A DNA stretch of 64,000 bases from Eubacteriales bacterium. Its GTDB lineage: Bacteria; Bacillota; Clostridia; Oscillospirales; CAG-272. The notes beneath the pieces were generated by a model, which did not search any database, had not been told where the DNA came from, and was given only the letters and a program-made list of their open reading frames with translations. Where the stretch lies: assembly GCA_045538895.1 (NCBI GenBank), contig JAZQEH010000080.1, positions 13,491-77,490 of the forward strand, written 5' to 3'. Below, piece after piece: positions 1-64,000 of the stretch (positions are counted from its first letter, which is position 1; every line of letters begins with the position of its first letter). The position numbers and the translations under genes are program-made.

Positions 1-547
1 AAAGCTCGCCGTCAATCATCACCGGAGCGGTTATTCTTTCTTCTACACCGTTTACAATCGCTATCGGCTCTCCCTCTGTGAGTCTGATTTCACAGATATC
101 ATAGCGAGAGGACGCTTCTGCCGCATGAATAAGGCTTACATCTTTACTCACTTCAAAATCACCGCTTACCGTCATTGTGACAACTCCCTCAAGGAAAAAG
201 TCAAGGTGATAATACTCGTCAAATCCGATTTTGTTCAGCGGAACCGAAAAATAGTTTTTTTCATCCTCAGTTCCTAAAAACATAGTCACAGTTTCGGCGC
301 TGACATCAATATCTGTTATTGTGGCAGTGACAACCTTGCTTTCGGTAGTAAGCTTCAGCACTCTTATAACACGAAGCAAGTCGCCCTCACCGTTCAAGCA
401 TTCTTGGAGAACTCCCAACACATCGACGATTTCAACCTTTCCGTCCGCTGTAACATCATAATAGCCGTAATCGCCTTCATTAATGGCAAAAACCGAAAAA
501 GTGAAAACAAACACCGCCAAAGCAATGCAGATTATGTATCTTTTCAT
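1..547 (-). CDS. Secreted protein, partial (runs off the window start), with an N-terminal dockerin-like segment and the start of a copper-amine-oxidase N-terminal (stalk)-like domain
   Basis: Not in the ORF track. Hand translation from ATG 547 (RBS GAGGT) is open to the window edge: MKRYIICIALAVFVFTFSVFA signal peptide; DVTADGKVEIVDVLGVLQECLNGEGDLLRVIRVLK; later EIRLTEGEPIAIVNGVEERITAPVMIDGEL. Confidence 0.75.
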   Translation of the reverse strand, partial: MKRYIICIALAVFVFTFSVFAINEGDYGYYDVTADGKVEIVDVLGVLQECLNGEGDLLRVIRVLKLTTESKVVTATITDIDVSAETVTMFLGTEDEKNYFSVPLNKIGFDEYYHLDFFLEGVVTMTVSGDFEVSKDVSLIHAAEASSRYDICEIRLTEGEPIAIVNGVEERITAPVMIDGEL

Positions 548-574
548 TTTACTTACCTCTATATTTGATGTTAC

Positions 575-603
575 ATTATAACATATAATTTATTATATGT
601 CAA
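575..603 (-). promoter_or_regulatory. sigmaA/sigma70 consensus promoter for the 1..547 gene
   Basis: TTGACA (603-598), 17-bp spacer, TGt-TATAAT (580-575). Confidence 0.8.
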
Positions 604-635
604 AAAAGGATATCGGATTTCTCCGATATCCTTTT
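604..635 (-). terminator. Rho-independent terminator after the GH4 gene
   Basis: aaaaggatatcgga-tttc-tccgatatcctttt hairpin with T tract. Confidence 0.8.
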
Positions 636-639
636 GATT

Positions 640-1953
640 TTAAAATATTGGATAACCTGCCGCAGTATGTGCATCATAAAGTTCGTCACACATCTTGATT
701 ATTTCATCAACCGAAAGCTCGCTTGCCGTATGCGGATCAAGCATTGCGGCATGATAAATCGCTTCTTTTTTCTGTGTTACAGCCGCCTCAATGGTGAGAA
801 GCTGCACGTTTATATTAGTACGGTTAATTGCCGCAAGCACCTCGGGAAGGTCACCGACAACCGTAGGAGTCACGCCGCTACCGTCAACAAGGCACGGCAC
901 CTCAACACATGCGTTGTGCGGAAGATTTGTGATAAGCCCTTTATTAAGCACGTTGCCGCCTATTTTGTACGGTTTATTGGTAATCATAGCCTCCATAATA
1001 TACGAGGCATACTCACCTGTGCGCTTATGCTCAAGATCCTCGCCGGAAAGCAGGCTATCTCTGCGTTTGTTCCAGTTTTCAATCTGCTTTATGCACCGAC
1101 GGGGATATTCGTCAAGCGGAATGTTGAAGTGTTCGATGAGTTCGGGATATTTTTCCTTGATATAGAACATAGTGTACTCGGCACTGTGCTCACTCGACTC
1201 TGTTACGTAGTAACCGAGCTTATTTATAAAGTCCATACGAACCATGTCACCGTGCTTTTCGTCATTTACGGTCTTTGCACGCTCACGGATTTCGGGATAG
1301 AGGTCATTGCCGTCCTTATCGTAAATCTCAAGTAACCATGCCTGATGATTTATGCCTGCAACAAGCGAGTGACCGAATCGGCTGTAATCCATACCAAGAT
1401 GCTCCATGCAACGCTTGTTTACGACCTGCACGCTATGGCAAAGCCCAACAGTCTTGACGTTGGTATATCTCTGCATATATCCTGCAAGAATTGCCATGGG
1501 GTTTGTATAATTTAAAAACCACGCATTGGGGCAAACCTCCTCGATATCGGCGGCAAAATCTTTAAGCACGTGAATGGTGCGAAGTCCACGGAAAATCCCG
1601 CCTATGCCAAGCGTATCGGCGATAGTCTGGCGGAGACCGGATTTCTTCGGAATCTCAAAGTCAATAATCGTACACGGGTCATAGAGTCCGACCTGAATAG
1701 TGTTGATTACAAAATCCGCACCGCGAAGTGCATCCTTGCGGTTCTCGACACCAAGATACGTATTAATCCTTGCACGGTTCTCGTTGTATTTTTCATTAAG
1801 CTTATCAACTATAAGCTTTGACTCGTTAAGTCTTGCTCCATCAATATCGTAAAGTGCAATTTCGCACTCACGAAGGCACTCGGTCATCATAACGTCGCCA
1901 AGCACAGCCTTTGTAAACACGGTGCTTCCGGCACCCATAATTGTAATTTTCAT
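640..1953 (-). CDS. melA: Glycoside hydrolase family 4, NAD+/Mn2+-dependent alpha-galactosidase (MelA-like)
   Basis: GAGS Rossmann start, QTIADTLGIGGIFRGLRTI, LNYTNPM, GLCHS, GINHQAW, TESSEH. Confidence 0.85.
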   Translation of the reverse strand: MKITIMGAGSTVFTKAVLGDVMMTECLRECEIALYDIDGARLNESKLIVDKLNEKYNENRARINTYLGVENRKDALRGADFVINTIQVGLYDPCTIIDFEIPKKSGLRQTIADTLGIGGIFRGLRTIHVLKDFAADIEEVCPNAWFLNYTNPMAILAGYMQRYTNVKTVGLCHSVQVVNKRCMEHLGMDYSRFGHSLVAGINHQAWLLEIYDKDGNDLYPEIRERAKTVNDEKHGDMVRMDFINKLGYYVTESSEHSAEYTMFYIKEKYPELIEHFNIPLDEYPRRCIKQIENWNKRRDSLLSGEDLEHKRTGEYASYIMEAMITNKPYKIGGNVLNKGLITNLPHNACVEVPCLVDGSGVTPTVVGDLPEVLAAINRTNINVQLLTIEAAVTQKKEAIYHAAMLDPHTASELSVDEIIKMCDELYDAHTAAGYPIF

Positions 1954-1966
1954 AAGAGTTCCCTTT

Positions 1967-4900
1967 CTACCTTACCACAGATTTTAAAACTCTAATTACA
2001 TCAAGCAAGGTAATTTCGTTGTCATGATTAATATCCAAAGCATAAACGTAAGAGTTATTTACCGCCGCTTTTATCGCAAGCAGAGCATCATATAAAAATG
2101 CTTCACCTCTTGCAAGTTCATTTACCGCCGTAAACGGAATTTTCACACCGTTTAGCGTAAAGTCCTCAAAAACTATTTCATTATTAAATGCACTGTTGCC
2201 GCCCATCTGGCTTGCAATAACAATTTTGAGCGACTCAGCATTGCTTACACCGTCATGCGAAAGAGTGCCTGACATCTCGGTAAAGTTTATGCCGTCATAG
2301 CTATAGTAGCCGTAGAAAACATCGCCCTCTCTTGTGATGCGAAGCCATGCGGGTTTATCAAAATTTGTATCTGCGGTGTATTTCTCCACGTATTTTGTAG
2401 TGTAGGTATAAAAGTCAAATACATTGCCCACAGTGCCAAGCTTGCTTGCAGGTGCATTTGCATTATTACCGAGCGTGGGATGGAAACGGCGTGCCATTTG
2501 TATTACACTTGAACCATCCGCATATACACCCACAAGGCAAGAATTATATGAATGTGTCAATATACCGCTCGTTTTTACGGTTACGCTGAAATCTCCTTCA
2601 GGCGCATCAATCATCCACATATTGGCGGGCTCGTTTTCTTCTGCCACGCCTATATAACCGATGCTTGTTGTCATTGTAAGCTTATATGGGTTAATAGCAT
2701 CGAGCACGGCACGCTCGCCAAAATTTTTCGCTTTATTTTTAACAGTCCAATCGTCAGCAATGTTATTGCCACCCAAAACACGAACCGAAAGTTCTGCTTT
2801 AATCTCGCCGTCAAACGCACTTGTAGCGGTAACTGTTGCATTTCCGTTTGCAATTCCCACCATGTGACCGTTTTTAACAGTTACAACACTATCATCGGAC
2901 GTTGTCCAGATTACATCCGGACAAACGGTATTCGACTTTGTGAGAGGTGCAATCTGCTCCTCCCCGACAGCCAAAAGCGTTTGTGTGCTTGCAAAACCAA
3001 GTTCACTTGATATATTATCGGCAGGAACTATCTTCAATACTGCGCCGCCGTTTACTATAAGGTCAACGGCGATGATATCGCCCGCAGTTACGGTCTTATA
3101 CTCCACTACACCGTTACTGCCATCGGCATTATCGCCGTAAATAGCAACGTTGTAATTCCCGCTTGCAAGAAAATCGGTATCAACGGTAATTGTTCGTGCA
3201 TCGGTTGTAATGCCCGCAACATACCAAGTCTCACCGCTCTTGCGTGCAAGTACGGTATACTGTTCGGGATAACCGTCAATAAAATGAATATCATCCCAAT
3301 GCGTGGGCAGGTCATAGTAGAAATAGTAGAAAGGCGAATTGTAATAAGCACTCGGCGAAGATGCCATTGTGAGCATACCGCACTCAATAAGTGTTGCAAG
3401 TGCCGCCTGATGTCCTATAGTAGTATCAGAATTTGAGAACGGATATACCGCAGGGGTGAAATCGGTAGATCCGAGAGAACCTCGGGTGAAAGGAATAAGC
3501 GTGGTATATTTAGCTTTTGTCTTCATTGCCTCATCCCCGTATACCGCTTCTTTAGCAATAATATTGGGATAGGTCATACGTTCACCGGTAGGCTTGTTTG
3601 TTCCATGAATATTTACAACAAGCCCCAGTTCTCTGCATTTTTCAAGTATACGATTATAGTATACCACGATTGTAGAGGATTCGCTATCAAAAAAGTCAAC
3701 TTTTATACCCGCAAAGCCGGCTTTTTTGATATCTTCAAGGAAAACAACCTCGCTCGCAGTGTCTACTGCACGGCGATTGAGCCATGCGATAAGTTTAACA
3801 TCTCTTTCATTTGCGTACTCCATTATTTCAGGAAGCCAATCGTAAAAACCGTCATATGTACGGGTATCATATGTATAATCTTCTGCGTGAGGCTGCCATC
3901 CCTCGTCAAGAATGAAGTATTCCCATTTCATCTCGTGTGCAAGGTCGATATAGCGTTTAAGAAGTTCAACGTCATCCTGTCTGGGGGTGCCGTCATTGAG
4001 CCATGACCATGCACTTACACCTGTTTCAACATAGGAATAGTCACCGTCTGTCTTTTCGGTGAGTGCATCTACCATTGTGTTTTCAACCATTGTCGCAAGT
4101 GTACCACAGATTACGGTACGCCACGGAGTTTGACACGGCGCTGTGAGTGAAACGGCTCCGCCGTTCTGGTAGGCAGCATATACAAGTGAAAACGAATTGT
4201 CTCCGTTTGCACTAATAACGCTGCCGGCAAAACCGCTTGCAAACATATCCGCTTCGGTAAGCAAACACCAAACGCCATCGGTGGTGTTATACATAGTGGG
4301 AAAATAATACATTCCGCTCATATTTTCAACTAAAGCATTTGTATATGCCGCACTGTATGCATTACTTGTGTTAGCCGTTGCCATTGCCCAAACATTTGAT
4401 AAAGCAGGAATAGAAATAACAGAGCAATCCTCAGTAATCTTTACATTTCCCTCTCCGCTCAACGCCTGACGGAATGCAACACCGTCATTATATGCACGGA
4501 AAATAACCGAGTATCCGTTCTCGAAATTGACAGTAAGCTCGTTTGCGTGATTCAATATCTGCTTATACGAACCGCTTGTCATTGATACGGTTTCGTTTAA
4601 AGTCTTTGTAGCTATACCTGCCAAAACAAGACCGCTTGAATAATCGGCAGTTGTTGTAGTAAGTCCAACCTTACCGCTCTCAAGTACGGCTTTACCGTCC
4701 TTTTCAACTGTATAAAGCACTTCACCGAGAGAAGAAAATGAAATTGTAGCCACAACGCTTTCATCGGGGGATTTTACCTTTGCTATCTCAACAGAAGTAG
4801 GAGTTTCTTCAAATACCGCAAGTCTCGGATTCTCCGTATCGACCCATGCTTTACCCGAGTTAAGAATTTCAAATTTTTCGGTACTGTACACTTCTCCGTA

Positions 4901-6127
4901 AGCATCAGTTAAACTGCTGTCAGCAAAAAATGCCCCGCTTACAGTAAAATTAGTATCTCCCGATGAGGTTACGGTGCCTACAGTACCCATACCCGTAGAT
5001 GAATTTGAATTGTAGCAGTTTGTGAGAGTTTTCTTTGCATTTCCGCCGTTAATTCTTGCAGAAATTCCGCCCGCAATACCGCTTCCCGTATCGTTAACCT
5101 TGCCGTTATTCAAGCAATTCGACACATTTGTGTAAAAATGCAAACCTATTATGCCGCCAGAGTACTTGGAAGTTGCCGTAATCTCTCCATCGTTTTGGCA
5201 TTTTGTAATATTAACGCAGTCGGCAAGTGCCTTGCCGAAAGTTATATATCCCGCAATACCGCCAACATCCTGCGTAGATGTGACATCACCGCTATTCTTG
5301 CATGTGCTTACCGTTAGTGTACCCATGTTTGCGGCACTACCCATATTTGCATAGCCAATGATACCCGCAGTTCCCGTCGAGCCGCCGGTTATATCACCCG
5401 TATTAGTGCAATTGGTAATGGAAACAGCTAATTTTTCGGAACCGAACGCACCGGAGCCAAGAATACCGCCTACTCTGCCGCTACTGCTTGTTACGTCTCC
5501 GCTATTTTGGCAGCCTTTTACCGTAACAACGCACGATACGTTTATGCTTGCATGTCCCACGATACCGCCTGCATAGTTACCTGCATCCACAGTAGCGTTG
5601 TTTATACAATCAATCACTTTAATTGTATATGTGCTACTGGTATTCATAAAACCGATAATACCACCACTGTAACCGCCACCGTCAACAGTACAGTTGTTCA
5701 CACAATTCTCTACGGTTACTCCGTTTGCGCTGTAGCCGATAAGACCGCCCGTATACTGCGAGCCTTTAACGCTTCCGCTTACTGTGAGATTTTTTACAAC
5801 GGCACCGTTTGAAATGCTACCAAAGAATCCAACACGTTCGGCATCAATATCCAAAAAAATTCCGTTAACAGTGTGTTCACCACCGTCAAAACTGCCGTTA
5901 AATGCATTTTCCTTTGTACCTATAGGTGCCTGCGGCAAATCACTTTGGGCATCGGCCATATTGATATTTGCAGTGAGAACAATATCGCTTGACCAAAGGT
6001 CGGGATTGTTCATAAGTGATAAAAGCTCATCTGCGGTGCCGATTTTAACGTTTTCTGCCGCCCCTACAGAGCACACGAGTAAAACCGTCATCATAAAACA
6101 TAGAGAATAAAATATCCTGTGTTTCAT
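1967..6127 (-). CDS. Secreted modular GH97 glycosidase (retaining type): GLUG-like beta-helix repeats, GH97, Ig-like (Big_2), ConA-like domain, C-terminal dockerin-like
   Basis: Signal peptide; GGIxG/NCxNxGxV repeats; FRAYNDGVAFR, TPWR, AWSW, ILDEGW, GIKVDFFD, HGTNKPTGERMTYPN, DFTP, GYPEQYTVLARKSG; DINHDNEITLLDVIRVLK. Confidence 0.85.
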   Translation of the reverse strand: MKHRIFYSLCFMMTVLLVCSVGAAENVKIGTADELLSLMNNPDLWSSDIVLTANINMADAQSDLPQAPIGTKENAFNGSFDGGEHTVNGIFLDIDAERVGFFGSISNGAVVKNLTVSGSVKGSQYTGGLIGYSANGVTVENCVNNCTVDGGGYSGGIIGFMNTSSTYTIKVIDCINNATVDAGNYAGGIVGHASINVSCVVTVKGCQNSGDVTSSSGRVGGILGSGAFGSEKLAVSITNCTNTGDITGGSTGTAGIIGYANMGSAANMGTLTVSTCKNSGDVTSTQDVGGIAGYITFGKALADCVNITKCQNDGEITATSKYSGGIIGLHFYTNVSNCLNNGKVNDTGSGIAGGISARINGGNAKKTLTNCYNSNSSTGMGTVGTVTSSGDTNFTVSGAFFADSSLTDAYGEVYSTEKFEILNSGKAWVDTENPRLAVFEETPTSVEIAKVKSPDESVVATISFSSLGEVLYTVEKDGKAVLESGKVGLTTTTADYSSGLVLAGIATKTLNETVSMTSGSYKQILNHANELTVNFENGYSVIFRAYNDGVAFRQALSGEGNVKITEDCSVISIPALSNVWAMATANTSNAYSAAYTNALVENMSGMYYFPTMYNTTDGVWCLLTEADMFASGFAGSVISANGDNSFSLVYAAYQNGGAVSLTAPCQTPWRTVICGTLATMVENTMVDALTEKTDGDYSYVETGVSAWSWLNDGTPRQDDVELLKRYIDLAHEMKWEYFILDEGWQPHAEDYTYDTRTYDGFYDWLPEIMEYANERDVKLIAWLNRRAVDTASEVVFLEDIKKAGFAGIKVDFFDSESSTIVVYYNRILEKCRELGLVVNIHGTNKPTGERMTYPNIIAKEAVYGDEAMKTKAKYTTLIPFTRGSLGSTDFTPAVYPFSNSDTTIGHQAALATLIECGMLTMASSPSAYYNSPFYYFYYDLPTHWDDIHFIDGYPEQYTVLARKSGETWYVAGITTDARTITVDTDFLASGNYNVAIYGDNADGSNGVVEYKTVTAGDIIAVDLIVNGGAVLKIVPADNISSELGFASTQTLLAVGEEQIAPLTKSNTVCPDVIWTTSDDSVVTVKNGHMVGIANGNATVTATSAFDGEIKAELSVRVLGGNNIADDWTVKNKAKNFGERAVLDAINPYKLTMTTSIGYIGVAEENEPANMWMIDAPEGDFSVTVKTSGILTHSYNSCLVGVYADGSSVIQMARRFHPTLGNNANAPASKLGTVGNVFDFYTYTTKYVEKYTADTNFDKPAWLRITREGDVFYGYYSYDGINFTEMSGTLSHDGVSNAESLKIVIASQMGGNSAFNNEIVFEDFTLNGVKIPFTAVNELARGEAFLYDALLAIKAAVNNSYVYALDINHDNEITLLDVIRVLKSVVR

Positions 6128-6292
6128 ATTACTTCCCTCTTCCTAAATTTTTGTTAATATAATGGTATCATAAATAAGATACACAAAACATAGCACAAAA
6201 TGATTAATAACTTGTCATAAAGTGATTTAATTTTGCTTTAACGCTTGACATGACACCTTGATTCTTGTTATTATTTGACTTGAGGTGAGCAT

Positions 6293-7087
6293 ATGTTTAA
6301 CCGGTATAAATTGCAAAACATGCACCTGTCCGTATACAATCCCAAAGACGTTGGAAGACATGACGGAATAAAAGAACATTCATACGGTCCTACGGTGCGA
6401 AGATACTTTCTAATTCACTATGTTTTCGAGGGAACAGTCACATTTCGAAAAGGTAATAATACCTATGAAGTAAAAAAAGGCGAATGCTTTATCATTCGCC
6501 CTGATGAGGTTACATATTATAAAAATCACGCACCGTGGCACTATGCCTGGATAGGCTTTTCTTCCGACAAAATTCCAAAATGTCTGATGGAATACGACGT
6601 TCTTAAAGTAGAGTTTCTTTGCGAAATCTTTGAAGAACTCGAAGCAAATATAGATAAGTACAATAGTAAGCTCGGCGACGGAGGAGCAAAAGAAGCATAT
6701 CTTTCCGGTAAAATAAGCGAAATTGCGGCACTGCTTGAAATACACTTTGACCGCCCCAAGGAATCGGCGACAAAAAAAGAAATAAGCAGAGTGAAAAACT
6801 ATATTGATGTGCGTCTTGCTTCAAATCTGTGCATTAACGAAATCGCAGATGAATTTCACATTGACCGTTCGCATTTATCGAGAAAGTTTAAGGAGGTTGT
6901 CGGCGTATCTCCGCAGAATTATATAGTGAACACAAGATTAAATGAGGCGGCAAAGCTTATGCGTGAGCAGGGGCTATCCCCCACAGAAGCCGCCGGTGCT
7001 GTTGGATACAACGATATTTATCTCTTTTCCAAAATGTTCAAACGCCGTTTTGGCGTTTCGCCGAGAAAATATAAAAATGGGCTGTAA
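6293..7087 (+). CDS. AraC family transcriptional regulator, divergent from GH97
   Basis: Cupin-type N-domain (YGPTVRRYFLIHYV, PWHYAWIGF) and C-terminal double HTH (AVGYNDIYLFSKMFKRRFGVSPRKY). Confidence 0.9.
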   Translation: MFNRYKLQNMHLSVYNPKDVGRHDGIKEHSYGPTVRRYFLIHYVFEGTVTFRKGNNTYEVKKGECFIIRPDEVTYYKNHAPWHYAWIGFSSDKIPKCLMEYDVLKVEFLCEIFEELEANIDKYNSKLGDGGAKEAYLSGKISEIAALLEIHFDRPKESATKKEISRVKNYIDVRLASNLCINEIADEFHIDRSHLSRKFKEVVGVSPQNYIVNTRLNEAAKLMREQGLSPTEAAGAVGYNDIYLFSKMFKRRFGVSPRKYKNGL

Positions 7088-7101
7088 AAACAGCCCATTT
7101 T
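7074..7101. terminator. Bidirectional terminator between convergent genes
   Basis: aaaatgggctgt-aaaa-acagcccatttt. Confidence 0.75.
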
Positions 7102-7103
7102 CT

Positions 7104-9842
7104 TTATTTTACGCTTTGCTTAAGCAATCTGAGTATATCAACAAGCTCTACGCTTGCTCTGCCGTAAAAGTATTCACTCTTATCAAAGCTGTTGTTTACA
7201 AGAGCTTTGAGAGCATAGAGGGTATCAAAGATATCAATATCGCCGTTTGCATCAAAGTCGCCGGTCAAAAGTACGGCGGTTGTAACGTTTGCACCCTTGT
7301 TTATTGTAACGCTACCGGTATTCTTTTCATAATCATGAGTGCGAACCAAAAGGGTGTGCTCACGAATCGGATAATTCTTATGCCATGCGTTTACATTGAA
7401 TTCAACCGTGCCTGTGAGATAGTTGTGACCGCAAGCACCGCTGAAACGACCGTTTGTATTATAGGAAATATCCTGCATTACGATACCGCCGCCAACATTA
7501 ATTACCATATCACCCGAATATGTGCCAACCTCTGCAGCAGAATTATAGAGATAGTTACCGCCGTTGATATATGCGTAATTACCGCCGTTGATATTGATGA
7601 CACAATCCTTGTCCGCCTGAATATTAGCCTCTATCGTGTGGTATGTAGAAGCAGTATTGGATGCGTAGGTAACGTATCCTGCAAGCAAGCATGCATAATG
7701 ATTTGCCTCGGTCTTAAAGCTCTCTGTAAGAGTTGCATTGTTGTAGCCAAGCTGAATAAAGATTGAATTCGATGCCGACGTGGTAAGAGTGATATTATCA
7801 AGCACGATATCACTTTCCGCAAGGAAATACTTTGAGCTTAAAGTAAGCTTTGCACCCGTTCCCTCGCCCTTGATGGTAAAGCTTTCTACGGGAGGAGTTG
7901 AAAGGTTGCGGTTTGCATCGTAAAGCTCTGCGGTATACGCACCGATAACATGGAGAGTAGCGTTGGGAGCCGCCTTTGCAAAAGCAATCATAAGGCTGTT
8001 TGTGGGGTTTTGCTCGGTAGCAAACATATTGGTAGTGCCGTCTGCCTTAAGATAAATATGCTCGCTTTCAAAGCCCTCAAGACGGCAAACACCATTATCC
8101 ATTGCATTGCAAAGCACGTCTACATAAATTGCATAGCCGTCGGCATGGGGATGAAGGTCATCACTTGAAAGGAAATTGCCCGCAAGTGCCTCCTCAAGAG
8201 TGAGTGCATAAAGGTCAACAAGCACATACTTATCACTCGTTTTAGCGAGTGCCTCGGTTGCCTTGATCTGCTGTGCACGTACGGTGATTGCACCGTATCC
8301 GAGAGTGGAGGGACGGTAGGTTGCGGTTGTTGCGTAAACCTTATCGGTTGTTGCAAGCGAGCCGAAATCCTTGAGAAGCTCAGTATACTCGTTGTAGAAG
8401 CGAACTATCTGGCTCTTACCGCCCTGAATTACGCCGGAATCGTTAGTGCCAAGACCGATAATAAAGATGTCGGCATCGGATTCAAGTGCAAGGTTGTATG
8501 CAAGCATATCGTTGTAATACTGGGTGTTGTAGTTTTCAACTCGTGTACCGCTACAACCGTAGTTACCGAGAATTACGTCTTTGCCCTCACCGTGAAGCTT
8601 TGTGAGAAGCTGTGCGGGGTATGAGAGAGTCTGGCGGCTACCCGAAGAATTACCCTCGGTAATAGAGTCGCCGATACATGCGATACGGAGAGGCTCATTA
8701 TAAGTTACGGTTTTGCCGTTAACCGTGTCAAAACGCTTAACGGTTACGTTCATGCTTTCGGGATATGTAAGAGTTGCCTTGTTTTCACTGCCCGCAAAAG
8801 CCTTAACCTGTGTTGCATCGAGCACCATGCCGCCCTGTAACGTAGCATTATCGGAAATAGCGAGATTGTAGTTTCCGCGGAGAAGCATGGTATATACGGA
8901 GGAATTCTGGAAAGCGCTGATTTCAAAGGTGTTGAAAGTACCGCCATTTATGTTGACATTTATATCGCCGTCACAGCGGTAATACTTTACATCGGACTTT
9001 GTAATCTGTGAGCCGCCGCTTGCTGCGGTATTCATTTCGCCAAGGTGTCCCTGTGCATAAACGGGTGCAAGGAAAGTACCGCCGTTTATAGTGAGAGTTG
9101 CATCGTCAGCAAGAATGGAGTAGCCGGAAATGCTGAAGAGGCACTCGGTCTTAATGGGTGAGTTTGCGGTATAGGAAGGTGCACTTCCGAACGTACCGCC
9201 GTCAATAGTAATCGTAATGGGTGCCGCAATAGAGCCAACGATTGCGTTTGCAGCACTTCTGCGGTTACCGCCAAAGAACTTGGCAAACGTACCGCCCTTT
9301 ACGGTAATGGAGTAAGGACGTGTTGCGATGCAGTATTGATTTGCAGGGTCGTTGACAGCTCTGTCGCCGACGCCGCTTGTGGCATTCTTGCCTGAATCAA
9401 CACCACCGTAAAATGAAAGCGCACCGTCAACGGTAACGTTCTCGGTAAAAAGAATACTGTTGTAGCTACCGAACATCGCCTGCGCACTTTCAAGCTTGAT
9501 AGGACAGTCTATTGTAATAAGATTGTCGTTTTTATTCTTTGAAAAGTATAAAGTACCTGCAATGTTAAGTACACCATTGCCTTCAGCGGTAATCGTAAGG
9601 TCACCGCTTTGCTCGGGAATTGTGATTGAGGAAGTCTTGATTTCATCAAGCAAAACAATCGTACCGCCCTCGCCGGCAAGCTTATCACAAGCAAGTGCGA
9701 TAGTAGCAACCGGACTATCCTGTGTTCCTGTTCCGCTTGCACCACTCTTTACGTACACGGTTTTTTCAGCAGCAAAAGAGGAGACGGTGAACAATGCAAA
9801 AAGCATTGTCGCAATAAGTAAAAATTTTAATACTTTTTTCAT
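7104..9842 (-). CDS. Secreted SGNH/GDSL esterase with beta-solenoid-like flanking modules and C-terminal dockerin-like domain
   Basis: Start placed at MKKVLK after GGAGG; IACIGDSITEG, NYGCSG, LGTND, DDLHP blocks; GDFDANGDIDIFDTLYALK...LVDILRLLK. Confidence 0.8.
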   Translation of the reverse strand: MKKVLKFLLIATMLFALFTVSSFAAEKTVYVKSGASGTGTQDSPVATIALACDKLAGEGGTIVLLDEIKTSSITIPEQSGDLTITAEGNGVLNIAGTLYFSKNKNDNLITIDCPIKLESAQAMFGSYNSILFTENVTVDGALSFYGGVDSGKNATSGVGDRAVNDPANQYCIATRPYSITVKGGTFAKFFGGNRRSAANAIVGSIAAPITITIDGGTFGSAPSYTANSPIKTECLFSISGYSILADDATLTINGGTFLAPVYAQGHLGEMNTAASGGSQITKSDVKYYRCDGDINVNINGGTFNTFEISAFQNSSVYTMLLRGNYNLAISDNATLQGGMVLDATQVKAFAGSENKATLTYPESMNVTVKRFDTVNGKTVTYNEPLRIACIGDSITEGNSSGSRQTLSYPAQLLTKLHGEGKDVILGNYGCSGTRVENYNTQYYNDMLAYNLALESDADIFIIGLGTNDSGVIQGGKSQIVRFYNEYTELLKDFGSLATTDKVYATTATYRPSTLGYGAITVRAQQIKATEALAKTSDKYVLVDLYALTLEEALAGNFLSSDDLHPHADGYAIYVDVLCNAMDNGVCRLEGFESEHIYLKADGTTNMFATEQNPTNSLMIAFAKAAPNATLHVIGAYTAELYDANRNLSTPPVESFTIKGEGTGAKLTLSSKYFLAESDIVLDNITLTTSASNSIFIQLGYNNATLTESFKTEANHYACLLAGYVTYASNTASTYHTIEANIQADKDCVININGGNYAYINGGNYLYNSAAEVGTYSGDMVINVGGGIVMQDISYNTNGRFSGACGHNYLTGTVEFNVNAWHKNYPIREHTLLVRTHDYEKNTGSVTINKGANVTTAVLLTGDFDANGDIDIFDTLYALKALVNNSFDKSEYFYGRASVELVDILRLLKQSVK

Positions 9843-9946
9843 AAGCCCTCCCAAAATTGTTAGGTTATAGAAATATTTTAACATATACATTAAAACGTGT
9901 AAATATCAAAAATGATAATAAATATTACAAATATGAAACAATACAC

Positions 9947-9976
9947 AAAAAAGGCTTGCCGAAGCAAGCCTTTTTT
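9947..9976 (-). terminator. Terminator ending the kdgK..DUF1116 operon
   Basis: aaaaaaggcttgc-cgaa-gcaagcctttttt. Confidence 0.8.
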
Positions 9977-9979
9977 ATC

Positions 9980-11416
9980 TTATTTACCGTACTTTTCTGC
10001 AAAAGCCTTGATTGCTTTTTCAAAGCAAAGCATAGGAACTCTCGCACTACCTGCACCGATAAGACCGCCCTCTCTATGGAACATACCGCCGTGAATTTCG
10101 GGGGAAATGCCGGTTTCGATAACCTTACGGATATCAATACCTACAGGGAGGAAGTCAAAATCGAGGTTAGGCACGGAGAATGCCGGATTCTTGGAAATAC
10201 AGATCTTTTCCATCTCACGGGTAAGAGCAATACCGTCCTTAAGCTTGAGACCACGAAGGCTCATAACGATAGGAGCTGCACATGCTGCAAGACCGCCCAT
10301 ACCTGCACACTCAACTACGCAGCTATCGCCCTTCCAGGGAAGCTGGTCAGCATCGGTGAACTTGGTGGAGGTGTAAAGACCCTTCATCATAGGAGCAGGA
10401 GCAGTAAACCACTCGTTTTCGCCCATACCTGCAACCTTGATACCGAATGTTACACCGTTACCGCAGATAGCAGTAACCATGGTGGAATAAGGAGTATTGA
10501 TTGCGCTGAGCATAGCCGCACGGCTCGCACCCTGACCGATACAGTGGAAGAAACGGGGAGTTTCAACAATGTAGTCAAGGGTGTCAAGAAGCTGTTTGCG
10601 GTCGAAGCCCTCGAGCTTGAAGAGTTCGGGAAGAATCTTCTTATCGAAGAGGAGGTCAGCCGCAGACTGACGGGTGTGGTTTTCGTCACCCATTACAAAG
10701 CTTTCAGCAAGAATGGGCTTAATGGGAAGACCGCCCATCTGCTTGATAGCAGCCTTCATTACGGGGAAGAAGTAATCCTTCATCTTGCGGAGATAGTCGG
10801 CAATAACCTCGGAGTAAAGACCCCAGCCGCAGAAACCGCCCTGGTTAGGTCCTTCTGCGGGGAAGTTTGCAGAAATCTTGCCGGTTCTTCTATCTTCGAT
10901 AATGAACATTGCAACGCTCTTGGTGATGATACCGGTACCTGCACCAACGGTGTTGGTGTCAAGTGCACTCAGGAGCTTAATCTTACCGGATTCGATAAGC
11001 TTGATAGCATCCTCATCAGTTTCAGCCCAGTGCTCAAAACGGCAAGCAGAAACAAGACCGCGGCGATGAAGCATAGTCATGTCTTCATAAGCAATCGGAG
11101 GACCGGAGTGAATAACGGTGTAATCATCAAGGCCTTCGATAACTTCGCCTGCAGGAATGATGTCTACGAGATAAGGCTCGGAGTCGATAATGCAGTGAAC
11201 TGCCTTATCGTTTGCCGCATCAATCTTTTCTCTGATTTCGGGTGAGGAAATCTTATTGAGTGCATCAAGCACTTCAGCACTCTGCTTTACAGGAGGCTTC
11301 CAGTCGATCTGAGTGGCTTTTACATCCTGTGCTACGAGAGCATCGTAGAAGAACTGTGTACCAATGTTAATGACCTTAAGGTCACTCTTATATGTCTTTT
11401 CTGCCACTAAACTCAA
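9980..11416 (-). CDS. DUF1116 family protein (YahG/YlbE-like), divergent
   Basis: VINIG..DWKPP N-terminus as in YahG, IHSGPPI, MGDENH, NGVTFGIKVAG, WFTAPA, GDS, GIDIRKVIETGI, IGAG, CFEKA; 4-nt overlap with fdrA. Confidence 0.85.
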   Translation of the reverse strand: MSLVAEKTYKSDLKVINIGTQFFYDALVAQDVKATQIDWKPPVKQSAEVLDALNKISSPEIREKIDAANDKAVHCIIDSEPYLVDIIPAGEVIEGLDDYTVIHSGPPIAYEDMTMLHRRGLVSACRFEHWAETDEDAIKLIESGKIKLLSALDTNTVGAGTGIITKSVAMFIIEDRRTGKISANFPAEGPNQGGFCGWGLYSEVIADYLRKMKDYFFPVMKAAIKQMGGLPIKPILAESFVMGDENHTRQSAADLLFDKKILPELFKLEGFDRKQLLDTLDYIVETPRFFHCIGQGASRAAMLSAINTPYSTMVTAICGNGVTFGIKVAGMGENEWFTAPAPMMKGLYTSTKFTDADQLPWKGDSCVVECAGMGGLAACAAPIVMSLRGLKLKDGIALTREMEKICISKNPAFSVPNLDFDFLPVGIDIRKVIETGISPEIHGGMFHREGGLIGAGSARVPMLCFEKAIKAFAEKYGK

Positions 11417-12945
11417 CCCCTTTCTTCAAGAGCTGCAAGGAATGCACTTGCAAGCTTTGTGCTTTCATAGTTACTTCTGGTTACGATAACGCCTGCATCA
11501 GCGAGCATCTTCTCTGCTGCGAGGGTATCCTGAGGGTCTTCGAGAGAACCGCAAACGTTGGAGATAAAGATGAGGTTGCTGCCTGCATCCTTAAGTGCCT
11601 TGCACTCGTTAGCGAAAGGAGTTACGGGGTCAGCCGCAACACCGGGGCCCATGATAAAGTCCATGGTTACAACTGCAACAGTGGGGTCTGCAATTTCTTT
11701 CTTAAGACGCTTAAGCTTAAGAATAGGATCGAATACGGGGTGAGGAGCTTCTGCGGTGAAGTCCTCTGCACCGAGGTCGAGTATGCAGTGACCAACGCTT
11801 ACGTCGTGGTCGGGAATCTGTGTAGAATACTTGGTATTGAGGTTGGAATTGAGTTTAACACCCTTGTTGTGCTTGGTGTAGTAGATCATGCCTTCCTCAG
11901 TAAAGGTACCGCCGCTGAAAAGACCGCGAACATACTTCTGCTCGTGGCGAAGTGCTGCAACCTTTTCTTTAACCATAGCATCAATTTCTGCATCGGTATA
12001 GCCCATTTCGGGAGCCTTGCCTGTGCAGAGTTCAACAGCCTTTCTTGCAGCCTCTTCAAGGCTGAAAGTACCGTGAACGTTGTGTCCCTCGTAGAGCTTT
12101 TCGTCAGCACCGAGGAAGATAGCAACAACAGGCTTTGTAAGACGGTCAGCAACACCGAGTACCTTTGCCATAACGTCGAGGTTTGCAAGCTTGGAAACAA
12201 GAACGATTACCTTTGTTTCGGGATCGTCTTCGAGCTTACGCATACCTGCGAGCATGGTGATACCGCCGATTTCGGGGAGAAGGTCATGACCGCCGGTACC
12301 GATGATAGAAGAAACACCGAGACCAAGACGCTCAACGATGCAGGAAACTTCCTGACAACCTGAGCCGGATGCACCTACGATGCCTACGGGGCCGGGACGA
12401 ACGATGGAGCCCGCACCAAGAGCAACGCCCTTGATAAGACCTACACCGCAGTCAGGACCCATAACGAGTCTGCCCTTTTCGGAGCCGTACTTCTTAAGGT
12501 CAGCCTCTTCTTCAAGAGATACGTTATCACTGAAGATAAATACATCGAGTCCCATGGAGAGTGCTCTCTTTGCTTCTGCATGAGCATACTCGCCGGGGAG
12601 AGAAATCTGTACAAGGTCATATTCGTCCTCACGGAGGTCGATCTCCGAAAGGCTCTTATAAGATACGCTGCCATCGCCCTCTTTGTGGTCGATAAGATCA
12701 CGCATTGTCTTCATGGCAGCTTCTGCCTGTTCCTCTGTATCCGCAGTTACAGCCATGATAAGGTCATTGGGAGTAACTTCGGGGATATCGTAACCAAGGT
12801 CATCAATAAGCACTTCAAGGTTTGCAGGAGTACCCATGCCGCTTTCAGCATTGGTAACGCCGTCAAGCTTCATAACCTTGGCACTTACAGCCATAAGAGA
12901 AACAGAGTCAACATAACGGTTTGCAATAACAACAACCTTTTTCAT
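11413..12945 (-). CDS. fdrA: FdrA/YahF family protein (acyl-CoA synthetase-like)
   Basis: YVDSVSLM, MGTPANL, ISLPGEYA, FSDNV, VMGPDCG, GASGSG, IGTGG, GLFSGGT, LDLGAEDFT, PHPVFDP. Confidence 0.85.
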   Translation of the reverse strand: MKKVVVIANRYVDSVSLMAVSAKVMKLDGVTNAESGMGTPANLEVLIDDLGYDIPEVTPNDLIMAVTADTEEQAEAAMKTMRDLIDHKEGDGSVSYKSLSEIDLREDEYDLVQISLPGEYAHAEAKRALSMGLDVFIFSDNVSLEEEADLKKYGSEKGRLVMGPDCGVGLIKGVALGAGSIVRPGPVGIVGASGSGCQEVSCIVERLGLGVSSIIGTGGHDLLPEIGGITMLAGMRKLEDDPETKVIVLVSKLANLDVMAKVLGVADRLTKPVVAIFLGADEKLYEGHNVHGTFSLEEAARKAVELCTGKAPEMGYTDAEIDAMVKEKVAALRHEQKYVRGLFSGGTFTEEGMIYYTKHNKGVKLNSNLNTKYSTQIPDHDVSVGHCILDLGAEDFTAEAPHPVFDPILKLKRLKKEIADPTVAVVTMDFIMGPGVAADPVTPFANECKALKDAGSNLIFISNVCGSLEDPQDTLAAEKMLADAGVIVTRSNYESTKLASAFLAALEERG

Positions 12946-12968
12946 TTATGTTTATTCCCTTCTTATTT

Positions 12969-14606
12969 TTAAATTGATTCCTTGAGCACCACTGTGCCTT
13001 CGGGAGTATTGCGGATAACTACACGGTACTTCTCTTTTCCCTCTTCCTCATGATCGGTGCGGACATGGCAACCGCAGGTTTCCTTGCGTGCGTCTGCACT
13101 GAGTGCAAGCAGGAACGTAGTCTGAAGATCGTTTACAAGACGGATAGTTTCAAAAGAAAGCTCTTCGGAAATACCCTCCATAGAGGAGTTGTCAAGCTCT
13201 TCGAGAAGGTCACCGATTTCGTTAATAGCCTCCTCAAGCTCATCGCCTGTGCGGAGAACGTTAAGCTTTTCGGAAAGAACCTTCTGCATCTTCAAACGTA
13301 TGGTGTCAAGCTGTTCTTTAGTAACAACTGTATCACCAGAAAGAGAGAGAGTATCGTCTACGAAATCCTCTGCATCGTCATCGGTAACGGTAACCTTTTC
13401 AGCCTTTGCAAGATAATCTGCAACGCTTTCACCGGCAATTCTGCCGAATACCATTGTTTCAAGACCTGCGTTACCGCCAAGACGGTTTGCACCGTGAAGA
13501 CCACCGATGATCTCACCGCAAGCATAAAGCCCCTCAATACCGCTGAAGCAGTTTTCATCAACAGCAATACCGCCAAGCGAGGTGTGAGGTGCGGGAGCAA
13601 TCTCAAATGGAGTGGTTGCAATGTCGATACCGACATCGCTGTAACGCTTTACATAGGAATCGTACTGTTCGTTAAGACGTTCACGGCCTACGCCACGGCA
13701 GTCAAAGAATACACCGCCGTTTTCGGTACCGCGACCTTCCTTAATCTCCTTAAATATGTATCTCGACTGAACGTCCTTGTTTACGCACTCGCCGGCTTCG
13801 CCGTACTGGAGCATGAAACGCTCGCCAAGTGTGTTGCGAAGAACTGCGCCCTCGTAGTACATCGTTGTGATAACGCTCTTGCCGCGGATTGCCTTAGGAG
13901 CAACTGCAGCAGAGGGCTCAAACTGTACAAACTCAAGGTCGCAAAGGTCAGCACCAACTGAGAACGACATTGCAATGCCGTCGCCGCCGATATCCGACAT
14001 ATTAGTGGAGAAAGGATAGATATTGCAGAAGCCGCCGCACGCAAGTACAACCGCATTTGCAATAATCAATGTATATTTCTTTTCGTTAATCTGATAGGTG
14101 AGTGCACCGCAAACACGTCCGTCAATGCGAAGAAGACGAAGTGCGCGGGTGTCCTTAAGCGAAGAAATATTTTCATTTTTCGCAAACTCATCACGGATAG
14201 CGTTCATAATAGCAACGCCGGTGTGGTTACCAACGCTCGCTACACGGGGATGAGAAGCACCGAGAGGACGGAGAAGCGAATACTCGCCGTCCTTGCGATT
14301 GAACTCGATGCCGAGCTCCTCAAGGATGGGGCGAAGCTCTACAGAACCGTCGCAAAGTGCCTTTGCAAGTTCCTTCTTGCTTTGCTCACGTCCGCCTACG
14401 AATGTATCTTCGAAAAAGCTTTCCATGGAGTCATCCTTGTGGAGCATCATGTTAAAGCCATGTACATACGGAGAAGCACCGAGACCGTTACCTATCATAA
14501 GAATTTTTGCATCAGGAAGTTTTTTTGTAAGACTGCGTGCCGCCATAAGTCCGGAAAGACCGGTACCGATAATGAGGGCATCAGTATTAAGAACAGAATA
14601 GTTCAC
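12969..14606 (-). CDS. FAD-dependent oxidoreductase of the NadB/SdhA/FrdA flavoprotein family, substrate unknown
   Basis: GTGLSG, LACGG, GDG, EFVQFEPS, GERFM, HTSLGG, ACGE, GLHGANRLGGN, RKETCGCHVRTD; no Fe-S partner gene adjacent. Confidence 0.8.
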   Translation of the reverse strand: MNYSVLNTDALIIGTGLSGLMAARSLTKKLPDAKILMIGNGLGASPYVHGFNMMLHKDDSMESFFEDTFVGGREQSKKELAKALCDGSVELRPILEELGIEFNRKDGEYSLLRPLGASHPRVASVGNHTGVAIMNAIRDEFAKNENISSLKDTRALRLLRIDGRVCGALTYQINEKKYTLIIANAVVLACGGFCNIYPFSTNMSDIGGDGIAMSFSVGADLCDLEFVQFEPSAAVAPKAIRGKSVITTMYYEGAVLRNTLGERFMLQYGEAGECVNKDVQSRYIFKEIKEGRGTENGGVFFDCRGVGRERLNEQYDSYVKRYSDVGIDIATTPFEIAPAPHTSLGGIAVDENCFSGIEGLYACGEIIGGLHGANRLGGNAGLETMVFGRIAGESVADYLAKAEKVTVTDDDAEDFVDDTLSLSGDTVVTKEQLDTIRLKMQKVLSEKLNVLRTGDELEEAINEIGDLLEELDNSSMEGISEELSFETIRLVNDLQTTFLLALSADARKETCGCHVRTDHEEEGKEKYRVVIRNTPEGTVVLKESI

Positions 14607-14640
14607 TTTTGTGAATTTCCTTTCTTTAATTAAGCCGATA

Positions 14641-14664
14641 TTGCGGCTCCTTTCGGAGCCGCAA
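14641..14664. other. Intergenic GC-rich hairpin without a clear U tract (possible mRNA-stabilising or processing stem)
   Basis: ttgcggctcc-tttc-ggagccgcaa between the dehydratase and flavoprotein genes. Confidence 0.5.
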
Positions 14665-14681
14665 CACGGTAGTTTGAAATT

Positions 14682-16370
14682 TTAGCAATCCCAAACGCAA
14701 CCCTGTGCCATAGAGCCAACGTTCTTAACAAAGAGACGGAGGAATCTGTGGTAGTTGTTTGCGGGGAATTCCCAATGGAACTTGGAAAGACGGTCATTAA
14801 GCTCTTCATCAGAGATGCAGAGAGTGATGTTACGGTTAGGAATGTCGATGGAGATTTCATCGCCGTCTTCGATTACGCCGAGAGGTCCGCCGAGAGCTGC
14901 TTCAGGAGATACGTAACCAACAGAAAGACCGGAAGTACCGCCGGAGAAACGGCCGTCGGTGATAATTGCGCAAGAATTGAAGAGTTCGGGATGGCCCTTG
15001 AGCTCTTCCTGGAAGGTGAATGCGGTTGTACCGAAACGAGCCTTCATACCGAGGAAACGAACTACGCAAGCATCGCCGGGCTGAATCTTGCCGTTACGGA
15101 GTGCTTCGAGGGACTCATCGAGAGAGTTGAATACCTTTGCCTTGCCCTTGTAGGTCATGAGGTTTGCAGGAACTGCTGCGATCTTGATCATTGCGCCTTC
15201 GGGAGCGAGGTTACCGTAAAGAACGCCGATACCGGGCTCGGTCATTACGGGGTTGTCAAGAGTACGGATAACGTCGGGGAGGTAAACCTTTGCGTCCTTG
15301 ATGTTTTCTGCCATGGTCTTACCTGTTACGGTCATAACAGAGGTGTCAAGGATGGTTTCCATGTTCTTCATAAGAGCGGTCATACCACCTGCAAGGTCGA
15401 AGTCCTTAACAGAGTACTTATCGCCGGAAGGAGCGAGGTGAGAGAGAAGCGGAACCTGATTGGATGCTTCGTCAAAGTATCTCCACCACTGAATGTGGCC
15501 AAGACCTGCCTCGTTTGCGATTGCGGGGATGTGGAGAATGAGGTTGGTAGAACCTGCAACTGCCATATCAATCTTAATTGCGTTCTTAACTGCTGCTTCA
15601 GTAATAATCTGACGTGCAGTGATACCCTCGTCAACGAGCTTCATGATCTGCTTACCAGCCTTGTAAGCCATGAGGTAAAGCTGGCTGCTTACTGCGCAAG
15701 TAGAAGAGTTATTGGGAAGAGTCATACCAAGTGCTTCTGCAATCATGCACATGGAGTTAGCAGTGGTCATAGATGTACAACCGCCGCAAATACCCCAGGA
15801 CTGCTCGATAAGGCCGTTGTAAACGTCCATGTCGATCATGCCCTTAGCTGCTGCGCCTACCTTATCCTGAGCGTGGATATGTACAACTTCCTTACCCTTG
15901 TGGATACCGAGAGGCATGTAACCACCGGTAACAATGATTGAAGGAATGTCAAGACGTGCACAAGCCATGAGGTAACCGGGAACGATGGAGTCACATGTGC
16001 AGAGGAGAACCATACCGTCGAAGAAGTTGCCTTCAACAGTCATTTCTACCTGGTCGGCAATGGAGTTACGGGAAGGAACCTCGATGTACTTAGGATCCTT
16101 AAGTACCATACCGTCACAGATACCGGTGGTCATAACTTCGAGAGGAAGACCGCCTTCTTCACGGATACCGTGCTTAACTCTTTCAGCAACCTTGTCAAGG
16201 TGTACGTGACCGGGGTTGTATTCGTTCCAGGAGTTAACTACACCGATAAGAGGTCTGTCGATCTCTTCCTTGGAGTAACCCATACCGTACATAAGGCCGC
16301 GGCGGCATTCTTCTGCTTCGCCGAATTCCCAGCAGCTTCTCATGTCTTCATACTTTTTCTTAAGTAACAT
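14682..16370 (-). CDS. IlvD/Edd family Fe-S dehydratase, atypical
   Basis: RPLIGVVNSW, PGHVHL, CDG, SRNSIAD, TANSM, EALGMTLP, GSTNLILH, GNLAPEGA, TDGRFSG, VSPEAA. Confidence 0.9.
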   Translation of the reverse strand: MLLKKKYEDMRSCWEFGEAEECRRGLMYGMGYSKEEIDRPLIGVVNSWNEYNPGHVHLDKVAERVKHGIREEGGLPLEVMTTGICDGMVLKDPKYIEVPSRNSIADQVEMTVEGNFFDGMVLLCTCDSIVPGYLMACARLDIPSIIVTGGYMPLGIHKGKEVVHIHAQDKVGAAAKGMIDMDVYNGLIEQSWGICGGCTSMTTANSMCMIAEALGMTLPNNSSTCAVSSQLYLMAYKAGKQIMKLVDEGITARQIITEAAVKNAIKIDMAVAGSTNLILHIPAIANEAGLGHIQWWRYFDEASNQVPLLSHLAPSGDKYSVKDFDLAGGMTALMKNMETILDTSVMTVTGKTMAENIKDAKVYLPDVIRTLDNPVMTEPGIGVLYGNLAPEGAMIKIAAVPANLMTYKGKAKVFNSLDESLEALRNGKIQPGDACVVRFLGMKARFGTTAFTFQEELKGHPELFNSCAIITDGRFSGGTSGLSVGYVSPEAALGGPLGVIEDGDEISIDIPNRNITLCISDEELNDRLSKFHWEFPANNYHRFLRLFVKNVGSMAQGCVWDC

Positions 16371-16397
16371 TGCTTTATTCTCCTTATAATTTAATAA

Positions 16398-17264
16398 TTA
16401 GTCAAGTGTGTATTTGGTTGCAGGAGTATAATAATTCTCCATGTCAGCCTTGAACTGATATGCGTTTACGGGATTACCGTCGTCAAGCATCTTGTCGATA
16501 GCACCGTCTACAGACTGACCACCGTCGATAACGATGGTTTCACCAACGATAAAGCGATTGGTTTCGTTGTTGGTGAGGAAAAGAATCATAGGAACGATAT
16601 CGTCGGTGTTACCGAGATAGCCTGCAGGAATCTTACGGAGGAAGCCCTTTTCAAGGTCGCTCTGGTCATAACGGTCGGTAGCCTTTGTTGCAATGAAACC
16701 GGGAGCGATGCAGTTTACGTGGATACCGTAGTGAATTGCTTCGATACCGAGGTTCTTGGTAAGCATATTAAGGCCTGCCTTTGCAGCAGCGTAAGGAAGA
16801 GTCTTTCTTCTTACCCACGGAACGAGAGAGTGAACCGAGCTGATGTTTACAATAGAGCCCTTGATGTTATTCTCGATCATGTTCTTCATTGCGAAGTGAG
16901 AGAAGTATGCGGGAGCATTAAGATTAAGACCGATCTGGCTTTCCCAATACTCAAGGGGCATCTGCTCAAAGCCGCCCTCGGGCATCTTGAGTGCGCCGCC
17001 TGCATTGTTGATGAGTACATCAATAGTGCCAAACTTTTCAAAGAAGTCATTCATCATCTGTTCAACAACTTCTCTCTTAGAGATGTCGCCGCCGAAAATT
17101 TCAGCACGTACACCGTAGGAACGGCACTTTTCTGCAACCTTTTCTGCATCGTCAGGCTTTCTGTTGTAAGTGATACCAACGTTGTCACCGTTCATAGCAA
17201 AAGCGATCGCAGTTGCTGCGCCGATACCGGAAGAAGATCCGGTAACAAGTACATTTCTTGCCAT
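16398..17264 (-). CDS. SDR family NAD(P)-dependent oxidoreductase
   Basis: TGSSSGIG, NNAG, NISS, YAAAK, PGFIAT, DGG; start moved to the ATG after GGAGG. Confidence 0.9.
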   Translation of the reverse strand: MARNVLVTGSSSGIGAATAIAFAMNGDNVGITYNRKPDDAEKVAEKCRSYGVRAEIFGGDISKREVVEQMMNDFFEKFGTIDVLINNAGGALKMPEGGFEQMPLEYWESQIGLNLNAPAYFSHFAMKNMIENNIKGSIVNISSVHSLVPWVRRKTLPYAAAKAGLNMLTKNLGIEAIHYGIHVNCIAPGFIATKATDRYDQSDLEKGFLRKIPAGYLGNTDDIVPMILFLTNNETNRFIVGETIVIDGGQSVDGAIDKMLDDGNPVNAYQFKADMENYYTPATKYTLD

Positions 17265-17300
17265 TTTTGTTTCCTCCAAAGATGATTATATATTTTGTTT

Positions 17301-18170
17301 TTATTTTTCAAGTTCACGGATATGCTCACGCACCGTATATAGCGGCAAGAACATATGCGTCGGCATTACGCCGTCGATGTGTTTTACAAGCTTTTCCGCA
17401 ATTTTCACAATGTCGCTTTCACCGTTATCAAGTTCACTCTTGACAAAATCACCGTATTCGTATGTAAGTCCAAGAGCTTCCTCCAAAAACGATTTCACGT
17501 TTTCCTTACCGCAAACGATATCCCCAACCGGCAAAAACGGATGTCCGAGCACTGCGTTTTCCGCGTTTAAGGAAATGAGTTTTTCCATAGAAGAACGGTA
17601 CTCGGGAAGATACATGTATGCACCGCAGCCCTGCACAAGTGTGCCGTTAAGCTGCACGGAGTCACCGCATACAAGCGTTTTTGTCATGCGGTCATAGATG
17701 CACACAGTATCGCTGTCATGACCGGGAGTTGCGATAAGCTCTACCCTTCCGTCAATCACGTCACCGTCAGAGAGAACACGGTCAACCGCCGTTCCCTCAA
17801 GGCCGTTTGACGGAGGAGGACTGTTTAAAGGGAAAGCCTGTCTGATTTCAATATTGTATTTAAGAGGATCAATAATCTTCGGAACAGAAAGCTCATATGC
17901 CGCAATCTCTTTTATGCCAAGTTCACGGAGGCGTCTGAATCCTCCGATATGGTCGCCGTGAGTATGCGTGCATACAACACATTCAACGTCCGAAAGCGAA
18001 AGTGAGAGAGCCGAGAGTGCAGGAATGATGTATTCGTCCACCTCTTCACGGTTGCCTGCCGCATCAATAAGATAATTCTTATCACCCGTCAGCAGTACAA
18101 CACCCGTAGTAGTGCCGCCATGCGGCACACGAAGCAGATATACGTTTTCACACACTCTCTCGAAACTCAT
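17301..18170 (-). CDS. Metallo-beta-lactamase fold hydrolase (candidate lactonase)
   Basis: THTHGDHIGG, TPGHD, GDSV, LGH metal motifs. Confidence 0.85.
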   Translation of the reverse strand: MSFERVCENVYLLRVPHGGTTTGVVLLTGDKNYLIDAAGNREEVDEYIIPALSALSLSLSDVECVVCTHTHGDHIGGFRRLRELGIKEIAAYELSVPKIIDPLKYNIEIRQAFPLNSPPPSNGLEGTAVDRVLSDGDVIDGRVELIATPGHDSDTVCIYDRMTKTLVCGDSVQLNGTLVQGCGAYMYLPEYRSSMEKLISLNAENAVLGHPFLPVGDIVCGKENVKSFLEEALGLTYEYGDFVKSELDNGESDIVKIAEKLVKHIDGVMPTHMFLPLYTVREHIRELEK

Positions 18171-18188
18171 ATTTACCTCTTTAGCAGA

Positions 18189-18848
18189 TTACTTACGCTT
18201 GCAAGCCTTAACCTTTGCTACAACTGCTGCAGCATGGTTCTTGATTTCTTCGTAGTCGCAGGTGCCCTTGGTGGGGTGAGTGATACCTGTGCCGAGTGCT
18301 ACTGCGTATGCACCGTCATCAAACCACTTTTCGATATTGTTGATATCTACACCGCCAACAGGAATACATCTTGCCTGAGGAAGGGGGCCCATAACTGCCT
18401 TGATAAAGCCAATGCCAACTGCACTTGCAGGGAAAATCTTAACGATATCGCAGCCGTAGTCCATGGCGGTTACGATTTCGGTAAAGGTCTGTACGCCGGG
18501 CATGTAAGCGATGCTGTAACGGTTACAGAGCTTTGCAACTTCGGGACGGAAGTTGGGAGCTATGATGAAGGATGCACCTGCAAGGATACAAGCTCTTGCG
18601 GTCTCAGGGTCGAGAACTGTGCCTGCACCAACGTATGCATCAAGTCCCTTTTCCTTGATTTCCTTTGCGATGGTCTCAATGATATTGAGTGCACCGGGGG
18701 TGGACATGGAAACTTCAAGAATGGTAACGCCGCCGTCCATGATAGCACGGGTACGAACCATTGCTTCTTCTTCACTCTTGTCGCGAACGATACCTACAAG
18801 GCCGTTTGCGTGCATGTTAGCTATAACTTTATGCTTAAGAATATCCAT
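18189..18848 (-). CDS. eda: KDPG/KHG aldolase
   Basis: GIVR, LEVS, VGAGTVLD, PG..TFTE, VKIFPA, PVGGV. Confidence 0.9.
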   Translation of the reverse strand: MDILKHKVIANMHANGLVGIVRDKSEEEAMVRTRAIMDGGVTILEVSMSTPGALNIIETIAKEIKEKGLDAYVGAGTVLDPETARACILAGASFIIAPNFRPEVAKLCNRYSIAYMPGVQTFTEIVTAMDYGCDIVKIFPASAVGIGFIKAVMGPLPQARCIPVGGVDINNIEKWFDDGAYAVALGTGITHPTKGTCDYEEIKNHAAAVVAKVKACKRK

Positions 18849-18892
18849 CTTTTTTACCTCTTTAGATTTAGAAAAAAGTTATTTACAAAGTT

Positions 18893-18974
18893 CAAGCTTG
18901 ACGGTTTCGGCTTGCCGAAATTTGTGCCGGCTGGCACAAAAGCCAAGCTTGCAATGCGAAGGTGCAACCTTCGC
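18893..18974. repeat. Multi-hairpin palindromic intergenic element
   Basis: caagcttg...caagcttg enclosing tttcggc-tt-gccgaaa and tttgtgcc-ggct-ggcacaaa, followed by gcgaaggt-gca-accttcgc. Confidence 0.6.
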
Positions 18975-18976
18975 TA

Positions 18977-20011
18977 TTATCTCTGAATTCTGCCGTTGCC
19001 GCTGCCTGCGATAAGGTTTTCAACGTCTTCCTTGCCGAATCTTACGAAGTCACCGTAGGTGGTGTGCTTGAGAGCAGACCCGCCGATAGCAAATTCGATA
19101 ACCTTCTGATAATCGCCGCCAAAGTTGCGGAGACCGTAGATAAGAGAACCGCCGAAAGAGTCGCCGCCGCCGATACGGTCAACGATGTTGGTGATAGAGT
19201 ACTTACGGCTCTGGTAGAAGCCGCCGTCACGGATTGCAAGAACACCGGACCAGTTGTTGTGGTCAGCGGATACGCTCTCACGGAGAGATACTGCAAGGCC
19301 CTTAACATTGGGATATGTATCCATAACGAGCTTTGCAAGATCCTTGTACATGTCAACGTTGAGCTTGCCGGAGTCAACACCGGTTTCCATCTCGATACCG
19401 AGGCACTTCTGGCAGTCTTCCTCGTTTGCAATCATGTAGTCGATGTATTTAGCGATTTCGGGCATTACTTCGATAGGCTCCTTGCCCCACTTCCAGAGCT
19501 TCTTGCGGTAGTTAAGGTCGCAAGAAACGGTTACGCCCTTTTCCTTACACTTCTTGAGAGCCTCGATAGTAGCCTCGCAAAGAGATTCGGAAAGTGCGGG
19601 AGTGATACCGGTTACGTGGAACCAGTCAGCACCGTCAAGAATTTCATCCCAGTTGAAGTCGCCGGGCTTAACTGCTGCGATAGCAGTGTTGTCACGGTCG
19701 TAAATTACCTTGGAGGGACGCATGTTGGAGCCGGTCTCGGTGAAGTAAAGACCAAGACGCTTGCCGGTCATCTGGATGGAGCTGGTATCAATGCCGAAAC
19801 GGCGGAGCTCGTTTACAGCCGCCTTACCAAGATCGTTCTTGGGGAGTGCAGTAACAAACTTCGCTTCGTCACCGTATGCACTAACTGCAACAGCAACGTT
19901 AGCCTCTGCACCGCCAAAGGTGCAAACCATGTTGGGTGTCTGGAGAATCATCTCTCTTGCGGGAGGAGTGAGTCTGAGCATAAGCTCGCCGAAAGTAACA
20001 ACCTTTTTCAT
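18977..20011 (-). CDS. kdgK: 2-keto-3-deoxygluconate kinase (PfkB family)
   Basis: FGELMLRL, GGAEANVA, RLGLYF, VIYDR, HVTGITPALS, DLNYRKKLW, ANEED, VDRIGGGDSF. Confidence 0.9.
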   Translation of the reverse strand: MKKVVTFGELMLRLTPPAREMILQTPNMVCTFGGAEANVAVAVSAYGDEAKFVTALPKNDLGKAAVNELRRFGIDTSSIQMTGKRLGLYFTETGSNMRPSKVIYDRDNTAIAAVKPGDFNWDEILDGADWFHVTGITPALSESLCEATIEALKKCKEKGVTVSCDLNYRKKLWKWGKEPIEVMPEIAKYIDYMIANEEDCQKCLGIEMETGVDSGKLNVDMYKDLAKLVMDTYPNVKGLAVSLRESVSADHNNWSGVLAIRDGGFYQSRKYSITNIVDRIGGGDSFGGSLIYGLRNFGGDYQKVIEFAIGGSALKHTTYGDFVRFGKEDVENLIAGSGNGRIQR

Positions 20012-20073
20012 TTTTGTTTACCTCGATAAAATAATTTTTTCGCACGTCCTGCGTGCCATATTTGTACATAATA

Positions 20074-20102
20074 ATTATAGTAAAAAATCCTTGTCAAGTC
20101 AA
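20074..20102 (-). promoter_or_regulatory. sigmaA promoter of the kdgK operon
   Basis: TTGACT-17 bp-TATAAT. Confidence 0.7.
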
Positions 20103-20196
20103 GAAGCGAAAGAATTCTTTCCTTACAAATAACTGAACTTTTGTCCCTCAGGTTTTTGCACACTTTGATGAATTTTTAACAAAGTTTCTTTTTTAC

Positions 20197-20225
20197 TTGC
20201 ATACTTGTCCGATTTATGGTACAAT
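20197..20225 (+). promoter_or_regulatory. sigmaA promoter of deoD-WYL
   Basis: TTGCAT-17 bp-(TGg)TACAAT upstream of the AGGAGG RBS. Confidence 0.65.
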
Positions 20226-20250
20226 AATATAAAAAAAGGAGGATTTCACC

Positions 20251-20955
20251 ATGTCTATACCTACCCCACACATTAATGCTAAAAAAGAAGATTTTGCAAA
20301 AACCGTCCTAATGCCGGGCGACCCGCTCCGTGCAAAATTCATTGCAGAAACCTTTCTTACCGATGCCGTACTCGTCAACAATGTGCGTGGCATCCAAGGT
20401 TATACAGGATACTACAACGGCAAGCGTGTTTCGGTAATGGCAAGCGGCATGGGTATGCCGTCAATCGGAATTTACTCATATGAGCTGTTCAATTTTTATG
20501 ACGTTGACAACATCATACGTATAGGCTCTGCAGGTGCAATTTCCGAAGAACTGAAGCTCCGTGACATCGTTATCGGTATGAGTGCAAGCTATAACAGCAT
20601 TTTCGCAAATCAGTATGACCTCCCCGGCACTTATGCCCCCACCGCAAGCTTTACCCTGCTGAGAAAGGCCGTTGAAGAAGCCGAAAAGCAGGGGCTTAAC
20701 TATAAAGTAGGCAACATCCTCTCAAACGACCTTTTCTACGATGATTCAAAATCAACTCTCAAGTGGCAGAAGATGGGTGTGCTTGCAGTTGAAATGGAGA
20801 GTGCCGCACTCTATATGAATGCTGCACGTGCGGGCAAAAATGCACTCTGCATCTGCACTATTTCCGACTGCGTTTTCAATGACGATGCCTGCACCGCTGA
20901 GGAAAGACAGAACTCCTTTACACAGATGATGAAGCTTGCGTTGGAGATAGCATAA
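20251..20955 (+). CDS. deoD: Purine-nucleoside phosphorylase
   Basis: [51 protein letters not shown]. Confidence 0.95.
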
Positions 20956-21923
20956 TGGCAAAATCGGAAAATCAAAAGCTGAAACTGCTGTATCTTATTG
21001 ATATTTTTTACGAAGAAACCGACGAAAATCATTCGCTTTCGATGCAGGATATTATTGAAAAGCTCGCCGAAAAAGGCATTTCTGCCGAACGCAAATCGCT
21101 ATACAACGATATAGCGTTGCTCACCGATTACGGCATTGTTATCGACAAGACCTCCGACCACAGATACTACGTTTCGACAAGGGATTACGAGCTTGCCGAG
21201 CTTAAAACTCTGGTTGATATAATTCAGTCTTCACAGTTTCTCACGCTCAAAAAAAGTCAGGCACTTACAAAGAAGCTTTACAGAGAAACAAGCCGTTACG
21301 GAGCAGCCGAGCTTGACCGTCAGGTGCATACCGCTTTTGCGAAAGTACCAAACGAAAAAATCTTTTACACAGTAGACGCAATTCACCGTGCAGTGCGGGA
21401 TAACAGACAAATTGAGTTTTCATATTTCCGCTACAATGCCGACAAGGTGTTAGTTGAAAAGCATGTAAATTACCGCTACGTTGTAAGCCCTATCGCCCTT
21501 GTTTTTGACAACGAAAACTACTATCTTGTTTCATTTAATGAAAATGAAAAAGAAATACGCCACTACCGTGTTGACCGCATGCAAAAGGTTACCGTCACAG
21601 AAAATAGCCGCACCGACTCATCGGAATACGGAAACTTTGACATAAGCCGCTACGAAAACAAAACCTTTGGCATGTTCGGCGGTAACGAAGCGCTTGTCAC
21701 CCTGAATTGCAAAAACGAGGCAGCAGGTGCAATTATTGACCGCTTCGGCGACGAGCCGACATTCATCAAGCACGCAGACGGTACGTTTGACGTAACGGTG
21801 CGTGTGTTTGTAAGCGAGCAGTTTTTCGGATGGGTAACGGGTCTCGGCAGACTTGTAAAAATCAAGTTCCCCGAAAGCATCGCAAACGATTATAAAAACT
21901 TTTTAAGCGAGCTTATAAAATAG
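20955..21923 (+). CDS. WYL domain transcriptional regulator (wHTH-WYL-WCX)
   Basis: KLKLLYL, ERKSLYNDI HTH; VSPIALVFDNENYYLV, YRVDRM; IDRFG, QFFGWV. Confidence 0.9.
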   Translation: MAKSENQKLKLLYLIDIFYEETDENHSLSMQDIIEKLAEKGISAERKSLYNDIALLTDYGIVIDKTSDHRYYVSTRDYELAELKTLVDIIQSSQFLTLKKSQALTKKLYRETSRYGAAELDRQVHTAFAKVPNEKIFYTVDAIHRAVRDNRQIEFSYFRYNADKVLVEKHVNYRYVVSPIALVFDNENYYLVSFNENEKEIRHYRVDRMQKVTVTENSRTDSSEYGNFDISRYENKTFGMFGGNEALVTLNCKNEAAGAIIDRFGDEPTFIKHADGTFDVTVRVFVSEQFFGWVTGLGRLVKIKFPESIANDYKNFLSELIK

Positions 21924-21926
21924 CGA

Positions 21927-21960
21927 CAAAAAGGTTCAGACCACGGTCTGAACCTTTTTG
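21927..21960. terminator. Bidirectional terminator
   Basis: caaaaaggttcagacc-ac-ggtctgaacctttttg. Confidence 0.85.
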
Positions 21961-21963
21961 TCT

Positions 21964-24900
21964 TTATTTAACTCTCATATTTTTAAGTGCAATACGGGTG
22001 AATATTACGCAAGCTTCACTGCGTACAATTTCTTCATCCGGTCGATAAGTACCCTTGCCCGCATCTCCGCTTACAATTCCTGCCTTGTAGAGCTTTGAAA
22101 CTGCATTGTAGCAAGCCATATCGCTTGTCACATCGGGATTTGAGCCTTCACGGGTAGCCTCATATTCACTGCCCGGAAGAATACTTGCAAACACTATCGC
22201 CATATCACCTCTTGTGATATTCTTATTCACATCTGCAAACTGCCCCTCTGTAATGATACCGTTCTGCACGCAATACTCTACGTAAGGAACATACCATGCT
22301 TCACCCAAAGCCGCATTGCGAACGGTCTTATCTGCGTATAAGCTGTGGATATTTGCCGCCGCAGTCAGTGCCTGTGCCACTGTAAAGTTGCCATTGGGAG
22401 AAAACTTTGCGGCAGACGTACCGTTTGCAAGTCCTATCTGATATGCCGTTTCAACATATGACTTAAACCAATGTGTATCACTGACATCGGTGAAGGAACC
22501 TGTATACTGTCTTTTCGCTGCAAACGGATTCTTTGTATAGTCAACCTTTGTAAATCCGCTGATCTTGTTGATTACGGGATTTGGGTTTACTACCTGTGTG
22601 TAGACTCTGTCAGGTGATGACGGGTGTCCCGTGCCCTCGCTGATTACAACACCGTCTTTATCTGCACGGTAAGGCTCAACAAATGCGTATCTGCCACCGT
22701 TTGTGTCTGTGCCGAGATAAGCGTTGTAACAAATCCAGCCTTGTCCCGAAGAATCATCTACGTAAGAAGCCGAGCCGATACCGCAAATTTCATCATTCAT
22801 AGAAAGAATAGGTTCGGAAGATTTTACCCAATTCTTTGCATCAAGCGGGTCACCGCCAAGGAACTTGAGTTGACCGAGCTTGTATTCGGGAGTATTGTAG
22901 CCGCAAGCCGAATATACGATATAGATGCTGCCATCATCGCCGTAAACAGCCGTGCCGCACTCAACGATTGTAAGTGTGGTATGTCTGCCGATTTCCCAAT
23001 CGTATTCAGGGCGGACAAGGATTGTCGACTTACCCTTGATTGTCCATGGGTTTGTCATTTCGATGATATTGATGTTCTGATTCATCTTTCCCTCTTCGCC
23101 CTCAACGGCAACAAAGAGATTATAAACCTTGCCGCCTATACGGATGTCTGTCTGTCCGCCGGACCATCTGTCGTTAAAGCCCTCAAGCTCTACCGACACC
23201 TTTTCTGGTACGTTGACCTCGCCGGTAATGGGATGCCCCCATCGTCCGAGCAGATTGTCGCCGTCAAGACACTTGAGAACGAACATTCTGTGTCCCGTAT
23301 CATTCTCTGTTTCGCCGCCAGAACCGGCAAAATAGAGATACCAGCCTCCATTGCCCTCTCCGACCTCTTCATCAGTATAATGATGAATTTCGGGAGACCA
23401 GCAGCTTTTAGAATATGCTTTACCCTCCTCGGGGAGAAAAACAGTTTTACCGGTTGTATAAATGAGGTCGCCGATATTTGCCGTTTTGGTAAGTCCGATT
23501 CCGGGCTTACCTGTCGTGGATGTGTAATAGTAGAAGCCGTCATGGTAGAAGAGCCACGGGTCTGCACCGTCTTCTCTCACATAGTTTGTAAATGTATATG
23601 TGCCTGTTTCAATTTCGCAAAGGTCAACGGTGCTATTAATAAACGAGGGAACTCCGTCTACATTACCTGAGCCTGTAAATTCGACAAGATGTGCAAAATC
23701 GCCACCCGTAATATGAACATTGTAAACACCTTTGTAGGTGCCGTTTGCACTTGCGGCATAAAGGAACTTGTTATAGAATGTACCGCCGGCAATACCGAGA
23801 TTTACATTACTGTCAAATACCTGCTCCTCTTTTGTAATATTTGCACTCAACACAGAGGCATACATTGTGCCGCCGGTGAACGTTGCGTTTATATCGCCCG
23901 TGTGAGCGGAAGTGCTGCCCAAAACCATGGCATCATAAAACTCGCCGCCCTCAATACGCACATTTACGGTGCAATTGGTTGCATTACCCGAGGTTCCTCC
24001 GCGAAGTCTTCCCCACTTACCGCTTTTAACAGTAACATCTGTGGTTTTATCGCTTATATCGCCAATACCGCCGCCGATTACCGTCATGTACGTCTGACCG
24101 GCAACCCTGTCACATACTATTCCGTCACCCAATACAAGCTTATGACATTCGCCTGCGATTGCCTTGTATTTTGCCTCGGATGACAAATGAATATTATTAA
24201 ACTCGGTTTCACCGCCGCAATGATAATTGTTTCTGAATACAATTTCAGCACCGTTTTCCTTTATATAGTCAACACCGTCATAAAGTGACGTTACAATTAC
24301 CTTTCCGTCATGCTTATACTTATAACCGAGGACTGCCGCCGTGATAGTAACCTTTCCGCAAACTACTATAGTGCCGCCCTCGTTGCCAAGAGCATTGTAT
24401 GCCTCGTCAAAGGAGCTGCCCGCACTTGCAAAGGTGCCTCCGTTACCCGTGCCACCGTCACGGATAAAATAAACTCTGTCTGCAGAGGTATCAAAAAGCC
24501 CCTTTACGTTGCCAAGTGCTTCCGCAGTGATGCCGTCACCAAGAGTTGCTTTGCCGTGTACGTTTGTGCCGATACACTCAAAAGTACCGACTTTTCCGCC
24601 AAGATACTTTAAAACAAGCTTCTTCGAAACGCTGTTAAAGATGACCTTTTCGGCATTTCCGCCATTTACGGTAATATCAAAGATTTCGCCGCCGTTTTCA
24701 CTTGACTTTACGGTTTTTACACTACCGCCGTTAACTTCAATTACTGTGTTATTGCCGCCAACGATTGTTTCAACATCTGCACCGTCAACAATAACTCTTT
24801 TTGCATTTATAACACTGCCCACCGAACCGCTGCGGAGAATTGCGGAGCCTGTAACGTTCAGCTTTTTCTCGGTCTTTACGTCCTTTGCGATTTCCAGAAC

Positions 24901-26241
24901 CCCGTTTTCGGCATTGAATACACCGCTACCGCCAAGCGTAATTCCCGAAAATTCACTTTCACCCGAAAGCGTATACGTACCGTTGAGCGTAAGCGAGATT
25001 GAGGGCGTTTTACCTGTGATAAATACTTTTTCTGCATGTACAGGCTCAACAAAGCTATCTACGGAAATACTGTTCAAAAGCACAACGGTACTGCCCGATT
25101 TTGCCGCAATGTTAAACGCCGCTTCAAAGCTTGCAGGGTCATCAACCGTGTTTCCGCTGCCGCTTGCACCATTTTTTACATATATTTTTGCTATATTCTC
25201 GGTATAGTCAAAGCCTGCCTTAAAAGCTTCAATGTCTTCCGGAGCATAATAGTTTGCATTGTAATACAGGTAAAGAGGCTTATTGGTTTTTTCATTGAGT
25301 GTCGAAACCTCATCGTTTGCATACCATACAGACATTGAACCGATTTTAGTACCGTTAACAGTGATCTTACCGGTACCGATAATATTATTTACGTTGAGAT
25401 TTTTGATTTCGCCACCGTTGAACACGGCATTTGCATCGCCATTCAGACGGCGAGAAAGGTCACCTGCCACGTTACAGTCTTCGATATAGCCGCCGTTAAC
25501 TGTAATGTCAGCACTTGTACTGTACTGATATCTCACAGAGCCGCCGAAGAGATTGGCAATTCTTCCTCCATTTATTGTCATGTAGTGCGTACCGGTAAAA
25601 TAAAGAGGCGTCTTATCAAAGGAATCTCTTGTACCGCCGGCAACGATGTAATAGTCACCGTCTTCAATCGTAACGTGGGAATCCTTTGTAACGTCGGCAT
25701 CGGCTTTAGGTGCCTGATAGCCGCCAAGTACCAGAAGCTGACTGCTCTCACCTGTGAGATTTACGGTTTTAACGCCCTTGCCCATTCTGATATTATTATA
25801 CTGGGCGATAATGTTAAGCGACTTTGAATATTCAATAGTTATATTCTCAAATGCAGTATCACCGTTTAAATAGTAGCGGAGTGCAGAGCCGAAAACAAGC
25901 TTCGCCCCGTTTTCTTTTGCATAGTCGGTTTTGCCGTCATTTGAAGTAAGAATAATAGGATAATCATGTGCCGCTTCTGTCGGAGAAGATTTAAAATGAT
26001 ACTCGTTTGTAAAAACCACAACAAGCGTACCTACTTCTCTGTCCTTACCGTAGTTTACGCCCCATGTCCACGTTTTAAGCGGATTTTGCGGCGAATCTCC
26101 GTTACCCGAAACATCACGTCCCGTTTCGGAATTAACATAAACATACGTGTAATCAGCCTCTTTGGCGCCAACGGAAAACGTCATCGCACACGCAAGCAAA
26201 AGAAGCATTGCTAAAGCTACTGCGTAAAGAATTCTTTTCAT
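21964..26241 (-). CDS. Cell-surface GH43-like glycosidase with three N-terminal beta-solenoid-like modules and C-terminal SLH domains
   Basis: Signal peptide MKRILY; GADPWLFYHDGFYYY, WSPEIH, WYLYFA, NPWT, IVYSA, YKLGQL; SLH motifs FTDV..HWF, FSPNGNFTVAQA, ITRGDMA, YRPDEEIVRSE. Confidence 0.8.
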   Translation of the reverse strand: MKRILYAVALAMLLLLACAMTFSVGAKEADYTYVYVNSETGRDVSGNGDSPQNPLKTWTWGVNYGKDREVGTLVVVFTNEYHFKSSPTEAAHDYPIILTSNDGKTDYAKENGAKLVFGSALRYYLNGDTAFENITIEYSKSLNIIAQYNNIRMGKGVKTVNLTGESSQLLVLGGYQAPKADADVTKDSHVTIEDGDYYIVAGGTRDSFDKTPLYFTGTHYMTINGGRIANLFGGSVRYQYSTSADITVNGGYIEDCNVAGDLSRRLNGDANAVFNGGEIKNLNVNNIIGTGKITVNGTKIGSMSVWYANDEVSTLNEKTNKPLYLYYNANYYAPEDIEAFKAGFDYTENIAKIYVKNGASGSGNTVDDPASFEAAFNIAAKSGSTVVLLNSISVDSFVEPVHAEKVFITGKTPSISLTLNGTYTLSGESEFSGITLGGSGVFNAENGVLEIAKDVKTEKKLNVTGSAILRSGSVGSVINAKRVIVDGADVETIVGGNNTVIEVNGGSVKTVKSSENGGEIFDITVNGGNAEKVIFNSVSKKLVLKYLGGKVGTFECIGTNVHGKATLGDGITAEALGNVKGLFDTSADRVYFIRDGGTGNGGTFASAGSSFDEAYNALGNEGGTIVVCGKVTITAAVLGYKYKHDGKVIVTSLYDGVDYIKENGAEIVFRNNYHCGGETEFNNIHLSSEAKYKAIAGECHKLVLGDGIVCDRVAGQTYMTVIGGGIGDISDKTTDVTVKSGKWGRLRGGTSGNATNCTVNVRIEGGEFYDAMVLGSTSAHTGDINATFTGGTMYASVLSANITKEEQVFDSNVNLGIAGGTFYNKFLYAASANGTYKGVYNVHITGGDFAHLVEFTGSGNVDGVPSFINSTVDLCEIETGTYTFTNYVREDGADPWLFYHDGFYYYTSTTGKPGIGLTKTANIGDLIYTTGKTVFLPEEGKAYSKSCWSPEIHHYTDEEVGEGNGGWYLYFAGSGGETENDTGHRMFVLKCLDGDNLLGRWGHPITGEVNVPEKVSVELEGFNDRWSGGQTDIRIGGKVYNLFVAVEGEEGKMNQNINIIEMTNPWTIKGKSTILVRPEYDWEIGRHTTLTIVECGTAVYGDDGSIYIVYSACGYNTPEYKLGQLKFLGGDPLDAKNWVKSSEPILSMNDEICGIGSASYVDDSSGQGWICYNAYLGTDTNGGRYAFVEPYRADKDGVVISEGTGHPSSPDRVYTQVVNPNPVINKISGFTKVDYTKNPFAAKRQYTGSFTDVSDTHWFKSYVETAYQIGLANGTSAAKFSPNGNFTVAQALTAAANIHSLYADKTVRNAALGEAWYVPYVEYCVQNGIITEGQFADVNKNITRGDMAIVFASILPGSEYEATREGSNPDVTSDMACYNAVSKLYKAGIVSGDAGKGTYRPDEEIVRSEACVIFTRIALKNMRVK

Positions 26242-26280
26242 AACCGTACTCCTTTTAAGCATTCCTGTTTTGTGAGAATA

Positions 26281-27618
26281 TTATATCATATTTTTCCTGA
26301 TTTTTTCAAGAAGCTTATTATAAGGTGCAAGCATGCCCTCGGTCATTGCATTACCCATTTTCGCCTTGATTTTCTTATTTGAAATAAGGGCACCGACAAG
26401 ATACATTTTGATGACAGTTCCCTTTTTCTTCTGCGGAAAATCGTATTGACCGTGTTTCTTATAAAACTTATGGTCGGCTTTCATCATACCTCGCATAAGA
26501 TAGATAAGGTCACGGAATATCTTCATACCACCAACTCCGTAAAACGTCTGCGGAGGCACATACTTGTTTTCAAGTGCGAACATAAGTTTTTTCGCCATAT
26601 CGTCGATGCCCTTTTCATCATTAGCCATGCCGCAAAGATAATTTGAACCGACATCGGCACGTGCGGTAAGAATTGTCTGAAGATTCGGTTCATTTGCGAT
26701 GTCGCCGCTTATGAGATATCCCATCGGCATACCCATTGTCACGGTACGGTGTCCGTTACAAAACTGACGGTCATCGTACATCTTAAATAGTGCGCCCATC
26801 GAATGGTCCTTTACCGTAAAAGCATAAATTATCGCTTCGGCACTCTGAATACTACTACGCAAAAATTCGTCAAAACCATCCTTATATATACATGTTCCGT
26901 CACTTGCACAGTTGAAGCAGCCAAGACATCCTCCCTTAAAAGGATACTCACGGATGTTTACTATGCGGCATTTTCTCGGAAGCACAGCACAGAACCTGTC
27001 TATCATGCTCGCAAGATGCGTATTGCCCTCCTCAACGTCGGTAACGATTACAACATCGCCGCTCTTTTCACCTATAGCTTGCACCGTGCTGATTTCAGGC
27101 AATGAAAACTCCCTTGATATAACGGTAGACGGCTCAAAAATACCGTTTTCCATGGAAAAACACACGTTCTCAAAAAACGCTTTTGCCTCGCGCTGCCCTT
27201 TTTCACAAAGCAAATCGTCCATATCCGCAGAAAGCCCACGGATATATTTCAAGCCGAGGTCATTGCAGTTATCCTCGATATAGCGGTGTGCAGTAACGTC
27301 GTAAAAATGCTTTGATGTGGTTATCTGCGTTGCAAACTTGCCGCAAAGCGAGATACCGCTCGCCTTTAAAAGTTCTATAAATCTATGAAGCTGACAAGGT
27401 GCGATAAAAGTATAAACAGGGTATGCAAAAAGCAAAAGGTCTGCTGCCTTTATCGCCTCCGCTGCCTTTGAAAAATCCTTTTCAAGTTCTTTTATCCGCT
27501 GCCCTGCGTGAAGCACCTCAAAATGGTGTGACGGGTATAAAACCTCTAAATATCTTACCGTCTGAAATGTGATACTGTTTTTGCCCTTTGGGCTTCCGTT
27601 GATTACCAGAATATTCAT
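26281..27618 (-). CDS. Tandem NAD(P)H-dependent FMN reductase / iron-sulfur flavoprotein
   Basis: INGSPKGKNSIT, PVY; second domain with CLGCFNCASDGTC (CX2CX2CX5C) Fe-S motif. Confidence 0.75.
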   Translation of the reverse strand: MNILVINGSPKGKNSITFQTVRYLEVLYPSHHFEVLHAGQRIKELEKDFSKAAEAIKAADLLLFAYPVYTFIAPCQLHRFIELLKASGISLCGKFATQITTSKHFYDVTAHRYIEDNCNDLGLKYIRGLSADMDDLLCEKGQREAKAFFENVCFSMENGIFEPSTVISREFSLPEISTVQAIGEKSGDVVIVTDVEEGNTHLASMIDRFCAVLPRKCRIVNIREYPFKGGCLGCFNCASDGTCIYKDGFDEFLRSSIQSAEAIIYAFTVKDHSMGALFKMYDDRQFCNGHRTVTMGMPMGYLISGDIANEPNLQTILTARADVGSNYLCGMANDEKGIDDMAKKLMFALENKYVPPQTFYGVGGMKIFRDLIYLMRGMMKADHKFYKKHGQYDFPQKKKGTVIKMYLVGALISNKKIKAKMGNAMTEGMLAPYNKLLEKIRKNMI

Positions 27619-27628
27619 TTTTGTTCTC

Positions 27629-28447
27629 CTATTTCAAATGGAATGTACTTCTGTACCTCGGTTCGGTTTTGCTCTTTAAAAAATCTCTCGGGGACTTGCC
27701 GTAATGCTTTTTGAACATTCTCGAAAATGTCATTACATCGCTGTACCCCACCGCAATCGCCGCCTGAGTTGCCGTGTACCCAAGCTCATGCATAAGTCTT
27801 GTGGCACTCGAAAGTCTGCATTCATCAATGTATTCTTTGGGAGTTTTTCCCGTATATTTTTTAAACCTTGCGCCGAAATACGAGCGGTCTAAAAAAAGAC
27901 GTTCTGCAAGGGCTTTAACGCTTATCGAAGCGTATTCTTTTTTTATAATTGCCACCGCAGTTTCCATTGCATCTGTAGACTCGTTTTCATGAACCCCGCA
28001 CGCATAAAGCTTTGAAAAAACCGAAAAAACAAGCGTTGCATATTCATGTGCGGCAAGCTTTTCACCGCCCGAAGCCGCCATACGCATGAACTCCTCCCCT
28101 ATCACATCGCCGTTTATAACGTAGTTCTCTTTAAGCTGCGTAGGCAAGGCAAGGTCGGTTGAAAAGCCTATCCATACATACTCCCACGGCTCCTCTTTGT
28201 CCGCACGGAGCATATGAACCTCATAGGGCTTGATTATAAACACATCGCCCTTTTTTGCGATGTAAACCTCACCGCTCACGGTGTATTCGCCCCTGCCCGA
28301 AAGCACGTATTCCATGATATAATACTGTCGCATTACAGGCCCGTAGGTATACCCTTTTCCACACTGCTGCCTGCCGCCCATAAGCGGAGATATGTGCGGC
28401 ATTGTGTTTGCGGGGTCTATATTAAAATGTATAAAATACGGTTTCAT
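27629..28447 (-). CDS. AraC family transcriptional regulator, divergent from GH31
   Basis: YGPVMRQYYIMEYV, PWEYVWIGF, AVGYSDVMTFSRMFKKHYGKSPR; start after GAGGT. Confidence 0.9.
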   Translation of the reverse strand: MKPYFIHFNIDPANTMPHISPLMGGRQQCGKGYTYGPVMRQYYIMEYVLSGRGEYTVSGEVYIAKKGDVFIIKPYEVHMLRADKEEPWEYVWIGFSTDLALPTQLKENYVINGDVIGEEFMRMAASGGEKLAAHEYATLVFSVFSKLYACGVHENESTDAMETAVAIIKKEYASISVKALAERLFLDRSYFGARFKKYTGKTPKEYIDECRLSSATRLMHELGYTATQAAIAVGYSDVMTFSRMFKKHYGKSPRDFLKSKTEPRYRSTFHLK

Positions 28448-28558
28448 ACACTCACCTCTCAACAAGCATTATAACAAATAAACATAGCAAAATGCAATAG
28501 TAATATTCATGTTTTTGTTCTATACTGTTCTTACAAAACATTTTTTGGAGGGAAAGCA

Positions 28559-31500
28559 ATGAAAAAGGTATTTATATTTTTTCTTGCATTTATGCTTATG
28601 CTTACTCTGACTGTTGCGGCATCTGCCGCCACTGTATACGTTTCAAACGGCGGAAGCGGAAACGGGCAAAGTGCTTCCGCACCGCTCGGCTCGCTTACCG
28701 ATGCATATGCCGCAGTCGGAAACGATGGCGAAATTGTGCTTGTAGGCACGGTTTCGGTACCTGTTAACAAAATCGGTACAACCAGAAATGCGTTTGTCGA
28801 GCCTGCACACAGCGGCAAAATTACGATCCGAGGCAACGACAAAGACGCATGTTTGCTTTTCGACACCGTTTTTGAATACTACATCAGCGGTGAAACCGAA
28901 TTTAAAGACCTGACAATTTCTTCAGGCGACCGCACATCGGGACTTTACATGGCGGCAAGAGGAAACCACCTTACAATGGGTGAAGGACTTACTATGCACT
29001 CAAACGGTACCGTTGCTAACGGCTCCTACAAGGAAGTCGGTACAAAACTGTATCTGTATGCAGGCTGCATGAACGGTGTTACATATGACGGCTATACCGA
29101 TTGCGACAATCACATGACCGTAAAAAGCGGAACCTATTGGGGTATAGGCGGCTTTAACCGCAACCAGAACGTGACCACCACAGGTCATTCAACGCTTGAA
29201 GTTGGCGGTGACGTATACGTAACGTACCTGATTGCAGGCTCCACAGGTACCTCCTCATTTGCCGCTCCGTCAGGCATCGACTTATACATCATCGGTGACA
29301 TGACCATCTCAAAGCAGATTTCTCTCGGTAACCAGAACTCCGACGTTGCTTCGTTTGACAGCAACTTAATAATTAAGGATGGAAAAATCAATTATATCGG
29401 CAACTTCATAGACTACAACGCACGCAAACGTCTTACCACGCTTGATATTTACGTCAACGATTCATCCGCATCAGCACTCTCAACATATTCCTCCCTTTTT
29501 GCCGGCTACGGCGACAGAGAGGGCACTATGGCAGATTACTGCAAAAATGAACACGGTGCTCACTCATATAAAAACGATATCTGCACCGTTTGCGGAATTT
29601 CAAAAACCGCAGCAGAATGCACGTCACACAACTTTACAACTTCTACGGAGGGCACTATAGTGTCAAACACTTGCAAGAACTGCTCGTTCACATCAAAATC
29701 CACAACCAAAACCGACGCACAAAGCGGAGTTTACACATATACAAACGGTACTTTACGTGTGCAGATACTCTCCGACAGTATCATCCGCATTGAGGAAAGC
29801 GCAAACGGCACTTTTGTTGACAAGGCAACGCTTGTTGTGCCTGATCGCTCGGTTTTCGGCGGCACAGACGTTGTTATTGACAGCGACAAGGACACAGTTA
29901 TTCTTTCAACCGAAAAGTTCACAGTTAACATACCCAAAGAAAACGCTACCGCCGCATCTGTAAAAATCTTTGCAAAAGACGGTGAAGAGCTTTATTCCTA
30001 CTTCGGCACAGACAAAAACGGCTTTTACTCTTCCCTCCCCGCTCCTGCCGATACCCCGAATACATATGCAATTATGGATAACGGCATAATCCCTGCAGAC
30101 ACAGGACTTGTATATAGCGGCAGCGAAGACGAAAACAGCGGTTGGAGCCGCAGCGAAAACACAGACTTGTACGTTCTTATGCCCTTTGGTGACAGTGCAA
30201 AGCTTCGCTATGACTTTGTAACACTCACAGGTAAAACCATGATGTCCGACATCAAAGCTCTCGGCTCATGGTATTCAAAGTGGACAAAATACTCCGGCGA
30301 CGAAAAACTTGCCATGATTGAAAAGTACCGTACAAAAGAAATTCCGCTCGATATGATAGTTATTGACACCGAGTGGAAAAACACCTCCACAAACGGTAAT
30401 GACGGCGACGGTACCGGCTATGAAACAAACTCCGAGCTTTACCCTGATATGAGTGCATTCCTTGCCGCAGCAGAAAAGGCAGGCGTACTTGTACTGTTCA
30501 ATGACCACACCCATCAGACCTCTCTAACCATCACCACTCCTGCTGAGCTTAAATGGCAGTGTGCAGGTATCAGTTCACTTATGGAAATGGGGCTTGACGG
30601 CTGGTGGTATGACAGAAACTGGACATACTCTATCAAATCCCCTTACAGCGACGTGCTTTTCTCAACCATAGGTCAGGTGCTCTACTATGACACTATGGAA
30701 AAATACCACATTGACACAAAGGAGGGCGACTATCCCGAGCGTGTACTCCTCCTCTCAAACGTTGACTGGATAAAGCACGGTCACATCACAGGCAATCCCT
30801 CCATTATCGGTCACCGCTACGGTATTCAGTGGTCGGGCGATATCTACGGTCATGCAGACCAGTTGAAGCGTGAAATCGAGAACATGGTGCTTGGCAGTTT
30901 GAACGGTGCTTCGCCTTATATGTCGAGCGACCTCGGTGGCTTCTGGCATAATGACTGTATTTCCAAAAACCACTTTGTACGTTGGATGCAGTATGGTGCA
31001 TTTTCTCCTACGGTGCGTGTTCACTCCACACTTTCGAGTAATAACGAGCAGCTCCCCTGGAGTTACGGTGCCGACGCTGAGAGAATAATCAAGAATTACC
31101 TCGATATGCGTTACCACCTCATGCCGTACTACTACATGCTCGCACGTGAAAACTACGATACGGGTATGCCGCTTATCCGCCGTCTTGACTTCTATTATCC
31201 TCAGTACGAGGAGTCAAAGGACAACTCACAGTATCTTATCGGTAAAGACGTTCTTGTCGCTCCCTTCTGGAGTACAACCGGTGAAGGACGTGACGTTATT
31301 CCCGAAAGCTGGCTGAAAACTCCTGACGGTAAGCCCGGTTTGCTTGCAGAATACTTCAACACCGAAAAAGGCATGGCTAAAGAAGACTATTACACAGGTG
31401 CTGCAGACCACAGTGAGGTAGTATCGAGCGTTGGTTACTATTGGTACACAGGCTCGCCTAACTCAAAGATAAATACAGACTACTTTGCAGCTCGCTACAC

Positions 31501-32482
31501 AGGTACACTTACACCCGAATATGACTGCTACATCGGTACGTATGCAGATGACGGTGCAAGAGTTTACGTTGACGGCAAGCTTTGGTCAAACGGTTATTCG
31601 TCAAGTCAGGCAAAGCCCTATTTCAATAACACCGACGTTCTTAAGGCAGGAAAATCCTACGATATCGTAGTTGAATACTACGAGCTTTCCGGCAAAGCAA
31701 TTCTCTACTTTGCAAGCGAACCCGTAAACGATAGAAATGTCTCCGAGCGTGACGTATTTATTCCCGACGGCACATGGATCAACATGTTCAGCGGTGAAAG
31801 AGTTACCGGCCCTGTTAAAATCACCGTAAAAGGCGACACAGATCAAATGCCCATCTTTATCCGTGAGGGCGCCGCACTCCCCACAAGCGAGGTTCTCTCG
31901 CCGATGAAGGGTGCCGATTGGCAAAACCTTTCTGTGAATATTTACGGCCTTGACAATAGCGAATTTACGCTCTATGAGGACGACGGCGAAACCGAAGGCT
32001 ATCTTGACGGAAAATTCAGACAGACAAAGGTAAGCGTAACCTCTGTTGCATCTGACGCATGGAAGATAGACATTGAAAAGACAACCGGTGACTTCGCTAC
32101 AGAGTATACAAAGCGAAACGTCAAGATTCGTATTCATTCAAACCTGCCGATAACCTCTGCGTTGATTGGTGACACTGCTGCAACCGTTACCTTGCTTTCA
32201 ATGGATAAAAATGCTTTGCCATTTGCAAATAGCGGAGCCTCTGCAATATCCGACGTTTATGAGATTTCGGCAGAAGTTGACATGAGTAAGGACACAAGCA
32301 TACTTGTAACATCCGCTACTTTAGGCGATGTTGACGGTAATGGCTTCCTTTCTGTAAATGACGTGCTTCTGGCTTTGCGTGGAGTACTCAATAACAAACG
32401 CACACCTGTAGCAGATATGGACAAAAACGGCAAACTTGAACTTTTAGACGTTATCAAACTTTTAAAAGAAGTAGTAAAATGA
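28559..32482 (+). CDS. Secreted GH31 glycosidase with N-terminal module, PA14 insertion, DUF5110-like region and C-terminal dockerin-like domain
   Basis: IPLDMIVIDTEW, LYPD, DGWWYD, HRYGIQWSGD, SSDLGGF, RWMQYGAFSP, YLIGKDVLVAP; PA14 (GLLAEYF, FAARYTG, DDGARVYVDG); LYEDDG; GDVDGNG..D..DMDKNGKLELLD. Confidence 0.85.
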   Translation: MKKVFIFFLAFMLMLTLTVAASAATVYVSNGGSGNGQSASAPLGSLTDAYAAVGNDGEIVLVGTVSVPVNKIGTTRNAFVEPAHSGKITIRGNDKDACLLFDTVFEYYISGETEFKDLTISSGDRTSGLYMAARGNHLTMGEGLTMHSNGTVANGSYKEVGTKLYLYAGCMNGVTYDGYTDCDNHMTVKSGTYWGIGGFNRNQNVTTTGHSTLEVGGDVYVTYLIAGSTGTSSFAAPSGIDLYIIGDMTISKQISLGNQNSDVASFDSNLIIKDGKINYIGNFIDYNARKRLTTLDIYVNDSSASALSTYSSLFAGYGDREGTMADYCKNEHGAHSYKNDICTVCGISKTAAECTSHNFTTSTEGTIVSNTCKNCSFTSKSTTKTDAQSGVYTYTNGTLRVQILSDSIIRIEESANGTFVDKATLVVPDRSVFGGTDVVIDSDKDTVILSTEKFTVNIPKENATAASVKIFAKDGEELYSYFGTDKNGFYSSLPAPADTPNTYAIMDNGIIPADTGLVYSGSEDENSGWSRSENTDLYVLMPFGDSAKLRYDFVTLTGKTMMSDIKALGSWYSKWTKYSGDEKLAMIEKYRTKEIPLDMIVIDTEWKNTSTNGNDGDGTGYETNSELYPDMSAFLAAAEKAGVLVLFNDHTHQTSLTITTPAELKWQCAGISSLMEMGLDGWWYDRNWTYSIKSPYSDVLFSTIGQVLYYDTMEKYHIDTKEGDYPERVLLLSNVDWIKHGHITGNPSIIGHRYGIQWSGDIYGHADQLKREIENMVLGSLNGASPYMSSDLGGFWHNDCISKNHFVRWMQYGAFSPTVRVHSTLSSNNEQLPWSYGADAERIIKNYLDMRYHLMPYYYMLARENYDTGMPLIRRLDFYYPQYEESKDNSQYLIGKDVLVAPFWSTTGEGRDVIPESWLKTPDGKPGLLAEYFNTEKGMAKEDYYTGAADHSEVVSSVGYYWYTGSPNSKINTDYFAARYTGTLTPEYDCYIGTYADDGARVYVDGKLWSNGYSSSQAKPYFNNTDVLKAGKSYDIVVEYYELSGKAILYFASEPVNDRNVSERDVFIPDGTWINMFSGERVTGPVKITVKGDTDQMPIFIREGAALPTSEVLSPMKGADWQNLSVNIYGLDNSEFTLYEDDGETEGYLDGKFRQTKVSVTSVASDAWKIDIEKTTGDFATEYTKRNVKIRIHSNLPITSALIGDTAATVTLLSMDKNALPFANSGASAISDVYEISAEVDMSKDTSILVTSATLGDVDGNGFLSVNDVLLALRGVLNNKRTPVADMDKNGKLELLDVIKLLKEVVK

Positions 32483-32483
32483 C

Positions 32484-32794
32484 AATAAAAAACTCGGACG
32501 AAAGTCCGAGTTTTTTATTCAGGCTGATGACTTTGTCATCAGCCTGACCAGAGGGTGAGAAACGCAGGCAGATTTTTGGATTTTTGTTTCGTCGGCGTAC
32601 ATGTGTACGGTAGAGACAAAAATCGAAAAAAGCAAGTAACGGCAATGGCATAAAAAGCCCTTGCCGCATTTTGATTTTAATATAAAGTAAAAAATCATTT
32701 CTTTATATTTTTTGCTTTTATTTTTTACTTGCGGTCTGACGCGTTTGTCAGGACTCTGAATAAAAAACTCGGACGAAAGTCCGAGTTTTTTATT
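32484..32794. mobile_element. MITE-like non-coding insertion (32520-32758) flanked by two identical copies of a 36-bp terminator palindrome
   Basis: aataaaaaactcggacgaaagtccgagttttttatt at 32484-32519 and 32759-32794; ends caggctgatgac-ttt-gtcatcagcctg and gcgtttgtcaggactctg; 32631-32760 is homologous to 56141-56270. Confidence 0.6.
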
Positions 32795-32804
32795 GTTAAT
32801 TAAA

Positions 32805-34820
32805 TTATTCAGCGTCGGTTGCGGGAGCTTCTTCAGCAGGAACTTCCTCTGTAACAGCTTCTTCAGCAACAACTTCTTCAACGGGAGCTTCTGCTTCTTC
32901 GATAAGAGCACGGATGGAAAGGCTAACCTTTTCCTTTTCCTCGTTGATCTCGATAATCTTAACTTCAACTTCCTGACCGATTTCAAGAACGTCGGAAGGC
33001 TGTGCAATCTTGGTCTTGGAAATCTGGGAAATGTGGATAAGACCGTCAGTGCCGGGAACGATTTCAGCAAATGCACCAAAGGGTGTGAAGCTTACGATCT
33101 TAACGGTAGCAACGTCGCCAACAGAATACTTGTTCTTGAATACGAACCAAGAATTCATATCGTCGGTCTTGTAGCCGAGAGAAATCTTACCGGTTTCTCT
33201 GTCAAAGGACTTAACCCAAACGTCGATAACGTCGCCAACCTTAACAACCTGTGAAGGATGCTTGATGTGCTTCCAGGAAAGCTCAGAGTTGTGAACCATA
33301 CCGTCAACGCCGCCGAGGTCAACAAACGCACCGTAGGTAGCAAGGTTCTTAACAGTACCCTGATAGTGCTTGCCCTCTTCGCAAGTTGCCCAGAATGCTT
33401 CTTCACGAGCCTTGCGTTCCTCATTGAGTACCGCACGGATAGAAGCGTATGCCTTGTGGCGCTGCTCGTTGATGTCAACGATCTTTACTCTCTGAGTTGT
33501 GCCAACCAGAGTGGTGAGGTCACCGCCCTTGGGTACACCGGTGAGAGATGCAGGGATAAATACGCGAACACCGTTAAGGTTAATGAGCACACCGCCCTTA
33601 ACTGCCTCAACGATTTTGCCTTCGAGAACGACATCGTTCTCTTTTGCTTCGACAACGTACTTCCAGTTCTTGTCGGAGTCAACACGCTTCTTGGAAAGAA
33701 CTGCGATACCGTCGATATCGCTGACTTTGATTACAAAGCCCTCAACTTGGTCGCCAACCTTGAACATGGTGTTAAGGTCCAAGCCGGGTTCGTCGGTAAT
33801 CTGGTCGTATGTAATAACGCCGGTTGCTTTCGCACCAAGGTCAAGACGGATTTCGTTATTCGAAACCGACATAACTGTACCGACTACGGTATCTCCTGTA
33901 TTTAAAGTTTTGAACGAAGCGTCAAGTAATTCTTCGAAGTTTTCAATTTCTGCCATGGTTTTATATACCTCCTCTATAATACCGCTTGGAGTGGAAGCTC
34001 CAGCAGTAATACCAATAGTTAAACAGCCGTCAAAATAAGCTTTATCAAGCTCATCGGCCTTTTCAACGAAAGCACACTTTTTACAGGCGGAAGAAGCAAT
34101 TTCAAACAGCTTGTGCGAGTTTGAACTTTGTTTGCCGCCTATCACTATCATGCCGTCGCTTTGCAGAGCAAGTTCTTTAGTTTCACTCTGCCTTTTTTCA
34201 GTAACACTACATATTGTATCAAAAATAATTGCGTTTGTATATACTTTTTTGAATTTTTTCTCACATTTTTTCCAAAGATTTGTGTTTTGCGTGGTTTGTG
34301 CAACCAAAACTATGGATTTTTCGGGATTTTTTTCATTTTCTATATAACGGTCAAGGCTCTCTTCGCTGTCAAAAACAACACTATCGCCTCTTGCGTAGCT
34401 AAGAATTGAAAGCACCTCAGGGTGTTTGGGGTCGCCGATTACCGCAAGAGTAGTATCTGCACTTGTGTTCTCATCGGCGATTTTATGAATCTTTTTAACA
34501 AAGGGGCATGTCATATCCTCAATATGAATATTTGCACACTCCCTCTCCACTTTCCGAAGAAACTCCTCCTCGCCACGCGGGATTCCGTGAGTACGGATAA
34601 TAATGCGTGCCTCTCTGCCCTTTTTGGCAATCTCCTCAACGGAAGCTATAGTAGCAATTTTCGCCCCACGTGAGGCAAGATGCTCATTGTAAATGCGATT
34701 GTGAATAAGATGTCCTAAAATGTAAATATCGTATTCGCCGCCAAGTCCCTTTTCAACAAAGTCGGTAGCACGCTTTACACCAAAACAAAAGCCTGCCTCT
34801 TTAGCTACGGTTACTTTCAT
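32805..34820 (-). CDS. ispH: IspH (HMBPP reductase)-30S ribosomal protein S1 fusion
   Basis: AGFCFGVKRA, LIHN, TCPFV, HPEV, AQTT, TIC, SSNS, TAGASTP; then four S1 repeats (YGAFVDLGGVDGMVHNSELSW, FGAFAEIVPGTDGLIHISQI). Confidence 0.95.
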   Translation of the reverse strand: MKVTVAKEAGFCFGVKRATDFVEKGLGGEYDIYILGHLIHNRIYNEHLASRGAKIATIASVEEIAKKGREARIIIRTHGIPRGEEEFLRKVERECANIHIEDMTCPFVKKIHKIADENTSADTTLAVIGDPKHPEVLSILSYARGDSVVFDSEESLDRYIENEKNPEKSIVLVAQTTQNTNLWKKCEKKFKKVYTNAIIFDTICSVTEKRQSETKELALQSDGMIVIGGKQSSNSHKLFEIASSACKKCAFVEKADELDKAYFDGCLTIGITAGASTPSGIIEEVYKTMAEIENFEELLDASFKTLNTGDTVVGTVMSVSNNEIRLDLGAKATGVITYDQITDEPGLDLNTMFKVGDQVEGFVIKVSDIDGIAVLSKKRVDSDKNWKYVVEAKENDVVLEGKIVEAVKGGVLINLNGVRVFIPASLTGVPKGGDLTTLVGTTQRVKIVDINEQRHKAYASIRAVLNEERKAREEAFWATCEEGKHYQGTVKNLATYGAFVDLGGVDGMVHNSELSWKHIKHPSQVVKVGDVIDVWVKSFDRETGKISLGYKTDDMNSWFVFKNKYSVGDVATVKIVSFTPFGAFAEIVPGTDGLIHISQISKTKIAQPSDVLEIGQEVEVKIIEINEEKEKVSLSIRALIEEAEAPVEEVVAEEAVTEEVPAEEAPATDAE

Positions 34821-36112
34821 TTATCAAGTCCCTCGTTTCGGAGTGCTAAAATGCGGTCAAATACAAGTCTTGCCGCTTTTTCATATTCCTCTGTGCCGCC
34901 TTTTACAAATCCGAACTCCTCGTATTTAATAGGCTTACCTATGATAACCTCTTTTTTGCGGAGAAAACGGTATTTGTAGTTCTTGACACGGATGAAAACA
35001 GGCTGAACATCCGCTTTCGAGCGATAAACCATCATACCTACACCGCTTTTAATCTCGGTTGTAGCCGGGTCAACACCAATATAACGTGTTCCTTGCGGGA
35101 ACATTGCAACGATCTCTCCGTCACGGAGAATCGACAAGGTCTTTTTAATCGAACCTACGTCACCTCTGCCACGGTCAACCGAATATGCACCGAGTGCCTT
35201 TATAAGCTGTGCGAGGAGCGGAATTTTGAAAAGCTCCTTTTTAGCAAGGAAGCGAAGCGGACGCTTGAACGTAACCGCAAGCGAAAGCACGTCTAAAATT
35301 GCAGTGTGGTTTGCACAAACGATAAGTGCACCGTCGCTTTGCTCGTTCTCTGCACCAATGGGCTTAACACGCATGCAGAACTTTATAATCGGTCCGATGG
35401 TAGCCTTTAAGAATTTATAGAGTTTATTCTGCTTCGGGACTTTTTTTTTTGAGATTTTATCAATAACGATGTTTTTAGCCGCCTCAATACTTTCCTCAAG
35501 AGTGAGGTTGGAGGAATCAAGCGTTACAGCATCGTCTGCCGCTTTGAGCGGTGCAACATCTCTGCCACTGTCACGCTCGTCACGCTCCTTGATTGATGCA
35601 AGAGTATCCTCAAAACTCACAATTTCGCCCTTTTCGGCAAGCTGTGCAACACGGCGGGACGCACGTGCCTCTGCAGAAGCAGTGAGAAAAATCTTAACGT
35701 CCGCATTCGGGAGAATGACCGTGCCTATATCACGACCGTCCATGATAACGTTATTCTCTCTTGCAAGCGAACGCTGCATCTCGAAAAGAAACTCACGTAC
35801 CTTCGGTACGGCTGAAACAACGGACGCATATTTAGCAATAAGAGGTGTACGGATAAAATCGCTTACATCCTCTCCGCAAAGAAACATTCTCTGCTCACCG
35901 TCCACATACTTGAGCTCAACCTTTACATTCGGAAGATTGTTAATGATCCCCTCGGTATCCTCGGTAGCAACGCCGTTTCTCTGCATATAAAGACCTACCG
36001 TGCGGTAAATCGCACCGGTGTCTACATAGATATAGCCAAACTCCTTTGCAAGCGCCTTGGCAATAGTGCTTTTACCCGCACCGCTCGGTCCGTCAATAGC
36101 AATTCCTATCAT
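34817..36112 (-). CDS. cmk: Cytidylate kinase fused to 1-acyl-sn-glycerol-3-phosphate acyltransferase (Cmk-PlsC)
   Basis: Start at MIGIAIDGPSGAGKST after GGAGA; DTGAIYR, MDGRDIGT, RDERDSGR; then NHTAILD, FLAKKELF, VDRG, FPQGTR in the same frame. Confidence 0.9.
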   Translation of the reverse strand: MIGIAIDGPSGAGKSTIAKALAKEFGYIYVDTGAIYRTVGLYMQRNGVATEDTEGIINNLPNVKVELKYVDGEQRMFLCGEDVSDFIRTPLIAKYASVVSAVPKVREFLFEMQRSLARENNVIMDGRDIGTVILPNADVKIFLTASAEARASRRVAQLAEKGEIVSFEDTLASIKERDERDSGRDVAPLKAADDAVTLDSSNLTLEESIEAAKNIVIDKISKKKVPKQNKLYKFLKATIGPIIKFCMRVKPIGAENEQSDGALIVCANHTAILDVLSLAVTFKRPLRFLAKKELFKIPLLAQLIKALGAYSVDRGRGDVGSIKKTLSILRDGEIVAMFPQGTRYIGVDPATTEIKSGVGMMVYRSKADVQPVFIRVKNYKYRFLRKKEVIIGKPIKYEEFGFVKGGTEEYEKAARLVFDRILALRNEGLDK

Positions 36113-36128
36113 ATTTATCTCCATTCTG

Positions 36129-37349
36129 TCACCAGACTGCGTTTTCTGCCGCAAGACGTGCAGTTGAAAAGGCAATCTGCAAATTAAATCCGCCGGTATA
36201 GGCATCGACGTCGATAACCTCACCGCAGAAATACAAGCCGCTGACCTTTTTCGACTCCATGGTTTTCGGCGAAAGTTCCTTTACCGAAATACCGCCGGAG
36301 GTTATTATAGCCTCGCTTATAGGGCGTGGTTGCTTAACTGTAAGCTCAAACGACTTTAAATTAGTTAAAAGTGTGCGACGTTCTTCCTTGGTTATGGCAT
36401 TTACCTTTTTATCGGGAGGAATACCGCAACGTTTTATAATAACAGGTATCATCTTCTGCGGCAAAAGTGCCGAAAGACTGTTGCAAAAATCTCGGTTTAC
36501 ATTCTTTGCAAAGTCCGAAAGTAAGCGTGCATCAAGCGTTTTTTCGTCAAGTGCAGGCTTAAGGTCAAGCAGGATCTTATATCTTCCGCTTTCGATTTTT
36601 GAAAGATGCGACGATGCGCTGAGAATCATCGGTCCCGTCACTCCGTAATGAGTAAACATCATCTCACCGAAGTCACGGTAAACGCATTTTCCGTTTTGTG
36701 TATCAATAATCTGAAGTGCAGTATTCTTAAGCGAAAGTCCCTGCATTTCAGCTGGGTACTTTTCAACCGTTTCAAGCGGCACAAGTGATGGGGAAAGAGG
36801 AGTGACCTCTATGCCGAAAGCCTTTGCAAAACGGTATCCGTCACCGGTTGAACCGGTAAGCGGATAAGATGCTCCGCCTGTTGCAATAATAACACGGTCA
36901 AATTCACGTGCCGACAAAGCAGTTACGGTAAATATATCTTCGTTTTTTGCAATCGCTTTTACTTCTTCATTTATATATTTTACACCGTTTTGCTTTGTGT
37001 ACTGTCTGAGTGCGTTTACTATATCCTCCGCCTTATCCGACTGCGGGAAAACACGGTTTCCACGCTCGGTTTTAAGCGGCACACCGAGGTTTTCAAAAAA
37101 CGCTTTTGTGTCCGATGGCTCAAATGCCGAAAGTGCGGCATACATAAACCTTGGATTTGTGGGTATATTCTCAATAACGGTATTGACATCCGAGTCATTG
37201 CAAACGTTGCATCTGCCCTTGCCCGTTATACGGAGTTTTTTGCCGCTGAATTTGTTTTTCTCAAACAGCGTAACGTCGCCGCCGAGAAATGCAGCATGCC
37301 CTGCCGCCATCATGCCTGCGGCTCCTGCACCGATAACTGCTATACGCAT
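36129..37349 (-). CDS. HI0933/YhiN (BaiN-like) family flavoprotein
   Basis: IGAGAAGMMAA, GKKLRITGKGRCN, ATGGASYPLTGSTGDG, FTHYGVTGP, TGGFNLQIAFSTA. Confidence 0.9.
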   Translation of the reverse strand: MRIAVIGAGAAGMMAAGHAAFLGGDVTLFEKNKFSGKKLRITGKGRCNVCNDSDVNTVIENIPTNPRFMYAALSAFEPSDTKAFFENLGVPLKTERGNRVFPQSDKAEDIVNALRQYTKQNGVKYINEEVKAIAKNEDIFTVTALSAREFDRVIIATGGASYPLTGSTGDGYRFAKAFGIEVTPLSPSLVPLETVEKYPAEMQGLSLKNTALQIIDTQNGKCVYRDFGEMMFTHYGVTGPMILSASSHLSKIESGRYKILLDLKPALDEKTLDARLLSDFAKNVNRDFCNSLSALLPQKMIPVIIKRCGIPPDKKVNAITKEERRTLLTNLKSFELTVKQPRPISEAIITSGGISVKELSPKTMESKKVSGLYFCGEVIDVDAYTGGFNLQIAFSTARLAAENAVW

Positions 37350-38212
37350 CAGTCATGCACCTTTGCGTATGTATTGTACTCGTCCCAGATGCGTTCAAGC
37401 TTGTCAAACACATCGCTGAGCTCGGTCTGCATCTCCTTGGCTATCGCAACAACCAGAGCGTTAAGCAGGCTGAGCGGTGCAACAAAAGAGTCAACTATAG
37501 AAGCCATGTCACTGCGGCACACAAGAGTTTCGTTTGCATACGGTGCTACGGGTGACATTGTACTGTCGGTAACCGCAACAATGTTTGTTCCCTGCTCCTT
37601 TGCGTATGCAACGGCATTGATGAGTCTTGCGCTGTAACGTGGGAAGCTTATCGCAATCATAACGTCGTCCTCACCGATACGCAGAATCTGCTCAAACACC
37701 TCACTGCCGCTTGTAGACTGCACCATGCGTACGTTGTCAAACATAAGTCTGAAATAGTGTGTCAAAAAACTTGCAAGCGCACTTGAGGAACGCATGCCGA
37801 TAATATAAATATTCTTTGCGGCAATTATCTTGCGTACTGCCTCGTTGAAATCCTCATGATTGATTTCATCCATAGTGCGGCGGATATTGTCTATATCCGA
37901 CTCAAACACACTGCGGAGAATATCGCCGTCACCGATTCTTGTAGCGGCAACAACCATTCTCTGCTTTGTAGTTAAACGTGTACGGATTATTTCCTGAAGC
38001 GAATGCTGAAGTCCGGGATATCCGTCAAAGCCAAGTTCAATAGCGAAGCGGACAACCGTAGACTCGGAAACGCCAACCTCCTTACCGAGTTTTGATGCGG
38101 TAAGGTATGCCGCCTTATCATAATTATTAATAAGGTAATTTGCTATGGTCTTCTGTCCCTTTGAAAAGGTTGGCATAAGTTCTTTGATTTCTCTTATAAG
38201 GTCTTTTCTCAT
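37349..38212 (-). CDS. MurR/RpiR family regulator (HTH + SIS)
   Basis: SKGQKTIANY, VSESTVVRFA, LGFDGY, ISFPRYS. Confidence 0.9.
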   Translation of the reverse strand: MRKDLIREIKELMPTFSKGQKTIANYLINNYDKAAYLTASKLGKEVGVSESTVVRFAIELGFDGYPGLQHSLQEIIRTRLTTKQRMVVAATRIGDGDILRSVFESDIDNIRRTMDEINHEDFNEAVRKIIAAKNIYIIGMRSSSALASFLTHYFRLMFDNVRMVQSTSGSEVFEQILRIGEDDVMIAISFPRYSARLINAVAYAKEQGTNIVAVTDSTMSPVAPYANETLVCRSDMASIVDSFVAPLSLLNALVVAIAKEMQTELSDVFDKLERIWDEYNTYAKVHD

Positions 38213-38263
38213 GATGCACTCACTTATCTGCAAATCAAAAATTAGTACAAAGCGTACCGTATT

Positions 38264-38292
38264 ATTATATCAAAGATTTTGCAAGAAGTCAA
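38264..38292 (-). promoter_or_regulatory. sigmaA promoter of the rpiR-flavoprotein-cmk/plsC-ispH/rpsA operon
   Basis: TTGACT-17 bp-(TGa)TATAAT. Confidence 0.75.
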
Positions 38293-38297
38293 CGTGA

Positions 38298-38349
38298 TTC
38301 TTGCAAAAACTCCCGAATTTCAATGAAAATTCGGGAGTTTTTGCAAGAA
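38298..38349 (-). terminator. Long inverted repeat, probable terminator of the hydrolase gene
   Basis: 23-bp arms ttcttgcaaaaactcccgaattt / aaattcgggagtttttgcaagaa. Confidence 0.7.
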
Positions 38350-38353
38350 AATA

Positions 38354-39301
38354 TCAAATATTCAATGTTTTTGCAAGAAATGCATCAAGTTCCTTTTCAC
38401 ATCCTTCACGGTCTACCAGATATCCGCAGGCATGCAATGCACCTTTTATACGGACTATTGATTTTTCCGCAACACATGCTTCATAATTTGCAACCGTCAT
38501 ATCCACGGGAACAAAATCGTCATCCTCGCCGTGAACAAACAGTATGGGCAGTTTATTCACCGCCATCGCATCAAGCGTAGACGCATCCTTGAATCCGAAC
38601 TTTGCCTTTTTTATGGAAATCATTTCGGCTATATTAAGTATAGGAAAAGGCTTTGCGTGAAACGAGTGGTCAAGCACTCTTACAAAGATATCATACGGCG
38701 AAACATAGCCACTGTCGGCAATTATTCCCTTTACGTTGTCAGGAAGTTCAAACTCACTTGCCATAAGCACCGTTGCAGCACCCATGGATATTCCGTGCAG
38801 AATTATCTCAACGTCATCACCGAGTTTTTCCTTGGCAAAGTCTATCCAGCGAAGGAGGTCTAAACGTTCATGTACGCCAAAAGTTATATATTCGCCTTCG
38901 CTCTGCCCATGAGCACGGTGGTCGATAAGCAGAACCGAGCAGCCCTTGGGATAGAAATACGGAAGTGAAGCCGTGAAGTCATGTTGAGGATTCGAGCGGT
39001 ATCCGTGTGCCTCAATCAGAAGCTTTTTGCCGTCACCGTTCTTAATAAGCGTTCCGTGCAGGCGTAGTTTATCAAAGCTTTCAATCCATACGTCCTCTTT
39101 TTCAAGGGAATCATAAAATTCCTTGCCCTTTTCCCAGACGTCCTTATACTCAGCAAGCTGCTCCTTGAAGCCGTCGCCAAGCTCCATTTTATCACCGCGA
39201 AGTATTGCAAAATCAAACAGTTTTTTACATATAACAAGCAGTACCGAAACTAAAATCAGCAAAATTACCGCCGCCGCAATACCGAATACCGTCCAAAACA
39301 T
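38354..39301 (-). CDS. Membrane-anchored alpha/beta hydrolase
   Basis: N-terminal TM, HGY, DHRAHGQSEG, HGISMGA, HGEDDDFVP, ALHA. Confidence 0.85.
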   Translation of the reverse strand: MFWTVFGIAAAVILLILVSVLLVICKKLFDFAILRGDKMELGDGFKEQLAEYKDVWEKGKEFYDSLEKEDVWIESFDKLRLHGTLIKNGDGKKLLIEAHGYRSNPQHDFTASLPYFYPKGCSVLLIDHRAHGQSEGEYITFGVHERLDLLRWIDFAKEKLGDDVEIILHGISMGAATVLMASEFELPDNVKGIIADSGYVSPYDIFVRVLDHSFHAKPFPILNIAEMISIKKAKFGFKDASTLDAMAVNKLPILFVHGEDDDFVPVDMTVANYEACVAEKSIVRIKGALHACGYLVDREGCEKELDAFLAKTLNI

Positions 39302-39406
39302 ACCATCACTCCAAAAGTATTTTTACCATTTTAACATATTTTTTATCATTTGTAAGCATTTTGGGTTAAAAATATGTTAAAATCAAATAAAAAAGGTTGT
39401 GACTTT

Positions 39407-40279
39407 ATGAAAATAAAATCGTTTGTAAAAAGTTTTCTGCTTGCAACGCTTGGCGCTGCCTTCTTTGCCGTTGCCGTCGCTTTCTTTTATGACCCGTACA
39501 AAATCGCCCCCGGTGGAATAACCGGCTTTGCCGTTATCATAAGCCATCTTTTTCCGATAGTTTCAACCGGTACGGTTGTATTTCTGATGAATCTGCCGCT
39601 GCTTGTGCTGTCACTGATAAAGTTCGGAAAAAAGTTTGTTATAATAACAGTATATGCAACGGCGTTCATGTCGCTTTTAATGAATCTGCTTGAGCCGCTT
39701 TCGCTGACACACGGCATAGTAACCGATGACCTTATCGTACCTACCCTTTGCGGTGCCGTGCTTGATGCAATAGGACTCGGCCTTGTATACCGTGCAGGCG
39801 GCTGCACGGGTGGTTCGGATATCGTTATAAAGTTTTTGAGGCAGAAATATCGCCATATCCGCACGGGAGGCATGTCGCTTATCGTTAATGCTGTTGTTGT
39901 GACTGCTACGCTTATAGCTTTCGGAAATTTTGAAATTGCAGTTTACTCCGCCATTGCCATGACGCTTTCAAGCTTTATCCTTGACAAGGTGCTTTACGGC
40001 GGTGAGGGTGCAAAACTTGTTTACATCATCAGTGACAACCATAAGCTTATCACCGATGAAATACTAAGCAAAATAGAAATCGGTGTCACTCTCCTCAAGG
40101 GCGAAGGCGCGTACCTCGGCAAAGAGAAAAACGTTATAATGTGTGCGGCGAAAAAGCAGACGTTCCCAAAGATACGTGACATAGTAAAAGCCGCAGACCC
40201 GAATGCTTTTATGATAATAACGAATGCTACCGAAATCTTCGGCGAGGGATACAAAAGTCAGTTTAACGAGGAATTATAA
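39407..40279 (+). CDS. YitT family membrane protein
   Basis: APGGITG, NLPL, GGCTGGSD, GVTLLKGEGAY, DPNAF, GEGY. Confidence 0.85.
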   Translation: MKIKSFVKSFLLATLGAAFFAVAVAFFYDPYKIAPGGITGFAVIISHLFPIVSTGTVVFLMNLPLLVLSLIKFGKKFVIITVYATAFMSLLMNLLEPLSLTHGIVTDDLIVPTLCGAVLDAIGLGLVYRAGGCTGGSDIVIKFLRQKYRHIRTGGMSLIVNAVVVTATLIAFGNFEIAVYSAIAMTLSSFILDKVLYGGEGAKLVYIISDNHKLITDEILSKIEIGVTLLKGEGAYLGKEKNVIMCAAKKQTFPKIRDIVKAADPNAFMIITNATEIFGEGYKSQFNEEL

Positions 40280-40902
40280 TGAAGCTAGCAAAATCAAAAG
40301 AGTTTGAAAATGCCATTTCGGTACAGAAAATGCGTGACAGCGATGCCTATACAATAGCGAATTTTGTGCCGTCAAAGGAACTTATGTACCGTGCCGCAAT
40401 GGGCATATTCAATGCCGCAAAGTGGCATGGAAAAATCGCTATTGTGTGCGGTAGCGGTAACAATGCCGGTGACGGCTATGCACTTGCGTGCATACTTAAG
40501 GATAACGGCTTTAACCCGACCGTTTTCCGCATCTCCGACAGGTTTTCCGATGACGGAAAATACTACTATGATATGGCTATGAATCAAGGCGTAGCCGAAG
40601 AATCCGTGCTTGACCTTGCACACTTTGATATAGTAGTTGACTGTCTGCTCGGTACAGGTTTTTCCGGAGAACCAAGAGATAAGTATGCGGAGGCTATCCG
40701 CCTTATAAACGAATGCCCTGCCTATGTAATATCCGCCGATATAAACAGCGGTCTTAACGGCGACACGGGCGAATGCGCCCTTGCGGTAAAGTCCGACCTG
40801 ACAGTTTCTATAGGATACTATAAGAAAGGAATGTTTCTCGGCAACGCACCGTCGCTTATAGGCGATTTAGTCAACGTTGATATAGGAATTGTATTAATAT
40901 AA
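40279..40902 (+). CDS. nnrE: NAD(P)H-hydrate epimerase (YjeF N-terminal domain, stand-alone)
   Basis: LMYRAA, CGSGNNAGDG, VDCLLGTG, ADINSGLNGDTG, DIGI. Confidence 0.85.
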   Translation: MKLAKSKEFENAISVQKMRDSDAYTIANFVPSKELMYRAAMGIFNAAKWHGKIAIVCGSGNNAGDGYALACILKDNGFNPTVFRISDRFSDDGKYYYDMAMNQGVAEESVLDLAHFDIVVDCLLGTGFSGEPRDKYAEAIRLINECPAYVISADINSGLNGDTGECALAVKSDLTVSIGYYKKGMFLGNAPSLIGDLVNVDIGIVLI

Positions 40903-40930
40903 AAAATCCGCCTCTCGGCGGATTTTTTAT
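40899..40930. terminator. Bidirectional terminator
   Basis: ataaaaaatccgcc-tctc-ggcggattttttat. Confidence 0.85.
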
Positions 40931-40931
40931 A

Positions 40932-41954
40932 TTATTTAAACAACTCATCGGTGAAATATGCGTTTGAATCTGCATATTTGCCGAACTTATCCTTTACGGT
41001 TATGCGGACGTATACGTCTTCCTCAAGCACTTCAAAGCATGCCTTGGTAAGCACCTTGCCCTTTTCACGGAATGCACTGCGTACCTTGCGTGTGCCGGTT
41101 GTCATTGTTATCTTTTCGCATGCAGAAGCGGTTACATAGAGTTTGCCGTCCTCAAAATAAAGTTCCTTTATTTCAGGTCCCTGCGATGCGTAGAAATTAC
41201 CTGCAACAAGTGCATCGGTAATAGATTTGTATTCAAGATTCGGTGCCTTGATTACGGTAAATGCACCGAAAGAGTCGCTGCGGGGGCTATCGAGGGGAGC
41301 ACCGTTGTGGTTATCGTCGGTGCCGATACAGTAAATACGCTTGCCCATGCGGAGCATATCGTCATAGATTATCGGATTGTACTCTGCAAAGCCCGTTTTG
41401 AAGCAACCGTAGTTGCAGATCTCCATTGCGTGCATACCGTTATAGCCCTCATAGTCAGTTCTGTCCTCAAGCGACCATACGGGATGATTATACGTAACAA
41501 AGAATCCGTTCTCACGGCCTGCATTCATCATTATATTAACGCACTCGTGTGTATGCTCTCTCTCAAAGTCGGGCATATTCTCGTCAAACTGTGCAAGATG
41601 GCGGTACTCCTCACCGTGGCCGATGAGATACTTTGAGCGATGCCAGCAAACCTGCTTTAAATTATCGGGATCAAGTGCGATAAGGCACATGTGGCATGTT
41701 TTGCGGAACTTGAAAGGCATTCCCGCAGAGGTTGCCTCCATTTCATAGCCGTGGAGAGCAAGGAAGCTTTCATCGTTAAGTTCATCATGAGGGATCATGA
41801 TATCGTGGTCGGTGTAGGCAACGATTGAATATCCGCGTGCCTTATATGCGTCTTTTACTTCGGCAGGTGTAAGCTTGCCGTCAGAAACAGTGGTATGACA
41901 ATGCAAGTTTGCCTTGTAAAACTGTCCGTCCTTGGGGAGAAGATACTTTGTCAT
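40932..41954 (-). CDS. PHP domain metallohydrolase
   Basis: NLHCHTTVSDG, YTDHD, GYE, NHP, GTDDNH. Confidence 0.85.
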   Translation of the reverse strand: MTKYLLPKDGQFYKANLHCHTTVSDGKLTPAEVKDAYKARGYSIVAYTDHDIMIPHDELNDESFLALHGYEMEATSAGMPFKFRKTCHMCLIALDPDNLKQVCWHRSKYLIGHGEEYRHLAQFDENMPDFEREHTHECVNIMMNAGRENGFFVTYNHPVWSLEDRTDYEGYNGMHAMEICNYGCFKTGFAEYNPIIYDDMLRMGKRIYCIGTDDNHNGAPLDSPRSDSFGAFTVIKAPNLEYKSITDALVAGNFYASQGPEIKELYFEDGKLYVTASACEKITMTTGTRKVRSAFREKGKVLTKACFEVLEEDVYVRITVKDKFGKYADSNAYFTDELFK

Positions 41955-41959
41955 GGCTT

Positions 41960-43120
41960 TTACCTCTTTACTTTTATGAATTTAGAAATGACTACAGCAC
42001 CGATAAGCGATACTACCGCCCATGAAATAAACATTGCATTATATCCGAAGTGCTTGATAACCACGCCGTAAACCAGCGAACCGAATGCCGCACCGAGATA
42101 CGTAACGAAATCAACCAGACCGCCAACGGAAGAAACGTTTCCCTCGTGGCGGTATCTGTGGGGATACACCGATAGCATTGACGTATTTATAAGTGACACC
42201 GCTGCATATATTGCCGTAAGGCAAAGGATTGAAAAGGCTGCGCTGCCCTTAATGCCGATAAGCACCGAAAATACAGTGCAGAGTACAAAACCAATCAAGG
42301 TTACCGTATGCTCGTTTTCCTTGCATATACGATAGAATACCTGATGCGACACTCTGCCGATAAATCCGAATGCAGGTATGAGCAAAAGATAGTATGACGA
42401 CGTACTTAAATCAATAGCGTATGTATCAATTACATATACTGTCATCCACAGACTGATATTTTCTTTGAGTATACCGTGGATAAATGAAGGGATACTGATA
42501 ATCTGCAGTTCCCTTTTGGCAAGGAGCTGAAAAAAAGAAAGATGCTTTTTATCGCTTGCACACGGCTTTACCTCACGGAACATTGCAAGCACCGAGATGC
42601 CGAGCGCAAGCGTGATAAATCCGGGAACTATAAACGCATACTTTGTGCCGAAGCGGGTGATAAGCCACGTGCAGAACAGTATGCTTATTATATTACCCGT
42701 TGCAACCGAGGTAGAAAGCATAGCCGTACGTTTTTTGGCGGTGCGTTCATCATAAATATCGCTCATAACCGATATCATTGATCCCCATAGCATCGACTGT
42801 GCATATGCGTTAACCGTCCAAAGGAGGAATATACCTATAAAAGGCGGAAAGAATCCAACGAGAATATTGCTCACAGCGCAAGCCGCAAGCCCTGTGCTTA
42901 TCATAACAAACGGCGGCGCTTTATCGCTCAGAATACCGTTTACAAGTCTGCCAAGGGCAAACGTTGCGGAAAAAGCTCCGCCTAATGCACCGATTTGCAC
43001 GGTGTTTAATATACCCGCCTCAACAAGCGAGGGGTTTGCCATTGTCAGATTTACTCTTGCTATATAAATCGAAGAATAAGCAAGATAACATAATATATAA
43101 ATAATTCTACGTTTGGTCAT
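41960..43120 (-). CDS. MFS transporter (GlpT/UhpC-like organophosphate family)
   Basis: About 12 hydrophobic segments, YIARVNL, GILSDK, AQSMLW. Confidence 0.75.
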   Translation of the reverse strand: MTKRRIIYILCYLAYSSIYIARVNLTMANPSLVEAGILNTVQIGALGGAFSATFALGRLVNGILSDKAPPFVMISTGLAACAVSNILVGFFPPFIGIFLLWTVNAYAQSMLWGSMISVMSDIYDERTAKKRTAMLSTSVATGNIISILFCTWLITRFGTKYAFIVPGFITLALGISVLAMFREVKPCASDKKHLSFFQLLAKRELQIISIPSFIHGILKENISLWMTVYVIDTYAIDLSTSSYYLLLIPAFGFIGRVSHQVFYRICKENEHTVTLIGFVLCTVFSVLIGIKGSAAFSILCLTAIYAAVSLINTSMLSVYPHRYRHEGNVSSVGGLVDFVTYLGAAFGSLVYGVVIKHFGYNAMFISWAVVSLIGAVVISKFIKVKR

Positions 43121-43121
43121 T

Positions 43122-43982
43122 TTATTTTGTAACGTACCTGCCTCGGTCTACAAATTCTTTAGTCTTTTTAGTGCGTTCAACCGCATTTTCATAATGCCTT
43201 GCCGAAAGCGAAATGACAATGGAGTCAAGCACACTTATCTGTGCTATACGTGACGAAATAGCTTCTATGGGGTATTGAATCTCATCTGACGAAATTACTA
43301 TCGGACAGTCGCAAATCTTTGTAATAAGACTGTCGGGAAAGCTTGTAATGCAGGCAGTCTTTGCCCCCATCTCCTTTGCCAGAGTAAGTGCATCGGCGGT
43401 TGCCGTGGTCTGACCGCTGTTTGACACGCCAAACGCAAGATCGTTTGGCTTTATATTAAGCGTTGAAACCTTCATTGACGGCACGTCGGTAAAGCATATT
43501 GCAGTATAGCCGACCTGCGTTAATCTGTACTGAAAATCTGCAGCAATAACCGCAGACGTGCCGATACCGTAAATGTAGATTACATTTGCACTGTCGATAA
43601 GGTCCACTGCCCTTTCCACCGCCGAAGTATCTATTTCCTCAGCGGTATCGTGCAAGGTCTTTACATTTGCAGAAAACACCTTTTCAAGAATACTTTCAAC
43701 ACTGTCATCCTTGTCAATATACGGCACATAATTCAACTGCTTGTTCTTTGAAAGCTCCATTGCAAGTGCGAGCTTGAGCGAAGAATACCCATCAAAGCCA
43801 AGCGTTTTACAGCAACGTATCACCGCAGATTTTACAACACCTGCATTCTCCGCAAAATCCGAAACGGACATGGAAATAACACTGCCGCTTTCTGCCAGAA
43901 TATACTCTGCAATCTTTTTTTCTACAGGGGTAAGCGTATCATATTTTTGCTTTATTTGCGAAAGACATGACTTGTTATTCAT
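43122..43982 (-). CDS. MurR/RpiR family regulator
   Basis: LTPVEKKIAEYI, SAVIRCCKTLGFDGY, YGIGTS, SNSGQT, SRIAQ. Confidence 0.9.
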   Translation of the reverse strand: MNNKSCLSQIKQKYDTLTPVEKKIAEYILAESGSVISMSVSDFAENAGVVKSAVIRCCKTLGFDGYSSLKLALAMELSKNKQLNYVPYIDKDDSVESILEKVFSANVKTLHDTAEEIDTSAVERAVDLIDSANVIYIYGIGTSAVIAADFQYRLTQVGYTAICFTDVPSMKVSTLNIKPNDLAFGVSNSGQTTATADALTLAKEMGAKTACITSFPDSLITKICDCPIVISSDEIQYPIEAISSRIAQISVLDSIVISLSARHYENAVERTKKTKEFVDRGRYVTK

Positions 43983-44013
43983 CGGCGGTTCCTTTGCATT
44001 GGAATTTTGTTCT

Positions 44014-44042
44014 ATTATAGCATTTTTAAAAGTTTATGTCAA
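44014..44042 (-). promoter_or_regulatory. sigmaA consensus promoter of rpiR-MFS-PHP
   Basis: TTGACA-17 bp-(TGc)TATAAT. Confidence 0.8.
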
Positions 44043-44074
44043 TGTAAAAAGCCTGCGTTTGCAGGCTTTTTACA
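44043..44074 (-). terminator. Terminator after the phosphoesterase gene
   Basis: tgtaaaaagcctgc-gttt-gcaggctttttaca. Confidence 0.8.
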
Positions 44075-46507
44075 TTATTTTACTGAAGCTTTCATTATGC
44101 GGAGCACGTCAAGCAGCGTACACTCGCCGTCACCGTTCACATCGGTTCTGTCAATACACTCACTGTCAACAACACAACGGAGTGCGGTCATAACATCTAT
44201 GATATTTACCTCATCATCAAGGTTCACGTCGCATGCAAGCTCATTCCATGCCATTGTGAACTGATTTTCCTTGAGGAAATACTGGTCACGAACTGTGGAA
44301 TAATGCTCAACCTCAACGCACTTGCCGTCCTTGGAGAAATAAAGCATAGTTACCATACCGAGAGCACCACGGTTCTTTTCCTCGGTCTGTGCGTCAATGA
44401 GCATCTGTGTTACGGTATTGCCGTTTTCACCGATATCCTTGCGGAAAACAACGTATGCATGGGGGTCGTGTCCGCTCATTACAAGAATGATGTTCTCATG
44501 CTTCTTTACGAACTTATCCCAAACCTGGTCACCGTTATTGTTGGCGGGGTCGGAATTTGAAGGAGGAACAACGTCGCCTGAGTCAAGCGTTGTGCCGTCA
44601 CGGAACATGTATGCGTGAGTTGTCATAATAACCTTGTGGTCGGGATGTGCCTCACACACAGAGGATGCCCATGCAAGCTCCTCGTCGGTAGGACCGTAGT
44701 CAAGAGTAATGGAAAGGAACTTTTCTTCACCTACTGTAAACGTGCGGTAGGTGTTTTCAAGCTCATCCGCCTTGAATCTCTGCTCGGCGGGGATTTCGGT
44801 TGCATATTTGGAATCTGCCATAGCCGCATTGAACTGAAGCTTTGTTTCGGCAGTAGTAGTCTGGCTATCGTGGTTACCTCTTACAACGCTGTACGGAATG
44901 CCTGCGTCGGAAAGCTTATCAAATGCAGTAACTGCCTCTTCCCATTCACGGATAAGCGAATTATTGGTAATATCGCCAAGTCCGAATACGTATTGAATAT
45001 TCTTTGTTTCCTTATTTGCAATTATCCAATCATAAAGAGTCTGGAAGTGATCGGGATAGAAGTCATTAAGGCACTGTGTATCGCCTACAACTGCAAAGGA
45101 ATATGCATAATCGGTTTCGATTTCTTCTTCGTCAAGCCAGATTCTGTCGTAAACAGCATTATTATTACCTGCAAGGTCGGTTATGCTGTCAGGACGGTCG
45201 GTTACCGTGTAATCAGAAAGGTCATAGTGCAAAATGAGGTTATCGGTACCGTAGGAAACCGCATCAGCAGCAATTTCTGCATCGGTACGGATATCCGAGT
45301 ACACCGCTACGCTCTTAAGATTGCCCTTGAAATACTGTGCGTTACCGCTTCTTGCGTCGCCGCCAAGTACAAATCCGTCAAATCGAGCAGGACCGCCGCC
45401 TACGTTCTTATCGGTTACGGTGTCCAAAAGAGTGCCGTTGATGTAGCCCTTTACAACACCTGCCGCAAAATCATGAGTTACTGCAAGCTTTATCCATTCT
45501 CCGCAATATGCAGATGCATCAAAGTATGCTGCATAGTCATCACCGTTTGCATCTATCCAATAATAACGTAGTCTGCCGTCTGTGTGAATTTCAAAATTGA
45601 CACAGCTTTTTGCTGAACCGGGGTAATTACCGATAATTACACCGCCGCGTGTATCGGATGCAAAGGTAGAGGGGAAATAAAACTCTGCCTCAAAGGTATG
45701 CGGTGCTGCTGCAAGCTCGCCAACGTTGTATGTACCGTTTTCGTTGTCAAACGCCATACCGTCGGTAACTTCAAAATACTCTTCATTGAGCGAGGAATCT
45801 GCCGTATTGGAATAACCGAGATGGTTTGCATTTGCACTGTAATCCTTGAGTCTTTTTGTTCCGCTTACAGAGAAATCATATGCACCAAGGAGTGTATTCT
45901 CGGTATAGTTTACTGCCGCACAGTCGCTTGCAACCTGAGCTGCGGTACGGCTATCGGAATAGAGTGCTACCGAGCCGAGGGTTGTGCTCTTAAGATACTG
46001 GGTGTTGCCGTCACGGAAGTCGCCGCCTACCATAAACTGAGAAAGCGAACTTGCTTCAACGTCTGCAAAGGTCTTTTCAACCGTCTGCTTGAGCTCGCCG
46101 TTGATATAGCACTTTGCATCAGTAGCAGTGCTGACTACCGCTACGTGAGTCCATTCACCCGTGCGGAGGTCTACGTCGGTAAAGTTTGCGGTAACAGACG
46201 AATCAGTTCCTGCTCTCCAGTAAAGATAGGGGTTACCGTTTTTGCGGATTTCAAGGTCCCACATCGTGTTTTTATAAGTACCCGAAACAAAGTTGCCGAC
46301 AATAACGCCAAGACGTTCGGCAGAAGCATCGGCATCAACTTTTACCCATGCCTCAATGGTACGGGGAGCCGCCGTTAGCGCTGACGAGGTTGTGTAGCCG
46401 TCGTCTGCGGTAAAGGTAATGCCGCCCGTTGGTGCTGCAGCCGCAGGCACAAGAGCAAGCGGCAAAAGCATCGCAAATGCGAGCAAGAGCGAAACTATTT
46501 TCTTCAT
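44075..46507 (-). CDS. Secreted 2x LamG-like + calcineurin-like metallophosphoesterase + C-terminal dockerin-like protein
   Basis: TIEAWVK, GEWTHVAV, YING; GDTQ, GLGDIT, GNHD, TTHAY, SGHD; DVNLDDEVNIID..DVNGDGECTLLD. Confidence 0.85.
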   Translation of the reverse strand: MKKIVSLLLAFAMLLPLALVPAAAAPTGGITFTADDGYTTSSALTAAPRTIEAWVKVDADASAERLGVIVGNFVSGTYKNTMWDLEIRKNGNPYLYWRAGTDSSVTANFTDVDLRTGEWTHVAVVSTATDAKCYINGELKQTVEKTFADVEASSLSQFMVGGDFRDGNTQYLKSTTLGSVALYSDSRTAAQVASDCAAVNYTENTLLGAYDFSVSGTKRLKDYSANANHLGYSNTADSSLNEEYFEVTDGMAFDNENGTYNVGELAAAPHTFEAEFYFPSTFASDTRGGVIIGNYPGSAKSCVNFEIHTDGRLRYYWIDANGDDYAAYFDASAYCGEWIKLAVTHDFAAGVVKGYINGTLLDTVTDKNVGGGPARFDGFVLGGDARSGNAQYFKGNLKSVAVYSDIRTDAEIAADAVSYGTDNLILHYDLSDYTVTDRPDSITDLAGNNNAVYDRIWLDEEEIETDYAYSFAVVGDTQCLNDFYPDHFQTLYDWIIANKETKNIQYVFGLGDITNNSLIREWEEAVTAFDKLSDAGIPYSVVRGNHDSQTTTAETKLQFNAAMADSKYATEIPAEQRFKADELENTYRTFTVGEEKFLSITLDYGPTDEELAWASSVCEAHPDHKVIMTTHAYMFRDGTTLDSGDVVPPSNSDPANNNGDQVWDKFVKKHENIILVMSGHDPHAYVVFRKDIGENGNTVTQMLIDAQTEEKNRGALGMVTMLYFSKDGKCVEVEHYSTVRDQYFLKENQFTMAWNELACDVNLDDEVNIIDVMTALRCVVDSECIDRTDVNGDGECTLLDVLRIMKASVK

Positions 46508-46551
46508 AAATTATACTGTCCTTTCAGAAAGTAGATTTTTATTCTAAAAAT

Positions 46552-46580
46552 ATTATATATTTAGAACTTTATTCTGTCAA
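46552..46580 (-). promoter_or_regulatory. sigmaA consensus promoter of the phosphoesterase gene
   Basis: TTGACA-17 bp-TATAAT. Confidence 0.75.
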
Positions 46581-46591
46581 TAGCAAAAACA

Positions 46592-46620
46592 AAAATACGG
46601 CTGAAAAACAGCCGTATTTT
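46592..46620 (-). terminator. Terminator after the antiporter gene
   Basis: aaaatacggctg-aaaaa-cagccgtatttt. Confidence 0.75.
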
Positions 46621-46624
46621 CAAC

Positions 46625-47929
46625 TTATTTATTCTTCTTTGCCTCTGCCTCTTGCAGTTTGGTATGACGGCGCATTTTAACCTCATGAGGAATGGGCTTG
46701 ATATCGCCTGCGGCGGTAAGTGCCATTCTTGTCATTACAGGGCCGAAAATCTCATAAATAAGCACTGCAAAGAGTGTAATGTTGCGGATAAGAACGCCCT
46801 CTCCGTCTGCAAGACCGTTTGCAGCTATTGCACACATACCGAGTGCAACACCTGCCTGCGGAAAGAGTGTAATACCGAGATATTTACAGATCTCGGGAGA
46901 ACATTGTGTAGCCTTTGCACTCATGAAAGCACCGAAGTATTTACCAAGGCAACGGAAGATAATATATACGATACCGATTACAACTATCGCCCAGTTTGTG
47001 AATACACTAAGTTCAAGCTCAGCACCGCTGATAACGAAGAAAAGTGCAAAAAGCGGTGACGTCCATTTATCGGATGCACCCATAAGGTCATGCGAAAGAG
47101 GACAGATATTGCAGAATACCGTGCCGAGCATCATGCACACAAGAAGTGATGAAAAACTGATATGTACAGGGCCGATGTGGAACTCAAGCATCGAAAGCGA
47201 TGCGGTGAGAAATACGAATGCGATTGTAAGGTTAAGACGGTTTGTGTTGGAGTTGAAAAGCTTTTCAAGCTGTGTAAGGATCCAACCCATAACAGCACCG
47301 AGAATGAGCGAGCAAACGATCTCAACAAGCGGATTAACCAGAATAGAAATCATATCAACCTGACCGCTGATAAGTGTTTTTGCAATACCGAAGGAAACCG
47401 CAAAAACGATAAGGCCTACTGCGTCATCAAGAGCTACTATGGGAAGAAGCAGCTTTGTAAGAGGGCCGTTTGCCTTATACTGACGGACAACCATAAGCGT
47501 TGCCGCAGGTGCCGTAGCAGTCGCTATCGCACCGAGAGTAATCGCCTGCGATACAGAAAGCACGTCGGGCATAAGAATATGTACTAAGTAAAGAGCAACG
47601 TCAACGAGCAATGCCGCCGCAAGTGCCTGAAAAATACCTATAACCAAAGCCTGTTTGCCGGTTTTTTTGAGTTCTTCTACCCTGAATTCATTACCGATAG
47701 AAAATGCAATAAAGCCAAGTGCAACCTCTGAAATAAGACCGAGTGCCGCAACGGCATCATGAGAAGCAAAGCCGAGACCGTTGATACCAAGTGCACCGAG
47801 GCAATAAGGGCCGATAAGCACACCTGCAATAAGATACGCCGTAACCGCCGGCAATTTGAGCGGCTTGAATGCTCTGGTCATCATAAGACCAAATAGCAAC
47901 GCAATAGAAACTGACAGTAAAATATTCAA
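46625..47929 (-). CDS. Cation:proton antiporter (CPA2 / Na+/H+ exchanger family)
   Basis: LPAVTAYLIAGVLIGP, ATAPAAT, VALDD, FFVISGA, PQAGVALG. Confidence 0.85.
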   Translation of the reverse strand: MNILLSVSIALLFGLMMTRAFKPLKLPAVTAYLIAGVLIGPYCLGALGINGLGFASHDAVAALGLISEVALGFIAFSIGNEFRVEELKKTGKQALVIGIFQALAAALLVDVALYLVHILMPDVLSVSQAITLGAIATATAPAATLMVVRQYKANGPLTKLLLPIVALDDAVGLIVFAVSFGIAKTLISGQVDMISILVNPLVEIVCSLILGAVMGWILTQLEKLFNSNTNRLNLTIAFVFLTASLSMLEFHIGPVHISFSSLLVCMMLGTVFCNICPLSHDLMGASDKWTSPLFALFFVISGAELELSVFTNWAIVVIGIVYIIFRCLGKYFGAFMSAKATQCSPEICKYLGITLFPQAGVALGMCAIAANGLADGEGVLIRNITLFAVLIYEIFGPVMTRMALTAAGDIKPIPHEVKMRRHTKLQEAEAKKNK

Positions 47930-48017
47930 AATATTCGCTTCCTTTTATATGTATTTTTGAACCTTACATAGAATACCACTACATTAACATAAAATCAAGT
48001 GCTATTTTGACAAAAAA

Positions 48018-48920
48018 TCAGAGTTTTTCAAACAAATCCAGCATCAAATTGTCACGCCATACGTGGTAGACGTATCTGACAGGATATTTACTGCCGTTTT
48101 CTTCATATTTATGGTCATAACCGGGTAGCGGAATGTCAAGCATTTTCGAGCACATGAAGCGGTTGTTTTCGTTCAAAAGCCATGCTACGGCGGTTACGTC
48201 CCATATTACACGTGTCCACGGCTTGCCGCTTGCATAGCTCTCTGCCGCCTTTACGGTATTCTCTGCAAGATACATTGCAAGCGGATTCTTGCCGATTAGA
48301 AAATGCTCAAGTTCATAGCGTGAAACGGTAAACGAACTGACAACTCCCATACAAGGAAGCATTACAAACGGAACTCCGCTGGAAATAACTACTCTTGCCG
48401 CAGCGATATCCTGCTTAAGATTGAATTCTTTTGTATCGTGATAATGAAGTGCATTTGAGCCGAGCCACACCACCACTATATTATCAACGATTTTTCTGTT
48501 AATAAGAATTGCGGAGGCTATATTAGTTATCGCTCCTATCGCCACAACGTAAAGCGGATTTTCAGGTGTGTACTCAAGTGCAATGCGTGCAAGATTGCTT
48601 GCCGCATCCGATATTACAGGGGTATTCTCGTCACGGAGAAAGCGGTGTGAGCCGTTGTACACTTCCCTTTTCACGCCGACAAGGTCAAGCACCTTGAAAA
48701 TCTCGTCATAGCTTTTTTCCATGCCGTCACACGGGTCTGTAGACCTCTCGTTGTGAAACGGCGCGGCATATATCGCACGGACATTGATTTTATCGCTGTT
48801 TTTAAGCATATACGCTATTGCGAATTGGTCATCTATCTCATTATAAGCATCCGTATCAAGCACAGCGTCTATTCTGCCACTTGGCACCGAGAGGTTCTTT
48901 AATCTTTGTTCATGAGTCAT
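48018..48920 (-). CDS. Nucleoside hydrolase family protein
   Basis: DTDAYNEIDD, AIGAITNIASA, EFNL..D..AA, IWD. Confidence 0.8.
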   Translation of the reverse strand: MTHEQRLKNLSVPSGRIDAVLDTDAYNEIDDQFAIAYMLKNSDKINVRAIYAAPFHNERSTDPCDGMEKSYDEIFKVLDLVGVKREVYNGSHRFLRDENTPVISDAASNLARIALEYTPENPLYVVAIGAITNIASAILINRKIVDNIVVVWLGSNALHYHDTKEFNLKQDIAAARVVISSGVPFVMLPCMGVVSSFTVSRYELEHFLIGKNPLAMYLAENTVKAAESYASGKPWTRVIWDVTAVAWLLNENNRFMCSKMLDIPLPGYDHKYEENGSKYPVRYVYHVWRDNLMLDLFEKL

Positions 48921-48937
48921 TTCGGTTTTTCCTTTCG

Positions 48938-49924
48938 TTAAAATATACCAACCGCTTTAAGTAAAAACGAAGCCGCAAAAATTGACAGTGCCGAAATCAA
49001 AGTCGTCCACACTACAATTTGCCCTGCAAGCGTTGTATCGCCGCCCATCTCCTGTGCCATAGGTACGCTTGAAACTGCAACGGGAGTTGTAAACACGCTT
49101 ACAAAAGTCGCAAAATGTGCACCAGTAAAACGATTTGCAAAAAGCAGATACGCTACACCAAGCCCTATTGCAGGGACGGCAAGATTGCGGACAAATACAC
49201 CGAAGGCTATCTCACGGCGAAGTGCCGTTACCGAAGAGAACTCGAACTGTGCACCGAGTGCAACAAGAGCAAGCGGTGTCGCCGTGCGTGAAAGATATTC
49301 AAGTGCCGTATATACGGGAGTGATGTCGCGAAGCCGGAATTCAATACCGTTTTTTACAAAAGCAGCACGCAAAACCAAAGTAATCAGTCCCAAAGCAATG
49401 GCATCTATCAAAGGATTTTTCGCTATGCCCAAAAGCACCTTTCCAATGCTTGCCTTTCCGCCGCTCGGATTATTGGCAGACAAAGAAACAACCGCAAGTG
49501 CGTTGAATACGGGAATTATAATTGCCGACAGCAAAGTCGCCGCCATTATGCCTTCTTCACCGAAAAGCGATTCGGAAAGCGGTATGCCTACAAGGGCATA
49601 GTTTGAACGAAACACCGTCTGAAGCAAAACACCCCTATACGATTTTTCCTTTGTAAAGCACGAAACGATGGGTATAAAAATCAAAAACATACCTACCACC
49701 GCCGTAACCGCATATACGGCAAAGCCAATATCTATTGCACCGAGGTCTTCGATTTTATAAACGTTTAAAAACAGCATTGCAGGCAAAAACACACGGAATA
49801 CAATGCGGTTTGCCGTCTTGGCAAAATCCGCAGTGACAAGCCCGCTTGTTTTAATTAAATATCCGATCGCAACCATAATCACTATAGGTGCAACCGCATT
49901 TATCGCAAATATTAACGACTCCAT
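48938..49924 (-). CDS. AEC family transporter
   Basis: FRVFLPA, RSNYALVGIP, KNPLI, TPLALVALG, PVAVSS. Confidence 0.85.
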   Translation of the reverse strand: MESLIFAINAVAPIVIMVAIGYLIKTSGLVTADFAKTANRIVFRVFLPAMLFLNVYKIEDLGAIDIGFAVYAVTAVVGMFLIFIPIVSCFTKEKSYRGVLLQTVFRSNYALVGIPLSESLFGEEGIMAATLLSAIIIPVFNALAVVSLSANNPSGGKASIGKVLLGIAKNPLIDAIALGLITLVLRAAFVKNGIEFRLRDITPVYTALEYLSRTATPLALVALGAQFEFSSVTALRREIAFGVFVRNLAVPAIGLGVAYLLFANRFTGAHFATFVSVFTTPVAVSSVPMAQEMGGDTTLAGQIVVWTTLISALSIFAASFLLKAVGIF

Positions 49925-50160
49925 ACACTACCTCTTGCATTGTTTTTTAATATTTTATCACATGTCTTTATAAAAGGCAATGAAATGTTTAGGGGAGTAA
50001 CGAAGGCGTTCTTTCTTAAAAAGAAAGAACCAAAGAAAAACTGTAAAATATTTAATAAGAAGCCGTGGCTACAGACAAAATTCTTTTACAAAAAGGTTTG
50101 GAGGTGTGGGAACCTTTCCTTAAAAGGTTCCGACATCATTCCCATAAACAATACCCCAGC

Positions 50161-50189
50161 AAAAAATCCGCCCGAAAGGCGGATTTTTT
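50161..50189 (-). terminator. Terminator after the serine hydrolase gene
   Basis: aaaaaatccgcc-cgaaa-ggcggatttttt. Confidence 0.8.
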
Positions 50190-50190
50190 G

Positions 50191-51219
50191 TTATCTATTT
50201 AAATCTTTTGCAATCGCTATATGCAAATTCTTGCGGAACTCCGCACAGTTTTTACTGCAATCCTTACCGTTTAATGCCGCATAGTGAGCACTGTTTGAAA
50301 GTGAAACCACATAAATGTCTTTTTCAAAATCAGCAAAGCATTCTGTGCCGCTGAAGCCCGTGTGACCTACGCTCCCGTTTGAATAAAGTCCGCCACCCTG
50401 TTCATATCGCTCATCGGCATACACGTATCCGAGAGCTCTGCCAAAGGTGAGGTGAGGACCGTAATCCTTTGTACCTTTTGCAAAGGTTTCCTCACTGATA
50501 AGCGTGCTGTGACGGTTTAAAAGCGACTGACCGAAAACGGTCATATCGTCGATGCAGGAAAACACTCCGGCATTACCGCTTACGCCGTAAAGACGGCGGC
50601 AGTTATCATCAGAACATTTGTTATCACCCTCATAATTCTTTCGTGTGCAACGTACAATGTTTTCATCTTCGGGATGATTGAACATTGTGTTTTTAAGTCC
50701 GAGTGGGCGTACAATGCGGTCATCAAAAAGACGGTCAAGGGGCTTGTTATATACCTTTTCAAGTATAAAACCTAAAATGATAAACGCACTGCATGAGTAG
50801 AAATAGTCGCTGCCGGGTTCAAACAAAAGCGGATGCGAAAGCTGAAATGCCGCACAATCGTCTCGGCGGAAAGGACCGAAGTATTCGGGATTAATGTATC
50901 TTCCCATTCCGCTTTGGTGAGAAAGTAGCATCCAGAGCGGCAATACCTTTTTATCCTCCGGTGCATTCGGAAAATACTTTCCTACGGTATCATCGGGCGA
51001 TACAAGCCCCTCATCCATAGCCATATAGAAAAGAGGTGTCGTAGCCATGATTTTGGATACCGACATCATGTCGTAAACGGTTTGACCGTTGAGTACATCG
51101 CCGCGGTCTGATGCAAAAAAGCGATAGGTTTCTCCCTTGCTGTTACCGATAGCGACTGCTACATCGCCGGCACCGCCGTTTGCAATCCAGTTTTTAATAA
51201 ATTCTTCTGTATGTTTCAT
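50191..51219 (-). CDS. Serine hydrolase, beta-lactamase class C-like, cytoplasmic
   Basis: SVSK (SxxK), LLSHQSG, FYSC, GNAGVFS, GHTGFSG; ATGA overlap with the upstream gene and GGAGA RBS. Confidence 0.85.
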   Translation of the reverse strand: MKHTEEFIKNWIANGGAGDVAVAIGNSKGETYRFFASDRGDVLNGQTVYDMMSVSKIMATTPLFYMAMDEGLVSPDDTVGKYFPNAPEDKKVLPLWMLLSHQSGMGRYINPEYFGPFRRDDCAAFQLSHPLLFEPGSDYFYSCSAFIILGFILEKVYNKPLDRLFDDRIVRPLGLKNTMFNHPEDENIVRCTRKNYEGDNKCSDDNCRRLYGVSGNAGVFSCIDDMTVFGQSLLNRHSTLISEETFAKGTKDYGPHLTFGRALGYVYADERYEQGGGLYSNGSVGHTGFSGTECFADFEKDIYVVSLSNSAHYAALNGKDCSKNCAEFRKNLHIAIAKDLNR

Positions 51220-54200
51220 TTTGTCTCCGTTAAGATACCAAGCCACTTATTATATGTAGCAACGTTTACGGTCATTGACTCACCTGTGAGAACGTTTCCG
51301 CCCATCACAACGTATGGCACGAATAAAATATTCTTTTCAAAATTCTGCTTGTCGATATTTGTAATAAGTGCGTAAAATTCACCGTTTGCCGCCAAAAGTT
51401 CATCAAGCTTGCCGCTTTCAAGCGTAACCTTTTCGTTGGTTGTTACGTTGTAAACGTAAATACCGAATGCTTCAATTACGTCTTTGCAATCGCTGTAGTT
51501 TTCTATGCTCGCATTGAGCGAAATCGTACCTGTCTGCTCCAAAGCTTCTGCACTTGCTGCATAGTAGCCTGCATCAGCAACAGTAGTAAACTCTGCAGTC
51601 TTCGAAAGTGCTTCTATAATAGCCGATACGTCATCGGTTTCGCTGCGGTAGAGTGCATCACCGTCGGTGATATATCCCATATGTGCAAAGCTTACAGAAG
51701 TTTCTTCTGCACTTGCAAATTTGCAGGAATCCGGCTCAAAGAGATATGCAACAAGATAAGCATCGGAAGTATTCATTGTAACTGCATATGCACCGTTTTC
51801 AAACGTAACGTCTGCGGCTTCTGCCATAGTTACTGCCGCCGAAGAAGTCTGAGCACTTGCAATGCCCTCATACTTACGAAGTGTAAGAGTTGCACCGTCA
51901 CGGAGCTTTGTATACTTGATACCGTGCATATCGAGAAGCGAAAGTACCTTGTCGATATTTTCCGCATCAGCATCCACAACGTATGCGGTAGGAAGTGTAC
52001 GAAGTGCAGAAACAGTATCAAAGAAGCTATAGTTCTTTGTGTTGTTCTCGTCCTTGTAGGTACCGTCAACAAAAACGGTGGGACGAGGCATGGTCAAAAG
52101 AGAGGTTCCGCTCTTTGATGTCTTTGCGGCAAATGCAAAAGCATCATCGAACTTAGTGTTGCTTTCCATCTTTGCACGTGCTGCATATACGTCTGCCGCT
52201 ATTGCACCGTCAGCCTCGATAAACTCTGCAACAAGCGACTTGAGTGCAGTTTTCATTGCAAATACTGCACGCTCATGTCTGTCTTTACCTGCCCACAAAC
52301 GCATAGTTTCAACGATAAATCCATAAGAGCCGCGGAGCGAGGGGTAATTTGTAGAGCTTACGGGAGCAGTCTGCTCTGAATAGTAAATGCTCGGACGGAG
52401 ACCGCTTGCTCTTGTTGCCTCAATAGCATCAAGCATGATCTCGATACCCTTTTGAGAAAGCAGATTATCGGTCTTGTTTGCAAATGCATTCAAGTCATAA
52501 AGCGGAGAGTTCTGAACTCCGGAGTAGCGAATACATACATCGTCCATATTTTCAATAGAATAGTCGCTTGCATCGGCAGCAAGTGTACCGCTATCTTCAT
52601 GACAGTCTATTGTGATAGTAGGCATAAAGCTCTTGTAAACATAAACCTGATGCTGTGTTGAGGGGAGGAAGAGTGAAACAAGGTCACGGTTTGGGTTGAT
52701 GCCGTCAGCCGTAAGTCTCTTGAAACGCTGATTGTTGTCAATGCTTACAACAGGCATCATAACGATTGCACCGAAATGGTCAAGCACCTCTTCGCCGTAC
52801 TCGCCACAAAGCTCGCTTGCAAAGAAGAGTGCCCCCTCGGGACCTGCAGGCTCGTTACCGTGAACACCTGCGGTGATCATAAGTATTTCACGCTCGCCTT
52901 TAGCACGGATTGCCGCTGCAACCTCGTCAAAGCTTGCACCGTCTGCTACGGTATCCTTTGTGAACACCATTACAGGCCATTCATTGCCCATTGCACTTGT
53001 TTCAAAGGGATAGAATACATGGAGATATTCGCTTCTTTCATCAAGTGTTGCAACGTAGCTGCAGATAACACTGTTTGTAAGGAACGCACGTCTGCCCATA
53101 TGAGTTGCAAGAGTTTCGGCTGCGGTGTAGCCAACAAGGTTGTCTGTTGCATAAAGTGCCATAACCTCGTCTGTTGTGATTGCAGATACGTTTTCCATGT
53201 AAGAGTTTTCAACGAAAGGCTCAAGTCCGCACTCATAAGTAAGAGATGCAGCCTTGCCGCTTACATAGAAGTATTTGAGGTCATAATCGCTACCGCCGTT
53301 GCCGTAGTAGACCTTGTAATAGTAAAGTCCGGGAGTTACATCAGCCTCGGCATAGTTGATACCGTTTTCTGTGCCCTTTGTGAGCGTAACGGCAACACGG
53401 TCAGCCTCTGTAGAAAGTCCCTTTGTCATTACGATTTTCGGCTGAGTCTTGTCGGTGCCGAGAGGATTGTAATAGTAAACCTTTACATGTGTGGTGTCAT
53501 AGCGGTCGGTATATCTTAATGTAAACTTAACCGTATCGCCGACAGTTTTAACTATAGTATCGGTTTGATCTACGGGTGTGTAGGTAACTTCTGCAGTAGT
53601 AGTTGCATCGTTTACAACTATATAGTCATGCTTATGTGTGGGAGCACCATTCAGCATAAGCTCAACGCTGCCGCTCATTTTATCGGTAGTGATGTTGCCG
53701 TCAGAGGGGAGCGTAACTCTGCCGCCACCAACGAAATCGCTTGCACTTACACTGCCGCCGAGTGAAAGACTCTTGCCGCCTGTGAGGTCGATCACTGCGG
53801 TATCGGAAACACTACCCACATTACCGCTTTTAAGTGTGATTTCGTAATTATCAGTACCTGCGGTAATTGCACCTGCAATATCAGCACCGTCTAAAAGCAC
53901 TATTGCTTTGCCGCCGACTGCGCCGCTGTCACCGCCCTTACCGGTGATGCCGTAAACTGTGGAAGCAGTATAGTAGCCTACCTTACCACCGTAAGCGTTA
54001 ACGGTGGTATCACCGCTTACGTTACCGCTGCGTGTGCCTGCGGTAAGGTTAACGGTAACGGTACCGCCGTAGATTTCGGTAGTGGAATTACCTGCAACGC
54101 TACCTGTGTAACCGCCGCCGTAAACATTACCTGCGATATGTACATTGTCCTTGATAACGGTCTTTACGTTACCGGTAACTGTGCCGCTCTGTGCACCTGC

Positions 54201-55160
54201 ACATACGTATACGGAACCTGTAGGATGTGCAACGGTTGCGTTCTCACGCAAGGTAAGTGTGATGCCGTTTGTAGTTGTGATTTTGCCAAGCCAGCCACCA
54301 CCGTATATATTGCGGTTGATGTCGGCATTGCCGAAGATATCAATGGTAACGTCTGCGGTGGTAGTAATATTGTTAGCCGCCGATACACCCTGTATAAGTG
54401 CATTTACAACAGCATTGCCGCCGACGTTGATTTTTATTGTACCGTTAAAGGTACGTGCAGTACCGCCGTTTGAACCGACGTTACCGCCGATAACACCAAG
54501 GGATGTGCCACCAATAGTATTATGCTCAACAACAGCGTTGCCACCGATATTTACAGTAGCATTACCGGTGTAATTGCCGGACCAGCTACCGCCCGAAAGA
54601 GTTACAAGTACGGTACCGCCGGTAAAATCAACTGTACTGTCACCGGTAAATGCACCTGTATAGTTAGCACCGTAAATGTTACGCCACGTGCCGCCCTTAA
54701 CGGTAACGTGGCTGCCGCTTGTGCAGGCAGTTGAATACTTACCGCCCACGATTACGGGGTAAACAAGTGCAGTACCGTCGGTAGTACACACAACGCCCTC
54801 GCCCATGGTAATGGGATTACCGTTTGCTACAATGTTACGCTGCGAAGTTGAAGCGTTATGAATTATGATATCGTCAAACTCGGTTTCGCAAGCAAGCGTG
54901 AGCGTGCCGGAAAGCTTGAGCTTGGCTTTGTTTTCGGAAGTGATAAACAGTTTGCCGCCCGATGAAAGGGTAGATGCAGGAACCGCAGTATCACCCGAAA
55001 CGATAATCGTACCGCCGTTTTCAAGTGCCGCCGCTGCACTCACAAGGTCGGAGTACTGACCGGCTGACGGGTTTGTACCGTTAACATAAACGGTTTCTGC
55101 CGCACTTACAGTCAGTGCAAGCACAAGAACCAACAAAAACAGTGTTAATAATCTTTTCAT
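51216..55160 (-). CDS. Secreted M14 zinc carboxypeptidase-family protein with beta-solenoid N-terminus (paralog A)
   Basis: Signal peptide MKRLL after GGAGGT; xYGGG repeats; VHGNEPAG, NPNRD, IDCHE, FIVE, PTAYVV. Confidence 0.8.
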   Translation of the reverse strand: MKRLLTLFLLVLVLALTVSAAETVYVNGTNPSAGQYSDLVSAAAALENGGTIIVSGDTAVPASTLSSGGKLFITSENKAKLKLSGTLTLACETEFDDIIIHNASTSQRNIVANGNPITMGEGVVCTTDGTALVYPVIVGGKYSTACTSGSHVTVKGGTWRNIYGANYTGAFTGDSTVDFTGGTVLVTLSGGSWSGNYTGNATVNIGGNAVVEHNTIGGTSLGVIGGNVGSNGGTARTFNGTIKINVGGNAVVNALIQGVSAANNITTTADVTIDIFGNADINRNIYGGGWLGKITTTNGITLTLRENATVAHPTGSVYVCAGAQSGTVTGNVKTVIKDNVHIAGNVYGGGYTGSVAGNSTTEIYGGTVTVNLTAGTRSGNVSGDTTVNAYGGKVGYYTASTVYGITGKGGDSGAVGGKAIVLLDGADIAGAITAGTDNYEITLKSGNVGSVSDTAVIDLTGGKSLSLGGSVSASDFVGGGRVTLPSDGNITTDKMSGSVELMLNGAPTHKHDYIVVNDATTTAEVTYTPVDQTDTIVKTVGDTVKFTLRYTDRYDTTHVKVYYYNPLGTDKTQPKIVMTKGLSTEADRVAVTLTKGTENGINYAEADVTPGLYYYKVYYGNGGSDYDLKYFYVSGKAASLTYECGLEPFVENSYMENVSAITTDEVMALYATDNLVGYTAAETLATHMGRRAFLTNSVICSYVATLDERSEYLHVFYPFETSAMGNEWPVMVFTKDTVADGASFDEVAAAIRAKGEREILMITAGVHGNEPAGPEGALFFASELCGEYGEEVLDHFGAIVMMPVVSIDNNQRFKRLTADGINPNRDLVSLFLPSTQHQVYVYKSFMPTITIDCHEDSGTLAADASDYSIENMDDVCIRYSGVQNSPLYDLNAFANKTDNLLSQKGIEIMLDAIEATRASGLRPSIYYSEQTAPVSSTNYPSLRGSYGFIVETMRLWAGKDRHERAVFAMKTALKSLVAEFIEADGAIAADVYAARAKMESNTKFDDAFAFAAKTSKSGTSLLTMPRPTVFVDGTYKDENNTKNYSFFDTVSALRTLPTAYVVDADAENIDKVLSLLDMHGIKYTKLRDGATLTLRKYEGIASAQTSSAAVTMAEAADVTFENGAYAVTMNTSDAYLVAYLFEPDSCKFASAEETSVSFAHMGYITDGDALYRSETDDVSAIIEALSKTAEFTTVADAGYYAASAEALEQTGTISLNASIENYSDCKDVIEAFGIYVYNVTTNEKVTLESGKLDELLAANGEFYALITNIDKQNFEKNILFVPYVVMGGNVLTGESMTVNVATYNKWLGILTETK
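51238..51680. repeat. Near-identical direct repeat, copy 1 (3' end of M14 paralog A)
   Basis: Colinear with 56308-56750 at a constant offset of 5070, with scattered mismatches. Confidence 0.9.
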
Positions 55161-55313
55161 CTTTACCTCCACGGATAAAAATATTTATACAAGTATCATT
55201 GTATCATTGCGTTCTGTATATGTCGAGGTAGTTTTAAAACGAAAAAGGTATTTTTCGGCAAAATTATTGTATTTTTTAAACACGTCTGTTACAATGAAAA
55301 TGGAGGTGCAGAT

Positions 55314-56132
55314 ATGGCGAAAAAATACTACTCACTTCAAAGAATGACCAGAGGACTGGCTTTTTTCTTCGTTACAGGATTTATAAGGCAACAAATGCGT
55401 GACTATTCAGGCACTCCGCGCAAAACGCATGCCTTTGTTTACGTATCATGCGAACACTTGGATTTTCAGCTTGCAAGCGGTGAGAACTATGAATTTAAAA
55501 AAGGTACTTTTTTGTATTTACCTATGGATATTTGCTACAGTACAAAGGCTTACGGAGTTGAAAAAGGCGGCTACGCATGCCTGCTTATTACCTTTAACCT
55601 ACGCAATCAACACGGTGATGAATACTATATCTCCGACTTGCCTACGGTCTTGCTTGAAGAAACTCCCGAAAGTGTCATCAAAAATATGCTTGAAATAGCC
55701 GATGCCTCGGTAAATCTGGTTTACCCAACTTTCCCTATCGCAAAATGTTTTTCCGAAATGCTCGAAACGGTATCGGGACACATGTGGCTACCCGAAAACG
55801 AGAGCAAAGAAAAGCGAAAGGTATTCCCTGCGCTTTATTATCTCGACCAGCACCTGAACGAGGATGTTTCAATTACCTCACTTGCAAAAATGTGCAGAAT
55901 GAGCGAAACCGCATTCCGCCGTGCATTTACCGAAGCTACCGGAGTTTCGCCCGTACAGTACAAAGTGCAGCTTCGCATAAAAAAAGCCAAGGAGCTTATA
56001 CGCTATTCCCCCGACATATCCACGGATATACTTGTGGACACACTCGGCTTTACAGATGCTTCATACTTTTACAAGGTTTTTGAAAAAACAACCGGCGAAA
56101 CGCTGAAACAGTACCGTAAAAAATACCGCTAA
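55314..56132 (+). CDS. AraC family transcriptional regulator, divergent from M14 paralog A
   Basis: LAKMCRMSETAFRRAF, GVSPVQY, LGFTDASYFYKVF. Confidence 0.85.
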   Translation: MAKKYYSLQRMTRGLAFFFVTGFIRQQMRDYSGTPRKTHAFVYVSCEHLDFQLASGENYEFKKGTFLYLPMDICYSTKAYGVEKGGYACLLITFNLRNQHGDEYYISDLPTVLLEETPESVIKNMLEIADASVNLVYPTFPIAKCFSEMLETVSGHMWLPENESKEKRKVFPALYYLDQHLNEDVSITSLAKMCRMSETAFRRAFTEATGVSPVQYKVQLRIKKAKELIRYSPDISTDILVDTLGFTDASYFYKVFEKTTGETLKQYRKKYR

Positions 56133-56140
56133 TTCAAAAG

Positions 56141-56270
56141 AGCAAGTAACGGCAAGGGTTTTTAAGCCCTTGCCGCATTTTGTTCTTAATACAAAGTGAA
56201 AAATTATTTCTTTTTATTCGCTTTGCGTTTATTCTTACTTGCGGTCTGACGCGTTTGTCAGCACTCTGAA
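56141..56270. repeat. Second, partial copy of the MITE-like element
   Basis: agcaagtaacggcaa...aagcccttgccgcattttg...tacttgcggtctgacgcgtttgtcag..ctctgaa, colinear with 32631-32760. Confidence 0.8.
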
Positions 56271-56294
56271 GAGGCTCACATCAGTGAGCCTCTT
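56269..56294. terminator. Terminator between the convergent AraC and M14 paralog B genes
   Basis: aagaggctcac-atca-gtgagcctctt followed by tt. Confidence 0.75.
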
Positions 56295-56297
56295 TTG

Positions 56298-59200
56298 TTA
56301 CTTTGCACCAAGCCACTTGTTATATGTAGCAACGTTTACGGTCATTGACTCACCTGTGAGAACGTTTCCGCCCATCACAACGTAAGGCACAAATAAAATA
56401 TTCTTTTCAAAATTCTGCTTGTCGATATTTGTAACAAGTGCGTAAAATTCACCGTTTGCCGACAAAAGTTCATCAAGCTTGCCGCTTTCAAGTGTAACCT
56501 TTTCGTTGGTTGTTACGTTGTAAACGTAGATACCGAATGCCTCGATTACGTCTTTGCACTCGCTGTAGTTTTCTATGCTTGCATTGAGCGAAATCGTACC
56601 TGTCTGCTCCAAAGCTTCTGCACTTTCTGCATAGTAGCCTGCATCTGCACTCGCAGCAAACTCTGCGGTCTTCGAAAGTGCTTCTATAATAGCCGATACG
56701 TCATCGGTTTCGCTACGGTAGAGTGCATCATCACCCGTGATATATCCCATATTAGTAAGACTGTGCATATGTTCTGCCGCACTTGTATACGGAAAACTGT
56801 CAGGCTCAAAGAGATATGTAATGAAATACGAATCGGAAGTATCGAGTGTGACCGCATATGCACCGTTTTCAAACGTTACCTCCTCGGCTGCACCGATAGT
56901 AACCGCCTCATTGCCAGAATTTACGGTATCAAGGCCCGAATACTTACGAAGCGTAAGCGTTGCACCGTCACGAAGCTTTGTATACTTGATGCCATGCATA
57001 TCGAGAAGTTCAAGCACAGTTTCAATATCCGCTTCATCTGCGGGGATAACATATGCGGTAGGCATTGCTATAAAGTCGCTTACGGTATCATGATGTGTAA
57101 ATGTTACGATATCGGTTCCCTTCACGGTACCGTCAAGGAAAATCGAGGGGCGTTCGAACGTATATTTAAGATCGCCGCTTGCGGTGGTGTTTTTCGCAAA
57201 AATATTGTTTTCATCAAACTCGGTTATAACTGCCGCATTTCTGCCATTGTACACGTTTTGTGCAAGTTCACCTTCATAGCTTGCAACCTCGCTTGCAATA
57301 GTCTGGATTGCGGTTTGCATTGAGAAAACGCTACGCTCGTAGCGATCCTTGCCGCTCCAGATTCTCATGGACTCAATAAGGAATCCGTATGAGCCTCTCG
57401 CCTGTGCGTATACCCATGAGGTATTTGGCTTTGCGTTGGGAAAATAATAAAGTGCCGAACGGAAACCGTCTTCGATAAGTGAATCAATAGAGTCAAGTGC
57501 TATTTTTTGACCGAGTTGTTCGGAAACGGGAGCAGTTCCATCTGCGATGCCGTTTATGTCAATAATAGGTGAATTGAACACGCTTGCATAGCGGATCACC
57601 GCATCATCAAAATGCGAAAGTTTATTTGTGCCGCCGTAAGAAACCGAATAGTCACTATCCGAAACAGTCAACGTTCCCGTATCGGTATGGCAGTCGATAT
57701 AAACGGTGGGCATGAAAGTTTTATAAACGTAAACCTGATTCTGCGTACCCTCACCCGTGAGTTGCATAAGGTCACGCTGGGGATTGATTCCATCGAGATT
57801 TAAACGTTTGAAACGCTGTGCGTTATCTGCACTTACACTCGGATAAACGATAATCGCACCGTATGAGTTCATTATAGTTTCACCGTATGAACCCGTAAGC
57901 GAATTCGCAAACGCAAGTGAACCCTCAATACCTACAGGCTCATTACCGTGTACTCCGCCCGATACCATGAGTATTTCACGCACTCCGCCGCTTTGTACTA
58001 TCTCACCGATTTCATCAAAGCTTGTGCCCGCAGGAACAGCGTCCTTTGTAAATACAAGCACGGGGTACTTATTGCCCATTGCACTTTCTGCAAAAGGATA
58101 ATAAACGTACAAATAGTCACACTTTGCATCAAGTGCATCCGCATATTCGCAAAGTTCATCATTTGTCATAAACTGACGGTCACTTGCGGTATGCTTTGTA
58201 AACGTAGGAGTGTCAAGAGATGTATAGTTATTAAGAGTTGCAACTGTTAAGAAGTTGTTAAGCACCTCATCGGTAGTTGTTGCCGTATACGGCTCCATAT
58301 AGTTATCGGCAACGTAAGGCTCATAGGGCTGGTCAAAGTTCATAAACTCAGCCTTGCCCGAAACGTAGAAGTGCTTGATATGGTAATCACTTCCGCCGCT
58401 ACCGTAATAAACCTTATAGTAGTAAATACCCGGTTCAAGGAAAGCCTCGGCATACTTTTTGCCGTTTTCCGTGCCAAACGTGGGCGAAAGCTTTACTCTT
58501 TTATCCGAGGAGGAAAGTCCACTGTAAAGCACAAGGCTTGGCTGTATTTCGCCCTCTCCGTTAGGATTGTAATAGTCGATATGAACCTTTACTGTTTCAA
58601 AACGTTCAGGATACGTAACTGTGTATGCAATCACACCGTTACCAACGGTTTTAGTTAGAATTTCATCCGAGGTAGCGGTATATTCAACTACACCCGTGCT
58701 ATCAATATCATTAACCGTGATATACGTATGATTTGCTTCGGGAGTGCCTGAAATTACAAGTTCAACGTTGCCGCTGAAAGTATCGGTTGTGAGAGTACTA
58801 CCGCTACCGAGAGTGAGCGTTCCGCCACCGATTACGTTTGATGCCGTAATATCGCCGCCGATAGAAAGCTCTTTGCTACCAGTAAGGTCGATAACGGACT
58901 TATCGGGAGCACTGCCCGCACTGCCACTCTTCAAGGTGACGTTACCGCTTGCACCCACGCCGACTGTTGCCGCACCCGCAACGGTTGCACCGTCAAGCAC
59001 AACAGCCGCAGTTCCGGTAACCTTTCCGTACTGGGTTGCACTCGAATAACCTCCGTTACCTCGAAGCGAGAAGTTACCGCTTGGGCTAAAGCCTATTCTG
59101 CCGCCGTAAGCAACGGTGGTTGTATTGCCATTAACCGTGCCTATACGGGTTCCCGCTGTAAAGTTTACATTTACCGTACCGCTGTAAAGTTCGGCAACCG

Positions 59201-60317
59201 AATTGCCGTTTACAGTACAGTTGTTACCGCCCGCACATACGTTACCGGTAATTGTAACGTTGTCCTTTATAACAACCTTGGTATCACCGTTAACGGTTCC
59301 GCTCTGTGCACCTGCACAGATATAGCAAGAAGAACCCGAGGGATTGGAAAAGCTTGCGTTTTCATACGCAGTTACGATAATTCCGTTTGTAGAAGTGATG
59401 TTACCATACATACCGCCGCCGTAAATATTATGACTCATTGCGGCATTACCGTAAATATCTATTGTTACATCGCCCGTAACGCTGACTTTATCAAAGCAGG
59501 ACACGCCAAGCACCTTTGACTTTACAACTGCATTGCCGTAAATATTAATGTCGATATCACCTGCAAAGGTGTATGCGGTTGTGCCGTTACCAAGGCTTGC
59601 ACCGATAACACCCGCCGTATCGTGCAATGCAACAACTGCATCACCGCCGATATTGATAGTTGTGTTACCCTCAAAGCTACCAAGTTGCGAACCGCCGCAA
59701 ATCGCATAAAGAACCTCGCCACCGAGGAAGTTTATAACGGAGGTGCCGGTATGCTTTCCGGTTTGGTTGCCACCGTAAATGCCTTGCCACGTGCCGCTCT
59801 TAACGGTAATAGAATTGTTACCCGTACCGGCAGTATTCCATCTGCCACCTACAATGATCGGGTACATCATGCCGCCGTTTGAGCTTGACGTGGTTACTCC
59901 CTCCCCGATAGTGAGAGGGTGATTGCGTGCAACGATATATCTTTGAGTCGCACCTACGTTTTTGATATTGATATTATCAAATTCGGTTTCACCGCCCATG
60001 ATAATTCTTGCACTAAGGTTAATAGATGCACCGTAATCGGTGCCGCCGTATTCACTTGTAACGGTAATTTTACCGGTGTGAGTGGCCAACTGAGTAGCCG
60101 CAGTAAAATTCACGTCGTTCATAACAACAACGGTACCGCCGCTTGCACAAGCTTTAATGCCCTCTGCAAATGTTTTATATGCCGTTTGCGGAGTGGTGCC
60201 GTTGCCGCTTGCGTTGACACTCGGGTCAACGTAAACAACAGTTTCTGCTGCGAAAGCAAATACTGTAAGCATAACTGCAGCCAAAACCGCCGTTAAAAAT
60301 AAAGTAGTTTTCTTCAT
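56298..60317 (-). CDS. Secreted M14 zinc carboxypeptidase-family protein (paralog B)
   Basis: MKKTT signal peptide after GGAGGAG; VHGNEPVG, NPQRD, IDCHT, FLIE; same architecture as paralog A. Confidence 0.8.
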   Translation of the reverse strand: MKKTTLFLTAVLAAVMLTVFAFAAETVVYVDPSVNASGNGTTPQTAYKTFAEGIKACASGGTVVVMNDVNFTAATQLATHTGKITVTSEYGGTDYGASINLSARIIMGGETEFDNINIKNVGATQRYIVARNHPLTIGEGVTTSSSNGGMMYPIIVGGRWNTAGTGNNSITVKSGTWQGIYGGNQTGKHTGTSVINFLGGEVLYAICGGSQLGSFEGNTTINIGGDAVVALHDTAGVIGASLGNGTTAYTFAGDIDINIYGNAVVKSKVLGVSCFDKVSVTGDVTIDIYGNAAMSHNIYGGGMYGNITSTNGIIVTAYENASFSNPSGSSCYICAGAQSGTVNGDTKVVIKDNVTITGNVCAGGNNCTVNGNSVAELYSGTVNVNFTAGTRIGTVNGNTTTVAYGGRIGFSPSGNFSLRGNGGYSSATQYGKVTGTAAVVLDGATVAGAATVGVGASGNVTLKSGSAGSAPDKSVIDLTGSKELSIGGDITASNVIGGGTLTLGSGSTLTTDTFSGNVELVISGTPEANHTYITVNDIDSTGVVEYTATSDEILTKTVGNGVIAYTVTYPERFETVKVHIDYYNPNGEGEIQPSLVLYSGLSSSDKRVKLSPTFGTENGKKYAEAFLEPGIYYYKVYYGSGGSDYHIKHFYVSGKAEFMNFDQPYEPYVADNYMEPYTATTTDEVLNNFLTVATLNNYTSLDTPTFTKHTASDRQFMTNDELCEYADALDAKCDYLYVYYPFAESAMGNKYPVLVFTKDAVPAGTSFDEIGEIVQSGGVREILMVSGGVHGNEPVGIEGSLAFANSLTGSYGETIMNSYGAIIVYPSVSADNAQRFKRLNLDGINPQRDLMQLTGEGTQNQVYVYKTFMPTVYIDCHTDTGTLTVSDSDYSVSYGGTNKLSHFDDAVIRYASVFNSPIIDINGIADGTAPVSEQLGQKIALDSIDSLIEDGFRSALYYFPNAKPNTSWVYAQARGSYGFLIESMRIWSGKDRYERSVFSMQTAIQTIASEVASYEGELAQNVYNGRNAAVITEFDENNIFAKNTTASGDLKYTFERPSIFLDGTVKGTDIVTFTHHDTVSDFIAMPTAYVIPADEADIETVLELLDMHGIKYTKLRDGATLTLRKYSGLDTVNSGNEAVTIGAAEEVTFENGAYAVTLDTSDSYFITYLFEPDSFPYTSAAEHMHSLTNMGYITGDDALYRSETDDVSAIIEALSKTAEFAASADAGYYAESAEALEQTGTISLNASIENYSECKDVIEAFGIYVYNVTTNEKVTLESGKLDELLSANGEFYALVTNIDKQNFEKNILFVPYVVMGGNVLTGESMTVNVATYNKWLGAK
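56308..56750. repeat. Near-identical direct repeat, copy 2 (3' end of M14 paralog B)
   Basis: Matches 51238-51680. Confidence 0.9.
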
Positions 60318-60370
60318 AAGCTCCTCCAAATATCTACAATTTAACAATTTTATTATATCATATATTATTA

Positions 60371-60399
60371 TTGACTAAAAATACATATTATTGTATGAT
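60371..60399 (+). promoter_or_regulatory. sigmaA promoter of the LysR gene
   Basis: TTGACT-17 bp-TATGAT upstream of AAGGAG. Confidence 0.6.
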
Positions 60400-60431
60400 T
60401 ATATATACTACAATATATAAAGGAGCAAACT

Positions 60432-61289
60432 ATGGAGCTTTTGCAACTGAAATACTTTAAAGACGCGGCAGAACTTGAAAACTTTTCAAAAGTTGCAGCA
60501 AAATACTACGTGCCTCAATCATCAATAAGCCATACTATCGCAAGACTTGAAGAGGAGCTTGCGGTTAAGCTCTTCACACGTAACGGCAAAAGGGTTATGC
60601 TTAACGAGTCCGGACGTGCATTTTATGAAGAAATAAGCGCAGCCCTTTTAAAAATCGACAAGGGCATAGACCGTGTACATGACCTACGCCACAACACCGT
60701 AAGAATTTCACTGCTTCAAGGCACCGTTGCACTTATTCCTCTTATATCCGAGTTTTCAAAAGCAAACCCCGACATTGGTATCAGCTTTGCAAACCCAAGT
60801 GAAAAACAACGAGGTAACCTGTTTTTTGACGTGCGTATTGCCTCAAAGCCGTCTGTTTCCGAAAAAGATTGCGAGTGTATTCCGCTTTTTACGGAGAGGA
60901 TTTTAGTTGCGGTTGCAAGCAACAGTCCACTGGCAAATAAAACCTCGCTTTGCTTTGAGGATATCAAAGATCAAAAAATCGTGGGACTGTACCCAACATC
61001 GGCTTTAAACAGGCTTATGAGTTCATATTTTTCAAGTCACGAATATACACCCAATATCATTATTGAAAGCGAAAACCACGCAACCGTTGCACAATTCGTA
61101 AAAGCGGGGTACGGAATAGCCTTCTATCCCGAAATATCATGGTCGGAAGTGGGAGCCGAAGGTATCGTTTCACTTCCGCTTGCGGACTGCAACTGCCGCA
61201 GAACGGTTTATTGCTTTGTCCCAAGGGACTACGAGCCGTCTGACGCCACCAAACGTTTTATCGAATTTGCCGTTGCATGGTTTAAATAG
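60432..61289 (+). CDS. LysR family transcriptional regulator
   Basis: MELLQLKYF, NFSKVA, QSSISHTIARLEEEL, LFTRNGKRVMLNESG, VKAGYGIAF. Confidence 0.9.
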   Translation: MELLQLKYFKDAAELENFSKVAAKYYVPQSSISHTIARLEEELAVKLFTRNGKRVMLNESGRAFYEEISAALLKIDKGIDRVHDLRHNTVRISLLQGTVALIPLISEFSKANPDIGISFANPSEKQRGNLFFDVRIASKPSVSEKDCECIPLFTERILVAVASNSPLANKTSLCFEDIKDQKIVGLYPTSALNRLMSSYFSSHEYTPNIIIESENHATVAQFVKAGYGIAFYPEISWSEVGAEGIVSLPLADCNCRRTVYCFVPRDYEPSDATKRFIEFAVAWFK

Positions 61290-62021
61290 TTATTGTTTTT
61301 TCATTTGCCGCAGAAATAGCAGTACCGCCGCTAAAAGCAGCACAAAAGCATAGCCGAGTACCCACCATAAATGAGGGAAAACACCCGCAAAGTTTCCCGA
61401 AAGCACTGCACGTTCCATTTCAACAGCGTGGACAAACGGGAATACATAAGCGATTTTCTTAAACACTCCGCCGACAAGCTCAAGGTCAAACCAGATACCC
61501 GAAAGCCATGCCGAAAGATTAGTGAGAAGTGCACCGCAAATTCCTCCAACCTGCTTATCGGTAAACACGCTTCCGCAAAGAAGTCCGAGTGCGATATACA
61601 TTACCGAAACGGGAATGATAAAAATAATCGCATACAGGATATTAACCGTTATTTCAAGCCCTAAAGCTATCGCCGCAATATAGCAAATCACGCTCTGCAT
61701 AATCGCCATCGGCATAATGGGGAGCGTATAGCCCAGAATGAAATCAAGTGACGTAAGCGGCGTTGTATAAAGACGCTGAAGCAGCGAGCTGCCCCTGTCC
61801 TTGGCAATAAGTGTTGCGGAAAACAGAGTCATAAACGAAAGTCCGAATACTGTGATACCCGGAGACAGATGCCCTATCTCGAAAAGCGCAACCGGAACGT
61901 TCGCTTGAATTGCACTAAGCAGTAAAATCAACACAATCGGAAAGCCAAGACCGAACGCAAGATTAATCGGGTCACGAAGTATCTCTTTTGTATTTCTGTC
62001 CGCAAAAGTCAACATTCTCAT
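61290..62021 (-). CDS. ABC-2 type transporter permease
   Basis: KEILRDP, RLYTTP, six hydrophobic segments, LSGIWF. Confidence 0.85.
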   Translation of the reverse strand: MRMLTFADRNTKEILRDPINLAFGLGFPIVLILLLSAIQANVPVALFEIGHLSPGITVFGLSFMTLFSATLIAKDRGSSLLQRLYTTPLTSLDFILGYTLPIMPMAIMQSVICYIAAIALGLEITVNILYAIIFIIPVSVMYIALGLLCGSVFTDKQVGGICGALLTNLSAWLSGIWFDLELVGGVFKKIAYVFPFVHAVEMERAVLSGNFAGVFPHLWWVLGYAFVLLLAAVLLFLRQMKKQ

Positions 62022-62755
62022 TCCGTCACCCCCTTGACAATACTGATAAACGCTTGCTCAAAACTGTCAGTTTTAGCTATTTCTTTGATTTTACCAACAC
62101 TTTCACACAGGAGAAGTTTTCCGTCTTTCATAATGGCAACTCTATCGGAAAGAGCCTCGGCTTCTTCCATATAATGCGTGGTAAGAATAACCGTAACCTC
62201 TCCCTTAAGGCGGCGTATAATATCCCATAGGTCACTTCGTGCAAGCACGTCAAGACCGAGCGTAGGCTCGTCTAAAAACAGTATTTCAGGTTCGCTCACA
62301 AGTGCCATAGCAATGCTTAATCTGCGTTGCCAACCGCCCGACAGTTTACCTGCCTTTTTTGCCATTACGCTTTCAAGCCCCAGAAGAGAAGCAAGCTCCC
62401 GAGTTTTTGCCGCAGCCTTTTCCTTTTTGAGCCCGTGAACGCCGCACATAAGTTCAAGGTTTTCACGCACCGAGAGTCCTGCGGCTATAGCAGTTTCCTG
62501 CGGTGAAACCGCTATTATAGCCTTAACTGCTGCAGTATCGGTGCAAATACTTTTGCCGTTTAAAAACGCATCACCGCTTGTAGGTTTTACCAAGCAGGAA
62601 AGCATTTTTATAGTGGTAGTTTTTCCTGCACCGTTCACGCCGAGCAATGAAACAAGCTCGCCTTTATTAACCGATAGAGTAAGGCTGTCAACTGCGAGAA
62701 TATCCTTGTACTTTTTAGTTAACTTTTCTATTCTGATAGCTTCCACCGATATCAC
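62018..62755 (-). CDS. ABC transporter ATP-binding protein
   Basis: GVNGAGKTT, LSGG, LFLDEPT, TTHYMEEAE. Confidence 0.95.
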   Translation of the reverse strand: MISVEAIRIEKLTKKYKDILAVDSLTLSVNKGELVSLLGVNGAGKTTTIKMLSCLVKPTSGDAFLNGKSICTDTAAVKAIIAVSPQETAIAAGLSVRENLELMCGVHGLKKEKAAAKTRELASLLGLESVMAKKAGKLSGGWQRRLSIAMALVSEPEILFLDEPTLGLDVLARSDLWDIIRRLKGEVTVILTTHYMEEAEALSDRVAIMKDGKLLLCESVGKIKEIAKTDSFEQAFISIVKGVTE

Positions 62756-63312
62756 TCCATTCCATACTGTTTTCTAAGCCCTTGATATGCATCTGTAAGC
62801 ATCTTGCTGACCAGCTCCTCATCGAGATTCAGATATCCCGTTGCAAACATCGTAGCAATTCCGTGAACGTACGCCCACATCTCAAGATGAAACAGCTTTG
62901 CATCATCAGGGGAAAGTCCTGTGTTATTTTGTACAGTTTCCACCATATTATCATTAAGCTCGGATTGCAATGGAGCAGTTTCTTCACTGCGGTCATACAT
63001 ATATAAAAGCTTGAACAGTTCCCTCTCCTCCTTGGCAAAACGGATATAAGCCATACCGCTTGCCTTGTAAGGCGGGAACTTTCCGCTTTCCACCTCACAC
63101 CGAACGTATTCGCCGCACATTACCTCTGCCTTTGCCCTCACGGCGGCATGCAGTTCGTTCATATTTGAAAAATTGGAAAACACAGGTTGCGTTGAACAGT
63201 TCAAAGCTGCCGCAACCGTTCTTGCACCAAGTGCCATAGTACCCTCTTTGCGTACAATCGCAACTGCGGCATTTACAATATCTTCTTTTGTCACCTTAAC
63301 CTTTGGCGGCAT
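62752..63312 (-). CDS. TetR/AcrR family regulator (WHG-type C-terminus)
   Basis: ARTVAAALNCSTQPVFSNF HTH; YIRFA; WAYVHG. Confidence 0.85.
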   Translation of the reverse strand: MPPKVKVTKEDIVNAAVAIVRKEGTMALGARTVAAALNCSTQPVFSNFSNMNELHAAVRAKAEVMCGEYVRCEVESGKFPPYKASGMAYIRFAKEERELFKLLYMYDRSEETAPLQSELNDNMVETVQNNTGLSPDDAKLFHLEMWAYVHGIATMFATGYLNLDEELVSKMLTDAYQGLRKQYGME

Positions 63313-63323
63313 AATACACCTCC

Positions 63324-63383
63324 ATAAAATAACATATGTTATATATCGTATGTTATTTTATCACAGATAATAAAAAAAGTCAA
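63324..63383 (-). promoter_or_regulatory. sigmaA promoter with overlapping inverted-repeat operator (probable TetR autoregulation)
   Basis: TTGACT (63383-63378), 17 bp, (TGa)TAAAAT (63360-63355); 13-bp IR ataaaataacata (63324-63336) / tatgttattttat (63349-63361). Confidence 0.75.
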
Positions 63384-63416
63384 TAAGGCAAAGCGTTTTT
63401 GCCTTATTGACTTTTT
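63374..63416 (-). terminator. Terminator after the ATP-grasp gene
   Basis: aaaaagtcaataaggcaaa ... tttgccttattgacttttt. Confidence 0.8.
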
Positions 63417-63423
63417 ACATATT

Positions 63424-64000
63424 TTATTTACAATTTACGGCGTCTGCGTAGAAAGCATCCATCTCTTCTTTGGTGGAGAACGTTGCAACGTACATCTGAT
63501 TACCCATTGCACCTGCAAGGGCATCGGGAATACGCTCAACCATCTTCATGCTTTCGCCATACTTTGCCATAAGCTCATCGTGGCTCATAACAAAATTCTT
63601 ACCGTCACGGCGACCTGCAAATGCACAGAAATAATGCTCACCTTCGGGATACATGGTGCTGTCAAACGCAATCATATCTGCCCAGATTTTATAAACGTTA
63701 GTGGAATTTGCAAAATTCATCATATCGGGGGTGAAACCACCGCAAGGACGCATATTTACCTCAAGTGCAACAACGTCGCCCTTCTTGCCGAGTCCCTCCT
63801 GATCCTCGGTAAGACGGAAAAACTCAAAATGCACAAAACGGCTCTTTACGCCAAAGCTCTTTACTGTTGCGCGGCCTGCCGCACGTGTATCATCGGGAAG
63901 GTCTTTTACAATATAGTAAATGCTGTTGTCCTGATTGTTTACGATATCCATAATCGAATCAACTGTAACGTTACCCGTTTCAAAAATGGGATTGCCGTTA
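63424..64000 (-). CDS. ATP-grasp domain protein (carbamoyl-phosphate synthase-like), partial; 5' end lies outside the window
   Basis: Frame is open beyond the listed ATG to the window edge (NGNPIFETGNVTVDSIMDIVN); FVHFEFF, LEVNMRPCGG. Confidence 0.7.
   Translation of the reverse strand, partial: NGNPIFETGNVTVDSIMDIVNNQDNSIYYIVKDLPDDTRAAGRATVKSFGVKSRFVHFEFFRLTEDQEGLGKKGDVVALEVNMRPCGGFTPDMMNFANSTNVYKIWADMIAFDSTMYPEGEHYFCAFAGRRDGKNFVMSHDELMAKYGESMKMVERIPDALAGAMGNQMYVATFSTKEEMDAFYADAVNCK

Follow-up and report, generated by a model that had tools for sequence, protein, structure and literature searches.

Dockerin-bearing proteins and candidate single-cohesin wall anchors in an Oscillospirales genome

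OlpA and OlpC of Acetivibrio (Clostridium) thermocellus and ScaG and ScaJ of A. cellulolyticus and A. clariflavus each combine one type I cohesin with a cell-surface module, an architecture that recurs in the genome described here. The surface module of OlpA is SLH. OlpC and ScaG bear a Cu-amine-oxidase-like PF07833 domain (PMC3413522), and ScaG is reported to be abundant and to bind one enzyme (PMC4442141). The non-cellulolytic bacteria Paenibacillus guangzhouensis and Lachnoclostridium sp. MSJ-17, described as 'scaffoldin-containing' (PMC11557425), resemble the present case in that no protein has more than two cohesins, the cargo carries cohesin-dockerin pairs and surface anchors are present; the same source predicts an enzyme-rich surface unlike a cellulosome and gives 39 dockerin proteins for MSJ-17. 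The enzyme-borne cohesins (X82) and the dockerins of Clostridium perfringens likewise come without a classical scaffoldin, with single cohesins placed within large secreted proteins and with a GH31 among the cargo (PMC12997984). The Limousia mucinolysome, the Ruminococcus bromii amylosome and the predicted R. difficilis assembly are also non-cellulolytic dockerin arsenals of gut Clostridia, the last with 80 dockerin proteins and divergent cohesins (PMC13463774).

The window analysed here, a stretch of 64,000 nucleotides, belongs to a CAG-272 genome of 2.44 Mb in 121 contigs with a completeness of 98%. An earlier note on this DNA described a short, atypical dockerin-like tag on five proteins of the window and proposed a lineage-specific, non-cellulosomal surface complex for alpha-glycosides, esters and phosphoesters.

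Dockerins and their cargo

The tagged proteins of the window and their dockerins are as follows; the protein at the left edge is described in the next section.

341..472, minus strand: N-terminal, short dockerin of the edge protein, second Ca2+ loop deleted (profile and loop regex)
1967..6127, minus strand: secreted GH97 with C-terminal dockerin
1970..2137, minus strand: dockerin of the GH97, lacking the first Ca2+ loop (profile and loop regex)
7104..9890, minus strand: secreted SGNH esterase with C-terminal dockerin
7107..7274, minus strand: dockerin of the SGNH protein, with a replaced second loop and a predicted dockerin fold (profile and folding)
28559..32482, plus strand: secreted GH31 with PA14 insert and C-terminal dockerin
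32312..32479, plus strand: dockerin of the GH31, both loops intact (profile and loop regex)
44075..46507, minus strand: secreted LamG-LamG-metallophosphoesterase with C-terminal dockerin
44078..44245, minus strand: dockerin of the LamG-metallophosphoesterase, both loops intact, passes Pfam Dockerin_1 (Pfam and profile)

These positions agree with those of the earlier note within about 20 bases, and its host identities (GH97, SGNH, GH31 and phosphoesterase) were borne out, each of the four hosts having an N-terminal signal-peptide-like stretch. The best NCBIfam match of the GH97 is a retaining alpha-galactosidase, below the cut-off; PDB searches with the phosphoesterase and one propeller cargo gave no useful match. 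A profile built on 54 two-loop dockerins from outside the window matched the modules with E-values of 2.3e-3 (edge protein), 1.5e-11 (GH97), 9.1e-7 (SGNH), 3.8e-16 (GH31) and 3e-16 (phosphoesterase). Since the best match in the reversed-proteome control had E = 4.3, the modules are not chance matches. The Pfam Dockerin_1 cut-off was passed by only one of the five, the phosphoesterase dockerin, whose 47 residues span Pfam positions 3-54. One Ca2+ loop is indeed lost in three of the five modules, while both helices and the most conserved positions are retained. The one-loop SGNH dockerin was predicted to fold with a pLDDT of 83. Only dockerins stand at the top of its PDB ranking, although their E-values are weak (0.044 at best).

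The genome-wide HMM count that the earlier note had suggested gave 89 dockerin-bearing ORFs, which occupy about 10% of the genome DNA, so that the five proteins are the window's share of a far larger set. The dockerin is C-terminal in 71 of the 89, and 73 of the ORFs have a signal-peptide-like start. Pfam Dockerin_1 has 62 matches in the genome, 60 of them above the cut-off. The modules are built of two Ca2+-loop-helix repeats in which positions 1 and 12 are Asp; by regex, both loops are present in 56 of the 89 copies and at least one is missing in 33. The linker is short, as had been noted, the loop-to-loop spacing being 29 residues in 36 of the 56 two-loop copies according to a crude regex. 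Alignment A2 comprises 56 of the 89 dockerins and omits 4 poorly aligned copies, 7 of the phosphoesterase type and 22 others, mostly longer-linker or N-terminal types, and the conservation figures and the genus restriction therefore apply to this subset. Within A2, Asp12, Asn22, Leu10' and Lys18' are conserved at 82-96%, and the short dockerin subtype appears to be restricted to the genus, which supports the lineage-specific part of the earlier proposal. When the dockerin alignment was searched against PDB sequences, EF-hand proteins dominated and dockerins ranked lower, which leaves the dockerin type unassigned by this search. The five window modules are type-I-like dockerins and not a new tag. 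The word 'atypical' is overstated in view of the Pfam matches. Nor does the loss of one loop make the tag atypical, as cohesin-binding one-loop dockerins have already been described (PMC12270676).

The tagged cargo includes 14 SGNH esterases, 11 GH43 proteins, 10 metallophosphoesterases, 8 sialidase-like BNR propellers and 5 LRR proteins, together with M14, VanY, S8 and S9 peptidases and an RHS-AHH nuclease; 23 tagged proteins have no Pfam enzyme domain. The genes are spread across many contigs. No GH5, GH9 or GH48 cellulase was found among the 89 tagged ORFs. In the whole genome no GH9 was found and one GH5-like ORF is present, untagged, whereas the GH48 search was uninformative because its control gave no signal either. 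GH13 was absent from the tagged ORFs at E-value thresholds of 1e-5 and 0.01. None of the mucin families GH20, 29, 84, 89, 95, 101 and 136 was found among these ORFs either, the overlap with the mucin set being limited to BNR propellers, GH2, GH31 and GH43. By sequence methods no protein with more than two cohesins was detected in the genome. Together with the lack of tagged cellulases, this bears out the description of the system as non-cellulosomal.

Cohesins, candidate anchors and exchanged modules

Cohesin genes, the partners for which a search had been proposed, are present in the genome. The anchor gene encodes a signal peptide, one cohesin and one wall module (SLH or PF07833), as in OlpA and OlpC. 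In 13 of 18 genus genomes it lies downstream of the same tRNA-ligase gene. Of these loci, 9 have SLH and 3 a Cu-oxidase-like domain, while at 1 the gene is interrupted by a contig end; in the other 5 genomes, which are 53-84% complete, the neighbouring gene is likewise absent from the assemblies. The SLH or PF07833 module suggests that the anchor resides on the cell surface, and a polysaccharide pyruvyl transferase gene is present in the genome. The anchor cohesin profile matched 28 solved PDB sequences, cohesins and scaffoldins, with a best E-value of 1e-12; among them is 3ul4, titled Coh-OlpA. Pfam cohesin and dockerin families both occur in all 18 genus genomes, 12 of which have one cohesin match. 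Promoter-like sites at the anchor locus were at chance level (9 versus 7.7 +/- 2.9).

A further cohesin belongs to the edge protein, only part of which falls in the window.

2..547, minus strand: 5' half of the 362-aa gene G000:C80:12949-14037 (Pfam and profile)
134..340, minus strand: X module of about 70 aa, found after the short N-terminal dockerin in 4 proteins of the genome

The protein consists of a signal peptide, the short dockerin, the X module, a partly deleted Cu-amine-oxidase-like domain and a cohesin; the internal deletion is evident from the ortholog in genome G012, which has the full domain. With this architecture, an enzymatic identity was rejected. The cohesin lies 146-538 bases to the left of the window (Pfam Cohesin E-value 4.7e-6, over the cut-off). 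The earlier note saw no cohesin in the window; this one lies just beyond its edge, in one of the five tagged proteins.

Another 17 ORFs contain a Pfam-invisible domain with a predicted cohesin fold. The domain aligned with the anchor cohesins at an hhalign value of 98.7%, and its profile had no Pfam match and no meaningful PDB sequence match. The model, made for 1 of the 18 domains, has a pLDDT of 90.5, and its ten best Foldseek matches are all cohesins (TM 0.66-0.74); the C. perfringens cohesins 2jh2, 2w1n and 2vo8 are among the fold-search matches. The divergent domains are thus predicted to have the cohesin beta-sandwich fold and to be homologous to cohesins. One group is encoded in a phosphoesterase-partner cassette of which there are 7 copies, with all 7 partner genes directly after the phosphoesterase gene. 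The cassette dockerins have Ser (71%) and Gly (86%) at helix positions 18 and 22, where the main type has Lys/Arg (73%) and Asn (96%), and this difference suggests a second specificity. Six relatives have 14 cassette-type dockerins, with the partner gene next in 13 and a cohesin visible in 10. As the cassettes are paralogues, the repeated pairing is not independent evidence. In the cohesin tree the divergent domains have long branches and the partner clade has support of 99/97, a grouping that duplication would produce anyway; two rows labelled there as other genera come from a genome of the same genus, which leaves the partner clade unaffected.

For 19 of the 89 tagged proteins, 12 of them with a C-terminal dockerin, a paralogue bears SLH, a Cu-oxidase-like domain or a so far undescribed C-terminal module, here termed XC, instead. 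Three such features lie in the window.

21964..26262, minus strand: GH43 with SLH repeats at its end; one of its paralogues is a dockerin-tagged GH43 (28% over 883 aa)
51219..51605, minus strand: XC, C-terminal module of an M14-like peptidase, with a dockerin-tagged paralogue 45% identical over about 1200 aa
56301..56675, minus strand: second XC, on the neighbouring M14-like peptidase (sequence comparison)

XC has no Pfam match and no meaningful PDB sequence match, and its Atlas matches, all under 0.9, serve as leads only. XC was also considered as a cohesin and rejected, since the comparison showed no cohesin likeness. The exchange of dockerin for SLH, Cu-oxidase-like or XC modules suggests that the dockerin is likely a general surface anchor rather than the mark of a substrate-specific complex.

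A proposed display system and its alternatives

The 89 dockerin proteins are probably docked singly on single-cohesin, predicted wall anchors, forming a general display system without a multi-cohesin scaffoldin. The dockerins, cargo, cohesin genes, synteny and tag swaps on which this reading draws were observed directly, and structure prediction supplied the folds of the divergent domain (cohesin) and of the one-loop copy (dockerin). The cargo would be exported by Sec. The main dockerin subtype would bind the genus-conserved anchor (cohesin plus SLH or Cu-amine-oxidase-like domain) in a Ca2+-dependent manner, and perhaps also two minor anchors, a cohesin-XC protein and the window-edge protein; loss of one loop would be tolerated because both helices are retained. 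In a second tier, large non-catalytic beta-helix proteins would dock through their own dockerin or XC, and the divergent cohesin of each would hold the phosphoesterase encoded just upstream. The surface would then present debranching glycosidases, esterases, phosphoesterases, peptidases and adhesins in varying combination. With 89 clients for a single main anchor the ratio is steep, and many clients may therefore be shed. The deletion within the Cu-oxidase-like domain of the edge protein also weighs against this reading. We advance only tentatively the fuller picture of a two-tier code without scaffoldin, in which the housekeeping-linked anchor takes the main dockerin type, the Pfam-invisible cohesins on beta-helix stalks take the second type of the co-encoded phosphoesterases, and XC adds a third way of attachment to the wall, one that can replace or be replaced by SLH, the Cu-oxidase-like domain or dockerin.

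It may be, although we consider it less likely than not, that only the canonical anchor cohesin binds and that the divergent domains are inert spacers. Their lack of Pfam and PDB sequence matches and their long branches would fit, as would the partner-type domain's lack of a Pro-aromatic strand motif that is common to the anchor and the other divergent group, but the predicted cohesin fold argues against it, as do the seven partner genes that each follow a phosphoesterase with distinct dockerin helix residues. This alternative would alter the second-tier step alone. The copies with one loop, to which three of the five window modules belong, could also be decaying relics on proteins that are simply secreted, in line with the 33 of 89 copies that lack at least one loop by regex and with artificial half-dockerins, which are reported to have mostly lost part or all of their binding (PMC12270676). 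Such decay is unlikely, as both helices and Asp12, Asn22, Leu10' and Lys18' are retained, the loss of a loop is seen repeatedly in subtypes that are consistent, one of them having an X module of its own that G012 shares, and natural one-loop dockerins bind cohesin according to the same source.

A true multi-enzyme complex would require a polyvalent scaffoldin whose cohesins have diverged beyond the reach of sequence search or that an assembly gap has hidden, the single-cohesin genes being accessory as OlpA and OlpC are in Acetivibrio. Some scaffoldins are reported to be invisible to sequence search, those found by structure prediction only including that of R. difficilis with its 80 dockerin proteins (PMC13463774); in the present genome Pfam already missed 17 cohesin-like ORFs, and the assembly is in 121 contigs. 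Such a complex is nevertheless quite unlikely given the 98% completeness and the absence of ORFs with more than two Pfam cohesins across 18 genus genomes. A combined profile of 68 cohesin sequences gave as its only new match a weak one (E = 5e-4), a 187-aa ORF opposite a large gene. When 347 secreted or large proteins were scanned in windows for internal repeats, 84 had them; 22 proteins, most of them picked from the anchored ones, were inspected by eye. These have what we take to be beta-helix-like, lectin-like, LRR or SLH repeats, which also speaks against a hidden scaffoldin. The dedicated complex for alpha-glycosides, esters and phosphoesters that was originally proposed has in its favour that, with 14 SGNH proteins and 10 phosphoesterases, two of the largest cargo classes fit it and that what we take to be the catalytic motifs are found in the four window enzymes. 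It is very improbable in view of the much broader cargo (11 GH43, 8 BNR propellers, 5 LRR proteins, peptidases, the RHS-AHH nuclease and the 23 proteins that lack a Pfam enzyme domain), the dispersal of the tagged genes on many contigs, the limit of two cohesins per protein and the interchange of dockerins with wall anchors, and the proposal was abandoned in favour of general display.

Relation to known systems

Dockerin counts in gut metagenomes are often taken as a sign of cellulosomes, but here about one tenth of the DNA encodes dockerin proteins, and neither a tagged cellulase nor a scaffoldin was detected. The genome offers a clean case for the debate on whether OlpA/OlpC-type anchors are display sites or cellulosome shuttles (PMC12811415, PMC4442141). 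It is also a source of dockerins that are compact or have one loop, of cohesin-dockerin pairs that might be orthogonal and could serve in designer enzyme display, and of XC as a possible new wall-anchoring module.

Comparable architectures have already been predicted in print for P. guangzhouensis, Lachnoclostridium MSJ-17 and R. difficilis. The first two belong to other lineages and use other anchors, namely five SLH scaffoldins and membrane helices (PMC11557425), whereas here there are 89 dockerins, mostly on proteins without cohesin, a genus-specific short subtype and Pfam-missed cohesins. The C. perfringens system comprises five plus five proteins, host-glycan enzymes and toxins (PMC12997984); the present one is about ninefold larger, most of its cohesins sit on proteins in which Pfam shows no catalytic domain, and it has a dedicated wall anchor. 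The mucinolysome, the amylosome and the R. difficilis assembly are built on multi-cohesin scaffoldins, and their cargo (mucin GHs, amylases) defines the substrate; neither such scaffoldins nor such cargo was found here. The group-2 truncated dockerins of R. flavefaciens are, like the one-loop copies seen here, natural dockerins with a single Ca2+ loop. They still bind cohesin, as short modules of which two units attach per cohesin (PMC12270676), whereas here both helices are kept and either loop may be lost. OlpA, OlpC, ScaG and ScaJ are accessory to large cellulosomes, whereas here single-cohesin anchors appear to be the whole system, the same syntenic gene has either the SLH or the Cu-oxidase-like form, and tagged cellulases were not detected. 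As judged from sequence, the system thus appears to be a large-scale version of a known attachment principle.

Short dockerins in the window and across the genome

Translation of the window reveals a 56-residue module at the end of four large secreted enzymes, assigned by Pfam as GH97, SGNH, GH31 with PA14, and LamG-metallophosphoesterase, and a shorter copy after the signal peptide of a fifth protein, which crosses the left edge. These modules are dockerins. Only the LamG-metallophosphoesterase module passes Pfam Dockerin_1; a profile whose training set was 54 two-loop copies, all from outside the window, finds all five with E-values of 2.3e-3 to 3e-16 (best E in the reversed proteome, 4.3). 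The five copies described in the earlier note are confirmed, three of them lacking one Ca2+ loop. The predicted fold of the one-loop SGNH-protein copy consists of two helices (pLDDT 83), and dockerins rank first among its PDB structure matches, with weak E-values.

Iteration of an HMM built from the five copies, as the earlier note had proposed, converged on 89 ORFs in the genome (2.44 Mb, 98% complete, 121 contigs), where Pfam gives 62 dockerin matches. These ORFs sum to 84,851 residues, or 10.4% of the genome, and carry the dockerin C-terminally (71), N-terminally (11) or internally (7). By Pfam the cargo comprises 14 SGNH, 11 GH43, 10 metallophosphoesterases, 8 BNR propellers and 5 LRR_5, other glycoside hydrolases (two GH31; one each of GH2, GH3, GH32, GH78, GH97 and GH127), peptidases (two M14, two VanY, one S8, two S9) and one RHS-AHH nuclease; 23 ORFs lack a Pfam enzyme domain. 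The last-named nuclease forms the C-terminus of a secreted protein (L040:1-5907; G000:C19:26596-32505) that has RHS repeats and, internally, dockerin-like modules. The protein is a putative interbacterial toxin and could be displayed via the same dockerin system. Two tiny secreted proteins of 114 and 111 residues (L061:4-345 and L032:13307-13639) are hardly more than a dockerin and could possibly be cohesin plugs or competitors.

The loop-to-loop spacing of 29 residues in 36 of 56 two-loop copies defines a short subtype. Its profile finds 74 copies in this genome, 17 in another member of the genus, and 0-3 weak copies each in 59 family genomes of other genera (any at all in 11). On these sequence searches the subtype is genus-restricted, a result that construction of the profile from this genome favours. 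The closest named records are Clostridia/Eubacteriales MAGs with 37-77 copies of the subtype, one of them from goat caecum. A 70-residue X module common to four proteins (including window 134-472, L017 and L055:8337-10670) follows a short N-terminal dockerin without the second loop, and resembles an X-dockerin dyad in reversed order.

Other window loci were also noted. At 640-7087 a GH4 gene that lacks a signal peptide comes 14 bases after the GH97-dockerin gene, and an AraC regulator is oriented divergently; together they are likely an outside-plus-inside alpha-galactoside unit. Housekeeping gene fusions lie at 32805-36223 (LytB (IspH) with S1 domains; cytidylate kinase with acyltransferase). 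Upstream of the SGNH-dockerin gene, the following catabolic genes cluster in what resembles a sugar-acid pathway:
9980-20011, AllG, CoA-ligase-like, FAD oxidoreductase, IlvD/EDD dehydratase, SDR, metallo-beta-lactamase fold, KDPG aldolase, PfkB kinase

Cohesin partners and the search for a scaffoldin

Pfam recognizes two cohesins in the genome, which together with divergent cohesin-like ORFs supply the predicted partners that the earlier note had proposed to seek. That note saw no cohesin in the window; just beyond the edge the protein bearing the N-terminal module at 344-460 ends in a cohesin of its own (signal peptide, short dockerin, X module, Cu-amine-oxidase-like domain, cohesin). The Cu-oxidase-like domain is full in the ortholog of genome G012 and partly deleted here. 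The second cohesin belongs to a putative anchor gene, C78:60634-61680 (signal peptide, cohesin, linker, PF07833), and its profile matches solved cohesins. OlpC and ScaG share this layout of cohesin plus PF07833 (excerpts of PMC3413522 and PMC4442141).

The anchor gene lies 11 bases downstream of what we take to be a glutamine-tRNA ligase gene and is followed by a hairpin. Its synteny is conserved in 13 of 18 genus genomes, of which nine have a terminal SLH, three a terminal PF07833 and one a cut gene; the other five, 53-84% complete, lack the neighbour gene as well. The genus genomes G005 and G013 (L097 and L100) contain a second, unrelated pair, in which a 224-residue dockerin protein is encoded directly after another kind of cohesin joined to an SLH-like part.

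A combined cohesin profile found no additional cohesins in the genome, tandem cohesins appeared neither when 347 candidates were scanned for repeats nor when 22 proteins were read, and no ORF in the genus genomes has more than two Pfam cohesins. At the level of sequence no scaffoldin is detectable across the genus; scaffoldins can escape such searches (excerpt of PMC13463774).

An iterated profile search placed a related divergent domain on 17 more ORFs, some being contig-end fragments of the same genes. The domain has no match in Pfam or PDB sequence searches and aligns to the anchor cohesin family at 98.7%; the ten best structure matches of one predicted fold are all cohesins. Across the 19 cohesin ORFs there are at most two cohesins per protein, and eight also carry a dockerin. 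Seven divergent-cohesin ORFs lie directly downstream of a LamG-phosphoesterase whose dockerin deviates at helix positions 18 and 22. Among 14 such dockerins in six relatives, the partner gene is next in 13 and its cohesin visible in 10, the remainder being cut by contig ends. Adjacent cohesin and dockerin genes of Cellulosilyticum lentocellum are reported to encode a heterodimer (PMC13487519, in excerpt). A single cassette phosphoesterase (L052:15127-19758, G000:C20) has the main-type dockerin signature beside the most deviant partner cohesin, which hints at co-variation.

Anchor exchange and the XC module

The dockerin behaves like an anchor: paralogues of 19 tagged proteins bear SLH, PF07833 or a module termed XC in its place. 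Examples are a GH43 pair (53% identity across 665 residues) and the two M14-like peptidases of the window compared with their dockerin-tagged paralogue (45%). These peptidases carry XC at their C-termini:
51219-51605, XC, first M14-like peptidase
56301-56675, XC, second M14-like peptidase

XC is a well-conserved module of ~120 residues with 14 copies in this genome and a single copy in each of 7 of 18 genus genomes, and has no Pfam or PDB match. A wide search gave 132 relatives, C-terminal in 129. Three of the 132, of which 50 were scanned, combine XC with a cohesin; one of the three belongs to this genome and one passes Pfam Cohesin. Since cohesin-XC parallels cohesin-SLH, the analogy suggests that XC is a candidate new wall anchor. 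A highly similar Cu-amine-oxidase-like C-terminal domain recurs in many unrelated secreted proteins (14 further in G000, e.g. L041 and L073), suggesting that anchor modules were shuffled recently.

Proposed display and comparison with known systems

From the observed modules, cargo, synteny and swaps, and two model-predicted folds (a dockerin copy and a divergent cohesin), we infer that tagged proteins would be exported and docked, dependent on Ca2+, onto monovalent wall anchors, with a second tier via cargo-borne cohesins and tolerance of Ca2+-loop loss. This mechanism as a whole is quite probable; the second tier taken alone is slightly favoured. Natural one-loop dockerins bind, and most artificial halves lose affinity (excerpt of PMC12270676).

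Membership of a cellulosome, amylosome or mucinolysome was considered and rejected: Pfam finds no GH5, GH9, GH48, GH13, GH20, GH29, GH84 or GH101 among the 89 tagged ORFs, and no multi-cohesin scaffoldin was found. GH9 has no match in the whole genome, and the genome's one GH5-like ORF is untagged. The non-cellulosomal character proposed in the earlier note agrees with these sequence results.

The dockerin set is real, larger than first noted and mostly explained by known parts. It is distinctive in its scale, in the lack of a detectable scaffoldin genus-wide, in the exchange of SLH and PF07833 at a single anchor gene, in having cohesins that Pfam misses and a dockerin subtype paired with them, and in XC. 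Literature searches of main texts, made without a lineage name, brought up no description of the short subtype, the anchor swap or XC; supplementary genome lists may include the lineage. Comparable architectures have been predicted in Paenibacillus guangzhouensis and Lachnoclostridium MSJ-17 (excerpt of PMC11557425), and genes for both modules are present in 4333 human-gut MAGs (excerpt of PMC12997984). The proposed system would work like OlpA/OlpC display and, as far as the excerpted account goes, like the enzyme-borne cohesin-dockerin system of C. perfringens (PMC12997984).

Follow-up and report, generated by a model that had tools for sequence, protein, structure and literature searches.

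A co-conserved operon of gut Clostridia predicted to catabolize a sugar with ATP gained from an acyl phosphate

Within the 64,000-nucleotide stretch of DNA analyzed here (the window), eight minus-strand open reading frames, with one promoter and one terminator, form an operon of gut anaerobes that is kept in many lineages. The original prediction had described these co-oriented genes, mostly overlapping or with gaps under 40 nt, as one undescribed catabolic unit with a modified Entner-Doudoroff logic; this description held, and the unit proved to be co-conserved. The analysis establishes which genes are present, their co-conservation, the altered residues, and the codon bias; the operon is likely to encode a sugar pathway in which an acyl phosphate yields ATP. 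More tentatively, and with some doubt, the exact chemistry may be a phosphorolytic, ATP-yielding version of the diketo-hydrolase route.

The family assignments of all eight genes were borne out by Pfam and NCBIfam profiles. The first gene, kdgK (20011-18977), encodes a 344-aa PfkB-family 2-keto-3-deoxy-sugar-acid kinase (PF00294) whose best NCBIfam matches, below cut-off, are KDG/KDGal kinases, and eda (18848-18189) encodes a 219-aa KDPG/KHG aldolase (PF01081; TIGR01182 above cut-off). They are followed by a metallo-beta-lactamase-fold hydrolase (MBL; 18170-17301; 289 aa; PF00753), which is a predicted lactonase, and by an SDR (17279-16398), a predicted aldose 1-dehydrogenase whose nearest solved relatives are Bacillus glucose 1-dehydrogenases. 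The ATG at 17264 is the likelier SDR start because it follows a purine-rich, ribosome-binding-site-like stretch. The remaining genes encode an IlvD/Edd-family Fe-S dehydratase whose Mg site is remodelled (16370-14682; 562 aa; PF00920 and PF24877), a NadB/FrdA-fold flavoprotein with an altered substrate site (14606-12969; 545 aa; PF00890 and PF02910), an FdrA/AllF-like subunit (12945-11413; 510 aa; PDB 3DMY, E = 3e-56), and an AllG/DUF1116-like subunit (11416-9980; 478 aa; PF06545; PDB 3CLQ). The intergenic gaps in operon order are 128, 18, 21, 27, 75, 23, and -4 nt, five of the seven being below 40 nt.

A sigmaA-type promoter (TTGACT-17-TATAAT; 20102-20074, minus strand) scores 11/12, and both of its hexamers are kept in 9/9 aligned upstream regions of the genus; promoter-like matches overall were not commoner than in shuffles (21 versus 17.0 ± 4.1). 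The minus-strand intrinsic terminator (9978-9945) has a 15-pair stem and a folding z of -6.5. No internal terminator was found on the coding strand of the operon. The 128-nt spacer between kdgK and eda (18849-18976; z = -4.96) is structured and lacks a U-tract on that strand, as does the strong stem-loop between the dehydratase and flavoprotein genes (14607-14681; z = -6.18), and the kdgK/eda spacer is just ~30 to 45 nt in several relatives. Upstream of the promoter, the genus alignment points to a candidate operator (20165-20182, minus strand), an imperfect TTGTTA-N6-TAACAA-type inverted repeat whose left half is conserved and which is a perfect palindrome in genome G016.

Across 29 AllG sequence groups the gene set turns up again, with its genes in shuffled order. 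Core counts were taken from the 17 groups with a locus of at least 12 kb, in which FdrA was present in 17, the flavoprotein and the dehydratase in 15 each, MBL in 14, the SDR and AllH in 13 each, and a divergent acetate-kinase paralogue in 11. KdgK and Eda are accessory and lie outside this core, since they are present in only 9 and 10 of the 17 groups, respectively. Eda copies are 27 to 58% identical between genera, below the 56 to 82% of the dehydratase, which suggests repeated recruitment of Eda. In one lineage MBL is swapped for an amidohydrolase-2-like protein, and genome G923 (97% complete), in which no FdrA match was found, retains exactly MBL, SDR, dehydratase, flavoprotein, and AllG. 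That the operon is a chance assembly of unrelated genes, or two separate units, is extremely improbable: kdgK and eda do vary in presence and origin, and a structured spacer follows kdgK, but the core recurs in many orders across families behind one conserved promoter, and this co-conservation largely refutes the idea. Transcription was only weakly examined, and nothing pointed to separate transcription of kdgK-eda; likewise, no known pathway was found to account for the genes.

Codon usage indicates that the operon genes are probably native and highly expressed. Four of them (kdgK, SDR, dehydratase, and FdrA) fall in the top 1 to 2% for codon adaptation. With a housekeeping reference, the percentiles were 99.7 for the dehydratase, 99.6 for kdgK, 99.2 for the SDR, 98.9 for FdrA, 92 for the flavoprotein, and only 55 for MBL; with a self-derived reference, in which operon genes are included, they were 99 for eda, 97 for AllG, and only 85 for the ispH-rpsA gene. 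The original prediction that most of the genes share an rpsA-like codon preference was right in direction and understated in strength. The genome is 98% complete, and no classical route for pentoses, uronates, or amino sugars was found in it. It carries several GH43 genes, but class II aldolase, fucose/arabinose isomerase, and XylA gave no match; these findings, with a glycerate kinase gene that adjoins one for a LarA-family racemase, favor the exact chemistry proposed above. The codon bias suggests that, in a gut genus where these standard pathways were not found, the operon may be a main route to energy.

Altered active-site motifs had also been noted originally. Near-invariant changes were found in the dehydratase, the flavoprotein, and the unlinked AckA paralogue, and AllG has altered motifs as well. 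The dehydratase has an IlvD fold (TM ~0.8 to dihydroxy-acid dehydratases [DHADs]) and falls below every NCBIfam cut-off, scoring 529 bits against branched-chain DHAD models and 415 and below against sugar-acid dehydratase models. Its Fe-S cysteines and catalytic serine are retained (C85, C126, C198, and S476 in 18/18 sequences; C195 in 15/18). Mapping through DHAD alignments shows that two of the four Mg ligands are lost, the usual Lys being Ser128 and the Glu loop being replaced by R445-F-G-T, both in 18/18. In RlArDHT (PMC11316719), the four Mg ligands, which include a carbamylated Lys and a distal Glu, chelate C1/C2 oxygens. The loss of two of them would not be required for an ordinary aldonate, a point against the exact chemistry proposed above.

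The flavoprotein, also below every NCBIfam cut-off, shares with NadB and FrdA the fold, the FAD-binding motif, the C-terminal helical domain, and the His/Arg carboxylate site, and E230, T247, T248, K277, H341, and R375 occur in 21/21 sequences. However, E230 and K277 stand where the true NadB of genome G726 has His and Arg, and the protein lacks a dicarboxylate site with both His/Arg pairs. Its identity to a true NadB is ~30%. In the genome, nadA and nadC gave no tblastn match, and among the recurring neighbor families there was no nadA/nadC, no frdBCD or other Fe-S or membrane subunit, and no identifiable electron acceptor or Fe-S partner. We know of no NadB/FrdA-fold KDP 4-dehydrogenase. The SDR has the Ser-Tyr-Lys triad and nucleotide motif, with S148, H150, R158, K159, Y163, and K167 invariant in 13 sequences, and its top PDB matches are glucose-1-dehydrogenase-like. 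Two features, the Arg-Lys pair of its loop and the TRAP transporter of one group, suggest that the sugar may be anionic, which counts against the exact chemistry. The MBL metal motif is invariant in 15 sequences.

All three AllFGH subunit families are present in the genome, FdrA and AllG in the window and AllH (DUF2877) unlinked. The genes for AllH and the AckA paralogue are two further partners of the operon; they adjoin each other on another contig (AllH at G000:C1), whereas most other lineages have both within the cluster. The original prediction had proposed a role for the FdrA/DUF1116 pair but had not seen AllH and the kinase, whose existence makes the pair a likely ATP-yielding acyl-phosphate module. 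FdrA scores 367 bits against NF004760, under the curated cut-off of 433. AllG shares only 33 to 40% identity with generic members of its family, and neither they nor the carbamate-kinase-linked AllG of locus L038 have the same conserved motifs; its N-terminal extension is a small separate ORF or the FdrA end in other carriers (a split match in L036/L037). The AckA paralogue is above the TIGR00016 cut-off and, like AckA, TdcD, and PduW, retains Val93 (20/20) and the His123, His180, and Arg241 equivalents. At the acyl-pocket and catalytic positions listed in PMC3475010, it differs from acetate kinase by Leu122 to Ala/Val and Asp to Glu (20/20 each) and Arg91 to Lys (19/20), with Tyr129 and Gln233 as invariant additions, and does not carry the full acetate-specific signature (Val93, Leu122, Phe/Ala, Pro, Arg91, and the metal Asp). 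Since Val93 is kept and Phe179 and Pro232 mostly so, the pocket is only modestly changed, which also counts against the exact chemistry. A normal AckA is encoded alongside, so acetyl phosphate would need no special kinase. Within the genus, presence of the paralogue tracks that of AllG.

According to PMC11326118, the AllFGH oxamate carbamoyltransferase of Escherichia coli cleaves oxalurate by phosphorolysis and has a kinase as its partner. The module described here likewise combines three subunit families with a kinase able to convert the phosphorylated product to ATP. Unlike that system, the kinase is an acetate-kinase paralogue, AllG belongs to a distinct subfamily, the neighbors are the kinase and sugar enzymes instead of allantoin or purine genes, and allH and the kinase gene are unlinked in this genus. 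A carbamate kinase query had no match in this genome, and none was among the families recurring in at least two groups, so the acyl phosphate is probably other than carbamoyl phosphate. The presence of all three subunit families would suit a carbamoyltransferase that makes carbamoyl phosphate from a sugar ureide or an amide conjugate, but with an acetate-kinase paralogue in the place of carbamate kinase and a divergent AllG, such a reaction is very unlikely. The conjugated substrate (amide, ureide, or amine) of the original prediction is thereby weakened in its ureide form and survives as an amide conjugate, discussed below.

In the proposed pathway, the operon and the unlinked kinase-allH pair would act together to convert an aldose, via lactone, aldonate, 2-keto-3-deoxy acid, and 2,4-diketo acid, to pyruvate and a hydroxyacyl phosphate. 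The SDR, helped by mutarotase, would oxidize C1, as its family and neighbors suggest; MBL would open the lactone; and the dehydratase, whose family is clear, may dehydrate the aldonate or possibly the lactone. The flavoprotein would then remove the C3 proton through Lys277 and accept the hydride from C4, so that the 2,4-diketo acid forms as its enol. FdrA/AllG/AllH would split this acid with phosphate, not water, given that AllFGH is known to act on oxalurate (H2N-CO-NH-CO-COO-) and that an acylpyruvate (R-CO-CH2-CO-COO-) is an isostere of it. The AckA paralogue would finally yield ATP and release glycolate, lactate, or glycerate, according to which sugar is used. KDG or KDGal derived from D-hexoses would enter an accessory branch through KdgK and Eda. 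Two points count against this chemistry: for a D-hexose, both branches would give the same ATP, and we know of no AllFGH relative that cleaves a C-C bond.

Semi-phosphorylative Entner-Doudoroff and De Ley-Doudoroff routes use an aldose dehydrogenase, a lactonase, an IlvD/Edd dehydratase, a KDG kinase, and a KDPG aldolase. The operon has these five enzyme types, but its dehydratase lacks two Mg ligands, and the flavoprotein, FdrA, AllG, AllH, and the AckA paralogue are extra and kept more tightly than KdgK and Eda. According to PMC6336799, the non-phosphorylative Route III (diketo-hydrolase) for pentoses, L-fucose, and L-rhamnose ends with a KDP 4-dehydrogenase and an acylpyruvate-type hydrolase that give pyruvate and glycolate or lactate. 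The dehydrogenase, lactonase, and dehydratase front end is common to both, and each of the five genes of the G923 minimal cluster has its counterpart among the five steps. In contrast to Route III, the core has neither an SDR-type KDP 4-dehydrogenase, its one SDR being glucose-dehydrogenase-like, nor a FAH-family hydrolase, which was also not found among annotated neighbors; the NadB-fold flavoprotein and AllG-type proteins are the predicted replacements, with a gain of ATP. Against the exact chemistry, KdgK and Eda head the operon and are among its most codon-adapted genes, and the genome gave no other source of KDG, which a linear route ending in KDG explains better.

Such a linear route is offered by the main rival, an unlikely one, in which an N-acyl or O-acyl hexosamine blocked at C2 (GalNAc, ManNAc, MurNAc, or an N-glycolyl sugar) is oxidized to the aldonate, the dehydratase eliminates the C3 substituent, and the resulting 2-acylamido-enoate, isosteric with oxalurate, is cut at the same C-N bond. 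The products would be an acyl phosphate (ATP via the AckA paralogue), ammonia, and KDG or KDGal for KdgK/Eda, which would end the route, in keeping with the suggested repeated recruitment of Eda. It preserves the C-N chemistry of AllFGH and accounts for the lost Mg ligands. ROK regulators in 4/17 groups and deacetylase or esterase genes near three clusters are consistent with it, as is the distribution of nagA: neither nagA nor nagB was found in this genome, and nagA is present in 4/18 genomes of the genus versus 32/42 others, two of those four being the genomes that lack both AllG and the AckA paralogue. However, beyond the genus nagA is kept in 8/8 carriers tested, the anticorrelation thus coming from a single lineage, and GH20 occurs in just 1/18 genus genomes, with a weak match in this one. 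The core flavoprotein would have no role, and the special kinase would be unexplained if the group were acetyl.

An acidic or branched sugar processed by the same architecture (uronate, 4-O-methyl-glucuronate, sulfoquinovose, apiose, or aceric acid), with an anionic or one-carbon acyl phosphate, is quite improbable. It would fit the invariant Arg158/Lys159 of the SDR and Arg445 of the dehydratase, the dehydratase's higher scores against branched-chain models, the cluster with both the TRAP transporter and a mutarotase, and the lack of a detectable uronate isomerase route in the genome, but most clusters have neutral-sugar-type ABC transporters, no substrate-specific glycosidase recurs among their neighbors, and KdgK needs a free C6 hydroxyl and the D configuration. 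Lactones are activated esters, and phosphorolysis of the aldonolactone to aldonoyl phosphate, followed by ATP formation by the AckA paralogue and ordinary dehydration of the aldonate, would also lead linearly to KDG and KdgK/Eda. This is still less probable than a ureide substrate, as the core lactonase-type gene would short-circuit it, a hexonoyl group looks too large for the kinase pocket, and the flavoprotein and the dehydratase changes would be unexplained.

Neither this gene combination nor a phosphate-splitting ATP step for a sugar-derived keto-acid was found in the literature searched. In its widest and more doubtful form, the proposed phosphorolytic route would make AllFGH-fold complexes general acyl-phosphate-forming lyases, and C-C phosphorolysis of a sugar-derived 2,4-diketo acid with a hydroxyacyl kinase would be a new substrate-level phosphorylation and, in gut Clostridia, the chief catabolic line of an entire uncultured genus, drawing on a Mg-free IlvD and on NadB-fold dehydrogenases of a new class. 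Few steps of substrate-level phosphorylation are known from fermentation, and one would be added to them. A family whose sole characterized member was identified in 2024 would gain a second chemistry, and a function would be given to remodelled IlvD, NadB-fold, and AckA subfamilies that carry the labels of ordinary dihydroxy-acid dehydratase, aspartate oxidase, and acetate kinase in databases. All of the enzymes are predicted to be soluble and could be tested with commercial acetopyruvate, 2-acetamidoacrylate, glycolate, and common aldoses.

The operon described here, kdgK-eda-MBL-SDR followed by the genes for an IlvD/Edd-family dehydratase, a NadB/FrdA-fold flavoprotein, FdrA and AllG, encodes a real, conserved, undescribed pathway. 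AllG was found in 15/18 further genomes of the genus versus 0/42 genomes that lie outside the genus but within its family and order. Eight of the 12 regions fetched carry the full set of eight genes in unchanged order; the other four run into a contig or region edge, and what they contain is ordered likewise. An additional gene of about 1.2 kb lies between MBL and SDR in 7/8 full regions and encodes a ROK-family regulator where examined. A 400-genome sample of the phylum contained only generic AllG (33 to 40% identity over the full length), and AllG on plasmids was also only of the generic type (<60% identity). The dehydratase profile matched 6/398 scored other Clostridia genomes, with 2 more unscored. 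Its zero matches in 101 relatives of genome G458 are uninformative, as G458 itself was also missed. In G013, one in-frame stop divides the dehydratase (L029, 5018-6703) into 240 and 319 aa, and the remaining operon is intact.

A metagenome scan confirmed 169 stretches, the best 80 of which, together with further loci, clustered into 29 groups when AllG was cut at 90% identity, alongside one carbamate kinase-linked outgroup. Among the 17 groups represented by a locus of at least 12 kb, which are related, so that the counts represent nonindependent events, we found FdrA in 17, the flavoprotein and dehydratase in 15 each, MBL in 14, SDR in 13, AllH in 13, the divergent acetate kinase paralogue in 11, Eda in 10, KdgK in 9, and mutarotase and ROK in 4 each; the 12 groups with shorter loci are excluded, and several absences fall at contig ends. 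The gene order is shuffled between lineages. The gene set recurs across the genus and the metagenome groups, which agrees with the co-conservation expected in the original prediction. Pairwise identities of AllG and of its partners correlated weakly (Spearman 0.14 to 0.50), which falls short of showing coevolution. No recurring substrate-specific glycosidase was found among the annotated cluster neighbors. The KDPGal aldolase model scored best for several cluster aldolases. A small protein of cupin fold, outside any Pfam family, adjoins eda/kdgK in three groups (L051, 1325-1726, and relatives). In G911 (L151, 899-3508), the cluster is followed by a second SDR, an enolase family dehydratase, and Eda, resembling a galactonate route.

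In the window, all eight co-oriented ORFs were recovered in place on the minus strand. They belong to the Pfam/NCBIfam families PfkB kinase, KDPG aldolase, MBL fold, SDR, IlvD/Edd, FAD_binding_2 plus Succ_DH_flav_C, FdrA, and AllG, and eda alone passed a curated NCBIfam cutoff. The intergenic distances are 128, 18, 21, 27, 75, 23, and −4 nt, mostly the gaps under 40 nt or overlaps that had been claimed. The proposed sigmaA promoter site matches at 11/12, and both boxes are retained in 9/9 aligned upstream regions (the window and eight relatives), with total matches in the promoter scan being not above those in shuffled sequences. The proposed terminator folds with a z score of −6.5. Strong stem-loops without a U-tract occupy the spacers after kdgK (window 18849-18976) and the dehydratase gene (window 14607-14681), two of the most codon-adapted genes. 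As in clostridial operons, they may stabilize segments of the processed mRNA and so set the ratios of the encoded proteins. A conserved half-palindrome between deoD and kdgK (window 20165-20182), which becomes a perfect TTGTTA-N6-TAACAA in G016, is a candidate operator of a ROK or LacI regulator. The 12-mers common to the promoters of kdgK and the acetate kinase paralogue gene were unconvincing. Ranked for codon adaptation with ten housekeeping genes as the reference, the dehydratase, kdgK, SDR, and FdrA genes lie at the 98.9 to 99.7 percentiles, the flavoprotein and the acetate kinase paralogue at 92, and MBL and AllH at 54 to 55. Metatranscriptome contigs from four gut RNA runs of two studies contain fragments covering all eight genes, mostly at <95% identity; some span gene junctions, but such contigs carry no information on strand or expression level and do not demonstrate that the genes share one transcript. 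The flanks (window 640-9890 and 21964-34820) contain GH4, GH97, SGNH, GH43-SLH, and GH31-PA14 genes and an ispH-rpsA fusion. Of the flank genes queried, only deoD, the WYL gene, and one AraC match are conserved next to the operon in relatives.

The altered active-site motifs noticed earlier were borne out in the dehydratase (18/18 sequences) and the flavoprotein (21/21). The dehydratase retains the catalytic serine and the Fe-S cysteines (Gln replaces one of them in 3/18), while the carbamylated Lys is replaced by Ser and an Arg-Phe-Gly-Thr loop occupies the DHAD distal Glu site in 18/18. In RlArDHT, as described in PMC11316719, these Lys and Glu residues are ligands of the Mg, which in turn chelates the substrate C1 and C2 oxygens; the residue mapping to RlArDHT runs via DHAD alignments. 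Since the AlphaFold model of the dehydratase has a mean pLDDT of 70 and active-site loops of <50, it supports only the predicted fold. The flavoprotein keeps His341 and Arg375 and has Glu230 and Lys277 in 21/21 sequences where true NadB has His and Arg; in NadB these positions belong to the dicarboxylate site. A NadB role was rejected. Most of the 100 top-ranked among 150 listed representatives of a broader unnamed clade (P0246-P0395) share the Glu/Lys pair, and the signature spans dozens of clusters at <35% identity, a large uncharacterized NadB/FrdA-fold clade. The nearest solved relatives of the SDR are Bacillus glucose 1-dehydrogenases, and beside its catalytic Tyr lies an invariant Arg-Lys pair. 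In three genomes of another family, MBL is swapped for an amidohydrolase-2-like protein (score, 0.98). Sugar lactonases occur in both folds.

We found a single match to AllH and two to acetate kinase in the window's genome. AllH adjoins one of the kinases on contig C1, and that kinase is the cluster-linked paralogue, which occurs in 15/18 genus genomes at 81 to 97% identity. G002 carries a fragment of it, and no match was obtained in G004 or G010 (63% and 75% complete), two of the three genus genomes also without AllG. Compared with the acetate kinase pocket residues given in PMC3475010, the paralogue is altered at Leu122, the metal-site Asp, and Arg91 in 19 to 20 of 20 sequences and retains Val93. 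In Escherichia coli, according to PMC11326118, full oxalurate phosphorolysis requires all three AllFGH subunits, and a carbamate kinase is in the operon. A carbamate kinase query derived from L038 had no match in the window's genome, and the cluster-linked kinase is present; the FdrA/AllG/AllH complex therefore probably makes an acyl phosphate other than carbamoyl phosphate for this kinase. A predicted complex of FdrA with the kinase (score, 0.00) counts neither for nor against their association. An acyl-cysteine intermediate on FdrA was rejected because the Cys at 165-166 is Ala in 8/20 sequences. The variant in G923 (L145) comprises MBL, SDR, the dehydratase, the flavoprotein, and AllG, next to a polysaccharide deacetylase gene; the genome is 97% complete and gave no match to FdrA. 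This arrangement suggests that bond cleavage resides in the AllG subunit, which can act by hydrolysis. L079 is a possible second case of this variant. L038 (1369-12356) carries an allH-allF-allG cluster linked to carbamate kinase, possibly for a further AllFGH substrate; the genes ahead of it, judged by eye, presumably encode a cyanuric-acid/barbiturate ring hydrolase-like protein, a deaminase, and two transporters.

Two readings of the chemistry both build on the resemblance between oxalurate and an intermediate derived from the sugar, and all catalytic steps in them are inferred. The first would have the flavoprotein oxidize the dehydratase product at C4 to an acylpyruvate, which would then be split by phosphate. 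We favor it tentatively, at somewhat under an even chance. It gives every core gene a role, accounts for the special kinase, and fits the five-gene set of G923, but its flavoprotein step is without precedent, an electron acceptor is missing, and the remodeled dehydratase and strong KdgK/Eda are unaccounted for. Those three proteins are what the second reading explains: a C2 N-acyl aldonate would be dehydrated to an enamide, and its acyl group would pass to phosphate, yielding KDG. This reading leaves the flavoprotein and the kinase paralogue unexplained, and we consider it unlikely. An acidic or branched sugar as the substrate of the same enzyme architecture appears quite improbable. The acylpyruvate proposal resembles Route III in oxidation to an acylpyruvate followed by cleavage; in that pathway, as given in PMC6336799, a 4-dehydrogenase and an acylpyruvate-type hydrolase yield pyruvate and glycolate or lactate.

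Overall, the system resembles AllFGH-AllK joined to an oxidative sugar route. In membership tests, however, the operon fell outside both oxamate carbamoyltransferase and Route III, the dehydratase outside canonical IlvD/Edd, the flavoprotein outside NadB/FrdA, and the kinase paralogue outside acetate-specific AckA. No publication on this gene combination, which had been proposed as undescribed, was found in the searched literature, which omits most subscription papers.

The window's genome (98% complete) had no above-cutoff match for nagA, nagB, uxuA, uxaC, nanE, kduI, murQ, class II aldolase, fucose/arabinose isomerase, xylA, or uxaA, and one tblastn query for an enolase family dehydratase found no match. 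A second Eda family gene lies close to a contig edge. nagA occurs in 4/18 genus genomes versus 32/42 others, and nagB occurs in 3/18 versus 28/42. Replacement of NagAB by the operon as a general rule fits the genus but was rejected, since nagA is retained in 8/8 carriers outside it. In three relatives (L153, L154, and L155), a LacI regulator adjoins the kinase paralogue gene, and in G016 a sugar-binding lipoprotein is there as well. The window's genome encodes the best counterparts of the regulator (68%) and the lipoprotein (54%) side by side (G000:C19, 9256-11987), and this lipoprotein is one of six paralogues and highly codon adapted. The 101 ORFs from 20 selected regions include Leloir genes, GH43, GH2, and GH32 glycosidases, a glycerate kinase, and a LarA family gene. 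At L125 (G000:C10, 2301-9390), a 591-aa gene of no assigned function and genes for a LarA family racemase, glycerate kinase, galM, and galT are codirectional, a group that is a possible sink for glycerate.
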